Shown: positions 1 through 64,000 of the stretch, in pieces
How the letters are laid out: each line of letters begins with the position of its first letter
How positions within the stretch are numbered: the first letter of the stretch is position 1
Position numbers and translations under genes: made by a program
The notes under the pieces: generated by a model
Databases searched by the model: none
What the model was told of the DNA's origin: nothing
The model's input: only the letters and a program-made list of their open reading frames with translations
Assembly (NCBI GenBank): GCA_043228905.1
Contig: JBHGNT010000008.1
Span: 6,324,001-6,388,000, forward strand
DNA from: Azolla caroliniana
Taxonomy: Eukaryota > Plantae > Polypodiophyta
Length of the DNA: 64,000 nt
Reading direction: 5' to 3'

Positions 1-1530
1 CGAAAGGCTTTGTGGCATTTGGCCAAGTTCATCTAGTCTCCCGACTCAACAAGAGTTTATACGGCCTAAACCAGGCACCGAGACAGTGCTATAAGAAGTT
101 TGACGACTTCATCCAATCAACCGGCTTCTCCAAGAGCGATGAAGACCACTGCCTCTTCAACAAAACAGCTCGAGATGGGTCTCCCATCGTCCTCATCGTC
201 TACATGGACAACATGCTACTCTCCGGTTGGCACACCAGAGAGCTCGCTGAACTTGTTTGACAACTATGGTTGAAGTTTACCATGAAGGATGTTGGTCCGA
301 CAAGACACATTCTCGGGATGAAGATATGTCAAAATCAAAATCGATGACAGATGTTTCTGTCTCAATCTGACTATATTGAACGTGTCTTAGAACCATTGTT
401 GTAAAATATTTAGCATAAAATACGCGTACAATACGTATTCTAAGTATTCTACAAGTATTCTAACTTCTTTTTTTAAAATACTTAGAATACATATTTTATC
501 TATAAAGTACGTTAAATATGTTAAATACTTAGAATACGTTTAGAATAGGTAGAATACATGTAGAATACTTCTTAAATTTAAAAGTTTTTTTTTTTCAAAA
601 AACAGAAAATATTTTTTGAAATGATAAATGCTTGTTAAATACGTAGAATACGTCAAATTTTAAAAAATGGCAATTCTAAAACGCAGAATATGTGTAGAAT
701 ACTTCAGAGTATTCTAAAACGTAGAATACACGTTTTTTAACAACTATGCTTAGAATGCTTCAACATGCACTCAACCAAATTTGCTTCGACCCCGCTCCCG
801 ATTAATCTGTAGCTATCTCAGTGAGACTGCCCAACATCTGGTCTGGAGGGGGAAGTTATGAAGTCGGTACCGTATGCACCGGTAGTCAGCTCCTTCATGT
901 ACGCGATGGTCGCGACATGGCCTGACATTGCTCACGCCGTCGGAGTCATTAGCAAATTTATGCACAATCCTAGTTGATCGTATTGGAACAGAATCAAGCA
1001 TCTGTTCAAATATCTGGTGGGAAAAAAAGACTATGGCATCTTATTCCACCCGAACGATACCTCAGACGTAGTCGGTTATACCGACTCTGACTTTGCCGGT
1101 TGTGTGGACAGTCGAAAATCGACAACCGGATATTGTTTCAAATTCGGCAATGGAGTGATTTCGTGGAAATCGAAACTTTAGGAGTGCACTGTCACATCAA
1201 CGACTGAGGCCGAATATGTAGCCACGTCCGATGCAATGAAAGAGGCCCTATGGCTTGGTCGGCTGGTGCACATGTTTCGACAACCGACTCAGTTCCAGAC
1301 ATCTACAACAACAGTTAGGGTGTTGTTTCTCTTCTGAAATATCTGGTTCATCACAACACCTTCAAGCATATTGAAGTTCGATATCACTTTGTTCAAGACT
1401 ACATCATTTCAAGGAAAATCAGTCTCGAGAAGATACCTATAGCCAATAATGTCGCAGATGGGATGACCAAGTGTCTTTCGACGGATCGATTTTGATCCCT
1501 TCGGTACTAGATGAGCGTAATGAAGAATCA
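1..1530 (+). mobile_element. Decayed Ty1/Copia RT-RNase H fragment, 5' part outside window
   Basis: LNKSLYGLNQAPRQ, LIVYMDNML (YVDD-like), PYAPVVSS.MYAM, YTDSDFAG, EAEY and KHIEVRYHF motifs, broken by stops and frameshifts; interrupted by the MITE at 394-748. Confidence 0.9.
394..748. mobile_element. hAT-like MITE (355 bp)
   Basis: Imperfect TIRs CATTGTTGTAAAA / TTTTAACAACTATG; 8-bp TSD CTTAGAAC (386-393) / CTTAGAAT (749-756); many AGAATAC/GTATTCT internal motifs; removing it restores the Copia reading YIERVLE-CFNMH. Confidence 0.8.
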
Positions 1531-3561
1531 GTCTGATTGAGTCGGACAGTCAGGAGGTTCGGTCTTAGTTCCTTTGACCCCGGCCAATTCAGCCTTCTGT
1601 TTTTCGGAGTTTACCGACTCGAACCGAAATTTGATTTGTTGGATGACCTTGTACAAATTTGTACGCTTGCTCCCTTTCTGTTTATTTTAGTTTCTGAAGC
1701 TTTTTCTGATTACCTTAGGAGTAGGAGTGTAGATATTCATGGTATCGCCTCACCTATACAGGGACATGCATCCTCAACTGTTGATTAAGAATTTGTTGAT
1801 GACAATGCATTATATGTTTTTGTAGAAAAGGACAATTTGTTGAATGTTCAACAAGAGTTAACAGATTTTTATGATGCTTTGGGAGCCTTGATCAACCAGG
1901 ACAAGTCCATGGATTTTTGGGTTGCATCTTGTTAGAAATATTGAAAATCGATGAGATAGGAATATAGAGTTACAAACACAGAGATGGATATATAAAAACA
2001 AAACTTCAATTACATATGAGAGGAGCTCACAACGGTAGTTCACCCATACGCTCACACCTTAGAGCTTAGATGGGATCTGGACCAACTCACTACAAAATTA
2101 GTGGGGACTAATGATCGAATCAACCACTATGTAAGAAAGTGGATAATACTCTATGTTTGGTCTAAGTACAACATTAAATGTGCAAGTCAGTTGATCATAG
2201 TGGAGATATTCCTTTTCTGTCAACTAACTTGTCATTTAATATGACCCAACTCCCTAGATACAAGATAGTGTTAGATATTACTTATCTTGAAGTCAATGAC
2301 ACATACTTCAAGACTAAGTACATTGTAACTTGCCCACAAAATATTCTAGTTGACTTGATTAGCCAATCCTATTACTTATTTCGCTCTTTCCTAAATCCAT
2401 TGTGTCCTATGCATCTACGATTTCGTAGATTAACACCTTATCGACCCATATGGTCAAGTTGCACACTAGTTGCTCCTCATTTGGGGTGCTATCACAAAAT
2501 GTGCACTCTAGGAGCAAATATGGGGATAGATTTACAACTTGGGGTTGATCATTGATTATATCTAACACGCCCCCTCAATGGTCAACCCATTGAGTTCACT
2601 TGGAATTGAGCCAACTCCTAGTCGTCGAAGGTGTTGTTGTAGTTGTTCTACTCCAAGCGCCTTTGTGAAGATATCCGCAGCAGTACTCAAGCTCCACAAT
2701 CGGACAGTACTCAAGCTCCACAATCTCATCATTTATTAGCTCCCACACATAGTGATACTGAATCTCTATATGTTTAGTACGTGCATTCAATACGGGGTTC
2801 TTGGCAATGGCCATGCAACTCTGGTTGTCACACCTCAATACCATTGTCGTCCTTATTGTAACTGCCACATCCATAAGGATTCTTCTTAGCCAAACTACCT
2901 TGCATGCCGCTATGCATGCTGCTTTGTATTCTGCCTCCGTTGAAGATAGTGCCACTATTGGTTGTTTTTTACTACTCCATGAAACAACTTAAGAGCTTAT
3001 TGAAAAACAATAACTGATTTTCTGGAATCACTATCTCCAACCCAATCGGAGTCGCAATACCCACTAAGTTCGTCAATTTTTGGCTTGTAGAAGTTTTTGA
3101 AATTTAAAGTACCCACAATGTACTTTAATACACGTAGTGCAGCTTTCCAATGAGTTTCCTTCAGCTTGTTGCTGAATCAACTCACCACACCGACTGCAAA
3201 ACAAATATCCGGCCTACTGTTGCATAGGAAAATTAGACTTCCTAGTAGTTGTCTATACTTCCTTGTGTCAACCATTGGTGACGAGTATTCTTGGGATAGC
3301 TTGCAGTTTGACTCCATTGGAGTCCACTTCGACTTGTTGTCCATCATCCCAAACGTCTTCAAGATCTCTGTTGCATACTTTCTTTGTGACATGAAGATGC
3401 CAACCAAGGTTTGTCAAACCGAAATTCCAAGGAAGTAGTGTAGAATCCCCAAGTCTGTCATTTCAAACTCAGTTTTCAAACACTCTTGTGTTTGGCCAAT
3501 ACACTCTTCATGGTCACTAGTAAGTACTAGATCATCCACGTAAATGATGATGATGACTTGT

Positions 3562-4166
3562 TGTTAGGAATCGACCGGCCACAACCGGTTTCACGTTCGT
3601 ATTTGTGTGCAGAAACCAAGAACTAGTATGTAGACAGAAAAACGTGAAGACACAGAGACACCGATATTTTACGTGGAAAACCACGAAATGGGAAAAATCA
3701 CAGGGGGCCACAAACCTTGAGAAAAACAAATCATTATGGCAGAGAGGAAGTACAAATACGAAACTCGGAGGCAACGACCTCGAGTTAATGTTCGTCTGAT
3801 AGACGGCTACAGAGTTACACTCTCACTCTCTCACTCACGGTTACAGCGGCAACTACCTCGTTCTTACTTTTACAATAATGATCAACTACACTTTACTAAA
3901 GTTTGCCCTAGTTGCTTATAAACAAAAGCAACTTTCTGGCTATTTACAAGTATAGCCCCCAAGAGGCATTTTAGACTATTTACAATTGTAGGCTTCCGAA
4001 ACGATTTCGGTTTTCGATTTCGATTTAGACTTCGGTTTCGGTTTCGGTTTTGGTTTCGGCCCCCGGCCGAATTACCCTTGTGTCCTCGATTTCGGTTTCG
4101 TCCTCGGCCGAGTTACTCACCAAATCGGTTCTTCTCTTCCTATCCGGAGGGACCTGTTTCCCAACA
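3562..4166 (-). mobile_element. Solo LTR (family X) inserted in the Copia RT
   Basis: TGTTAGG...CCCAACA; TSD CTTGT/CTTGC; shares the GGACCT(A/G)TTTCCCAACA end and CGGCCACAACCG / ACGTGGAAAACC / GGCAACGACCTCG motifs with 24790-25599 and 46227-47215; strand is relative to those copies. Confidence 0.85.
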
Positions 4167-4455
4167 CTTGCTTCCCATCCTTCATTTTGACATACATACT
4201 TGCATCTGAAGCACATTGCTTAAAGTTGATTGGTTGTAAGAAGATGTCTATCCTCTTGTTCCAAGCTCTTGGTGCTTGCTATAGACCATAGACCGCCTTC
4301 TTCCGCTCGTAGACTTTGTTTTCTAAATTCGGCATCTCAAACCATGGTGGTTGTGTCACGTATACCTCTTCCTTGAGATGCCCATTCAGAAATGCCGATT
4401 TGAAATCCATTTGATAAATCAGCCATCCTCTTGAAGTCGCCAACACTACGACCAT

Positions 4456-4880
4456 TCGAATTGTTGTCATGCGAACTGCCAGAGCAAATGTTTCTTGTAC
4501 ATTGAACCCTTCAATTTGGGAGTATCCTTGTGCTACTAGTCTAGCCTTAAATTTCTCCAAAGAATCATTACCTTTATACTTTACTTTCCACACCCACTTG
4601 GTGCCTATCACCTTCCTCTTTGTTGGCCTCTCTACCAACTCCCATGTGTCATTTTTCATGATGCTATCGAATTGTTGTCATGCGAACTGCCAGAGCAAAT
4701 GTTTCTTGTACATTGAACCCTTCAATTTAGGAGTATCCTTGTGCTACTAGTCTAGCCTTAAATTTCTCCAAAGAATCATTACCTTTATACTTTACTTTCC
4801 ACACCCACTTGGTGCCTATCACCTTCCTCTTTGTTGGCCTCTCTACCAGCTCCCATGTGTCATTTTTCATGATGCTATCG
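4456..4880. repeat. 211-bp tandem duplication inside the Copia RT
   Basis: Near-identical units starting at 4456 and 4667, with TCG microhomology at the junctions. Confidence 0.9.
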
Positions 4881-7409
4881 TATTCTGATATCATCACCTC
4901 TTCCCACTACGGGTCAGCCATGGCTTCCTCTGGCTCACTCACGGAGCCTATGATGTCCACCATTAGAGCCATGTTGATAATGTGGTCAAAGGTCCTCCCT
5001 TGCTCCTGTATTCTTCTTGATCTTCGTAATCCATCAGTTGAAGTTTTAGGAAACTCAACTTTAGGAGTACAATCATTGAAGATTTGTTGAGCCCACTTAG
5101 GTATTTTCTTTACATGTGGCACTAGCATAGGCTAAACTAGCGAGCCATTACCATCAGATGGTTCAGCTTCCTTTCTCTGGACAATGGGTCGGGATTGGGT
5201 GGAATACTTCTTCGGTTGATGAGATCACTTGAGAATCGATGTTCTCAGCTAGTTGTGGTCATTCCTCATCGGACACCACATCACGGGTTGTCAATATCTT
5301 TATTGCCTCTGGACCGTAGAGTCGATGGGCCTTTTACTCTTCACTATATGCGAGAAAGATACACTTCTTGCTTTTAGCATCCAACTTCTTTCTGCTCACA
5401 TCTAGAACATGTGCGTAGAACGTACACCCAAAGGTTCTAAAGTGCATCACTAAAGGTTTCTTGCCTGAATAAGCTTCTTGGGGTGTTTTCCCTTGAAGTG
5501 CCTTCGTGTAGCTCTGATTGAGGATGTAAACTATTGTATTCACTGATTCAGCCTAGAATGGGTCGGGCAACGCTTGTGCCTTCCACATACACCTAGCCAT
5601 CTCGACAATTGTTCGGTTTCGACGTTCAACAATGCCATTTTGTTGTGGGGTGTAGGCCATGCTCTTTGAAATACTCACATAATTCTATTGATAAGATTTC
5701 TCCACCTCGATCAGAGCGCAACTCCTTCACTAATTTTCAGGACTCCCACTCGACAAACTTATGCCATCTTTTGAAGATTTTAAAAGCTTCACCCATCTCC
5801 CAAAGGAAGTAAACGCACATCTTTCTAGTGAAGTCGTTGGCTACTATCATATAGTAGAGAGATCTACCCATTGCAGGAGTCGCCATTTTTCCAGAGAGGT
5901 CGATGTGTATTAGCTATAGAGGAGTCTTTGTCCGATTTTGACTCTCTTTTGAATGGTTGATCTTTGATGCTTTCCCAGCATACAAGCATCACAAACATGA
6001 CTTAAGTTAGATAGGGTTGGCAACCCAACTACCATATTCGACTTCTTCGTCTCCTTCAACACAGCAACATTGAGATGCCCAAATCTCTCATGCCATTGCT
6101 TTGTGTTAGTACTTGTGTTGTGGTCAGTAGAAATTGTAAAGAGATTGTTGCGCCTTACCCCTATTCCTACAACCTTGCCAGCAAAATTTGTTATTTCTAC
6201 ACCTGAATTCTTGAATCGAACATCGAGACCCTTGTCGGTCAGTGCAAAAATGGACAATAGATTCTTCTTGAGATCTGGCACGTACAACACTTGAGAGAGA
6301 TGCTTTGTCCCGCCGGTTGTTGCTTTGAGGGAGACGGTTCTAGTTCCTTGAGATGGCTAGACATCGGGCATTGTTCCCGACCACAACATTGATGGGTTCT
6401 TGTAGAGGTGTCCAAGAGCTATACCAGTCACGATTACTAGTCATATGTCAAGATGCTCCACTATCGAGGATCCAAGAGTCATCGAAAACTTGAGTGTCAA
6501 TTGAAGAACACACTTCTTCAGTTGCGACCCATAACTCAAGCTCATCTTCGACATTGTTGGCGGACTCGGGATCTCTCCATGAAGTCTTACTAGAACCATT
6601 CTTCTCATCCGCCATCTTCTTCCAACAATCCTTGGTTGTGTGACCCTTCTTGTCACAGTAGAAACATGATCCATTGAACTTCTTCTTCTTTGGTATCCTA
6701 TTCGCATTGTTTGAATTGGATGCCCCTTTACCCTGTCCTAGAGACAAATGTCGAAGCTTCCCGTCCTTCTCTTGTCTTTAGCTGAAGCTCCTCTTCAAGT
6801 AGCATTGCACTTAGTCCATCAATTTTTAAAGAAGTGGGTCGAACCTAAGTGTTTAATGTTGTCACAATGCCATCATACTTGGAAGGAAGTACTCGAATGC
6901 ACCGACGAGCCATATCCTCTAGAGAGACGACTACTCCAACAACCGCCAACTGATCTTGAAGATCCTTAATCCTTTTTACAAAAGATTCTACTTTCTCTCC
7001 ATCAGCGAGCTTCTCTGCAGCAAGTTGATTTTCGAGGTTTTGTATCCTTGTATAGTTTCTGGTTTCATACTGGCTGGCCAATATGCTCCAAGCTTCATGT
7101 GCCTTGGTTGTATGTTGCACTAATGTTAGTACAGAGTCACATACACCATTGACTATGGTACACAGCGCATCAACATTCCTTCTCTTCCAGACTCGAAGTA
7201 GATCAGCGTTTGGAGGGATTGATGTGGTAGGGTGTGTAGGGTCAAAGGTCACCATGGGCTCAAGGTCTCCTCCTGTGGGTCCCATGATTGTCTCCAACAA
7301 CTCGTAGGAGTCCAAAATGGTAGAAATTTTGAACTTCCATAGAGTGTCGTTGGTTCCATCTAGGTTTCCATCAGACAATGGAGGTGGGCAAATGCGCAGT
7401 AGAGCTGCT

Positions 7410-7464
<55 letters not shown>
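7410..7464. repeat. (CT)n microsatellite in the Copia leader
   Basis: Pure CT run between the PBS and gag. Confidence 0.95.
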
Positions 7465-7471
<7 letters not shown>

Positions 7472-9339
7472 TAGACAGCAACTACCCGTATATACCTAAT
7501 CTCGATCAACCTCTCAGCTCTGATACCATGTTAGAAATATTGAGAAGTGCATTGTAACTTGCCCACAAAATATTCTAGTTGACTTGATTAGCCAATCCTT
7601 TTACCTATTTCGTTCTTTCCTAAATCCATTGTGTCCTATGGATCTGCAATTTCCTAGATTAACACCTTATCGACCTATATGGTCGATTTGCACACTAGCC
7701 GCTCCTCATTTGGGGTGCTATCACAAAATGTGCACTCTAAGAGAACATATGGGGATAGATTTACAACTTGGGGTTGATCACTGTTTATATCTAACACATC
7801 TTCTTCTCCTCCACAAGATGTGCTATCACAATATGGTATTTGGGATGTCAAGTGGTGATTTTTTGGTAGAAGATATGGTGACACCCCTTTTGTTACGTGG
7901 TAGCAATAAATTGGTATATTGGGATACAACTAATAATTTTGTCTTTACTAGGAAGGGTGATTGTGGCAAACTTGGTTTTGGTCTCATCAATGTGGGTTGT
8001 TGCAAAAGTTGCTTGGTCAACTTTAATCCGGCCAATAAGTGAAGGTGGACTAGGCTTATTAGATGTTTTGCTCTAGGTATTAAGCCCACAATAGGATGAT
8101 AGTGGCAGGATAGTTTTTCAATGGTTGGTTCTCAGAGATTTTTACATGAATTAGGTCACATTTATCTTGGGGGGAAATGGACTCAAGACCAGCTACAACT
8201 ATGGCCAATTGGGTGCGGACAAATAATTATTATTATTTTCATTGTGGGGGGGATGTTTGATGTCCGAACAAATTCAGTAGGCTCTTTAGAATTGCCAAAG
8301 TCAAATTCACTTGGCTAATACTTATACATGGTATGGTTTCTTCTCTCCTTTGATCATGTTAATAGGTGCCATGGCATATGCTAACTAGGGTAGAATAAGG
8401 TTTTATGAGGTTGGAGATGTTGGTCTTCTATATTTAGTGGAAGAAGAAGTTGAAGTTATGCAATTAACCTCCCAGAAACCCATTAGGGTTATTGCTCAGT
8501 TAGACAAGAAGCTTTTCTTAGATCCAAATCCTTTATTTGAAGATCATGCATTACACCTATGAGCATTCCAAAGTAAGCTAGTAGCAAACCTTAAATGGGA
8601 TCCGGCTGATTATGCATGGTGCTTGGCTGGAAGGTCCTCAGCAAATGAACAAGAGAGTAGGATTCACCCTTTTTTTCAATATTTTGTTGCTTATGGGAGG
8701 CGCTTCTTGATGCAACTATATTGTGTAAGTCCTATTGCACAAAAGTTCCAAGATTTGGAGGCTTATTGGAAAATTTTATGGGATCTACCATGAGACTTTA
8801 AAACATTTGTTTGGGAATTGTATTGTAGCTCTGAAGTATTGGAGAAGAATATTAAGGATGTTTTCTTGTAAATATAGAGGAGCGCTTTTTACATGAGGGC
8901 TGTTTTTTGGGGTCTTTAGATGTGCAGGCATCCTTGTATGAGGCGGAGCAATGCGCGGAAGCATTGCGTGTGTCGGAGAATAGAATTAAAACAAATCTCC
9001 CTAACATTTTGGGTGGTAAATATTTTAAAAATTCTTTTGTTTGGAACGTTGTTTCGGTTAATGCTTTATGGGTGTGGTGGAAGTGTAGTTGCAACAAGAA
9101 ATATAAAGGTATCGAGTATAATGTAGTGGATATAATTAAGATGTTCTTGGACAACTTGGTACATACAATAAAGGGAGAATATAATAGTATTAAAGGAACG
9201 ACGGAAAAGGTGCATAAGAAAAGGATGAAAATTCGTAAAATATGGTGGCCAATACCTCTCTGGATGAATAGGTCACATGAAGGTCATTGGAATTATGCTC
9301 CGCCATGATGCCTATTTCCTCATCCTAGACCTTTCTTAT

Positions 9340-10830
9340 TTCCATCTTAAGTTGTGATGTAATATAGTTCCTTCTTCCTTCCTTTTAATTGCAGGTTGGA
9401 TCACAATAATTGCAAGGTTGGAATGTGGACACACCTACACCACTCAGCCTCTTCCTTGATGAAGCAAAAAACCAAATGCCCTTGAATGCCAAGTTTCAAA
9501 GCAACTCGGCGTGGTGTAGAAGCAATTGAGAAAATAAGGGAACGTGAGCTACACCGCGTAGAGCCATGGTTGGGGTACCTTCTACATTAGGACCACGGGT
9601 CACACCCACATTGAAACCCTTTGACCTCTCGCTTCTTTTCAGGAGACTTGGATGGAACTGAAACTAAGCCAAGTACAAAGTCATCTCCTTTATAGAATAT
9701 GTTACACCATAACACATTTTGTACAATACTATAACTCTTTTAGCTTAAGTTCTATTTATTTATTTTTTTGATGATTAGGTAAACACTCTATTGTGTTGTA
9801 AACCGATTGTCATATGGGCCAATTTTGGTCTTAGAAGACGTTAATATTTCTTTCTTTCTTTCTTGGTGTCTTTATTTTTCTTCATTGAATCTCATATTTC
9901 GAGTGACATAGAGTGAGAACCTCTTCTCTTGGTTAGGAGTGGAGGATAATTAAGGAATGGGAATGGGTTTATCATCGGTTTTGCTTGGAGGAACTAATTT
10001 TAATCATCAATTTACCTTCTTCTTTTTGTTTTATATAATATTTCAGGTCAACTGGGTGATCTTCTTTAACTTTGGGGGGAGGGTCCTGTTTTCATTATTA
10101 TGCCAGGTTAATAGGGGAAGGACCTTAAGGATGTAGGGTAATCATTGGATAGCTCTACTTTGGGAGTCATAAGAACATAATTTTTTGGCATGTTTCTTAA
10201 TGTGTAGCTAATGGACTATGGCGCACTACCATTGGGGAGTTATCGTAGACAGATGTTGATGGTGGATAAAGCATTTATTATTACTATTAGTCTGATCATT
10301 GAGTGGGTTTAAGGATTGGCTTTGCTTGGGGATGTCTTCCATATAGTTGAAAAGAATAAATAAATAAAATTATGCTGGAGAAGGATGATGTTATGGGAGG
10401 AGGAAGCATTTCTTTGGATTGACTAGGAGACTTGATCATGGGGTTGCTTAATGAAGCCAAATTTTGAGTTTGGAGGATTGATCCTTCCTTATTTCAATCT
10501 TAAGTTGTGATGTAACATACTTCTTCCTTCTTCTGAATTGTAGCAAGTTGGATCACATTATTTGCATGCTACTCTTGGTGCCCTTATTTGTTCTTCATTC
10601 AATCTCATATTTCGAGTGACATTGCATGAGAGCGTCGTCTCTTGTTTAGGAGTGGAGATGAATTAAAGAATGGAAATAGGCTTAGCATTGTTTCTATTTG
10701 GGGAAACTTATTTCAAGTATCTTGCAGGTTGGATCACATTAGTTGCACGTTACTCTTGGTGTCCTTATTTTTTCTTCATTCAATCTCATATTTTGAGTGA
10801 CATGGAGTGAGACCCTCTTCTCTTCTATTA
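9340..10830. repeat. Locally triplicated degenerate segments
   Basis: CTTGGTG..TTATTT..TCTTCATT.AATCTCATATTT.GAGTGACAT at ~9862, ~10574 and ~10755; TCTTAAGTTGTGATGTAA at ~9345 and ~10498. Confidence 0.6.
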
Positions 10831-11799
10831 TGTAGATGATGGATTATCAGAAGGATGAGGGAATAAGGACAATAAGGTTCTATGGTTCGGCTTTTCTTGG
10901 GGAAGCCATCCTTATAGGTGGAAAGAATAATAACTTTCTTTTTAGTCTAAGTTTGTGGTAGAGAAGGATGATGTTAATGGAGGATGAAGCATTTCTAGGG
11001 AGTGGCAGGGAGGCTTGATTATCTGGTTTCTTAATTTTCATATTCGGGGAGGGGTTTTTGCATTCTTCTTGTACGGATGAGTGGAGATAAAATGTGAAAT
11101 TACACATCATTTTGGTAACAGGCCCTACATGTTGCTGTCATCAACAAACATTTTCCAATTCCAGTCATTGGAGTTCATTGACAAAGATTTTGAACAAGTT
11201 ACCACTTTGGAGAAGGCAATAAATGGTGGGGCAAAGGTTGTAGAAAAGTAATCTATTAGTACTATCTGAATTGTTGATAAGATTACAAGGATTTCTAAAG
11301 TTGGATGGTGTAGAAGTTGAAGGAGAAGCTAAAGTACAGAGGAAAATTGAAGTAAGGATAAGCCTTTTAGCAACTCCTCCCTTGGCATCATCCAATGTTA
11401 CTATCAATTGGGAGGTTTTTGGTTAAATTATTTACTGAGATCAATTCGTACAAAGTGATGTTTAAGGTGTTGGATTCATTTGTTTCTGACATTGGGGATT
11501 AAACTATTGTTCAACCATTTGTATTTATCTAGATTATCATTGATTATACAAATTGCCACAATATTTCTTTTGGTTACAAGGTTAAACTACATTGAAAGCT
11601 AGATCCACAAAATGCTTATCAAGAAGAGCTTCAGTTGGAAGATGGTGTTTCTATAGCTTGGAATTAATACCACCTGGAATTTCTCAAAGATTCACAAACA
11701 AGTCATAGAGTACTCATGTTGCATTCTTCTTCATCTAGTTGATCTAGAGAATGGTATGGCCTTATTGTACTTTCTTTGCCTATAAAGATTGGCTATGTG

Positions 11800-12380
11800 T
11801 TTTTTCTTCGTTATCTTTACCTATAAAGATTGGCTAGGGTAGGTCGTTCGGCACGGCTTTACAACATTGATTGATTGGACTACTTTGCATATTGTCTCTG
11901 GCCACTTTATTTTTAAGACCAATGGAGGATATTTTTTCATGAAAAAAAATTGAAGTAGGTGAGAGTGTGAATCCTTTCTTAACAACGATGATACTAGTGA
12001 AAAACTATGAAATTCCATCTTCTATATGCACATTGTATATCACCTTTTATATTCGGAAAATTGCGAGCATATACTCATTCTTCCATGTGTCTCCAATGAT
12101 ACTCACCTAGCAACATATCAAAAGCTTTCTTGAAGTCTACAGAACAAAAATGTAATCCCTTACCTTTTAAACTCCTTTCTTCCATTAACATTCGAAGAGT
12201 GATAAGATGATCAATGATATTTTGGTATTTCCAAATATCAAATTCTCCATAATCCCTCTTACCATTGTTTTCCATCCATGCACTTAACTTAGCTTCCATT
12301 AGAATCAACCATGATTTTCCGACAATTGTTTGATCTAATTTGTAATCCAAGCATGAGGCATTCCATGTTGCAATGCACAA
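11800..12380 (-). mobile_element. Non-LTR (RTE-like) reverse transcriptase remnant
   Basis: IIDHLITLRMLMEE...LHFCSVDFKKAFD motif in ORF 12075-12380. Confidence 0.75.
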
Positions 12381-12529
12381 TTAAACATATCACTTATTAT
12401 AGTATATGCTTCTATCTTGTCCATTTGAGCAACCTTTTGTGCCTTTGTACACTACGTAAAATATGTGTGGAGTACCCGATTGACTAAGTATAAAGAAATA
12501 GGAGAAATACTACAATAATTATGTTACAT

Positions 12530-12597
12530 GCATAGGGCAAGATTTGAACCCTATACCTCCATGTTAACAATTTTAAGCCTTACCACTATACTAGAAT
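12530..12597 (-). mobile_element. Possible tRNA-derived SINE head
   Basis: Minus-strand Pol III A-box-like TAGTATAGTGG (12593-12583) and B-box-like GGTTCAAATC (12550-12541) at tRNA-like spacing; no intact cloverleaf. Confidence 0.35.
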
Positions 12598-13439
12598 ATC
12601 ATGATTTTAAAGTTATACTTTATCCCATCTAAATATTCTAGATATGCACGATAGAAAAAGTTATTCATGCATACATACTCAAGTTAAAAGAAAAGATGTG
12701 ATAGAAAGTTGATCATGCACATGTAGTGTGCATGAAAACTAAAGTTAGAAAAAGCAGGATGCTTGCATGTGATAAACTTAAACTCTTCCATCACTATATA
12801 AGGAAGAGAGAAAGATTTATAGGTTGTTGATTTTTTTTATAAGGGTTGATTAATATAAAATATTCGTGGGGATTCACGATTTTGCCATCTATTTCTCTCT
12901 TACAATCTAAGTATCAATTAATACACTATACTCGTGGGATTCACGAGTTTCATATCTTCATCTTGCAATCTATTCGTAACAAACCTTATCTCATATTCTT
13001 CTTTCTCCTAGTCCAAAACCTCAGTGGTTCCCACCCGACTCACACAATGATCCGGATCGAAAGGCCCGACAACGTTGAGCATGACATACGTGATATTCAT
13101 CCTTATCTAGGTTTTCATTGCATATCTTCATATTTGGGTGATGGTGCCATGATGCTACCTCAATACTAACTATGTGTGTGAGTTTGACAAAGTGTTAAGG
13201 CTCTCCAAGAGCCAAGTTCCATGGGGGTAGTGAGATGTGATTCGATACATTATGGCAATTTTACCTTGTATGGGGGGCAACATTGTGGTTTAATACTTGC
13301 AATCCCCCAATTTTGACATTTTAGCATCTTGCCACTTCATCCTTCTTAGCATCACTTGAGCGCATCAATAGATCTTTTACTCCCCATCTCTTGAACCATT
13401 TCATAATGTCAAGCACCCCATCCTATGTTCTAGGCTTGT

Positions 13440-13442
<3 letters not shown>

Positions 13443-13491
<49 letters not shown>
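13443..13491. repeat. (GA)n microsatellite
   Basis: Pure GA run. Confidence 0.95.
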
Positions 13492-13496
<5 letters not shown>

Positions 13497-13742
13497 ATTA
13501 TTGTCTCTCTTGAGGGCAAATATGACCAATAAAACAAAAAATATAACAATTTCACGTAGAGAGAAAGAGAGAGATGATGATGATACAATATTACCATCCA
13601 CAAATGGTAAATAAGATACAGGGGACCAACAATCATTAAAATGCACTCTCCTCAATTAAGTGTATGCAAGAATAATAAGTTGAAGTAAAAGTTGCAATGA
13701 AAAAAAAGTTTTCCTTCAAATTCCATTGTTTGGATCTTCCAT

Positions 13743-14233
13743 TAACATTCAGCAATGGTTCGGTTTGAACCGAATTGAAGCGCAAAATTGCAACTTAACG
13801 GTTTAAACGGTTTGGTTCAGTTCAAGTTCAAGTTTTTTTTAACAGTTCAGTTTCTTTTTGGTTCGATTCAGTTTCAACGGTTAGAAACTATGTTTAAAAT
13901 GGTTTAATGTTTTTTTACTTTTTTATTTTTATTTTTTCTAATTTTTTTAATTTTCTTTTAAAACAATATTTTCATTTTTAAGCCTAATTCTCACATTTTA
14001 GGAAAATCTTTAAATTTTAGAAATTTTAAAATTAAAAATACTGAAATATTTTAAATTCTGGATTTTGACCTAAGTTGAAAACTGAAACTAAACGACGAAT
14101 CCGCAGTTTTAACGGTTTGGATTTTTCTAATGGTTTGGTTCAAATGGTTTTGTGGTTTGGTTCGGTTCAAGTTTCAAAAGATTTTAACGGTTCGGTTTTG
14201 CACCCTCACAAACCGAACCATTGCCGATTGTTA
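13743..14233. mobile_element. MITE / non-autonomous TIR DNA transposon (hAT-like)
   Basis: ~25-bp TIRs TAACATTCAGCAATGGTTCGGTTTG / CAAACCGAACCATTGCCGATTGTTA; subterminal GGTTCGGTT/AACCG repeats; AT-rich core; TSD degenerate. Confidence 0.7.
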
Positions 14234-16632
14234 TCTTATCAAGTAGACGAGCAAACATCATGCCTAGTTCCATAAGTTTGGTCATATCCTAGTACGGAGC
14301 TCTTGAAGTTTGAACTGGTATCACCTTGTAGGAAATGTTGAAAATTATTTCTGATGTCCTTATATACAAGGCGTTTGAAAGTGATATGTACTTCTATTTC
14401 TAGTACATTGAGGCAACATATGTCACATTTTCTCTTTTTCTACTCAATATTCTGGCAACCCATTGTTTCAAGCTTCAATGTATGTCCATGTGCTTTAGTG
14501 TGATGGCACATCTCTCTCTTGGGCATGTGCTAAATGTAAACTTGTGCATGGCCAACCACCCTCAATAGTCTCCCATTATTGAGTATTAATGTGGCAATAG
14601 TATTCAAACTTACATTTATGTTGGGTTGTTCTCCATTTCGTATGGAGGAATACCAATGTAGTGGAGTAACACACACACACACACAATTAGATTGGGCGCA
14701 ATCATGTTGCTCCTTGTTATTTTTTGACATACAAAATCCAAGTTTTTTCAACATAATTATGAGAAGTTTATGATACAACTTTGTGCACCTAAATTGTATG
14801 CATATTAGAATGGGAAAGTAGTTCCTTTGATTCTATAACTTAGACTAAAATGTCCATCTACCCATTCCATAATATTCTCAAGCATATCCTTTACGATATT
14901 CATTTTTAAATAGTTCTTGAAACCATTGATCCAAATAAAAGAGGATGAAACCATAACCTTACAAACAAAATGAGGAATGTGACATCACAAGATCCTGTGG
15001 ACAATATGTCATATCATATATTTGAATTGACATAGTTGTTTATTTATATCCTTTGGAGTGCATCAACTTTTAGATGGAAAGTATGGCACGCCATTGTTCG
15101 CCACTTATGAAATTCAATAAGCACATAATGCTATATCAAATTAGTCCACAATGTTTTTCCTTTCCCCAAACCTTGAAGAGCTTTCTGAATGTGTAGATTT
15201 TAAAATCGAATCCATTCTTGTTGTAGCCAAACTCAGTAAGGGAATGCATGAAAACAGGTGCACCAATTTTCTCATTAGTTGATTTTGAGGCAAATTACAT
15301 GTCCATATTCGATTTAATAAAGAAGCATCATACAAACATTTGTTGTGGGTCGAAGAAAAATAAAAGTATCCTTTACAAGGATTGCCTTTCATAAACAATG
15401 ACATCTTTTCCACCTAAACCTTGGTTGTTCGGTTTTGAGAAACTGAGATTTAGAGAACTACACGATCTTGTCACTTTGTGGGTGAGTCCAAACGTTGGTC
15501 TCATCATGTTGTGTAGTTATTTTTATTCATATATATTTTCTTCACCTTTATCTTGGCTTTGATTTCCATGTAATAATTTTGCTCATTTAACAATTTGTAC
15601 TTCATCATCTCCTCCATGTTTCAATATCGTATTTCTGCTTGTTCCATTAATGACTTTGGTCTTCTATCTTTAATCATTTTTCTTTTTTGTAACTAATAAT
15701 GATGGTCACCTTTGGCTTTTGGACAATAACAACAAACATTCAAAGGCTTGAGTTTCTTTCCTCTTTGAAGGTTTCTCGTTTGCATAATCATCAAGAGTCT
15801 CTACAATCTTTTGATATGAATTTTATTGATAAACATCCAATGAAAAGTGTTTATCGAAATTTACAACATTAGACCCTAGACATTTGTAAGAACCATTATA
15901 AGAAATGACTTCTGAAGATGTTTTGAGAACACAAATGTTATGGGCATGACCATATGATATCCCATGGTGAGAATTTACCGTAGTATTCTATACGCATGCA
16001 TAAGTGTGAGGGTTAAACGAGAGTGTAAAGAAGGGAGAATTACTTTTAATCCTTGGGATTGAGACAACCCATTAGACCAAGTGTGAACTTGCCTAGGGGC
16101 CTTGGGTCTTGCTATATATATGAGGCCTAGGTACCCTCATTTCATCATCTCTTGACTACGTCGAGACTCAGTTTCGTGGTGGGTCAACTCTTGTAACGAG
16201 CGTGCTAGCACCAGGTACGACTCGACGCCACGGCGGTGGTATGGGACGCCGATCGAGGCTCCAGTCCGTCTCAATCCCTTCACTCGGGGATGGTCAGGTG
16301 GATCGACACCCTTCATTCTCTCTTACCTTTCTTATTTCTTAAATCGTATATCCTTATCATATACTTACGTTAGACCATCGCTCTAACAGTTGGTATGAGA
16401 GCTCATGTTTCTAATGTTCCTTTTGTTGGTTTTTGTTTTCTTCTTGATTGACGTGTGGTCAACCTTGATCCAGATAACAATCAACAAAGGAACTTCGGTA
16501 ACTTTTCCTTCTTTTTTCTTATTCTTTCTTCTCCCAATATAATCATGTATAGTCAATATGTGTTGTTTTTCATTGATTCAATAATGTTGTAGTGGTAATT
16601 AATTGGTTGTATCAAATGTTCACATATGTGTA

Positions 16633-16861
16633 TGAGGTCAATACCTCATTTGACATATATTTGATATGTGATTTGTGTCGTATGCGTACGAGGTCAATAC
16701 CTCACATACATATGTTACATTTGCGTATGAGGTCAATACCTCGATTTCTATGTAAATGATATGTGATTTGTGTCATATGCATAAGAGGTCAATACCTCAA
16801 TTGTGTATTACGATTAACCCTTAATATTGGATGTTTCGTGTGCGTAGAGGCTATATGCCTC
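16633..16861 (+). repeat. Five short hairpin repeats in the Gypsy 5' leader
   Basis: GAGGTCAATACCTC at 16634, 16690, 16729 and 16785, plus variant GAGGCTATATGCCTC at 16847. Confidence 0.85.
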
Positions 16862-19651
16862 GATTACATATCTTGATTACATCATTGTTGGCTATTTGAT
16901 ATTACGATTTTTTTTATATGCATATGTGGTCACGTGTATACGTATTTGATCGTATATATGTGATAAATATACATATGTGTATATTAGTTATTACGTGATT
17001 TCTATATCATATGTGTATATTCGAGGAAAGGATCTTGGTGGCCATCCTCACATTTTTGTGAGAATGGCGTAGTCACCATCCTTTTTTAAACAATCTTTTT
17101 TGTTGACATCCCCGTTGATCACTTCGACTTCATTACGTGACGAAACGATCATAACCACAATGATGGTGAGAACGTAGGGCTTGACCCACTTCATGTGAGG
17201 TCGCTCCTATGACACACATATTCAACATCCCTCCCTCATTACATGGATACGATGCCACCATGAGATCATTCTTACGAAAGGCATTCGTAATGACGTAACC
17301 ATGTGATGAGCCACGTGGGCCTACTATGAAAAGAGGGCTCATTTGGCTTGACCATTAGGTTGCACTTTGGCGTATGCCATCGTAATTATGAGACTTGAGG
17401 TTAAGTAACATACCAACATAGTTTGTGGTAAACGAGAGGGAAATAAGGACTCTTGACATATATATTTCTTTTAGAAAACATATATGGGCAAATGCCTCGC
17501 ATATCTCTTATACGCATAAAACGTTAAACATTCAACACGAACAACCTATTTGGTTAGCTCAAGTGTTTAATGCATCTGTTCTCGAGTTCAAATATGACCA
17601 AGACCATACAACATTGTTGATACATATGACTATAACACATGTTTAGACTTTAAGTCTAAGTGCAATTCAGGGTCCTCGTAATAGGACTTAAAGAGCCGAA
17701 ACCACATACGTGGGCACAGAAACATAGTTTATTGTTAACATTTTTTCCGTGTATAAACTATTCATGACACGAACATAAATGGTTGAGGCTCGGGGAGCCG
17801 CCATGAAAAAATCGATATAGAGATCAGGGAAAGACATTCATTTGTGACCCCCATGGTTTTTAAAACACCTTTGTGTTACCATAGTAACCTAATCTTGAAC
17901 CTCATCTCATACGTCTAAAGGAGTATTGACGTGAGATCATGATATTGATTAATGTTGGCCCACGTGGTTGGGCCGATGGTAGTCTCATTTTGAGCTCTGT
18001 CCCACGCCAGATAGTACGAAGATTGCATATGTCGGCCGAGAACTAGGGTCTAAGGCCGCCGCCTGGTGGCGTGGGCTCCGGACTTTGGGGAAATTGCCCG
18101 ATACCTGGACAAATTTTGTCACAGTTTTCAAGGGCCAATTTCTACAACCTCCCTCTCGAACCAAGGCAACACAAGCTTTAATGAACCTCTCTAGCATGAA
18201 GTTTTCCTTGCTAGAAGACTATGTTCACCATGCTAGAACCCAAATCCAAAAATCAGGTCTAGAAGGAGACAATTGGTTGATAGCTTGTTTGGTCAATGGC
18301 ATCCCCAATTCGGACTATCACTGGATAGTGCACGATAAGGATTCAAAATCCTTCGAAGAGGCCGTTGAAATAGTTCTTCTCTAACAACGCACTTTGAAGG
18401 ACCATAACAAACCGAATGAAGCGCCTGGGACTAAGCAATCGCAATTCGCTAGGAAACGCAAGACACCCAACGAATTCATGGATCGTGATTGTAAGCGACA
18501 ACATCCTTTTTGCGTATTCTGCAAAAATAAGGGTCATACAAAAGAACAATGTCGAAAGCTCCAATAGAAAGAGCACGAAAATAGAGAAAAAGTTGCAGAC
18601 CATAAAGGTCAGATTCCTAATGACCTTGAGGTCTATACACATCATTTAAGTAATTGTCAATGTTCTTTCCCTCACTATGTATTGGGACCCAATGATTTAC
18701 TACGTGCAAACGGGTATATCAATGGATCTCCCGTACAGTTTTTATTTGATTTGGGAAGCTCACACAATTTTGTGAATGATCATTTGGTTCAGATATGGGG
18801 AATCAAACCCACCGTAAGTGATCACATCTTTAGGGTGCACTTGGCTGATGGAACAGTACAATACATCAATGGGGTGATTCAATCATTAGGAATTTCTCTT
18901 GATACTTACATAGAGGAAGTAGACTTCCATGTAATGAATCTTTGTACCATTGATGTAATATTGGGTTATCCCTGGTTTTTTAATAAAAACGCTTCTTCAT
19001 CTATTGATTGGGTTAATCATTCAATTACTTTTGTGCTAAACGATTTTACTCATTTTATTCAATGTGTTAAAAAATAATCCTTTCCATTGTTTCCTCTCCA
19101 TCAATATCCGAGTTGTCTTGTTCTACTTGTTGAGAGACAAGCTCAACATTCGGTGCGAAGTACGCAGCGTAACCCACTACGTAGACTAGGTGCGTGAAAA
19201 AGTATGCACAACAGGGCCGCATCGGTGTGAAAACCGAAGAGGCCGTTAGAGCGTTATTCCTCATAAGGAATAATTTTGGGAGTGAGTGTCGCGGCTCATT
19301 TATGAGCGTCAAGTACTGTCAATACTTTTGTCAACCCGATTGTCAGGGCTTGTATATAAGGTGCTCACTGAGCACGAAGTATGTACACAGAACAAAGTGT
19401 CATTATTTTGAATCCGAGTTTTCTGTTGTTTGCTCTCTCTCTCCATCTCCATCTCTGCGTTTTCTGTGTTTTACTAAATTGTCTTATTCCTCCAAACTGT
19501 GTACTCTGTGTTTTCGCACACACTTCCGCACAACGTATTCTTTTACATGGTATCAGAGCGCGAGGGTTGAAGTCCTCTACAGCCGACAAGAAAAGTTTGT
19601 GACGAAACAGAGTTGAAGTTGTTCGCTTTCGGAGAAGAAAAAGACAATACT

Positions 19652-22600
19652 ATGGACAGAGGAATGGGAAGCTCACTTCTGACTGAAAAGCTTGACAGAA
19701 GCAACTACGCATCTTGGTCTTACAAGATGCACCAGTACCTGCTCGGCCATGGCTACTGGAGTTATGTCGAAGAAGCAAACGATGTGGCACCCGACTCGAC
19801 ACACAGGGACTATCCGGCTTGGGAACAAGCGGCAAGCAAAGTGTTGTACTGCTTCACGTCCTGTGTGAGCGATCAGCTTTTGAGCTATATTCGGGATGCC
19901 AAGACGCCGAAGGACGCGTGGGTGAATCTCAAAAGGATTTTCGCCACCAGCACAACGGCCAGAAAGCTGCAGCTCAGACAAGAGCTCAACAATGTACGAC
20001 AAAGAGATATGTCGGTGGCTAATTACACCACCAAGATCAAAGAAATTTGCGACTCTCTCGCCTCCGTCAACGTGAACGTCGAGGAAGATGAAATGGTGCA
20101 GGTTTGTCTTGGTGGCTTGGCATCAAAGTTTAGACCTTTCCAAACGGCAATTTGCATGAGGGAGATTACACCTTCGTTTTTCAAGCTTCAGTTAATCTTG
20201 CTCATAGAAGAAAACCATGCAGGTGCGTCGACAAGTGCGCACACCGATGGCAAGATGCTTTACACGAAGGATGATAGGCCCCGTGGTCGTGGTGGACGAG
20301 GCGGATCGGTGCGCAACGAAGGCGGCCAAAAAGAGCAGAATGTACGGCATAATAGAGATGTCGGAAGTAATTCCAAACCCTCCACAAGCAGGGGGAGTCA
20401 TGGCGGCGCCGGAAGATGGCAAGAGAAGACCGCGCCGGATTGCTGGTACTGTGGCAAGAAAGGCCACAAGGAGAGCGAGTGCTGGAAAAAGCGAGCCGAT
20501 TCGGACAAAACCGGATCGAGCCGAAGAGACGCAGAGAGGCGTTCGAGATCACACTACGCGGAAAGCTCTGAACGAGCCGAAAACAAATCGGGCCCAGCCT
20601 TCGTAATGAAGCATAAGGCCAATTCTATGGTCGTGAACACCTCGAAATCAAGCGAGGTGTGGTATGTTGATTCCGGAGCGTCAAATCATATGACGAGTCA
20701 CCAAGAATGGTTCTCATACCTGGAGAAACCGGAATCACAAGGAGTGGTCAAAACGGGAGATCACACTCCGCATACCATCGAACATGTCGGCGAAGTTCCT
20801 CTCAACCACGTCGGGCAGAAAGGGAAACTCATGAACGTGTTGTACGTCCCGACAATAACGAAGAACCTAGTGTTGGTCGATCAGATCGTCGACCAGGGAA
20901 TGCAGGTTTGATTCACGCATCTCGGCTGCTTCATAGAATGCAGGGATGTTTATCCTCGACACTAATCAAGCCGGAACTGCGTTGTACGCGAAAGGACAAA
21001 AAGTCGAATCAGATATCGACCTGTGGCACAAGGGGTTCGGCCACGTAAATTTCCCACGGCTTCGTGAAATGCAGACGAAGAACATTGTTTTCGGGTTGCC
21101 GAAATTTCGTGGCCAGAGTGGCCAAGTCTGAGAAGCGTGTCAGATGGGAAAACAACACCAACTTCCATTCCCCAATGAGCGTAATCGTAGTCAATGTCCG
21201 CTAGATTTGATCCCTTCATATGTGTAGGGTTCGGCACAGAACGTGAGTCTCGGTGGAAACCATTACTTTGTAACCTTCATCGACGACTTCACTCAGCACA
21301 CGTGGGTATGCACGATCGCGAAGAAGAGCGAAGTCTTCGCATGTTTCCTGAAGGTTAAGAGCCTTGCAGAAAGGGAAATAGGGCGTAAGATCAAATGCCT
21401 ACGATTCAATGGCGAGGAGTACTTCTCCGACCAGTTCACAAGTTCTCTACAAAAGGAGGGAATTCGACACGAATTCTTGTGTAGATATAAGCCAAAGCAG
21501 AACGGCGTAGCCGAGCGGAAGAATCGGACGATTGAAGAAGCAGCTAGGGCAATGCTTGAAGAGAAGCATATGCCGAAATTCTATTGGGCCAAAGCCGTGA
21601 AGACGGCTATCTACTTGCAGAATTGGACTTCTGCTAATTGAGGAATGTCGCCAAATGAGCTGTATTTCGGGAAGAAGCCGAACTTGGCACACTTGAGGAT
21701 TTTCGGCAGCATCGCGTATGTGCATGTGCCGAAGGAGATGAGGAGGAAGCTAGATGCCAAGGCTGAGAAATGTATCTTGGTCGGCTATTCAGACGAGCAA
21801 AAGGGGTATAAGTGCTATAACCCCCAAACAAAGGAAGTACGCGTAAGCCGCGATGTCGTATTTGACGAGTCCGCTTCGTGGTACTTGCCTTCTCCTCCAG
21901 AACCTTATGACTCCATTCCAATTTCTGAAGAAGAAATCAGCGAGGCTGAAATGCCTTCGCATGATGAGGACGTCGGAGCTCTGAGAGAGAGTCCAATCTC
22001 ATTTCGGCTAAGCGGGCCAATTGAGGGGTTGGGCTGAGATGGCCAACCAGATGATGAGACGTCGTGCATTCACCGTGCACGAAGCCGAGGAGACAGCTTA
22101 CGCGCAAGGAAAAAGGCAAGAAGAAAATGTCAGAATACGACTTCGGCAGCGCTGAGTCAGAACTGAAAAAGAACCTCCACGGAAGAGGTCAACAATAGCC
22201 GAGAAGGTCGTTAAATCGGGTAATCACGAATTACGCCGATCTACCCGCCTCAAAAACCCCGTAAAGAGATACGAGTATAATGAGTACATGGCGCACCACT
22301 AATCGTACATGACGCGAGTGGCGGAAGTGCGTGAGCCGGAGAGCTACGCAGAAGCGGCGAAGGATGCAAATTGGTGTGCCACAATGGAGGAAGAGGTGCG
22401 CCCCTTAACGCAAAACGAGAAATGGGACCTGGTTGACACACCGAAGGGTGTGAATCCGATCGGCTGCCGGTGGGTGTATAAAGTGAAACACAACACGGAC
22501 AGCTCCGTCAACTGCTACAAGGCCCACTTAGTAGCAAAAGGCTACGCGCAACAACGCGGCATCGATTATGATGAGACCTTCGTGCATGTCGCGAAGATGA

Positions 22601-24421
22601 CCATCGTCCGTGTTCTACTAGCCGTAGTGACGGCAAAGGGGTGGCACTTACATCAGATGGATGTAAAGAATGTGTTCCTACAAGGTGATCTTGAGGAACA
22701 GGCGTAAATGGTACAACCCCCCGGATTTCTATCCGAACAAAACACCTCAGCAGTCTGCCGATTGAAGAAACCCTTATATGGACTAAAGCAAGCCCCGCGA
22801 GCTTGGAACGCAAAGATTATGCAACAATTGTGTAGGATGGGGTTTGCAACGTCGAAATCAGACTCTTCGCTATTTGTTCGACAAGGTCAACACGGATCGA
22901 TTAGTATCCTATTATATATGTTGATGATTTAGTCATCGCCGGTGCTGACCTGGACGAAATCCGTCGCGTGAAATCTCAGCTTGCGGCATCGTTTGAAATG
23001 AAGGATCTTAGAGACCTTCATTACTTCCTCGGGATTGAAGTGATCCGTACCCCCGAAGGCATATTGATCAACCAGCTTCATTACGCGCTCAACATGCTCT
23101 TCAAGTTCGGGATGGCAAACTGTAAGCCCATCTCGACCCCTCTGGATAGAAACACGAAGCTTTGCCCAGATAGGGCCAAGGCATGCGACCCAACACAGTT
23201 CCGATAGATTGTCGGGAGCCTTATCTATTTGACAATTACTCGGCTGGATCTTAGCTACCCGGTCGGCTTAATCAGTCAATTCATGTCGCAGCCTACGGCC
23301 GAACACTTTCAATGCACGCAACGGATATTGTGATATGTCAGCGGCACGAAAGACATGGCGTTGTTATATCGAGCAGGCATACCCGAACAATTAGTCGACT
23401 ACACGGATGCCGATTGGGCCGGAAACGCCAATGATCGTAGATCCACATCCAGATACGCCTTCTCGTTAGGAAGTGCGGCGATCGCGTGGAGCAGCAAAAA
23501 GCAGCCCACAGTGGCACTTTCGGGTACGGAGGCCGAATATCAAGGGGCGACTATCGCTACGTGCGAAGTCATTTGGCTGAAACGGCTATTACAGATCTGC
23601 AAGTAGAGGTGTCTGATCCGACGACGATCATTTGTGACAACCTCAGTAGTATCCACCTTGCGAAGAAGCCCATTTTCCACGCCCGGACCAAGCACATTGA
23701 GGTGCATTACCATTTTATCCGCGAGCGGGTCCTTTCAGGTGAAGTCGAACTGGTGCATGTTCCGATTGATCGGCAGGTTGCCAACATCTTCACCAAGCCT
23801 CTTGGTCTCGACCAGTTACGGCATTTCACGAGTGAGCTAGGGTTGTGTCACCTCAACATGCCGAACTTGAGGGGCAGAAAGGAAGACGAACAGGAACAAG
23901 AGCATGAAAGGAGCGGAAGTGACCGTGATGAGGAATCGGATGAAGAATTCGATTTCGAACCGGCTGAAAAAGCTAAAGAAGAAAGCAAGGGCTGCAATCG
24001 TAGGGAAGAGCCGAGGAAAGCCAAATCAGGGGGAGATACAGCCAAGAAGGGTGTAAAGGCCAAGACCAAGATGTGGTCTAATGTAGTCAAAGGCCTGAAG
24101 ATTGAGGACGAATTGCAGACAGCCAACTCGGATGAGAGTGAAATTGAATCGGAAGAGTTTGATTCAATCAGTATGTTCGATTCGGATACGGCGAAACAAC
24201 TCAAGGCCATGCGGAGAAAAGGGCAGCAAAGGACACGTCGACACCGTGACAGCAAGGGAGCTGAGAAGGACCGAACTAGCAAACAAGCCAACCAGAAGGG
24301 TCAAAGCGCGTGGAATCGAACGGGTCGAGGAGCGCGAGCGAGGCATGAAGCCAAAAGGAACCGGAGCATAGATCCAGCGGAGCAAGTGGAACCTCAGGTT
24401 GAGCTTGAGGGGGAGTGTTGA
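19652..24421 (+). pseudogene. Copia gag-pol polyprotein with frameshifts and stops
   Basis: Gag with CWYCGKKGHKESEC knuckle, WYVDSGAS protease, QNGVAERKNRT integrase, LYGLKQAPRAW RT, YTDADWAG and HARTKHIEVHYHF RNase H, followed by an acidic extension. Confidence 0.9.
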
Positions 24422-24789
24422 GACACAAGCTCAACAATCGGTATGAAGTACACAGCGTAACCCACTACGTAGACTGGGTGCGTGAAAAAGTACACACAAC
24501 AGGGCCGCATCGGTGTGAAAACCGAAGAGGCCGTTAGAGCGTTATCCTCGTAAGGAATAATTTAGGGAGTGAGTGTCACGGCTCATTTGTGAGCGTCAAA
24601 TATTGTCAGTACTTGTGTCAGCCCGATTGTCAGGGCTTGTATATAAGGTGGTCACTGAGCACGAAGAATGTACACAGAACAGAGTGTCATTATTTTGAGT
24701 CTAAGTTTTCTGTTGTCTGCTCTCTCTCTCTCTCCATCTCCATCTCTGCGTTTTCTGTGTTTTACTGAATTGTCTTATTCCTCCGAACT

Positions 24790-25599
24790 TGTTGGGAGAT
24801 AGGTCCCTCCGGATGGGAAGGGAGAAGAACAGTGCTGAAGAACAAACTCGGCCGAGGCCGAAACCGTATGACAAGTACCCGGCTACGGAGAGCCGGATGA
24901 TGCAGACCCGGTGAGAACCGGCTGAGGAGTACCCGGCTACAGAGAGACGGATGGTGCAGACCCGGTGAAGAACCGGATGAGGAGTACCCGGCTACGAAGA
25001 GCCGGATGGTGCAGGCCCGGTGAGAACCGGATGAGGAGTACCCGGCTACGGAGAGCCGGATGGTGCAGGCCCAGTGAGAACTGGATGAGGAGTACCCGGC
25101 TACGGAGAGCTGGATGGTGCAGACCCGGTGAGAAGTGCTCACCGGATGAAGAGACATATTCGTAAATATGTTTCTGAGAGTCCATCGTGGCTATATTTGT
25201 AAATAGCCGAAAAGTCATATTAGTATAAATATGACTTAGGGCAAACTTTTAGCTGTTGTTGTCATACTTGTTGGTGCAAGGAAAAAGAGAGAGTGTGTAA
25301 CAGTGTATAGAGACAGTGAGAGAGAAAGAGGTCGTTACCTCTGTTGTAACCGCCGCCTGTGGCGAAGATCGTGAGCACGAGGTCGTTGCCTCCGTGAACT
25401 CACTGTTGTACATTCTAGCATAGTGATAGTTTGCAGCCTGTGGGCTGCCGTGGTTTTTCCCTTAGTTTGGGTTTTCCACGTAAACATCCTGTGTACTCTT
25501 CTCTCCTTCGTGTCGTGTTTTCTTTCCCGTTTTCTGTGTCTGATCCTAAGCTCGGTTGTGGCCGAGCGTTGTGTATAAGGAGCGTTTTAGTTCCTGTTA
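24790..25599 (+). mobile_element. Solo LTR (family X) inserted in the Copia 3' LTR
   Basis: Starts TGTTGGGAGATAGGTCC; imperfect TSD GAACT/GAACA; host LTR resumes at 25605; right end approximate. Confidence 0.8.
24874..25148. repeat. 54-bp tandem repeat x5 inside the solo LTR
   Basis: AGTACCCGGCTACGGAGAGCCGGATGGTGCAG(A/G)CCCGGTGAGAACCGGATGAGG units at 24874, 24928, 24983, 25037 and 25091. Confidence 0.9.
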
Positions 25600-28500
25600 G
25601 AACAGTGTACTCTGTGTTTTCGCACACGCTTCTGCACAACGTATTCTTTTACACTACTTTATTTTATTGTGTACTTGTTCCGAACATTCACGTTTACAAT
25701 ATCGATAATGTCTCGGTTCAATTATCATATTTTGAACAACAACAACTCGATGAAATCTTAAATGATTTTCATGATGTTTTTCCGAGTTAACTACCACATG
25801 AGTTACCTCCTAAATGTAATATAGACCATCGTATAGATATTGTACCTGGCGTTGCACCAATAAGTATACCTCCTTATCGCTTAATTCGATCCGAAGAGGA
25901 TGAGGTATCGAAGCAACTCAAGGACTATTTACAAATGGGTTATATACATTATAGTAAATCTCCATGGGGTGCACCTGTTCTCTTGGTAAAAAAGAAAGAG
26001 GGCACATGGCGTATGTGTATTCATTACCGACGCTTGAATAAAGTGACGAACAAGAATTCATATCCATTGCCCTGGGCTAACGATCTAATTGACCGTCTCC
26101 AGGGAGCTCGGTATTTTACAAAACTTGATCTCCGTACGGGCTACCACCAAATTCGTATGAGTTTTTGGATATGCCTTTTGGTTTGACCAATGCTTCGGCC
26201 ACATTTCAACAAGAAATGAATGACATTTTTTGAGAACAACTTGGAAAATTTGTTGTTATTTTCTTGGATGGTATTCTAGTTTTTAGTCATACATTAGAAG
26301 AACATGCTAAACATGTCCGCTTTGTTTTACAAACATTGCACGACAAGCAATTCTACGCGAAGGTCTCAAAATTCGAGTTCTTCAAGAAATCAATTACTTA
26401 TCTTGGACATCTCATAACCGAACGAGGAGTTGAAATTGATCCTTCTCGCATCGGAAAAATCAAACTTTGGCCCACTCTTCGGAATATTCGAGAAGTTCGA
26501 TCATTCCTTGGTTTTGTCGAGTTTTTGCGAAAATCCCGTCGTAATCACTCCTAATTGACGACGTTGTTTACTGATCTTCTAAAAGGTCAAACGTGTAAGT
26601 CTACAAAACCTATTCTATGGAATGCTACATTAGACCTCGCCTTTAAGGAACTCAAGGACCTTGTGTGCAAGCTCCTTCGCTTCTTTTACCTGATCCTTCA
26701 AAACCTTTTGAGGTTGAAACCGATGCAAGCGATTATGTTATAGGTGTTGTCTTATATCACGATGGTAAACCAATGGCATTCGAAAGTAAGAAACTTGATT
26801 CTGCTCAATGTCGATATACCGTTCAAGAAAATGAATTATTTGCAGTTATACATGCACTCAAAACGTGGCGCCATTATCTTTATGGAAATCGTTTTGTGGT
26901 AACTACGGACCACGAGTCCTTGAAATATTTTTGTGACCAACAAGACCTGAAAGGTCGTAATGCACGATGGGCTGATCTCATCTAGGACTTTGATTTTTCC
27001 ATACGATATCATAAAGGTTCCATGAACACTCTCGTTGATGCACTAAGTCGCATCCGTGAAGTTAACATGCTTAGCTTCATTGAAATAACATCAGATCTTT
27101 ATGATCACTTTCGAGGAAAGTATCCTGATGACAGTTATTTTGCGAAATATTGGGCAAGAGTTGAGTCTGGAACAGACACCACCACATCCTCGAAGGAATA
27201 CTTCCACATTACTAACGGTCTACTCGACCGTAATGGGAAGGTTTGTGTTCCATATTTGCCTGAGGTCAAAAAGAGAATTCTTTTTGTCAAATGCCATGAT
27301 GCACCCTCAGAAAGGCACCTTGGAATACATTGTACACTCATTCTCATCTCCACTCAATTCTATTGGCCTAAGATGCGTCCTGACATACATAGCTATGTGA
27401 CTAAATGTCACCAATCTCAGGTTAACAAAGCCGAGCGACTTAAAGCCGTAGGAGTTTTACATCCCTTAAACATTCCCAATAATAAGTGGAAAAGTATATC
27501 CATGGATTTTATTGTTAGCCTTCCTTGCACCCAAAAAGGCCATGATGCCATCTGGGTTGTAGTTGATAGACTAACTAAAATGGCGATATTTATTGCTACT
27601 AAAACCACAGTAATAGCTCCTGAATTGGCTTACCAATTCGTTGACAGGTTATTTCATTTTTATGGGTTACCGATAGATATCGTGAGTGATCGAGATCCAA
27701 AGTTTACTAGTGACTTCTGGACACAAGTCTTTAAGAAGTTAGAAACTATGTTGAGCATCATGGATCACCCTCAATCCGATGGACAGAGAAAACGCGTAAA
27801 TCAAATTATTGAGGACATGCTTCGAGCATACGTTGGTGCAAAACCAACAAAATGGGAACGTTATCTCCCAATTTTGGAGTTTTCTTATAACAGTTCCAAG
27901 CATACATCGACGGGATATAGTCCTTTTATGTTGATGTATGGTTTTCATCCACGAGCCCCAATTGTTGTTAATATACATCATGATGAGTTGCGAAGTACGC
28001 AAAACATTCTTCGGGATATGCAAGATATGTTGCCTATTGCACGAGATAATATAAAAACAACTCAAGACAGAGTGCGTTTTTACATCGACCACAATAGGCA
28101 ACCTCATGTATTCAACCCTTGACAGAAAGTATTTTTACGTGTATTCAACCTCACAATTCTAAGACATTGACTACGTGTAAGTGCGCTAAGTTAGCCCCAC
28201 GGTTTTGTGGATCTTTTCAAGTCCTCAAACACATTGGTTCATCAGCCTATCGTCTCGCTCTTCCCCGATGGCGTTGAAATTCATCCAGTTTTTCATGTAA
28301 GTCATCTAAAAGAACTTCTAGGTTATGGTGACAATATAGTTACAACTGAAATTGTGGTTACTTTTGAAGAATTATCTTCTAAACCACATGTACCAGAAAT
28401 ATTTCTCGATGTTAAAACAAAAAATTTGCGTACGAAAATAATCCGAGAAATTAAAATTAAATGGATTGATAAGTCTATCAAAGATGCCACATGGGAACAC

Positions 28501-28762
28501 GAAAATACTCTTAGAACTAGCTTCCCTAATTTTCCATTGCAAGAGTGCAATGTTTTAAAGAGGGGGAGTATGTTACAGGCATGACCATATAATATCCTGT
28601 GGTGAGAATTTGCCGTAGTATTCTATACACGTGGATAAGTGTGAGGGTTAAATGAGAGTGTAAAGAAGGGAGGATTACTTTTAATCCTCCGGATTGAGAC
28701 AACCCATCAGGCCAAGTGTGAACTTGCCTGGGGGCCTTGGGTCTCGTTATAAATATGAGGTC

Positions 28763-29315
28763 TTTGTTAATTGTTATCTAGATCAAGGTTGACTGCACAT
28801 CGATCAATCACCATCAATCAAGAAGAAAACAAAAACCAACAAAAGAACCATTAGAAACATGAGCTCTAATACCAATTGTTAGAGCGATGGTCTAACGTAA
28901 GCATATGATAAGGATATAAGATGTAAGAATTAAGAAAGGTGAGAGAGAAAGAAGAGTGTCGGTCCACCCGACCACCCCCGAGCGAAGGGATCGAGACGAA
29001 CTCAAGCCTCGATCGGCGTCCCATACCACCGTCGTGGTGTCGAGTCGTACCTGCTCGTTACAAAAGTTGACCCACCACGAAACAGAGTCTCGACATAGTC
29101 AAGAGATGAAATGAGGGTAGCTAGGCCTCATATTTATAGTGAGACCCAAGGCCCCCAGGCCAATTCACACTTGGCCTAATGGGTTGTCTCAATCCGGAGG
29201 ATTAAAAGTAATCCTCCCTTCTTTACACTCTCGTTTAACCCTCACACTTATCCATGTGTATAGAATACTACGGTAAATTATCACCACATGATATTATATG
29301 GTCATGCCCGTAACA
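28763..29315 (-). mobile_element. Inverted copy of the Gypsy LTR + PBS + leader start
   Basis: Reverse complement of ~15936-16489: LTR 29315-28877, PBS TGGTATTAGAGC 28874-28863. Confidence 0.92.
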
Positions 29316-30363
29316 GCAAAGCAAAGTCAATACATCATTTTCCACTTGAATACAATGGTAACCTACCACCTCTTGGGGTTTTTGCCTTCATTATTGATCA
29401 TTGGATTTAGAAATGATTGTTGTTAGTTATCACAAGGGTCAAATGCTACCAAGGTTATTTCTTGTCATATTATACATGTAGAAGGATAGGCACCATATGG
29501 ACATATGTTAGGTCATTGGTAAAATGAGAATGACGAGGATGTGTTTACCACCTAATGGCTCATGGATTATCTTTGTGGTCAACCAATACTACATTTAATA
29601 GTTTCTTTACATTGGTATGACCCATAGCATCTAGGACTCCACATTTTTTGTCCTAGCACATGGTACGTAAGGGTATGGAGTGTATACATTCTACTTTTTC
29701 TAATAATCGTACACACATCGACTAGAAACACATGGATAAACAAACTTGGCTTCACATCATGCATATTTATACATAATTAATGGATTGTTGTTGTGTGGAT
29801 GCACATAAAAGTTATAAATGAATGGATGCATTCATTTTCACATAATCAAGTAAAACTTTGCCCCTTCCTCAACGAAATATTCATATGAAATCCAAATTCA
29901 ACTCAATATAGTCTTTCCATGTCTCTAATATGATCGTCCTTATGACTGGAGAGCATTATGTGGAATCATATTTCAGTCCCCCTTGGTGGAAGTATCATCA
30001 ATTTCTTTTAGTTAGGTGGGATTGTTGCATCACACTTCACAATATTTAACACAACCCATGCAATTAAAGTACATTCACTATTTTGTCGTAAAGCAAAACT
30101 CCAACTAATTGATGATAAGTAAACCTCTAAAACATAGCACCAATAACATCAATCATACGAATTGATCAACTCGGATGGCAACAAAAGATGATGCAAACAC
30201 TTAACTTTTTCTTTTTTTGTACATATTAACAAGTCCTTGAGGACATTTTTACAATTATATTGGTTTATAGATAAACTGCAAGGTTCTTTCTAATTTATAT
30301 TTGTCATTTTGTTCTTTAGACTTTGTTGGTTTTGACTTGATGTAATATGTTACTTAGATGCAA

Positions 30364-30483
30364 ATAACAAAAGCTTCAATTCTAACCATCCGAACAAATA
30401 AACTAAGTGGTGATACAACATCGATAACAAAAGCTTCAATTCTAACCATCCGAACAAATAAACTAAGTGGTGATACAACATCG
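30364..30483. repeat. Exact 60-bp tandem duplication
   Basis: ATAACAAAAGCTTCAATTCTAACCATCCGAACAAATAAACTAAGTGGTGATACAACATCG x2. Confidence 0.95.
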
Positions 30484-31804
30484 ATCCCAAAATGCACAAG
30501 AGAACAAAAGAGAAACCAAAGTCTTGAGTCTTTTCCACCATTAAATTATTCCAAGTTTTCTCCAATTGCAACATAACATTTTCCATTTATCTTTCTCTAG
30601 ATACTTTTTTCTAATTAATACAAATTGAGCTTCAAACTAATTATTGCATGACTTCATACACTTGTTTCATTGGACTGGATACAAGTATCCATGATATGTT
30701 CAAAGTAACACCACATATGGAAGTCATAATTTCGAACATATGAAACAAGGAAGACAACATCTTTTTTCCTTGTAACACCATGCGTGGAAGTCTCTCACTA
30801 TAAAGAGGAAGGGGGGGGTAGATGGTGAATGTTAATTATAAACATGTCTTAGATGGTTGCCATGTGTCAATATCACCTTTTTGCATATATGACACTCCTT
30901 ACCATAATTGTACATCACAATCAAGAAGAACAAGTCCCAAATATCTCATGAGATATGCACTTTTAATGTCTAAGGTTTCTTGTCCATGTTTCTACATAGT
31001 TTTTTCTACTTTCTTTCTCCTCACATAACCACCACTCCCTGGTGTTTTGGAGCAACTAACCACACCATCACACCTCTCTTTCAAGCCTTTTCCCCATGGT
31101 CAATGAATGAGAACTCGATAAGTGTCCTTTTCAAGGTCAAACATAAACAACCTATATGAATGTAGGTTTTGCTATTGACGATTGCACTATCTCAACAGCA
31201 CATGAACTCACAAACTCAAGGTTATAAAAACCTGAGTTTTCAACCACCATGCGAAAGGCTTCCTGTCCTTTTATTAGAAACAAGAAACCTAAATCATGTT
31301 CAATAGCATCAGATTTCAATCCAAAAGATGGTGTTAAATAAACATACAACAAATAAGTCTAAAAGAAACTGCATTAAAAATTGGGATACCTCCAAGGCTT
31401 GCCAAAACCTTTTCAAAGTTGAAACATGATAAACTAAGGATTGTACAAAAACAAAGAAAGTAAAGGTTGCGGTGACCATGGTTTGTTACATTTATATACA
31501 AATAGTGCTATCCATTTTTTAATAAATTTCAAAATGTTTCACTTAATTTTTTCGTCAAAATCCGCCACTTCATGGTATAATTAAGAGAAACAATGGTTGG
31601 ATATCGAATGTAATTACACAGATGTTCATGGGTATAGCACATGTGTCAAGGATTACCACACTTCATGGTATGATTAGGCGAAGTAATGGTTGCATATGGA
31701 ATGTAAGTGTATGCAATCGCCATGGTTTGTCATATAAATGTCATGAAGGATAAAAGCATTGTATTATATGAATTCATCGAAGAGTGGTAATCATACCTTA
31801 GATG

Positions 31805-33201
31805 TCAAGAGACGAGAGGCCAAGCCAAGTTATAGCCATGTGGTCTATAAATTCTACTATCAGGCCATGTATCCTCCACAATGAATCCTCTACTCGCCTC
31901 AGTCCAAGCCCCATTATCTTCAACCATTTCCGCTAGCATGAACCTCATCTTTCTAGGGCTATGTGATCTCTCTGCTTCTTCTTGCACTTTAGTAGACACA
32001 ACCAAGAATTCATCTATAGTGAGCAATTGATTGAACCTTCCATCCTCTTGTTCAATCACAACTGGAGATAACCATTCTAGCTTTGGCACGATGTACCATT
32101 TGTTGCCATTGTGACTTCGACTGTGGGCAAAGTCAAGAAACCCACTACACCTAGTCCACCATCCCATCCAATGATCTACATTGAGCTTAGCATTTTTATT
32201 AATTTCATTGGAAACATTCACAAATGACTCTGTATAAGCCGACTTGGAAGGTTTACCATACTCCGTATGAAGCAAATGACACCACAGTTCATGCTCATAG
32301 AACAAGTAACCTTTTAAGAGAGCCCGTGGCGAGACTTGTAGACTTCTTGCATGCTTTTTATTACTCTGTTCTTCAACTTTGCGGTTATGACCCATTGAGG
32401 GTGGCACAAAAAGCTTCCATAGCATAGATGCTGCATGGTCATTGCATGCTAGGTCAACTTGCTTCATTAATCGTGCTTTCCGATCATATAATGTCTCTCC
32501 AACATGTGGACCTAAAAAACAGCCTAGGAATTCATTTCTGTGCAAGGTTTCCTTCATTGGGAACCTCACCTCTCCATCAATGATTTGACCTTTGAAAGTG
32601 AAATTAGACTGTACGGGAGCTGCATCTAGGGGGAATTCACTTAATGAACTTTTCCATGCAGCACAACATGGAGTTTTTATTCCAAAAATCTCCCATGGCC
32701 CAGCATACAACAAAAATTTGACAGAAACTTCCCAATGATATATCCTAGTTTCTTCATACACTTCACAATCATCACATAAGTCTGAAGATCCACTCTCGAA
32801 ATATATAGAAATTTCGTTGACTGTAGTTTCTTCCTCAAACAGAAAATCAAACTCACCAATTGTATGAACTCGACTTTTGCCATATTTCTTGTCTATTATG
32901 ATGTCTTTTTTAGATTCATTTTTCTCATCCTCATCAATCAGTTCTTCATCCTTTGTTATTAACCTTTGAAATTCTTCACAAGGACTTCCTGCATTCAATT
33001 TGATAAGTACATGTCCTCCTATTTTTTCTGTCATCAATTCACTTAGTACTTTGCCCTTGTTTGGTATTTTGAGCTTTGATGCTTGATGAGATGGTCCAAA
33101 ATACTCCCTATGTGTTACCTGTTGAGATGTTAACAAATTCTTCACACGTGCCACAGGTGAGAAAAGCAGAATATATTCAACACAACAAGCAAAATGATCC
33201 C
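31805..33201 (-). CDS. DUF1853-like protein, exon 4 (last and largest)
   Basis: Long stop-free frame; acceptor CTCTGCTTTGTGCAG at 33202; motifs (G)DHFA, TIGEFDFL, HWEVSVKFLL, FLGP, LLKGYLFY, GWW, WYIVPKLEWLSP and RGFIVEDTWP match my recollection of the DUF1853 consensus. Confidence 0.85.
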
Positions 33202-34089
33202 CTGCACAAAGCAGAGATATGAAATTTATAGACTACATAGCTACACGAAACTCATTGAACGGAGTTCATCAAAATATCATATACAAAGAAACACTTGAAA
33301 TAATCCTCTTACCACTTTGATGTAGAAGAAAATTCAAACCACAATCATTCTGATTTACTAGCACCAAGGAGAGTGATTTTATCATTTTCCTATTTATTGG
33401 TAAGGTTATACCAGACATTAACAATCAAGTGTTATGATAACTTGCGATATGTTAGGAACTCCAAGCATAACCCACATTTTGAGCCAAGCATGATGAAGAA
33501 CTGGTGGTCTGGACTATATATCAACTTGGATGCCCCTAATACCATCATCTCGTGCACAAGGGTTACTATCTCAATCGGTGTGTAATGATGCAATATAGAC
33601 ACACCAACCTTGATAATTTGATGGTGTACGATGGGGGCTGATATGTGGTCAAACATATTGTACTATATCAGTGCAATACCATGCATGTTTGTCATGTGTG
33701 CGCAACATATTAGATATCCCTTGGTGGATATTGAGATCAGGACTTCATGGTACTTATTTCAATATCTTAACTGCCTAGACTATACATCAAGGTCACTTTG
33801 ATGCCATTGTCTAGCATTGAAAGACTTGTAATTGTCTGAAACTGTAAAATCAATGTGCAGCTAGGCAACAGCTTTAGCATCAACCACCCTACACGGTGCA
33901 CAAAAATTGTCACAGATATTCATGATCCAAAGTCCGCTTATAATTTGAATGAACTAGTTATCTTCAAAAGAATATCAGAAATATACTGATGATCTTCTTA
34001 CATTTATAGTCAAAGTAGGTAAAGTTATTTAAAAAAATTGCAAATTGAATAAAGAGAGAGAAAACCATGTTTTCTGGATCCTCCATGCG

Positions 34090-34590
34090 TGGGGAAGATA
34101 GTGGCAGATAGGGGAGAGTTGATCGCAAATGAAGCTATGGAGCTCTTTTGAACAATTAAGAGTGAAGCTCTCCCTCATGACTGCTTACAACCCAGAGGCC
34201 AGCGGGAAAATAGAGCGTGGGCATGGACCCGTAGTTAAGGCAATCATCAGAGCTTGCAAAGTACAAGTCAAAGATTGGCCCTGGTTATTGCCTTATACCT
34301 TGTGGGTCAACAGGACCACCCACAGTTCAGTGACAGGCTTCATGCCAGCCGAGCTCGTGTATGGACAAAAGTAAATGATGCACGTCGAAGAGACAATCAC
34401 GTCATGGGTAGCGATAATGTGGGAGAGCTTCACACAACAAGGATAAGACAACTCGAGAGAAGGCTAGAAGGTTTGGAGTTGGCATTGGGAAAGTTAGAAG
34501 TTGTTAGGCTCAAGTATAAGAGCAGGTTCGACAAGACGCACCGACTACGTCCCAAGAAGATCGAAGGTGACTATGTGATCAGGGGGTCTT
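34090..34590 (+). mobile_element. Ty3/Gypsy integrase fragment
   Basis: TAYNPEASGKIER, WPWLLPYTLW.NRTT.SSVTGFMPAELVYG. Confidence 0.8.
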
Positions 34591-34989
34591 GAAGGTGAGA
34601 CATCTTTATCGGAAATAGGAGATTCTGAAGCAGCTAGGATTTCAACCATGAACTCAGGTGAAAGACTAGAGTCGTCCAACTGAGACTCCACAAAATGAAC
34701 ATCCCTAGAATTAGGAATGGTGTAAGGGTTAGGAGTGATGTCAATAGGGCTGAGGAATACTCAGGATTCACCTTAGTATATGCTCTTTAGATGCAATAGT
34801 GGAGCTATGGTAGAAAAGATAGGGAGAGAGCAATAGTTGGAGGGGATCTGTATACATATCTGATGTTGTGCTTTAGGTAAGCACTTGGTGAGTACACTTG
34901 CAGGGTTCTGTGATGCTGCAAAAGAAGCATGCAAAGCCTATTAAAGTCAAAGGGGTAAAGCCTACAGATATAGACCAAGATTATTGGCA

Positions 34990-37900
34990 AGAGTTGAACG
35001 AGCTAGTTGCACATGACAGAGGGCACACCCATGTCAACTCACCTGATTGAGTTCAATTCCATTTTCAGCCAGCTAGTTGCCTTAAAATTCATCATTGGTG
35101 ATGAGTTTAAGGTCACGATTTTACTTTGCACCTTGCCAAAAAGTTGGGATACTTTCAGGACTGCTATGAGCAATTCAAATGTGATGCTTCTTTATGCCGA
35201 TGTAGAGAGTTCTCTACTCATGGAAGAGATTCGGCAAAACAATGCATCAAATAAGTCCTCTAGTGCGTTGCATACTAGGGGTAGGTCACAGCAAAGAGGC
35301 AAATTTGATAGTTATCGCCTTAGTAAATCACGTGGTAAAGATATAGAATGCCATCACAATGGCCAAAAGGGTCATCCTAAACATGATTGTTTCAAATGGA
35401 AGAAAGAGAAAGGAAAGGGCAAGAAGATAGATGATTGCATAGAAAGAGAAGAGAGACATTCAACCAAGGAAAAGCAATGCTAAAATTGAAGATAAATGTA
35501 GTCACTCATGACAGTGATAGTGGAAATGATGTACTCTTTGTCTCTTCATGCCATAGAGAACATGCTTTACTTGCAAATACGGATGGTGACATGCACACTT
35601 GGATACTCGAGTCCGGTGCAGTCCGGTGCTTCTTTTCAAGTCACCCCTAATCGTGAGTGGTTTTCAGATTACACAGGGGATCGACATGGTGTTGTCCATC
35701 TTGGGGACAACTATGCATGTGAAATTGCAGGTGTGGGATCCCGAGAAAAGAAAAATAGTACGCAGCAATGATGTTATCTTCCGGGAAAATGGCATGCATA
35801 AACCACCTGAAAAGACCAAGGAAGTACGTAGAGAAGAAATACCTTTTATACAGAAAAATGTGCACGCTGTACAGCAGCAAACACCTGCTGTAAATTTACC
35901 TGCAAATGCAGAAAATGAGGCTGGAAATGATCAGCCAACCTTTGCCCATAATGATGAGCCACCAAATGTGCAGGAACGGCTAGAACACCAAGCTGTTAAT
36001 GCTGATTTGCAAGCTGAAATGCCTAGACAGCGAGTTGAAAATGATGATTTGCAGGCTCAACAGCTACCAAACAATGAGCATTGGGTTAGGAGATCATCTA
36101 GAGTTACTAGACAGCCTGACAGATTTGTTCCTGATGCAAACAGTGTGGCTGATTATGACATGGTGACTGATTGTGGCGAACCGTCTTGCTTCAAGGAAGC
36201 AATGGACAGACAGGACAATAAGAAATGGTATAAAGCCATGTGGTCAGAGATGGAATCTCTTGAATAAAATGACACTTGGGCTTTGGTGCAGTTGCCTAAA
36301 GGGCAGAAAACACTTCAATGCAAGTGGGTTTATAAAATGAAGGCCATTTCTGATTCCTCGCCAAAGTACAAAGCAAGATTGGTTGCAAAAGGATACAAGC
36401 ACGAATATGGAGTTGATTTTGATGAGATCTTCTCGCCCCTGTAGTCAAGATGACTACATTAAGAACCATTTTGGGCTTAGTTGCAGCTAAAGATATGGAG
36501 CACATACAGGTGGATGTGAAGTCCGCCTTTTTACATGGCGATCAGCATGAAGACATATATATGCAGCAGCCTGAAGGTTTTGTGGCTAAAGACAAAGAGA
36601 AAATGGTTTGTAAGCTCAAAAAGAGTTTGTATGGGTTGAAACAAGCACCAAGAGAATGGCATCATAAATTTGATACATTAATGCAGTCTCAAAGTTTTCG
36701 TAGAAGTCAAGTGGACCACTGCTTGTACACCACGAAGGCAGGAGATGGCAGCCTGATTATCTTGGTTTTGTATGTTGATGATATGTTGATTGCTGGCAAG
36801 GATATTCATGCCTTGGATTCATTGAAGCAAAGCCTTCATGACAGCTTTGATATGAAGGATTTTGGTGATGCAAATCACATCCTTGGCATGCGAATACTCT
36901 GAAACCGCTCAAACGGGGAACTCTTTCTATCTCAGCAGGAGTATATCTCTAAGGTTTTGCAGCATTTCAATATGGAGAGGGGGAAAACAAGTGGGGTTCC
37001 ATTGCCTTCATATTTGAAACTCAGTGCAGAAAACAGCCCTATATCTGATGATGAGAAGGCTGAAATGGCCAAGGTTCCATATGCTTCAGCCGTTGGCAGT
37101 TTGATATATGCGATGGTTGCTACATGCCCTGATATTGCTTTTGCAGTGGGAGGGGTTAGTAGGTACATGGCAAATCCCGGCAAAAAGCATTGGGAAATGG
37201 TGAAAGGTATTATGAGATACCTCAAAGGCACAAAGGACTTGTGCATTTGCTTTGGAAAGCAAAAGGCATCTGTCGTTGGTTTTACGGATGCGGACTATGC
37301 TGGTCACGCAGACTGCAGAAAGTCTATTTCTGGGTATGTGTTTACTTTCATAGGAGCAGTCTCTAGGATCTCCAGGCTACAGAAGTGTGTTGAATTGTCT
37401 ACTACAGAGGCAGAGTATGTTGGTGCCACTGAGGCATGCAAGGAGGCTTTATGGCTTTCATATCTAGTGAGAAATCTTGACATTAAAGAGTTACCTATTC
37501 TTCATTGTGACAGTCAGAGTGCTATCATGCTAGCTCGGAATCCCGTCTTTCATGCAAAGACGAAGCACATACAGGTGAAGTATCACTTCATCAAAGATGT
37601 ACTTGACAGCAAGAACATTGAGCTTGTCATAGTACATATAAATGATAACCCTGCAGATCTTCTCACGAAGGGTCTTCCAGCTGTCCGATTTGCTCATTGC
37701 TGACAGATGATGGGAGTTGGATAGATGTATGTAGTTCAGCTTTGTACGTACTTGGACTTAGCTGACTTTCTTCTTCTTCTTCTTTTTTCCTCACGGCACA
37801 TTGCCTTTAGGTGGGAGGTGGTTGGGAATAAAGGGCCATCAAGCCTTTTATTAGTGCACGAGTGTGAACGCACACGTAGCACATTTTGACTTGTATATAC

Positions 37901-38043
37901 ATGTATATATCTAAAAACCAAAAAAAAACGGTACACTCTTTGTACCCAACACAGTGTGCATCTCTCTCTCTCTCCCTTTGTCTCTCACTCAGACTCTCTC
38001 ACTCTTTGGTTGACCTAAACCCTAATCCTCATGCTGCCCTTCA
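34990..38043 (+). mobile_element. 5'-truncated, internally deleted Ty1/Copia with 3' LTR
   Basis: Gag LLCTLPKSWD; most of integrase missing; RT LYVDDMLIAG and PYASAVGSL; RNase H FTDADYAG; PPT AGGTGGGAGG; LTR ~37820-38043 homologous to 45875-46097. Confidence 0.88.
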
Positions 38044-38492
38044 GATGCCTACATAATAGCTTTACTAGTCTATAAGGAATCTTAGCCTATGACCGACCCC
38101 CTTGGAGAAGAAGTTGAGGAACTACACGTGCGGAAGGATGCGAGAGAGCATGATTATGGCTATGGCTATGCGAGATGCTCGTGTTGCTGATCTATCTGAG
38201 TTTTCATCTTCATCCTATTCAGTTCATGATCTGTACTATCTTTCCATCTATGCAAATCATTCTCAAGAGAATGCATCTCATGTTGCCATCTCTCACCCTC
38301 TTCTTATATCAATGTGGTAAAACCTTCAATACATCATCAGTTCACCCAGCAAGCTTTCTAAAGCATTGGTCGCAGCCTCAGGATCATGGTTCAATCTTCC
38401 CTTCTTTGAAGCCTTGTTTCTCATCATCAAACTTGATGTCTTATTCAAACCTTGGCTATTACACAGGCGCACACATATTTCATCATCTTTCA

Positions 38493-39005
38493 TATATTGA
38501 TACATTGTGGGAATTGCATCGATTTATAATGCAGTGTTCCAAGGGGAAATAAGACGAGAAATCTATTGATGATCATCAATCTGAATTTTCTGCGGTATCA
38601 AATGGAGCTTCCCGGATACCACAGCCTATGCAAACAGGAAGTGATGCTGATGAGGAGGAGGTAGATATAGGTGATGACATGCCTGCTAAGGAGTTTCCTC
38701 CTATCGTTATCGAGAAAGAAACGGGTGCTAACGCAAAGAATAGCAATTACAGTATTTCAAGTAGTGGTTCTGGGTCTTCCTCAAGCGATTCAGTTTCTGG
38801 GAGTGATTCTGCGACTGATGATGGACGCTCTCCTAGGACAGCATCCAAAATCTCCTCTGCAAATAAGGTCTGAAAAACAAAGAGAGAGAAACCTCTACCT
38901 CAGATTGGATGTGAAAATTTGCATCTTTGCATCGTGAAAATTTGTGTGTTTTCAGTCTAAAGTGGATATTGATACTTCAATGGGCTTCATGAGAATTTGA
39001 TTACT
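38493..39005 (+). pseudogene. Captured 3' fragment of a GTE/BET (bromodomain-ET) gene, GTE2/7-like
   Basis: IDTLWELHRFI (end of ET domain), an in-frame stop, then EEEVDIGDDMPAKEFPPIVIEKE and a Ser-rich SSSGSGSSSSDS tail to a stop at 38873, then UTR-like sequence; no bromodomain nearby. Confidence 0.7.
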
Positions 39006-39039
39006 GATTGTGGTGGAGGCTGAAAGTGCCCTTCCTTGT

Positions 39040-40310
39040 GGAATGTCCCCACCGCTGGTGCAAGAACCACTTGCGGGTTTGAATCCGATTGGCTACCAAA
39101 GAGGCAGAGCCCCTGTCTATCCGGATGATGGGTTGAAAAGACTTGTAAACAAGTGGATTCCTCCTCTAGATTCAAGAAAAAGAAGGAAAAACAAGGACAG
39201 TCAGACAGCCGACCGGAGAGGGAGACGGAGGCGAACAGCCGGATAGTCGGTCCGACAATAGACGAACAAAGACGAAGGGCTGGACAGGCAGGAAGATATA
39301 CAGCAAACGGCACGCCATTTCGTAGTTGCCAGACCATGGAGACGACACGCACACAAAAGAAAAAAGAACAACATCAAAAAACCAATGGAAACAGGAGGAA
39401 GAACCCGCACCAGCCACAAGATGGGGAGCTAGAAGTAGGATCAACATGAACAGAAACCAGCAAACAAAGTGGCCGAGATAGATGATGTAAAGAAGAAGAA
39501 AATGAAGATAAAAGAGGCAAACAGAAGAAGAGGAAGATAGAGGAAGAAATCCTAGAAGGAGACAGAAAGAGGAAGAGAAAAAGCAAGACGGACAGAGAAG
39601 AAAGAAAGGATTTACAAGAGAGAAGGAATACAGGGGCATACGAATAATTTCACAAATTGGAGGGCATCAACAAGAAAAGAGAGGGCCATGCGAGGAATTT
39701 TAAAAACTGAAGGCCATCAACACAATTTTTAAAAACTTGAGGGCAAGCAATAAAATTCCAAAAAATCAAAGGGCATCAATAAAATTTTGTAAAATCACGA
39801 TAACTCACATAAAATAAAATAAAAACACACACACAACATTGTAAGACCTAAAAGAAAGTACCAAAGTTACCATGTTAGGGGATGTTCCGACCGAACGAGA
39901 GGTTCGTGTTGTTGAAATATAAGTTTGTGTTACGCGTGTTCCAGTCAAGGGAGTTCCGACCGTCACGATAGGAGATGACCGAGGGGGTTTTGGTCCAAGG
40001 TCCAATGTTCGTGTTTATTAAAGGCATGTGGGTTCAGCCATGCAAGGCACTGTCCCACCAGGCGTGTCAAATTATTGTGTTGTCTCTGTCGACCGACAAA
40101 GGGTCGGACGTCTTAATCACTAAGTCGTCCTATCAAGAAGATTGTGGTTGGAGATGGAATGTTTGTCGACTAGGATAAATGCTTACTCAGAACATCACAC
40201 AGACATTAATTACTCAAACTTGATTAATTAGATTATGGCATTCGATTATGATCGACTGTTAGTTATAAATATAATCTGTGTAATAGAGAAAACGAATCAG
40301 AACATCCGAC
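39040..40310 (-). mobile_element. Probable Gypsy (Tat/Athila-like) LTR plus PBS remnant
   Basis: Minus-strand PBS-like TGCACCAGCGGTGGGGAC at ~39062-39045; low-complexity noncoding LTR-like sequence upstream; boundaries uncertain. Confidence 0.35.
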
Positions 40311-41055
40311 ACAGTAAGTACTCTAACTACCAAAATTATATTATTAAACCAAAACAGACTGATGTTGATACAATGCTCTTGGCCCCTTTTTATAGGCAAC
40401 CTGAGAGACTTTTCCAAGATAATACACTTCCCTGTTTGGCAAGAACCTACAGTTACAGTAGCTGTTCTATTTTCTAAATTACTCTATTTTCTACTTTGGC
40501 AAAAATACAATATCGATTACTATCTTTTCACACTCTTCCAACTCTGACTCCAACTCCTCCTATCGACCTTTACATTTCGGGTAGCCAACCAGCTAGCAAA
40601 AACAGTGGTTGTATTTACAATCTTACTTTAATTTTTCGCCAATGTTTACACATGCCTAAGTGCACCACAGCAAAGCCGATTATATCTATCAAGTGTATTA
40701 AGTTTTGGTCCTATAACCTTCAAGGTATTCATGGACATAAACACAAATTTCATTTTCTTCTCTCATATTTGACATTTGAGGACAATAATAAACCTTTCTA
40801 TCTCTTTCTTTTCACCCAAACAAGGTTTCAGCCCACTAATACATGGTTTCTTTCTAACCCTCCCCAGGATGTTTTTTCATCGTTCAAGCTCTAATTAAAA
40901 CAACATACACATTTACTACGCAGCATGAACTGGCAAAAAGGCAAAGAAAAGAAAACGTTCTTCGAATTTTTTCAAGGAATATTCTTCCTGGATTTAAGGC
41001 ATAGGTTAGCTTGGACCTCTTTCAAAAATAAAATACCACATTAAAGGAGACATAC

Positions 41056-41188
41056 CTAGTCTTCTATTGTTTCTTTTTGTTTCAAACCACTCTTTGACAT
41101 GGTCCACCTCAATTGTAGCAAGCCATTTTGCAGAGTCAGACCAGTTTTTACATCCTCCACCAATCAAGTCAGAGCAAACCATCGGAAG
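41056..41188 (-). CDS. DUF1853-like protein, exon 3
   Basis: TTTTTTTGTAG|CTTCCG...AGACTAG|GTATGT; encodes LPMVCSD...AKWLATIEVDHVKEWFETKRNNRRL(G); phase-1 join to exon 4 gives RRLGDHF. Confidence 0.85.
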
Positions 41189-41292
41189 CTACAAAAAAAT
41201 GACACACGTCAAGAAGAATCTTAATTCAAGTTAGATGTAAGGTGAATTTAATTGTGCAGCATGCTACCAAATTCAATTCTCACTATATGTAC

Positions 41293-41353
41293 CTCAAGAG
41301 AGTCAATAAGTAATGGTGGGCTTGAAATCACCATACCAAGATCTCTAAGAAGT
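41293..41353 (-). CDS. DUF1853-like protein, exon 2
   Basis: AATAG|ACTT...CTTGAG|GTACAT; encodes LLRDLGMVISSPPLLIDSLE, like the DUF1853 N-terminal VRDLAW..SPPLL motif; 104-bp intron to exon 3. Confidence 0.85.
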
Positions 41354-43115
41354 CTATTCATCAAGAAATTGTAGATAAATTGTAAGAAAATGTGACAACC
41401 ATTTAAAATATAGAATATGCTCAATAATGTGACCATTTAACAAGTATATCACCAAGTCATAACAAGAACTACAAGAAACTTTAAAGAAACATTTTATGTA
41501 GTCAACATTAGAATGGTTTGGTATGTCTGTAACTTCAATTCACATTACAAGGGGCTGAAATGAACTGCACCTTTAAATTGCAGTCATAATTCCTAATTTA
41601 ATCTTTCAACCCAATCTTAAAATTGTGAGCGCTCCAATTATGGGTGTTGGTAAGATCATTTTGAATACTGTTGATGGTAGTTCTTTCACCTTGTCAGATG
41701 CTTTGTTTGTGTCAATGATCAAGAAAAATTTGTTGTAAGTTTCAGCTTTGGCCAAGCTTAGCTTGGTTGTTAAATTTGTTGTTAACATGTGAACAGTCCA
41801 TGATCTGTCCAATGGCAATGTTATTATTGTTTCTGCCATTTAATGCCGTGGGTTGTAAAAGCTCATAGATTATAAAATATCTATAAATGATTCAGCATGG
41901 GCAATACAGGATTCTCATGCTATTTCAGATGCAAAGGTTTGGCATGCACGCTTTGGTCATTTGATTTTTGCAAGTTTGCTTCACCTGCAGAAATCTAAAA
42001 TGTTGTCCTCCTTGCCTAAACTTGAGGCACCTCGAAAGCATGTCTATAAAGGTTGTATTTTGGGAAAAATGCAACGTTCATCCTTTCCAATAGACGGTTT
42101 AGTTAGAGCTACGCAGAAATTGCACCTTGTTAATAGTGATGTTTGTGGTCCTATGCAGACACATTCTCTTGGGAACTATCTTTATTTCGTGACTTTCATT
42201 AATGATTTTTCCAGCATGCATGGGTACATCCATTGACGGCAAAGTCTGAAGTGTTTATGTGCTTGAAACAATTTCTAGCTTTGGCTGAAGACTTGTCAGC
42301 ATGTAAAATGGGCACCCTCAGTTCTAATTAGGAGGGGTTGTTGGGTTTCTAGCTGAACGTTGTTGGGTTCTTGTTTTGAGCACAAAAGCTACCCCACTTT
42401 AGGGTTATGAGAGTATTTATAGACGAGGGGAAAAAACCTCCTAAAGAGGGAAAAAATGTCCTTATAATCCTAAGTGTGTTCACACACATCATTGTTGTAG
42501 GTGTGTTCACACACACCATGGTCATCAGTGTGTTTACAAACATCACTACTGAAATATATCAACAAATCCCCCTTGGGAGTGATGCGGTGAACAAGGAGTT
42601 GGCACTCATGGTTATTGAAGTGCGAAGCTATGTGGACAAAGATCAATCCACAAATGAAATAGGCTTAAAGATTTTCTAAAAGCTTCAAACTTCTCCGTAG
42701 ACAGAGCCTTTGTGAAAAGGTTTGCAATGTTCTCCTATGTGGGGACATGAGCCAAACTTATCTCCCCAACAGAGAACCTTTCCCTAACAAAAAGCTTCAA
42801 ACTTCTCCCTAGGCAAAGCCTTTGTGAAGAGGTCTGCAATGTTCTCCTATGCGGGGACATCAGCCAAATTTATCTCCCTAGCGGAGAAACTTTCCCTGAC
42901 ATAGTGATAATGCACCTCAATGTGCTTAGTGCGACCATGGAACACAGGGTTCCTCGCAACTGCCAATGCGCTTTGACTGTTAGTGAAGATGGTGGTGGCA
43001 ACATACTAACCAACACCCAAATCAGCTAAAAGGCATCTAAGCCACACACACACTCAACTGTAGTTGTGAAAGCAGTCCTATACTCAGCCTCACAACTGGA
43101 AGTGGCCACAGTAGG

Positions 43116-45499
43116 TGTTGGGTTCTTGTTTTGATATACCCATGCATGCCTGGAAAAGTCATCATTGAAAGTCACGAAGTAAATATAGTTCCCAAGAGAA
43201 TGTGTCTGCATAAGATCACAAACATCATTATGAACAAGCTGCAATTTCTGTGAAGCTCTAACTGAACCATCTTTTGGAAAGGATGAACGCTGCATTTTGC
43301 ACAAAATATAGCCTTCACAAACATGCTTCCAACGTGCCTCAAGTTTGGGCAAAGAGGACACCATGTCAGATTTCTGCATGAGAAGCAAACTTGCAAAATT
43401 CATATGGCCAAAGGTGCACGCCAAATCTTTGCATTTGTAATAGCCTGATAATCTTGTATTGCACATGTTGAATCATTTATAGATCTTTCATAATCTATGA
43501 GCTTATACAGTCCACAACATAAAATGCCAGAAGCAATAATAACATCGCCATTGGACAAATCATAAACTATACACCTATCATCAACAAATTTAACAACCAT
43601 GCCAATCTTGGCTAATGCTAAAACTGACAACAGATTTTTCTTGATCCCTAGCACAAACAAAGCATCTGACAAGGTGAAAGAACTACCATCAACGGTAGTC
43701 AAAATGATCTTACCAACACCCATAATTGGATAAGATGAGTTGTTGGTGCAGGTGACAATATGCCCTGTTGGGGTAGGCTCGAATGAAGTGAAGAAATTGC
43801 ATTGCAAGGTAATATGTTTGGTTGCCCCATTGTCCAAGTACGAAACATCTTATTCACAACAGACTACATTGTTCAAGTAAAGATGGGTCAAAACTACAAA
43901 CAATAGTAAATGCCCATTCTTCATCTACACAAGATTTGCAAACTCTAGTTTCGGTGCAGAGAATTCTGCAACAACCAATACTATCTCTTTTTTCTTTGCC
44001 TCTTTTGCAGCCAATTTTGGACAGTTCTTAATAATATGATTAGTTCCTTTACAGTATTTACGAATCAATTTTTGTTTCTGGTCTTGTTTTTTTTCGTTTA
44101 CTTCTGTTGAAGTATTAGCAAATCTTTGCTTCCTAGCTGATGAATTCCATTTACCTTTGCCCTTTTGACTAGCTAGGAAAGCTTGATCTGCTACACGCAT
44201 AATAGACCTGTTTTGCCTAGACTGATCTTCCTGTATAAAACAGAAACTAACTCCTCTAACGATAAGGCATTGGGATTACCATTGATCATTAAACGAAGAG
44301 TAGAAGCAAAACTTTGACATGAATCAAAACGAAGACCATTTAGAACGGTTTGCACAAGAGAACTATCTGGTATCATTTTATCAACAGAAATTAATTGTTC
44401 CTTTAAGTCTTTGATTTTCGTAAGAAAGTTGTCCATAGAATCACCTTCGTTCATGTGCTCATTCTCCAACTGTTTTGGAGATAATCAACACGAGCCTCAT
44501 TTCTTGCTTGGTACAAAGTGGTAAGTGTATCCCAAGCATCCTTTGTTGTCTCGCAAGAGCGAATATGGGGAATAATGCCACGTTTCACAAACAAAGCTAC
44601 TAAAGCATGTGCCTGAGCATCTTTGCCATCCCAACGAAGTTGCTCTGCATTTTAGTACAATAAAAACTGTAGCATGAGCATGAGTAGGATGATCAACATC
44701 CTCGATAGAATCAATACTATCGACGTTTGTGTTCTCAACAATAGGGCGTTTTTCAACCCCTGAACCACATTCCACAACTCTTTTGCTACTAATACATGGC
44801 GCATCACATAAGCCCAGAGAGGGTAATTTGTTCCATTCAATTTATCCTCAACAACAAGCATCCAAAATACATCATTGATCTCAACCATGGACATTGACTC
44901 AACACATTTTGATGCAAAAAAATGGACTGCTAAATGAATAGAAGGCAATAACGTACCTCTTTGACTTAGAAGTTGAACCAACGAAGAGAAAAGGAAGAAA
45001 ATCTGATTTCTATGTAGCAACCACACAGAAGAGGGTTGTAGGAATGTTGTAGAAGACTCGCGGAGGCTTTTAGTAGGATTGAATCAACTTGGAAGCAAAT
45101 AGAAAACACAACTAAAACTACGTAGAGGAAGAAAACATGCAGAAATTTGTTTTGCAGAAGCAGAAAAATGCCACCATATACAGCGCAGATGAAATGCGTA
45201 TGGGAGCCGTCGCCTTGCTGTTCGCTCATTGCATTGCTGCTCAAACGTCGCTTACTTGCTCTGATACCACTATTGGGTTCTTGTTTTGAATCACAAAAAA
45301 CTTTTCCAGTTTAGGGTTATAAGAGAATTTATAGACAAGGGGAAAAAACCTCCTAAGGAGGGAAAAAATGCCCCTGTGGTTCTAAGTGTGTTCACACACA
45401 TCACTGTCCTAAGTGTGTTCACACATCACTATTCTAAGTGTATTCACACATTACTATCTGAAGTATATTCACACATATCACTACCAAAATATGTCAACA
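43116..45499 (-). mobile_element. Copia family Y, copy C, inserted in the RNase H of copy B; internally deleted
   Basis: Perfect TSD GTAGG at 43111-43115 and 45500-45504; 5' LTR 45272-45499; PBS 45258-45269; gag, protease and integrase start; only ~19 bp of the 3' LTR left at 43116. Confidence 0.88.
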
Positions 45500-45874
45500 G
45501 TAGGTTGCTTCTTGCTCAACCAAGATATGCATGAAGCAAAAACCACTTGTGAACACACGAGTGTCATTGCAACCAGCCCAATCTAAGTCAAAAAAAACAT
45601 GCAAGTCTGGACGTAGTCATCCCCCCTTCAGATAAAACAATCTAAGTGGTCGGGTACCCCTTAAGTAGCATAAGATGCGCTTAACTGCCTGCCAATGCTT
45701 AACTCTTGGGCAATCCATAAACCTGCTCATCTGAGAGAGAGGAAACTAAATATCAAGTCGGGTTATGCATAAGTAAATCAAGCATCCAGCTGCCTGCTGA
45801 TAGAGAATAACATCAAATGCATCGCCAACATCATGAAGGCTCAAACGTAAACCAGTCTCCATGCGAGTGGCAAT

Positions 45875-46097
45875 TGAAGGCAACACGAGCATTAGGGTTT
45901 AGGTCAAAAACAGAGAGGGAGAGAGTCTAACTGAGAGACAAAGGGAGAGAGAGAGAGAGATGCACGTTGTCTTGGGTACAAAGAGTGTACCTCTTTTTTG
46001 GTTTTTAGATATTATGTATATACAAGTCAAAAGTGTGCTACGAGTGCGTTCACACTCGTGCACTAATAAAAGGCATGATGGCCCTTTATTCCCAACA
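45875..46097 (-). mobile_element. Solo LTR (223 bp), same family as the LTR at 37820-38043
   Basis: TG..CA ends; TSD GCAAT/ACAAT; interrupts the copy B RT at CKPI|AT. Confidence 0.85.
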
Positions 46098-46226
46098 ACA
46101 ATAGGTTTACAATCTTTAAGACCAAAACGCTACAATAATATGTCAATGTATTTCGATTGACACAAAACTATTCCACCAACTTGAAAATATTGAATGCCCA
46201 AATAATGATGCAAATGCCCCAAATCT

Positions 46227-46451
46227 TGTGCGGAATAGTGCTCGGCCACAACCGAGTCTCACTCACTTCAATGGTGGAAAATAGAAAATAAGACGACACT
46301 GAGTATTAACGTGGAAAACCCTAATAGGGAAAAAACACGGGAGTTCTCGGATCTCCGAATAGGATCACTATAGAGGAGAGGTACAACAATGTGAGACTCA
46401 AAGGCAACGACCTCGAGCTCTATCTTCACACAATCGGTGGTTACAACAGAA

Positions 46452-46548
<97 letters not shown>

Positions 46549-46856
46549 TAATATCTATTGTGTAATATTTACTTTATTTTGATTTGTTCTCAAAGACGAG
46601 AAAACATTTAAGATGTAATCTCTTATTCGGTCTTATAGGCCATTTTGGCCTCTTAAAAGACGTTAATATATCTTTCTTTCTTTCTTTCTCTCTCTCTCGT
46701 CTCTTTTCTTTTCATCTTATTTACTTTTATATTTACTGTGTAATATTTACTTTATTTTGATTTGTTCTCAAAGACGAGAAAACATTTAAGATGTAATCTC
46801 TTATTCGGTCTTATAGGCCATTTTGGCCTCTTAAAAGACGTTAATATATCTTTCTT

Positions 46857-46935
<79 letters not shown>

Positions 46936-47215
46936 GTACAACGATACAACAGAACAACTACAATGATGATCACTCTAACTACTAACAGTGTTGCCCTAAT
47001 TATATTTATACTTATATAACTTTGGGGCTATTTACAAATATGATCTCAATGGTCATGTCTGAACATATTTACTAATATGTTCCTATTTGTTGGTTCATAC
47101 CCAATCCAGCCGACTCCTTCCAAATCCATCCGGTCCGGTTCCTTCCTTCCTCCCGTCTAATCCGACTCGTCCGGTTCTCATCTGGATCCCATCAGGAGGG
47201 ACCTATTTCCCAACA
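46227..47215 (-). mobile_element. Solo LTR (family X, 989 bp) with two (CT)n tracts and a ~180-bp internal duplication
   Basis: Perfect TSD AATCT at 46222-46226 and 47216-47220; TG..CA ends; CT runs ~46456-46543 and ~46861-46932. Confidence 0.9.
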
Positions 47216-48675
47216 AATCTGACATCTCAAAAGAGGCATTCAAATCAGCCTTAAAGTCAGCAATGTGTTTCTCATTGGGAACAGTGAGCAACATATCATC
47301 AACATACACAACCATGATCAGAAATACATCGTCAACACGCTTAACATATAAGGTGCTTTCAGTTGAACTATTCTCAAAACCAAATGCAATCAAATAGGCA
47401 TGTATCTTTTCATACCAAGAATGTGGCACTTGCTTCAAGCCATAATGCCTTTCTCAACCTGCACACTTTGTGTTCATGCCCTTTTTGCACCAAACCATGG
47501 GGCTGAGATATATACACTTCCTCATGAAGATCACCATTTAGAAATGTTTTAATGTCCAACTAATGTACATTCCGACCATGATGAGGTGCAATTCCACAGA
47601 TGCTACAAACAGTAGTCATACAGCAGGTGGAAGCAAAGGTCTCATCAAAATCAATGCCTTTTTTGGGGCATAACCTTTCGCAACAAGTCTAGCCTTATAC
47701 CTGTCAATTGTTCCATCAAGTTTACACTTCAGCTTATATACCCACTTAGTGCCAATGGCGTTCTTGCCAGGAGGCAAGTCACATAAAGACCATGTACCAG
47801 TCTTTATAATAGCATGATATTCTGATTGCATAGCAGCCATCCAATTTTCTGAATTTTGTGCTTCATCAAAAGAAACAAGCTCATTCTAATCACAAAGATT
47901 AGAGGCAGCCATAGCATAACAATTTGATGCAAAAAAAGCACTATGAGAACCTGAACGAGTACGGTATGACAAAGGAACATCTAATTTGCTATCTTGCAAA
48001 GTCTACAACAGCCATTTAGGCACAGTCTTTGCCTGCTCTAGATCAGCCCTCTCATCAGTAAGTGCATCATCTAAGTCTGCATCAGAAATGGAACGATCTG
48101 CATCATTATGTGTAGCTTCCAAAGGCTGAGAAGGTGCCTCAAGTGGGCCAACACTTAACTGTCCACTTGTAGAATGCGGCAGCAAAGTTTCATACACGTG
48201 TCTCGAGCTAACTGATGACAGCCTCAAGCCAGAAACTATGTGGTAAAGCTTGACATTTGACCATACACCTCACCATTTCTATGAGTGACATGTTCTTTCT
48301 TTCAGCAACTCCATTCTGTTGAGGGAGGTGTATACAGCAATGTACGTTGATGTTTTATCCCACGTTCAGCCAGAAATGGATTAAAAACAGAAGACATATA
48401 CTCCCCCCCTCAATCAGAATGGAGGGTGCCCATTTTACATGTTGACAGATGTTCAACCAAAGCTAGAAACTGTTTGAAGCACAGAAACACTTCGGACCTT
48501 GCCTTCAATGGATATACCCATGCATGCCTAGAAAAATCATCAATGAAAGTCACGAAGTCAAGATAGTTCCCAAGAAAATGTGTCTACATAGGAGCACAAA
48601 CATCACTATGAACAAGCTGCAATTTCTGTGTAGCATTAACTGAACCATCTTTTGGAAAGGATGAACACTGCATTT

Positions 48676-49050
48676 TAGGGATGGGCAATGGTTCGGCTCA
48701 AGCCTAAACCAGTTTAAAGCGGCTTAGCGACTTGGCTTGGCTTGGCATGAACCTTGCCAAACCGGTTCAAACTGGTTAAGCCGATTCTTAATAGGTCTTA
48801 GTACATACTTAAAAGTTTAAAAGTTAGAACAATTAAAAAATTTAAGTTATAGTTAGAACTTAGATAGTAGAAGGCTGAAGCAAAGAATCGAGTGTCGAGT
48901 GTCCGCAGTTGACATAGACATTGAAAAGAGAGGGGGAGTGTGATTGAAAATTAGAATTTTTATTGTCCATAAAGAGGCCAATTTGGACCTATGGGACCAG
49001 AGTATACATGTGTTCTTGATATGTGTCTCTTTCCTACAAAAGGGTATTCA
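48676..49050 (+). mobile_element. Truncated hAT-like transposon end
   Basis: Begins TAGGGATGGGCAATGGTTCGG with AACC/GGTT subterminal repeats; shares the GCAATGGTTCGG core with the 13743 element; no right TIR found. Confidence 0.5.
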
Positions 49051-50353
49051 TACATCATGAGCATGAGTAAGATGATCAACATCCTCAACAAAATCAGTAC
49101 CATCAGCATTTGTGTTCACAACAACAAGATGTTTTTCCACACTCTAAACCACATTCCACAACCCTTTTGCTAGTAATACATGGCGCATCATATAAGCCCA
49201 AAGAGGATAATTTGTTCCATCCAATTTATCGTCAACAAAAAGCATCCAAAATACATCATTGCTCTCAGCCATTGCCATTGACAAAACATGTTTTGATGCA
49301 GAAAATAGATTGTTGAAAGAATAAAAAGGAATAACGTACCTCTTTGACTTAAAAGATGAACCAATGAAGAGAAAAGTAAGCAAATCTGATTTCTGTGCAG
49401 CAACCGCACAAAAGAGGGTTGTGGGAAGGTCGTAGAAGACTCAAGGAGGCTTTTAGTAGGATTGAATCAATTTGAAGTAGAAAAATGCAACTAAAACTAT
49501 GCACAAAGGAATAGAAAACACGCAGAAATTTGTTTTGCAATAGGAAAACGCCACCACAGATGGCGCACACGGACTATGGAAGGGGGCCATCACCTTGTTG
49601 TTCACTCGTTGCGTTGCTGCTCAAACGTCTTTTAGTTGCTTTGATACCACTATTGGGTTCTTGTTTTGAATCACAAAAACTACCCCACTTTAGAGTTATG
49701 AGAGCATTTATAGACAGGGGGGAAAACCCTCCTAAAGAGGGAAAAAATGTCGTTGTAGTCCTAATTGTGTTCACACACATCATTGCCGTATACACCTCTA
49801 CAAAATGGAGTTGTTGAAAGAAAGAACAGGTCACTCATGGAAGTGGCGAGGTGTATGGTCAAAACTCAAGCTTTACCACATAGTTTCTGGCTTGAGGCTG
49901 TCATCAATTAGCTCGAGACATGTGTATGAAACTTTGTTGCCGCATTCTACAAGTGGACAGTTAAGTGTTGGCCCACTTGAGGCACCTTCTCAGCCTTTGG
50001 AAGCTACACATAATGATGCAGATCATTCCATTTCTAATGCAAACATACATGATGCACTTACTGATGAGAGGGCTGATATAGAGCAGGCAAAGACTATGCC
50101 TAAATGGTTGTTGCAGACTTTGCCAGATAGCAAATTAGATGTTCCTTTGTCATACATACCGTACTCGTTCAAGTTCTCATAGTGCTTCTTTTGCATCAGA
50201 TTGCATCAGACAGGTATAAGGCTAGGCTTGTTACAAAAGGTTATGCCAAAAAATGGCATTGGTTTTGATGAGACCTTTGCTCCCACCTACCATATGACTA
50301 CTGTTCGTAGCATCTGTGCAATTGCAGCTCATCGTGGTTGGAATGTACATCAG

Positions 50354-53300
50354 TGCTAACATATTTTGGTAGTGATGTGTGTGAACACACTTAGGAAAAT
50401 GATGTGTGAACACACTTAGGATAGTGATGTGTGTGAACACACTTACGACCACAAGGGCATTTTTACCGTCTTTCGGAGGTTTTTTCCCCCTATCTATAAA
50501 TACTCTCATAACCCTAAAGTGGTTAAGTTTTTGTGATTCAAAACAAGAACCCAACAGTGCTATCAGATCCATTAAGCAAAGTTTGAGCAGCAATGCAAGA
50601 GCAAGGGTACGGCTCCCATACGCAGTTTGTCCACGCCATCTATGGTGGCATTTTTCTACTGTTGCAAAACAATTTTTTGTGTGTTTCCTTCCTCTACGCA
50701 GTTTCAGTTGTGTTTTTCTTCTGCTTCCAAGTCAATTCAATCCTACTAAAAGCCTCCTTGAGTCTTCTACAACATTCCTACAACACTCATGTGCGGTTGC
50801 TACATAGAAATCAAATTTCCTTCCTTTTCTCTTCATCTTCTAAGTCAAAGAGGTACTTTATTGCCTTTTATTCATTCAGCAGTCCATTTTTTGCATCAAA
50901 ACGTGTTCAATCAATGGCCATGGCTAAGAGCAATGATGTATTTCGGATGCTTGTTGTTGAGGATAAATTGGATGGAACAAATTACCCTCTGGGCTTATAT
51001 GATGCGCCATGTATTAGTAGCAAAAGAGTTGTGGAATGTGGTTCAGGGGTTGAAAAACGCCCTATTGTTGAGAACACAAACGTCGATAGTATTGATTCTA
51101 TCGAGGATGTTGATCATCCTACTCATGCTCATGCTACAGTTTCTATTGTACCAAATGCAGAGCAACTTCGTTGGGATGGCAGAGATGCTCAGGCACATGC
51201 TTTGATAGCTTTGTTTGTGAAACGTGCCATTATTCCCCATGTTTGCTCTTGCAAGACAACAAGGGATGCTTGGTATACTCTTACCACTTTGTACCAAGCA
51301 AGAAATGAGGCTCGTGGTGCTTATCTCCGAAAACAGTTGGAGAGTGAGCACATGAACGAAGGCGATTCTATGGACAGCTCTCTTACGAAAATCAAAGATT
51401 TAATTTCTGTTGATGAAATGATACCAGATAGTTCACTTGTGCAAACTGTTCTAAATGGCCTTCCTAATTCATATCAGAGTTTTGCTTCTAACTCTTCATT
51501 TAAAGATGAAAGGTAATCCCAATGCCTTATCGTTCGAGGAGTTAGTTGCAAAACAGGTCTATTATGTGTGTTCTAGATCAAGCTTTCCTAGCTAGTCAAA
51601 AGGGCAAAGGTAAATGGAACTCTTCTGTTAGCAAGAAGGGATTTGCTAATACTTCACAAGTGAATGAAAAAAAACAAGAGCAAAAACAAAATTGTTTTGC
51701 AAATACTATAAAGGAACTAATCATATTATAAAGAACTGTCCAAATTTGGCTGCAAAAGAGGCAAAGAAAAAAGAGGCAGGACTGGTTGTTGCAGAAGTCT
51801 CACCACCAAAAACAAAGTCTACAAATCATGTCCAAAATGAAGAATGGGCATTTACTACTGTTTGCAGTTTTGACCCATCTTCACTTGATCAATGTATGTT
51901 TGCTATAGAATCATATGTTTGCTACTTCGACAGTGGGGCAACCAACCATATTACCTTGCAACGCAATTTCCAATCTTCATTGGAGCCTGCCCCTATAGGG
52001 AATACTGTGACATGCACCAACAACTCATCTTATCCAGTTATGGGTGTTCGTAAGATCATTTTGACTACTGCTAATGGTAGTTCGTTCACCTTGTTAGATG
52101 GTTTGTTTGTGCCAGGTATCAAGAAAAATCTGTTGTCAGTTTCAGCATTAGCCAAGATTGGCTTGGTTGTTAAATTTGTTGATGGCAGGTGTACAATTCA
52201 TGATCTGTCCAATGGCAATGTTATTATTGCTTCTGGCGTTTTATGTCGTGGGTTGTATAAGCTCATAGATTATGAAAGATCTATAACTGATTCAGCATGT
52301 GCAATACAAGATTCTCAAGATATTACAGATCCAAAAATTTGGCATGCACGCTTTGGTCATCTGAATTTTGCAAGTTTGCTTCACCTTTAGAAATCTGAAA
52401 TGGTGTCCTCCTTGCCCGAACTTGAGGCACCTCGGAAGCATGTCAGTGAAGGCTGTATTTTTTTCGCAAATGCAACGTTCATCTTTTCCAAAAGATTGTT
52501 CAATTAGAGCTACGCAGAAATTGCAGTTTGTTCATAGTGATGATGTATGTGGTCCTATGCAGACACATTCCCTTAGGAACTATATTTACTTCGTGACTTT
52601 CATTGATGACTTTTCCAGGCATGCATGGGTATATCCATTGAAGGCAAAGTCCCAAGTGTCTCTGTGCTTCAAACAATTTCTAGCTTTGGCTAAAAATCTA
52701 TTATCATGTAAAATGGGCACCCTCCATTTTGATCGATGGGGGGAAGTATATGTCTTCTGATTTTAATGCATTTCTGGCTGAACGTGGGATAAAACATTAG
52801 TGTACAATGCCATATACACCTCAACAAAATGGAGTTGGTGAAAGAAAGAACAGGTCACTCATGTAAATGGCGAGGTGTATGGTCAAAAGTTAGGCTTTAC
52901 CACATGGTTTCTGGCTTGAGGCTGTCATGTGTGCAACATATGTACTTAACAGGTGTCCCACTAAAGCACTTTACTCTATCACTCCATATGAGGCTTGGCA
53001 TGGCCGCAAGCCATCTGTTGCTCATTTGCGTATTTTTGGTTGTTTGGCATATGCATTAGTGCCTAAACAACAACGCAAAAAATTGGATGCTAAAGCAGTG
53101 AAATGTATTTTTGTTGGATACATTTCTGAAAGTAAAGCCTATCGACTATATCATCCACAAACTAAACGCATTCTAGCTAGCCGTGAATGCTGTTTTTGTG
53201 GAGGATGCAATTCAACCATTGCTTTCATGCACTACGGAGACATCAGTTAGCTCGAGAGATGTGTATGACATTTTGCTGCCTCTTTTTATAAGTGGACAGT

Positions 53301-55556
53301 TAAGTGTTGGCCCACTTGAGGCACCTTCTCAGCCTGTGTAAGCTACTCACAATGATGCAGATCATTCCATTTCTGATACAGACTTACATGATGCACTTAC
53401 TTATGAAAGGGTTGATATAGAGGAGGCAAAGATTGTGCCTAAATGGCTGTTGTTGACTCTGCAAGATAGCAAATTAGATGGTCCTTTGTCATACCGTACT
53501 CGTTCAGGTTCTCATAGTGCTTCTTTTGCATCAGATTGCTATGCTATGGCTGCCTCTAATCTTTGTGATTAGAATGAGTCTGTTTCTTTGGATGAAGCAC
53601 AAAATTCAGAAAATTGGATAGGTGCTATGCAATCAGAATACGATGCTATCATGAAGACTGGTGCATGGTCTTTATGTGACTTGTCTTTATGGTGCATGGT
53701 CTTGATGAAAGGGCTGATAAAGAGGCAAAGACTGTGCCTAAATGGCTGTTGCAGACTTTGCAAGATAGCAAATTAGATGGTCCTTTGTCATACCGTACTC
53801 GTTCAGGTTCTCATAGTGCTTCTTTTGCATCAGATTGCTATGCTTTGGCTGCCTCTAGTCTTTGTGATGAGAATGATCCTGTTTCTCTTGATGAAGCACA
53901 AAATTCAGAAAATTGGATAGCTGCTATGCGATCAGAATACGACGCTATTATGGAGACTGGTGCATGGTCTTTATGTGACTTGCCTCCTGGCAAGAAGGCT
54001 ATTGGCACTAAGCGGGTATATAAGCTAAAGCGTAATCCTGATGGAACAATTGACAGGTATAAGGCTAGGCTTGTTGCGAAAGGTTATGCCCAAGAAAAAG
54101 GCATTGATTTTGATGAGACCTTTGCTCCCACCTACCGTATGACTACTATTCGTAGCATTTGTGGAATTGCACCTCATCATGGTTGGAATGTACATCAGTT
54201 GGACATTAAAACAGCATTTCTAAATGGTGATCTTCATGAGGAAGTCTATGTATCTCAGCCCCATGGTTTGGTGCAGAAAGGGCATGAACACAAAGTGTGC
54301 AGGTTGAGAAAGGCATTATATGGTTTGAAGCAAGCACCATGCTCTTCGTATGAAAAGATACACGCTTATTTGATTGCATTTGGGTTTGACAATAGTCTAA
54401 CTGAAAGCACCTTATATGTTAAGCGTGTTGACGATGTATTTCTAATCATGGTTGTGTATGTTGATGATATGTTGCTCACTGGACCCAATGAGAAGCACAT
54501 TGCCAACGTTAAGGCTGATTGGCATGCCTCTTTTGAGATGTCAGATTTGGGGCATTTGCATCATTATTTGAGCATCCAATTTAGGCAAGTTGATGGTGGA
54601 ATATCTTTGTGTCAATCAAAATACATTGACAAATTATTGCGGCGTTTTGGCCTTGAAAACTGTAAACCTATTGCCACTGCCATGGAGACAGGTTTATGTT
54701 TGAGCCTTCATGATGCTAGAGATGCATTTGATGTTATTCTCTATCAGCAAGCAATTGGGTGCTTGATTTACTTATGCATAACCCGACCTGATATTCAGTT
54801 TTCTGTCCCTCAGATGAGCAGGTTTATGCATTGCCCAAGAGTTAATCATTGGCAGGCAGTTAAGCGCATCTTTCGCTACTTGAGTGGTGCCTGGTCACTT
54901 GGATTGTTTTATCCCAAGGGGGGATCATTACCTCCAAACCTGCATGCTTTTTCTGACTCTGATTGGGCTGGTTGTTATGACACTCATGTGTTCACAAGTG
55001 GTTTTTGCTTCATGCTTGGTAGCTCATGCATATTTTGGTTGAGCAAGAAGCAACATACTGTGGCCACTTCCAGTTGTGAGGCTGAGTATAGGGCAGCTTT
55101 CACAACTATCGTTGAGTGTGTGGCTCAGACGCCGTTTAGCTGATTTGGGTGTTGGTCAGTCTTCTGTCATCACCATCTTCACTGACAGTCAAAGCGTAAT
55201 GGCAGTTGCGAGGAACCCTGTGTTCCATGCTCGCACTAAGCACATTGAGGTGCATTATCACTATGTCAGGGAAAGGTTCTGCGCTGGAGAGATCAGTTTG
55301 GCTTATGTGCCCACACAAGAGAACATTGCAGACCTCTTCACAAAGGCTCTGCTCTGCCTAGGGAGAAGTTTGAAGCTTTCCACAAAGCTTTAGACCTACT
55401 CCCATTTGTGGATTGATCTCTATCCACATAGCTTGGCACTTGCTTAACCATGAGTGCCAGCTCCTTGTTCACCGCATCACTCCCAAGGGGGATTTGTTAC
55501 ATATTTTGGTAGTGATGTGTGTGAACACACTTAGGACAATGATGTGTGTGAACACA
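50354..55556 (+). mobile_element. Copia family Y, copy D, near full length, pseudogenised
   Basis: 5' LTR 50354-50556; degenerate PBS 50558-50569; gag, YFDSGAT protease, integrase, RT ORF 53689-55143 (VYVDDMLL), RNase H; PPT CAAGGGGGAT; truncated 3' LTR from 55495; ~300-bp tandem duplication at ~53405-53985. Confidence 0.92.
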
Positions 55557-56808
55557 AAAATGATTCATATCCAGCATGACTCACTACAATTCTAGAATGT
55601 AGAATACAATTCCCAATGAACATCACTATTAGAGCTCTCATTTTCGCAAATAACGGTTGCCACTTCATGGATGAACTTCCTTGTATTGTTTTTTTTTTCC
55701 TGAGAAAAATACTTTAATGATGGATGTCTTGTTTTGCCAATGTCACATGTCTCTATGTTGTAACAATCTTCATAATATAGTTGTTGCAACCACAAGAGTT
55801 TAACACTTCTTTGAATCTTTGACAGCATAAACTTCTTCAACATGGATGCTTGAAGAGCTTCCTCTATTCTTATAGCTCAAATGATCAATTACAGTCAATT
55901 CTAATTGTCAATGATGGGAGATGTTGGAAGCTGAAGCATCATTCTAATAGCCGCCATAGTTTTCGTTGCCACTATGGCTCTAATGGAGTCCCTCAATGAA
56001 TCACTAGAATCGATTATATACCTAGTTACTTGAATCTTAATTGTGCCTTATCCCTGTACACAGTTGAAGCATATACATAAATAAGTCACCAAGAAGATCC
56101 CAGTGACTAGGTTGACGGAACCCCGTTAGTGCCATGGCAGGGACAACAATTACAGGCAATGGAAGGTCCACATTGCACAGTCATGACGGAGCTACCAGCA
56201 TCATTTGACTCGTTTACTGTTCATTGCTTTGACTTCCAAAGTCTTGAAAGCTACAGCATGGAATGGATATGACAACAATTCTAACAATTCCTCCCTGAGA
56301 ATGTCTATAACAAAGGCAGATCAATTGTTCCTTGATGCGCATAGAAGAAAGAAGTACAATTAAACATCTCTAGAAGACCATAATAACCTTTAAGACCTGA
56401 CAAAGATTACTAAGTGTATGGTTAACAACTCGAAGGTATGATGCCATAGAACAAATTGGAGCGAAATCTATAAGGGGAATTATTAGCAAGGAAGAATTTG
56501 AGCTTAGTCGACCATAATTTTTACTTTTATCGGATATTTTAGTGTTGAAACATAGAAAGACCTCATACGGATCACGGTTGTGCCACTGCAAAGGCGGGCA
56601 ATGCCTGCCCTGTTCTAGTGAGACTGCATCGCCTTTCTCTGCACCACACACTGTTGCTCGTCTATTCTCATTGCTTCCTAGCCGACGATCATTGGCAAGC
56701 GAGGGCCATTGTTTCTAATAATAAAAAACTCGATACAAACATGGACTGCTAGTGCATATTACGACATCGACCTCACACACAGACTCGAGAAAACAGCGTA
56801 AAGCTTAC

Positions 56809-57005
56809 TTGTGAGGCAGACGTTTGAGAAAGCTCCATGGATCCATGGCGGCGCAGAAGAAGGTGGGTGAGGGGGGGGAGGAGGAGGGTACAAAGGAGCC
56901 ATGAGTGGGAGACGTCCTTCCAATCCTGTGGAAGGAGCCGGAGCTTTCCTCTCCGGGACGGCATCGCATGTCGGGGAAGCTTGTAGAGGAAGCCATCGCT
57001 TGCAT
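56809..57005 (-). CDS. DUF1853-like protein, exon 1 (putative organellar transit peptide)
   Basis: GC-rich exon MQAMASSTSFPD...PSSSPPSPTFFCAAMDPWSFLKRLPH(K); donor CACAA|GTAAGC in phase 2 matches the phase-2 acceptor of exon 2. Confidence 0.7.
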
Positions 57006-57026
57006 CGGTGCCGAGGGACAGAGGAT

Positions 57027-57125
57027 TTAGGGTTTACAGTTCAGGTTTAGGGTTTCGGGTTTCGGGTTTAAGCTTTCTTGGTGTCTGGCTCATGGGGCCG
57101 GGTGGCCGAAGGATGGGCCGGCCAT
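57027..57125 (-). promoter_or_regulatory. Telo-boxes and site II-like motif upstream of the DUF1853-like gene
   Basis: AAACCCTAA on the minus strand at 57027-57035 and 57047-57055; TGGGCC at ~57114; this is a known plant promoter combination. Confidence 0.6.
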
Positions 57126-59559
57126 CTGCCCGCCCAACCGTTGGAGTCCTTCTATGAGTTAATGAAATTTAGGATATACTTCTTAGCAGGCCATAAAGCG
57201 TGATATCGTGTGTTTGGCAAGTGGCATCAAGTAAACGTAATAAGAACGGGCCGATTTTCATTACCCTCTTATTCTTGTAGAGGAGAATAACACAATGATT
57301 GTTGAAAGAAGCAGGTGGAAAATGCCAAAGCTATGATTGGATCACTGACCTAAAGGCATCCAACCAGGGTTAGCTCATGATTTTACCTCATTATTTCTCA
57401 TGCACAACACAATACCCCCAACACCATTTGCCTAAGGCTTCCTATGACACCTTACCAAACAAGTATTGATACAACGCGAAAAACTTACCTATGAACCATT
57501 TTGCTTAAATCTTTATACATTAGGTTAGATTCTCGCAATGATAAATTTACATCATTTGCGAATCAAAGCTACCTCGGAACAACATAAAAGATGGATGTTG
57601 ATCCCACTTACCAACTTTGCAATAATACTTGCATTTGGGGTTCTATCGCTATCCCATCTACTTATGTCTCCTATCGTTGTCATAGTTCACACCACCCCTT
57701 GTACATAATGTCAAATTGGGACTATCATGGATGACACATGTCAATACCAATTATCAATGTATGAGTGCACCGGGGTAAAAGTACCCTTGGGTAGACACAT
57801 GCCCGATAGGTGTTCGTCTTCTACTTACATTTTATCATTGCATTACAATTGTGCATGCATAACCAATTCGGAATATTGGTGGAACGACCACTATGGAGTC
57901 TCAATTAAGTCAAATTTTATCAATACATATATATAAATATGAGGTAGTGCAAGCAATCATGTTTCCTTAAGACCTAGATTTTGATTGGGTCAAAGAAAAA
58001 TATATTAGTCCTATGTTTTAGAGAAAAAAAATTAGGCCAAACTTTGTTGTGGTGCACCCAATGCTCTAGTTTAGGTTTAGCCAAGCTTATATATCTATCA
58101 TCATCGATACACATACCAATAAAAGCATGTGGTATAATTTAGGGAAAATTACCAAACTTAAAAGTTACAAAGTAAAATCGATTATTTTTCGAAAACTACT
58201 AAAATATGCTTTGTTGAAGTTGTGTCTCTTAATCACATGAAAATTAAATTTAAAGTGGGGCATATATTAATTAATCAGATTGTAATTTAATTTGATTCAT
58301 TCGAAATAGCTTCGATTAGATGCTACATTCAATTGATATTATTAGTCATAAAATAACCTTAGGATAGAATCTAGATTATTTGTAAGCAAATATGAACTCT
58401 AAATATAAGCATATCCCCTCGATTGTGCACCAAATCTTAATTTTAGTGTCCTTAGGAGCATCAATATAACCAAGCATATGTTGGCAATGTTGAAGGTACA
58501 AAACAAGTATACGTTGGTAGTTTCGGTAACTTATAAACATGCCTCGGTAACTTCGGTAACTTAAAAGCATATTCCGGTAAATTCTCCCTACCATTTCTCA
58601 TTCACGAGATTTAAGAGGATACCTTTTGTGATCCACGTACTCATTTGGAGTAAAACAAGCATGCTTTTCCAAAATATCACGAGATTGGGAGGTGGCCCTT
58701 CCGCATACAAGTCAGTCCAACTCTAGAATAAACTAAAGAAAAGGTTACCAAAATATGTCTATATATATATATGTATTAGAATTCCAACACAAGAATGCGT
58801 GTCCCCCTCAAAATTAAGAACGCTTATATGATGTGTGTAAGATTATGGAAAAATACGAGTTTGGTTACTAATATCGAATCTCTACATGGTCAAATATAAT
58901 TTGGGATTAGGGTCATGCGAAGGGTGCAAAGAGGCTTACACAGAGAAGTGAAAGTGAAGCATAAACGTACGATGTGGGTGCAAATGCTTCCCTGGTGTCA
59001 AGATGGGACCATGTGGACACGACAGGCCTACACATTATTGAGAATGGGAGATCTTGAACCATGGAGTATGAAGGTTTGAGGACATTGATTTCAACTAACT
59101 AGCCTTCTGACGGATGTGAACATTTTGTGATTGCCAAAAGCAACATGGACATTAAACTCTTCCTTTTACCTGTCTTTCCCTATGTCTAGACCAAGCCTTA
59201 GGGATGTGAACATGTTGAATCTCGTTTTCCGAGAAAACACATAATACAGAGATAAAAGCAGTGGTTAATTTCAAGTCATTTTTTTGACACGTTCTCCATT
59301 TCGTAATGCAAAGAAAGTAGAGCAACTCCTAATGTAAAAAGCATTCGAGCGCCCCACACTTTCACATACGTTACTCGTAACTTTCTCATCTTTCTTTTTT
59401 GTTTTATACTTTATGTGCTCTCCCTTGTCTCTATATAGAGACAACACAATCAAATCTAAAGGCGGTAGGTATGACTTCACACCCAAAAAGGCATTTTAAA
59501 CAAGTGTGAACACCGGAGGTTGGGGGACCGAAGGTGAAGAATAATGGGAAAATATTGCT

Positions 59560-60530
59560 CCTTCCTTTCCCTTGTGGGACTTGTGATTTTGCATCAAAGT
59601 CTCTTTCTACCTGTCCTCTGTTACAATATGAAAGGAGCAACAAAGAATTGTTTTGCTAATGATCATGCCCAAGGGTTAGGCCTAGTGCTTTTTGCAATGA
59701 CAAAGGTGTGAAGAGTTGAACACTAATCTAAACCCTCATTGATTTGAAACAACCCTTGTTTCCCATCGTTCTCCATCCATTGTAGCGTGAAAGGAGAACT
59801 ATGTTTTCCTATCATCATATAGAAGGGTTATCCCTATGTTTTCGTGTGCAATGCCAAAGGTTTAGGGAGCAAAACTACAATCACATCCCTCCTCGATTTG
59901 AAACAACACTTGTTTCTCGGCATTCTCCATCCATTGTAGGATGAAAGGAGCAAAAGAGGACCATTTTTTTCCCAACCATCATATTCAAGGGTTATCCTAG
60001 TGTGTGTGCAATGCCAAAGTCTTTGCTGCAAAACTTCGATCTCATCCTCCTTGAATTGAAGCACTAACATGTATCTCCTCTCCATATTTATATCATAGTG
60101 TGAAAGGAGCAACAAAGAACCATTTCTCTTGTGATCATATCTGAGAATTTTCCTACCCTTTTCGTGTTTTCGTGTGCAATGCTAGAGGTTAGATCCCAAC
60201 TGACTCCGATTTGAAGCAAAATGCTTGTTTCTCCTCATATACTTCGTCCCATCATATTGTGAATAGAGCAACAAAGGACCATTTCCCTAATTGTTATGTC
60301 CAAGGGTTAGTTAACCCGGTATTTCCAACAAGCAATGCCAAAGAAAGGTTTCAAGAGCCCAAATCCCAGCCCTCCCTGACTTGAAGCAACAATTGTTTCT
60401 CTACTCACCCTACGCCCATACAGTGTGAAACCATCTATATCCCCGCAGATTGTCGTGTCCAAGGGTTAGCCTAGTTCTTTTCCATGTGCGAAGGCAAAGA
60501 ATTTGGGTGTTCAATTCTGATTCCCCTCAA
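59560..60530. repeat. Degenerate ~160-bp tandem repeat, about 6 copies
   Basis: TGAAAGGAG-type anchor at 59629, 59788, 59942, 60101, 60260 and 60426, followed by AAGGGTT, GCAATGCCAAAG and GATTTGAA blocks. Confidence 0.75.
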
Positions 60531-60854
60531 ACATATTGAATCATCTATCTTTCTCGATCATTTATTTTCATTCATTCAATTTATTCAAAATTGTTGCAAA
60601 TGGAGAGAGGAGGAAAAGGAAATCAATCAAATCATTTAGGTTTTACAAATTACATGGGAGGAGCTTCAATGGTGTTTAGCTCCATTGTGTTTATGGTGTG
60701 ATCTTCATCTTTAATATAAGACCCCAGGGTTACAACATGATGTGATCAAACCTGCAGAACACATTCAATTCTAGGAGAAAGATGATATGATGATGGTGGT
60801 GATTATGTTGATGGATGATGATCATATGATACCTCTGGAAATGCTGCACGTATC

Positions 60855-62580
60855 ATCTTCTGCAACACTGATGGAAAAAGCTTGATCTACTTATCCTTGG
60901 TTTGATCTTCTGAGTACTGCCAATGGAGAACCTCTTGCCTTTTCCTCTTTAGATTTGATCCTCTGCATTAGCCATGGAAAAGCTTTGATCTATATAATGT
61001 TTCATTTATTTTATGTTCAGCACTAGCTAGTAGCAAAGCAAACTTGTGCTAATCTAGGATCTTCTGCAGCAAATACGGAAATCTTGGGCTTTTCTTATTG
61101 ATAATCTCCTGCACTGGTTATGGGGAGCTTGAGCTACTCTTAACTTCTCATTGATGCATTAGCCATGGAAACCTTGGTATATAATGCCGGTTGATAAGCT
61201 TCTATATTGACAATGAAAAGCTTAATTAGCTTCTGCATTAGCAATGGAAAGCTTCAGCTATTCTGATCGGGTATCTTCTGCACTAGCAGTGGAAAGCTTC
61301 ATCTATTCTTGTCAATTATCTTCTGCACTTGCAGTGGAAAGCTTCATCCATTCTAATTAATTATCTTCTGCACTAGCGGTGAAAAGCTTGAGTTATTCTT
61401 CGTTCATGATGATCTGCATTAGTGATGAAAAGCTTAGTCTATACTGCTCGTTAATGGGTGTCTACACTGGCAATTGAACGTTTGATAGATGATGCTCATT
61501 TATGACAGAATTCACCCAAGCAATAGAAAGCTTCCTCTATATTTATTGATGGGCTTCTTCATGGAAAGCTTGATCTATACTGGTTATTGTTGATTTTCTG
61601 CATAACAACATTGAGATTTGTGAATTCTCATGGCTGATCTTCTGCCCTACCGATGGAAAGCTTGATCTATCCATATTGATGATCTTCTACACTAGTAATG
61701 GCAGCACGATGAACCTCAATCCAGATATTCTATGCCACAAATCACAGCAGCTGCAATGGAGAACTGCAGATCATACGCCTGTATAAATGACAAAGAAGAA
61801 ATCTATGACTCCTGGATAGAGATCTTCTGTAGAATCAATGGAAAGCTTGATCTATTCATTGATATGACAAATTATGGATGCTCTGACAAGTACTAATTAG
61901 CTCCTTCGCAATTAGAAATCTCAAAACGCAAGAGGATAAGGAAAGCAGTAGCAGATCAAGTGTTCTTCTAAATCAGATGCTCCGATTAAGCAGCTATGGA
62001 GATAGCTGCAGATCAGTGGCTCAATAATTATGGAAAAGATAGTCAAACGACTCCTCAACTCTCTTCTGTGCCTTCAATGGAAAAGATCGATTTCTGTACT
62101 CAGCACATCTTATAAATTATGTTTCTGCCAAGTAAAATAGATTAGCCCCCTTCATGTTGAGAAACATAGAAGCAGCTATGGATATAGTACTGTAGTTCAA
62201 TGCCTGTTTAAACAGCAGGACTCAAAAAATAATCTTCTTCTTCTTCATCTTCAGCAGCAGAGCAATAATGGAAAGCTTGATCTATTTATCATTGCAGATA
62301 TTAGAAACCATGCTTCAGCCAAGTACATTAAATTATCACCTTGTTCACAGTCAGAAGCTCAGAATCAGGCAGTTATCGACAACTTCTGCAGATCAACACC
62401 TGTTCGAAAGAGGAAAGCTTGATCTAATACAGACTGCAGATGTTAACAGATCACAATGCAAAGCCTGTTCATAGTCAGATCAAGCCCAGAACCTATGGGG
62501 AACTGCAGATCAATAAGGAAATTAAGGCCTATATTGACTCCTTTGAGGGAACTGCAGCTTCAATGGAAAGCTTGAAGTTT
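60855..62580. repeat. Degenerate ~45-bp motif array, more than 20 copies
   Basis: Consensus TCTTCTGCACTAGCAATGGAAAGCTTGATCTAT; exact 45-bp spacing at 61274, 61319 and 61364; sparser toward 62580. Confidence 0.85.
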
Positions 62581-62714
62581 TACTCACTGAATATATTACA
62601 GATAATGTTCTGCAAAAGAACAAAAATTCTGGATCAACAAATCAGGAAGCACAAGAAGCAACTATGGAGTACTCATAGAAACATATAAATGCAGTGTGGG
62701 AGAAGAAAAATGAC

Positions 62715-64000
62715 TTACAGACAAGCGAAGGATGGCATACCTGTGTTGCTGTTGTTGTTGCATGATTGCTTGTTATTATCTCCTCCATGTTTCAGCTTTG
62801 CGAGCTCCACCTGTGTCTGCATGAATAGCTGTAGTCTCTGAAGCTCTAACTCTTTCGTAAACTCCATTCTCTGCTTCTCCATCTCCATCATCTGCTGATG
62901 CTTGGCAATCTCTATCCTCTCATAGACCTCACCGAATTTGGCTATGGCTTTAGCGAGAATCTTGATAGGATTACTACTATTCCGAGGAGACACGGATGTT
63001 GTGGTGGTGGTGGAATAGAATCGTTTACGTTTGAGACGATGTGCTGCAGATACTGTGTTGTTGTCTGCATCTGCGTCATGGCAGCTTATGTCTTCCGCCA
63101 TGACCATATCTGGACTGTGTTCTTTGGACCTCGACAAGGTATCAGTGTCTACGGCGCCATGATTAGGGTTCGTGTTAAGGTTATCGTTAAAGTTCAGATT
63201 AGGGTTAGGGTTAGGGTTAACATTAGGGTTCAGATTAGGGTTAGCAGGTTGAGCTAGCGATGGATGAAGCTTCTGCGTACTATGATAAAACTCATGCTTA
63301 GGCTGAATTAGATGGATCTGCATATGCTTCTGTTCCGCCATTAAAGCTTCATGGTCAGATTCGAGAGGACGCTGCAAAGAAGGCATTGGGGTGCCTGTAG
63401 CAGAAGAAGGAAGAGCAGAAGAAGATGGCATAATCTGGCGCAGAGCAGAAGAAGGAGAAGGATTAGGCTGTGCACTCTGGTTCTGAAGCTTCGATGATGG
63501 AGAAAGCTTTTTTAGCAATGGCTTCTTTGTCGAGGTTCCTATTAATTCATCGAGCTGCTCAAAGAATGTCCATTTACTGGGCCCTCCTCCTGTCAGGATC
63601 TTACTCTTCTCGAGCTTATACTTCTTCTTCAATGTATCAAGCCGATTCTTACACTGAACATCAGTCTTTGGAGCTTTAATGGCGCCATTGAAGCTGCAGC
63701 GGGTGTTCACACAGTCTGCAACCTCCTTCCAGTGCTTCTGTTTCAGGTTACCCCGATTCAGCTCCACATATCTATCGCCCCATGCCTTGATGAGAGTAAG
63801 AGTAGCCCCTTCACTCCAGCAATCATCACGAGAGTGACGGTCAGGGATAGCTGAAATTACTGCAGAATTCTGCACGTTTAATGGAGTTGCATCGATAGGA
63901 AGAGCTAGTATTGTTTTGACAGTAGCAGGAGGAGGAGGGGGAGGGGGAGGGGGAGGAGATGATGAAGAAGAGAGATGGAGGGAGAGAAGACGTTGCTGCT
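62715..64000 (-). CDS. Trihelix transcription factor, ASIL/SIP1 clade; start lies beyond the window end
   Basis: Myb/SANT-like domain [35 protein letters not shown]...[21 protein letters not shown]; C-terminal coiled coil [16 protein letters not shown]...[12 protein letters not shown]; frame stays open upstream through a poly-Pro tract to 64000; no introns seen. Confidence 0.95.

What the first reader, a model, noticed from the sequence alone, without database searches (positions are those of the whole stretch)
31805..57005. Spliced plant gene for a bacterial-type DUF1853 putative nuclease with a transit-peptide-like N-terminus
Seen: four minus-strand exons with GT-AG sites join in compatible phases (2, 0, 1) into 1788 nt = 595 aa + stop. 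The junctions rebuild LPHK-LLRDLG..SPPLL and RRLG-DHF, followed by GEFDFL, HWEVSVKF, KGYLFY and RGFIV..WP. The ORF track shows only the last exon. Knowledge (from memory): this motif series matches Pfam DUF1853, a mainly bacterial uncharacterised family assigned to the PD-(D/E)XK nuclease-like clan, and I do not know it from model angiosperms. Inference: an intact, intron-bearing gene with promoter motifs and a MASS-type Ser/Pro/Arg-rich leader could encode an undescribed plastid or mitochondrial nuclease-like protein. It may be of HGT or endosymbiotic origin, or restricted to certain lineages.
Basis: partly seen in the sequence, partly recalled or inferred. Interest (0 to 1): 0.88.

Follow-up and report, generated by a model that had tools for sequence, protein, structure and literature searches.

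The report
Fern nuclease-like gene with chlamydial signature
This is a real, intact, intron-containing plant gene (most likely a fern's) for an unstudied protein predicted to cut nucleic acid; relatives occur from algae to Amborella but none turned up in other flowering plants, and it shares an unusual active-site change with Chlamydia-like bacteria, which may mark an ancient gene transfer.

Summary
Four exons give 595 aa without internal stops, exon 4 hits DUF1853 (E=1e-19), and all three introns appear as joints in RNA-like contigs of relatives. Plant DUF1853 is not news: a 2010 paper notes plant, algal and Phytophthora members, and this scan met the family before in a protist and a fungus. 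No function study was found.

New here:
(1) Orthologues run from Chara to Amborella; no other angiosperm was seen.
(2) Catalytic D249/E288/K292/K372 are kept, but the motif-I Glu is Ala, with an Asp one helix turn earlier. Only 4 of 284 bacterial rows share this; three are named Chlamydiae and the fourth is 74% identical to one.
(3) Without those columns, eukaryotic rows form one clade, and the best trees found put these chlamydial rows beside it. Other trees do not, and no alternative is rejected.
(4) A frameshifting second acceptor occurs in three relatives.

The transit peptide is plausible in ferns but not conserved in conifers, and a strong second ATG follows it. Best guess: a Mg-dependent nuclease acting on structured RNA ends (0.35).

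The parts
56809..57005 (-). Exon 1 coding part (197 nt): 56-aa Ser/Thr-rich leader and the start of the conserved core; ATGs at 57005, 56996, 56969 and 56846
   Evidence: intron 1 joint in X2 and X15
56844..56846 (-). Second in-frame start candidate M54 (GCCGCCATGG context), 3 codons before the conserved core; would give a leaderless form (inferred)
   Evidence: a Met within 16 residues of the core in most land-plant homologues shown
41293..41353 (-). Exon 2 (61 nt)
   Evidence: joints
41056..41188 (-). Exon 3 (133 nt), ends inside the RLG codons before the motif-I helix
   Evidence: joints
31805..33201 (-). Exon 4 coding part (1397 nt with stop): motif-I helix, catalytic core, plant-specific inserts and C-terminal subdomain
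   Evidence: Pfam PF08907 E=1.3e-19; 58 homologues; joint in X3
33188..33199 (-). D132-H-F-A135: variant motif I (Ala where nearly all bacteria have Glu; Asp three residues earlier)
32846..32848 (-). D249, predicted metal ligand (motif II, GEFD)
   Evidence: invariant in alignment A1; assignment from PMC3045609
32717..32731 (-). E288-x-x-x-K292, variant motif III
   Evidence: PMC3045609
32477..32479 (-). K372, second conserved lysine in the helix after GPH
   Evidence: PMC3045609
33116..33120 (-). Alternative 3' splice site (AG|GT, exon restarts at 33118); removes 83 nt, frameshift, stop at codon 134
   Evidence: joint 33115/41053 (cut +3) in X2, X14, X3; translation
41354..56808 (-). Intron 1 (15.5 kb) filled with decayed copia LTR retroelements, mostly antisense to the gene
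   Evidence: joint
33202..41055 (-). Intron 3 (7.9 kb) with an antisense copia element
   Evidence: joint
57027..57119 (-). Two telo boxes (57027-57035, 57047-57055) and one site-II-like hexamer (57114-57119) upstream of the first ATG
   Evidence: 2 of the 5 nonamer matches in the 64 kb window lie here; meaning of the pair from the abstract of PMC3022908
31400..31804 (-). 3' UTR, at least 400 nt in a relative
   Evidence: X3 contig covers 31400-33120

Best explanation
The locus is an intact four-exon gene, spliced as modelled in related species, for a DUF1853 protein that is predicted to be a magnesium-dependent PD-(D/E)XK nuclease and likely trims or cuts structured RNA ends (tRNA/rRNA quality control) rather than serving defence. 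Shown: gene structure, family, conserved D249/E288/K292/K372, and the Glu-to-Ala change in motif I with an Asp one helix turn earlier. Predicted: D249 and E288 hold the metal, K292 and/or K372 activate water or bind the scissile phosphate, D132 stands in for the lost Glu, and the aromatic C-terminal subdomain holds the substrate. Inferred: the long form (first ATGs) enters an organelle, most likely the plastid; a short form from M54 stays in the cytosol or nucleus; the frameshifting acceptor lowers output. The gene entered eukaryotes once from a bacterium, most likely a chlamydial one (about 0.5), and was probably lost in flowering plants after Amborella.
For: Gene. Fold: an AlphaFold model of a bacterial homologue (pLDDT 94) matches many PD-(D/E)XK chains over residues ~70-218 (XisH-like Z 5.5, Card1 5.3, SduA 4.9, AddAB 4.5, UPF0102 4.4); the top Foldseek rows are mostly the same superfamily. 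A fern orthologue model has a confident core with the inserts as low-confidence loops. RNA lean: 3 long eukaryotic homologues (Aphanomyces, Lagenidium, Chromera) plus one unnamed protein fuse the domain to a 3'-5' exonuclease, two of them also to a tRNA-editing YbaK domain. 6 of 38 named families among closely co-oriented bacterial neighbours are RNA-related (Mut7-C, RtcB, SpoU, RsmB, YqcC, an RbgA-type GTPase), against 1 DNA-repair family. The telo-box/site-II promoter is typical of ribosome-biogenesis genes. Published chlamydia-derived plant genes include many plastid RNA enzymes. Not defence-like: one match per genome in all but one positive genome, no PADLOC hit, neighbours differ by lineage. 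Origin: signature in 4 of 284 bacterial rows; trees.
Against: No activity data exist. All fold scores are under Z 8, and Foldseek gave no E<=0.001. In the exonuclease fusions the catalytic Asp is Lys, so they may reflect a binding role only. 32 of 38 named neighbour families are not RNA-related, 31 of 69 neighbour families got no name, and the excess was not tested statistically. A uracil-DNA glycosylase gene is tightly coupled upstream in Burkholderiaceae-type loci. Leaders are acidic in conifer-type homologues and absent in Selaginella. Trees did not group eukaryotes with the four chlamydial rows, and AU tests reject nothing, not even Pseudomonas-type rows as sister.
Confidence: 0.35

Rival explanations
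1. It is an active structure-specific DNA nuclease for repair or recombination (flaps, abasic or mismatch sites, organelle DNA), working like NucS, MGME1 or AddAB nuclease domains.
For: Most solved PD-(D/E)XK matches act on DNA. A family-4 uracil-DNA glycosylase gene lies directly upstream in 3 loci of 3 lineages plus Mycetohabitans. A YbiB-like gene is coupled in 3 lineages. A basic helix just before the catalytic hairpin in land plants could bind DNA or act as a nuclear signal.
Against: Only 1 of 38 named coupled families is a clear DNA-repair gene. The eukaryotic fusions carry RNase D-like and tRNA-editing domains. The basic helix is weakest in this very protein (7 basic, 7 acidic of 26 residues).
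Confidence: 0.25
2. The eukaryotic and chlamydial form is a weak or dead enzyme that is kept as a nucleic-acid-binding or scaffold protein.
For: The motif-I Glu is lost in all full-length land-plant rows shown. The SAR fusions have Asp-to-Lys, and a second fern paralogue has Lys-to-His/Gln. The plant inserts are long. A frameshifted isoform is common.
Against: D, E and both K are kept from Chara to Amborella in the main copy. Motif I is the least conserved motif of the superfamily (PMC3045609). An acidic residue is conserved one turn earlier.
Confidence: 0.2
3. It hydrolyses a small nucleotide or an RNA cap (as DXO/Rai1-type PD-(D/E)XK enzymes do; recalled) rather than a polymer backbone.
For: Most coupled neighbours are metabolic genes; NAD kinase is the divergent neighbour in Pseudomonas-type loci. 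The C-terminal subdomain weakly resembles part of ligase adenylation domains (Z 3.0-4.9).
Against: No DXO/Rai1 chain is among the 50 rows shown in either VIA search (not an exclusion). The ligase-like scores are at background level. Neighbours do not converge on one pathway.
Confidence: 0.1
4. Origin rival: the eukaryotic clade came from another bacterium (Planctomycetes, a proteobacterium, or the plastid or mitochondrial ancestor), and the shared motif in Chlamydiae is convergence or a back-transfer from a protist host.
For: Searches do not recover eukaryotes plus the four chlamydial rows (0 of 200 bootstrap trees). The two chlamydial pairs are only about 36% identical and do not form a supported clade. 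One unfinished mixture-model search put two rows, one a Planctomycetota-sample row, next to eukaryotes. Simple models are reported to give false chlamydial groupings (abstract of PMC4374161).
Against: The two-site signature is confined to these four rows among 284, to 1 of 64 metagenome rows (a near copy of one of the four) and to 0 of 36 genome-sample rows. The highest-likelihood trees under both models keep them beside eukaryotes. The chlamydial proteins are compact, lack eukaryotic inserts and fall outside the eukaryotic clade.
Confidence: 0.45

Closest known systems
DUF1853 / PF08907 / COG3782, predicted PD-(D/E)XK family (Laganeckas et al., PMC3045609; Steczkiewicz et al., PMC3424549)
   Same: Pfam hit above cut-off; colinear with the ~310-aa bacterial proteins end to end; motif II Asp, EXXXK motif III and second helix Lys all present; eukaryotic members are longer, as the paper notes.
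   Different: The paper calls motif I canonical, but here it is D-x-x-A instead of x-x-x-E. It has a leader and several long inserts. No function is known for any member.
Deposited land-plant orthologues (Amborella XP_006850873.2, Physcomitrium XP_024379016.1, Cryptomeria XP_057869636.2, Adiantum GOP47_0025288, Pteridium EukProt EP00250_P007312)
   Same: Same motifs; 34-40% identity over exon 4 for those aligned end to end; genomic ORFs of several homologues also begin just before GDHF, consistent with the same intron site.
   Different: This protein, with one unnamed 61% relative, is sister to the polypod-fern sequences. Its basic helix is eroded. All are labelled uncharacterised.
DUF1853 proteins of Candidatus Protochlamydia phocaeensis (WP_068470455.1), Ca. 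P. naegleriophila (PNK_0750) and a Chlamydiales MAG (MFT4551527.1)
   Same: The only named bacterial proteins seen with the plant-type motif-I change.
   Different: Compact, no inserts or leader, about 30% identical to a fern orthologue; sister position not firmly supported.
Oomycete and Chromera DUF1853 + 3'-5' exonuclease (+ YbaK) fusions
   Same: Same eukaryotic clade; motif-I Glu also lost.
   Different: Catalytic Asp is Lys; fused partners are absent in plants.
Chlamydia-derived plant genes (Moustafa et al., PMC2376095; Becker et al., PMC2490706)
   Same: Similar pattern of green plants plus plastid-bearing SAR lineages with Protochlamydia nearby; many listed genes are plastid RNA enzymes.
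   Different: DUF1853 is not named in either main text or in the three Moustafa supplements held. Support here is lower than for most of their entries.

Membership tests
Pfam DUF1853 (PF08907) | Score above the curated cut-off | tested here: met
   71.3 bits against 25 on exon 4 alone
Pfam DUF1853 (PF08907) | Colinear with full-length bacterial members | tested here: met
   All conserved blocks align in order once inserts are set aside
PD-(D/E)XK nuclease superfamily | Core fold (helix, three strands, helix, strand) | tested here: inconclusive
   Tested on homologue models, not on this protein. Many superfamily chains match at Z 4-6, none at 8 or more; no Foldseek hit at E<=0.001
PD-(D/E)XK nuclease superfamily | Motif II Asp | tested here: met
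   D249, invariant in A1
PD-(D/E)XK nuclease superfamily | Motif III Glu and Lys (EXXXK in this family) plus helix Lys | tested here: met
   E288, K292, K372
PD-(D/E)XK nuclease superfamily | Motif I Glu/Gln (least conserved, optional in the cited classifier) | tested here: not met
   A135 where 280 of 284 bacterial rows have Glu; D132 three residues earlier
PD-(D/E)XK nuclease superfamily | Metal-dependent phosphodiesterase activity | not testable with these tools
   No assay; none found in print
Plastid-targeted protein | N-terminal extension rich in Ser/Thr and poor in Asp/Glu | tested here: met
   56 aa, S+T 29%, D+E 7%; four other fern leaders of 54-66 aa have S+T 15-30%, D+E 7%
Plastid-targeted protein | Same kind of leader across orthologues | tested here: not met
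   Four conifer-type leaders have D+E 23-30%; Selaginella has 7 residues, Amborella 27
Plastid-targeted protein | Predictor score or import experiment | not testable with these tools
   No TargetP-type tool on hand
Chlamydia-derived eukaryotic gene | Eukaryotic homologues form one clade | tested here: met
   99/95 and 100/99 for the rows sampled; a reported fungal member was not included
Chlamydia-derived eukaryotic gene | Well-supported grouping with Chlamydiae under a site-heterogeneous model | tested here: inconclusive
   82/52; 87.9 aLRT and 87 UFBoot from a seeded search; absent; AU rejects nothing; mixture searches unfinished
Anti-phage defence or restriction nuclease | Defence-family profile or conserved partner gene such as a methylase | tested here: not met
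   0 PADLOC hits for 6 of 6 proteins; neighbours differ by lineage and no partner recurs family-wide

The most novel reading that the evidence does not exclude
This is an unlisted chlamydial gift to photosynthetic eukaryotes: a PD-(D/E)XK nuclease with a rewired active site (carboxylate moved one helix turn) that entered early, spread to SAR lineages where it became a dead module on an RNA-trimming exonuclease, persisted for hundreds of millions of years in streptophytes as an active, dual-start, splicing-throttled organellar RNA-processing enzyme, and was dropped by flowering plants after Amborella.
Probability: 0.15. Interest if true: 0.75.

Novelty: new variant of a known kind. Interest (0 to 1): 0.48.

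Why it matters
DUF1853 has no known function anywhere. A conserved nuclear gene in Physcomitrium and Ceratopteris makes it testable by knockout in plants, and its apparent loss in most angiosperms explains why Arabidopsis genetics never met it. If the chlamydial link holds, it adds a case with a discrete shared character, not only a tree, to the disputed question of chlamydial genes in plants. The shifted carboxylate would be a further variant of PD-(D/E)XK active-site plasticity. If the link fails, it remains an ordinary uncharacterised orthologue of a family whose plant members were already noted.

Tried and rejected
No whole genome is held, so copy number and synteny in this organism were not checked. 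No run is on record as RNA; expression rests on spliced joints in contigs of relatives, and contig depths cannot rank the two isoforms. No sequence match to solved structures, NCBIfam or PADLOC. The ESM Atlas search gave nothing outside DUF1853. The IMG/VR scan gave 0 relatives among 63 pattern matches. The homodimer job on a bacterial homologue returned no verdict. The RbcS-like (Z 6.5) and ligase-subdomain (Z<=4.9) matches to the C-terminal ~95 residues are background level and were not used as evidence; that domain was not folded alone. DXO/Rai1 was considered from a recalled motif likeness and did not appear among the rows shown. A metagenome scan for more chlamydial-type sequences gave only a near copy of one already held. 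The full C20 mixture test timed out and was replaced by PMSF. A pseudouridine synthase neighbour was dropped from the RNA count because it is convergent, not co-oriented. Homologue searches covered 156-1409 aa plus one length-free profile scan showing only the best 150 of 2267 hits, so absence from other angiosperms means not found, not proven. Literature searches: DUF1853 3 papers, COG3782 1, PF08907 and gene ids 2 relevant; the origin searches listed nothing about this family by title or abstract start. Subscription papers, bioRxiv supplements and the supplements of the two NAR papers and of PMC2490706 were not seen and could mention it.
Full report
**1. The observation.** They have GT..AG ends and phases 2/0/1, and join to 1788 nt = 595 aa with no internal stop. 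Only exon 4 appears among ORFs of 120 aa or more. It scores 71.3 bits on Pfam DUF1853 (cut-off 25, E=1.3e-19). Introns 1 and 3 are 15.5 and 7.9 kb and hold decayed copia elements.

Of 20 runs listed I laid 6 different ones, 4 per call; all are contigs of related organisms and none is on record as RNA. Intron 1 is joined in X2 and X15 (2 of 4), intron 2 in X2, X3 and X15, and intron 3 as modelled in X3 (1 of 4). A second joint from the same donor to 33118, 83 nt into exon 4, occurs in X2, X14 and X3 (3 of 4); it shifts the frame and stops at codon 134. RefSeq isoform X2 of Amborella also lacks the segment starting at this intron (39 aa, in frame), so dropping the motif-I helix by splicing may be an old habit. 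That is inference from one other species.

**2. What it is.** A search with exon 4 gave 58 homologues. Named ones are from Adiantum, Ceratopteris, Pteridium, Selaginella, Diphasiastrum, Physcomitrium, Sphagnum, Cryptomeria, Ginkgo, Taxus and Amborella. A profile scan found 2267 clusters at E<=0.001, of which 150 were shown; named eukaryotes among the 20 I looked up include Chara, Closterium, Aphanomyces, Lagenidium and Chromera. In a plant tree of 51 rows this protein and one unnamed relative group with polypod-fern rows (88 SH-aLRT; 100/97), so the host is probably a fern outside that group. Amborella is the only angiosperm named, and no unnamed row joined it at 80% support or more; one 147-aa fragment (P0150) is unresolved among seed plants. 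A second paralogue, named in two Adiantum species, has His or Gln for the motif-III Lys.

PMC3045609 (passages including its DUF1853 section) already reports eukaryotic members in plants, algae and Phytophthora, the EXXXK motif and the extra helix Lys. PMC3424549 (one table row) lists the function as unknown and places the Anacystis (Synechococcus elongatus) sequence inside a Proteobacteria clade. So a bacterial-type DUF1853 in a plant is known; its function is not.

**3. Anatomy.** The plant protein is colinear with the ~310-aa bacterial proteins, plus a leader and long inserts. An AlphaFold model of a bacterial homologue (pLDDT 94) matches many PD-(D/E)XK chains over residues ~70-218 at Z 4-6, and a separate C-terminal subdomain matches only at background level. 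A fern orthologue model (pLDDT 78) has the same core with the inserts disordered; its fold searches were weaker (best Z 4.5). I did not fold the joined protein itself.

D249, E288, K292 and K372 are kept. Motif I is not canonical. Of 284 rows I classed as bacterial (by length and exclusion; most are unnamed and some redundant), 280 have Glu and 4 have Ala with Asp three residues earlier, as the land-plant rows do (Asp, or Glu in polypod ferns). Three of the four are named: a Chlamydiales MAG, Protochlamydia phocaeensis and P. naegleriophila; the fourth is 74% identical to the first. In 64 of 80 metagenome loci where the motif could be parsed, 1 had it, a near copy of the P. naegleriophila protein. 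In 36 rows from genome samples of three phyla, 0 had it. Other eukaryotic rows vary (Ala in most; Glu, Gln, His or Ser in some).

**4. Origin.** I removed the two signature columns before building the trees from then on. I had named the chlamydial group from the motif, and had already seen P0140 next to eukaryotes in a first FastTree. Eukaryotic rows formed one clade in every tree (99/95; 100/99).

For the chlamydial link: with 85 rows the careful LG+G4 tree grouped eukaryotes with all four chlamydial rows at 82/52. With 83 rows (23 of the 86 rows dropped, 20 more diverse bacteria added), the constrained tree was 20 log units better than the first free search. A free search seeded from it kept the group at aLRT 87.9, aBayes 0.94, UFBoot 87 (61 iterations; the seed favours it). 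Under PMSF with a guide tree lacking the group, that topology still scored best of five, by 7.8 over the guide tree.

Against it: quick trees and the first careful 83-row tree did not recover it (0 of 200 bootstrap trees; a set with the Protochlamydia pair, a Planctomycetota-sample row and two unnamed rows was sister in 82 of 200). AU tests reject no alternative, including Pseudomonas-type rows (p 0.20-0.48). Unfinished PMSF searches gave either the four rows plus two others, or two other rows first, as sister. PMC4374161 (abstract) warns that simple models create chlamydial groupings. I put the chlamydial link at about 0.5. No cyanobacterial row was in the trees; the family rang in only 1 of 14 control genomes, S. 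elongatus. DUF1853 is not named in PMC2376095 (passages, supplement search, first half of Table S1) or PMC2490706 (passages), though unnamed hypothetical entries could hide it.

**5. Function.** In bacteria the gene is patchy and nearly always single: 26 of 251 Pseudomonadota, 5 of 121 Planctomycetota, and 8 of 121 genomes in the phylum of an Ignavibacteria genome. It has no PADLOC hit, and its neighbours change with lineage. Across 195 loci (78 lineages at 50% identity) there were 69 families of closely co-oriented neighbour ORFs; 38 got a Pfam name, 6 RNA-related and 1 DNA repair. That is a lean, not a test. Four long eukaryotic homologues of 27 scanned carry a 3'-5' exonuclease, two also a tRNA-editing domain, and two others a BSD domain; in the exonuclease fusions the catalytic Asp is Lys. 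Two telo boxes and a site-II-like hexamer lie within 115 nt of the first ATG, an arrangement reported for ribosome-biogenesis genes (PMC3022908 abstract). Together these favour RNA-end processing (0.35) over DNA repair (0.25), a dead binding module (0.2) or a small-nucleotide hydrolase (0.1).

**6. Targeting.** The 56-aa leader has 29% Ser+Thr and 7% Asp+Glu, like four other fern leaders; four conifer-type leaders are acidic, and Selaginella has none. That transit peptides are Ser/Thr-rich and acid-poor is recalled knowledge; no predictor was available. M54 has a strong start context and many homologues have a Met near the same place, so two starts are plausible. I rate organelle import of a long form at about 0.4.

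**7. Verdict.** A real gene, correctly read, in a known but uncharacterised family whose plant members were noted in 2010 and which this scan met before in a protist (e1-9958909) and a fungus (e1-7323999). What my searches did not find in print is the motif-I variant shared with Chlamydiae, the apparent loss after Amborella, the degenerate fern paralogue and the unproductive acceptor. New variant of a known kind; interest 0.48.

Noticed in passing
window 62718-63998 (-): Open frame of 427 aa (stop-to-stop, near the window end) with a Myb/SANT-like domain (PF13837, E=1.8e-18): a trihelix-type factor or Harbinger-derived gene upstream of the DUF1853 gene on the same strand.
   Followed up: partly
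window 17983-28584 (+): A Ty3/gypsy element (capsid, protease, integrase) that appears to be interrupted by a copia element at about 19571-24421.
   Followed up: partly
window 41354-56808: Intron 1 holds several related copia fragments, some in opposite orientation (opposite-strand joints and many two-place fits), yet relatives splice precisely across the same exon ends.
   Followed up: no
P0025, P0027, P0029, P0032, P0125, P0258: A second DUF1853 paralogue (named in two Adiantum species) with motif-III Lys changed to His or Gln and the GPH loop altered: a likely pseudo-nuclease kept in several species.
   Followed up: partly
P0207, P0214, P0222, P0233, P0247: Oomycete/Chromera-type DUF1853 with catalytic Asp changed to Lys; four of the five are fused to a 3'-5' exonuclease and two also to YbaK.
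   Followed up: partly
P0182, P0212, P0257: Unnamed eukaryotic homologues with an N-terminal extension (BSD domain found in the two scanned); P0182 carries exactly the chlamydial form of motif I.
   Followed up: partly
L046, L065, L067, L079, L193: In Ignavibacteria the gene lies directly upstream of a Ub-Mut7C/Mut7-C RNase gene, echoing the Mut-7-type exonuclease fusion in oomycetes.
   Followed up: partly
P0059 (Amborella isoform X2): Lacks 39 aa beginning at the same intron as exon 4 here, which removes the motif-I helix in frame.
   Followed up: partly
L183, L185, L186: Short (about 250 aa) DUF1853 forms with Gln at motif I, next to a NIF3/DUF34 gene.
   Followed up: no
window 8856-9308 (+): A 150-aa stop-to-stop frame with no Pfam hit; unexplained.
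   Followed up: no
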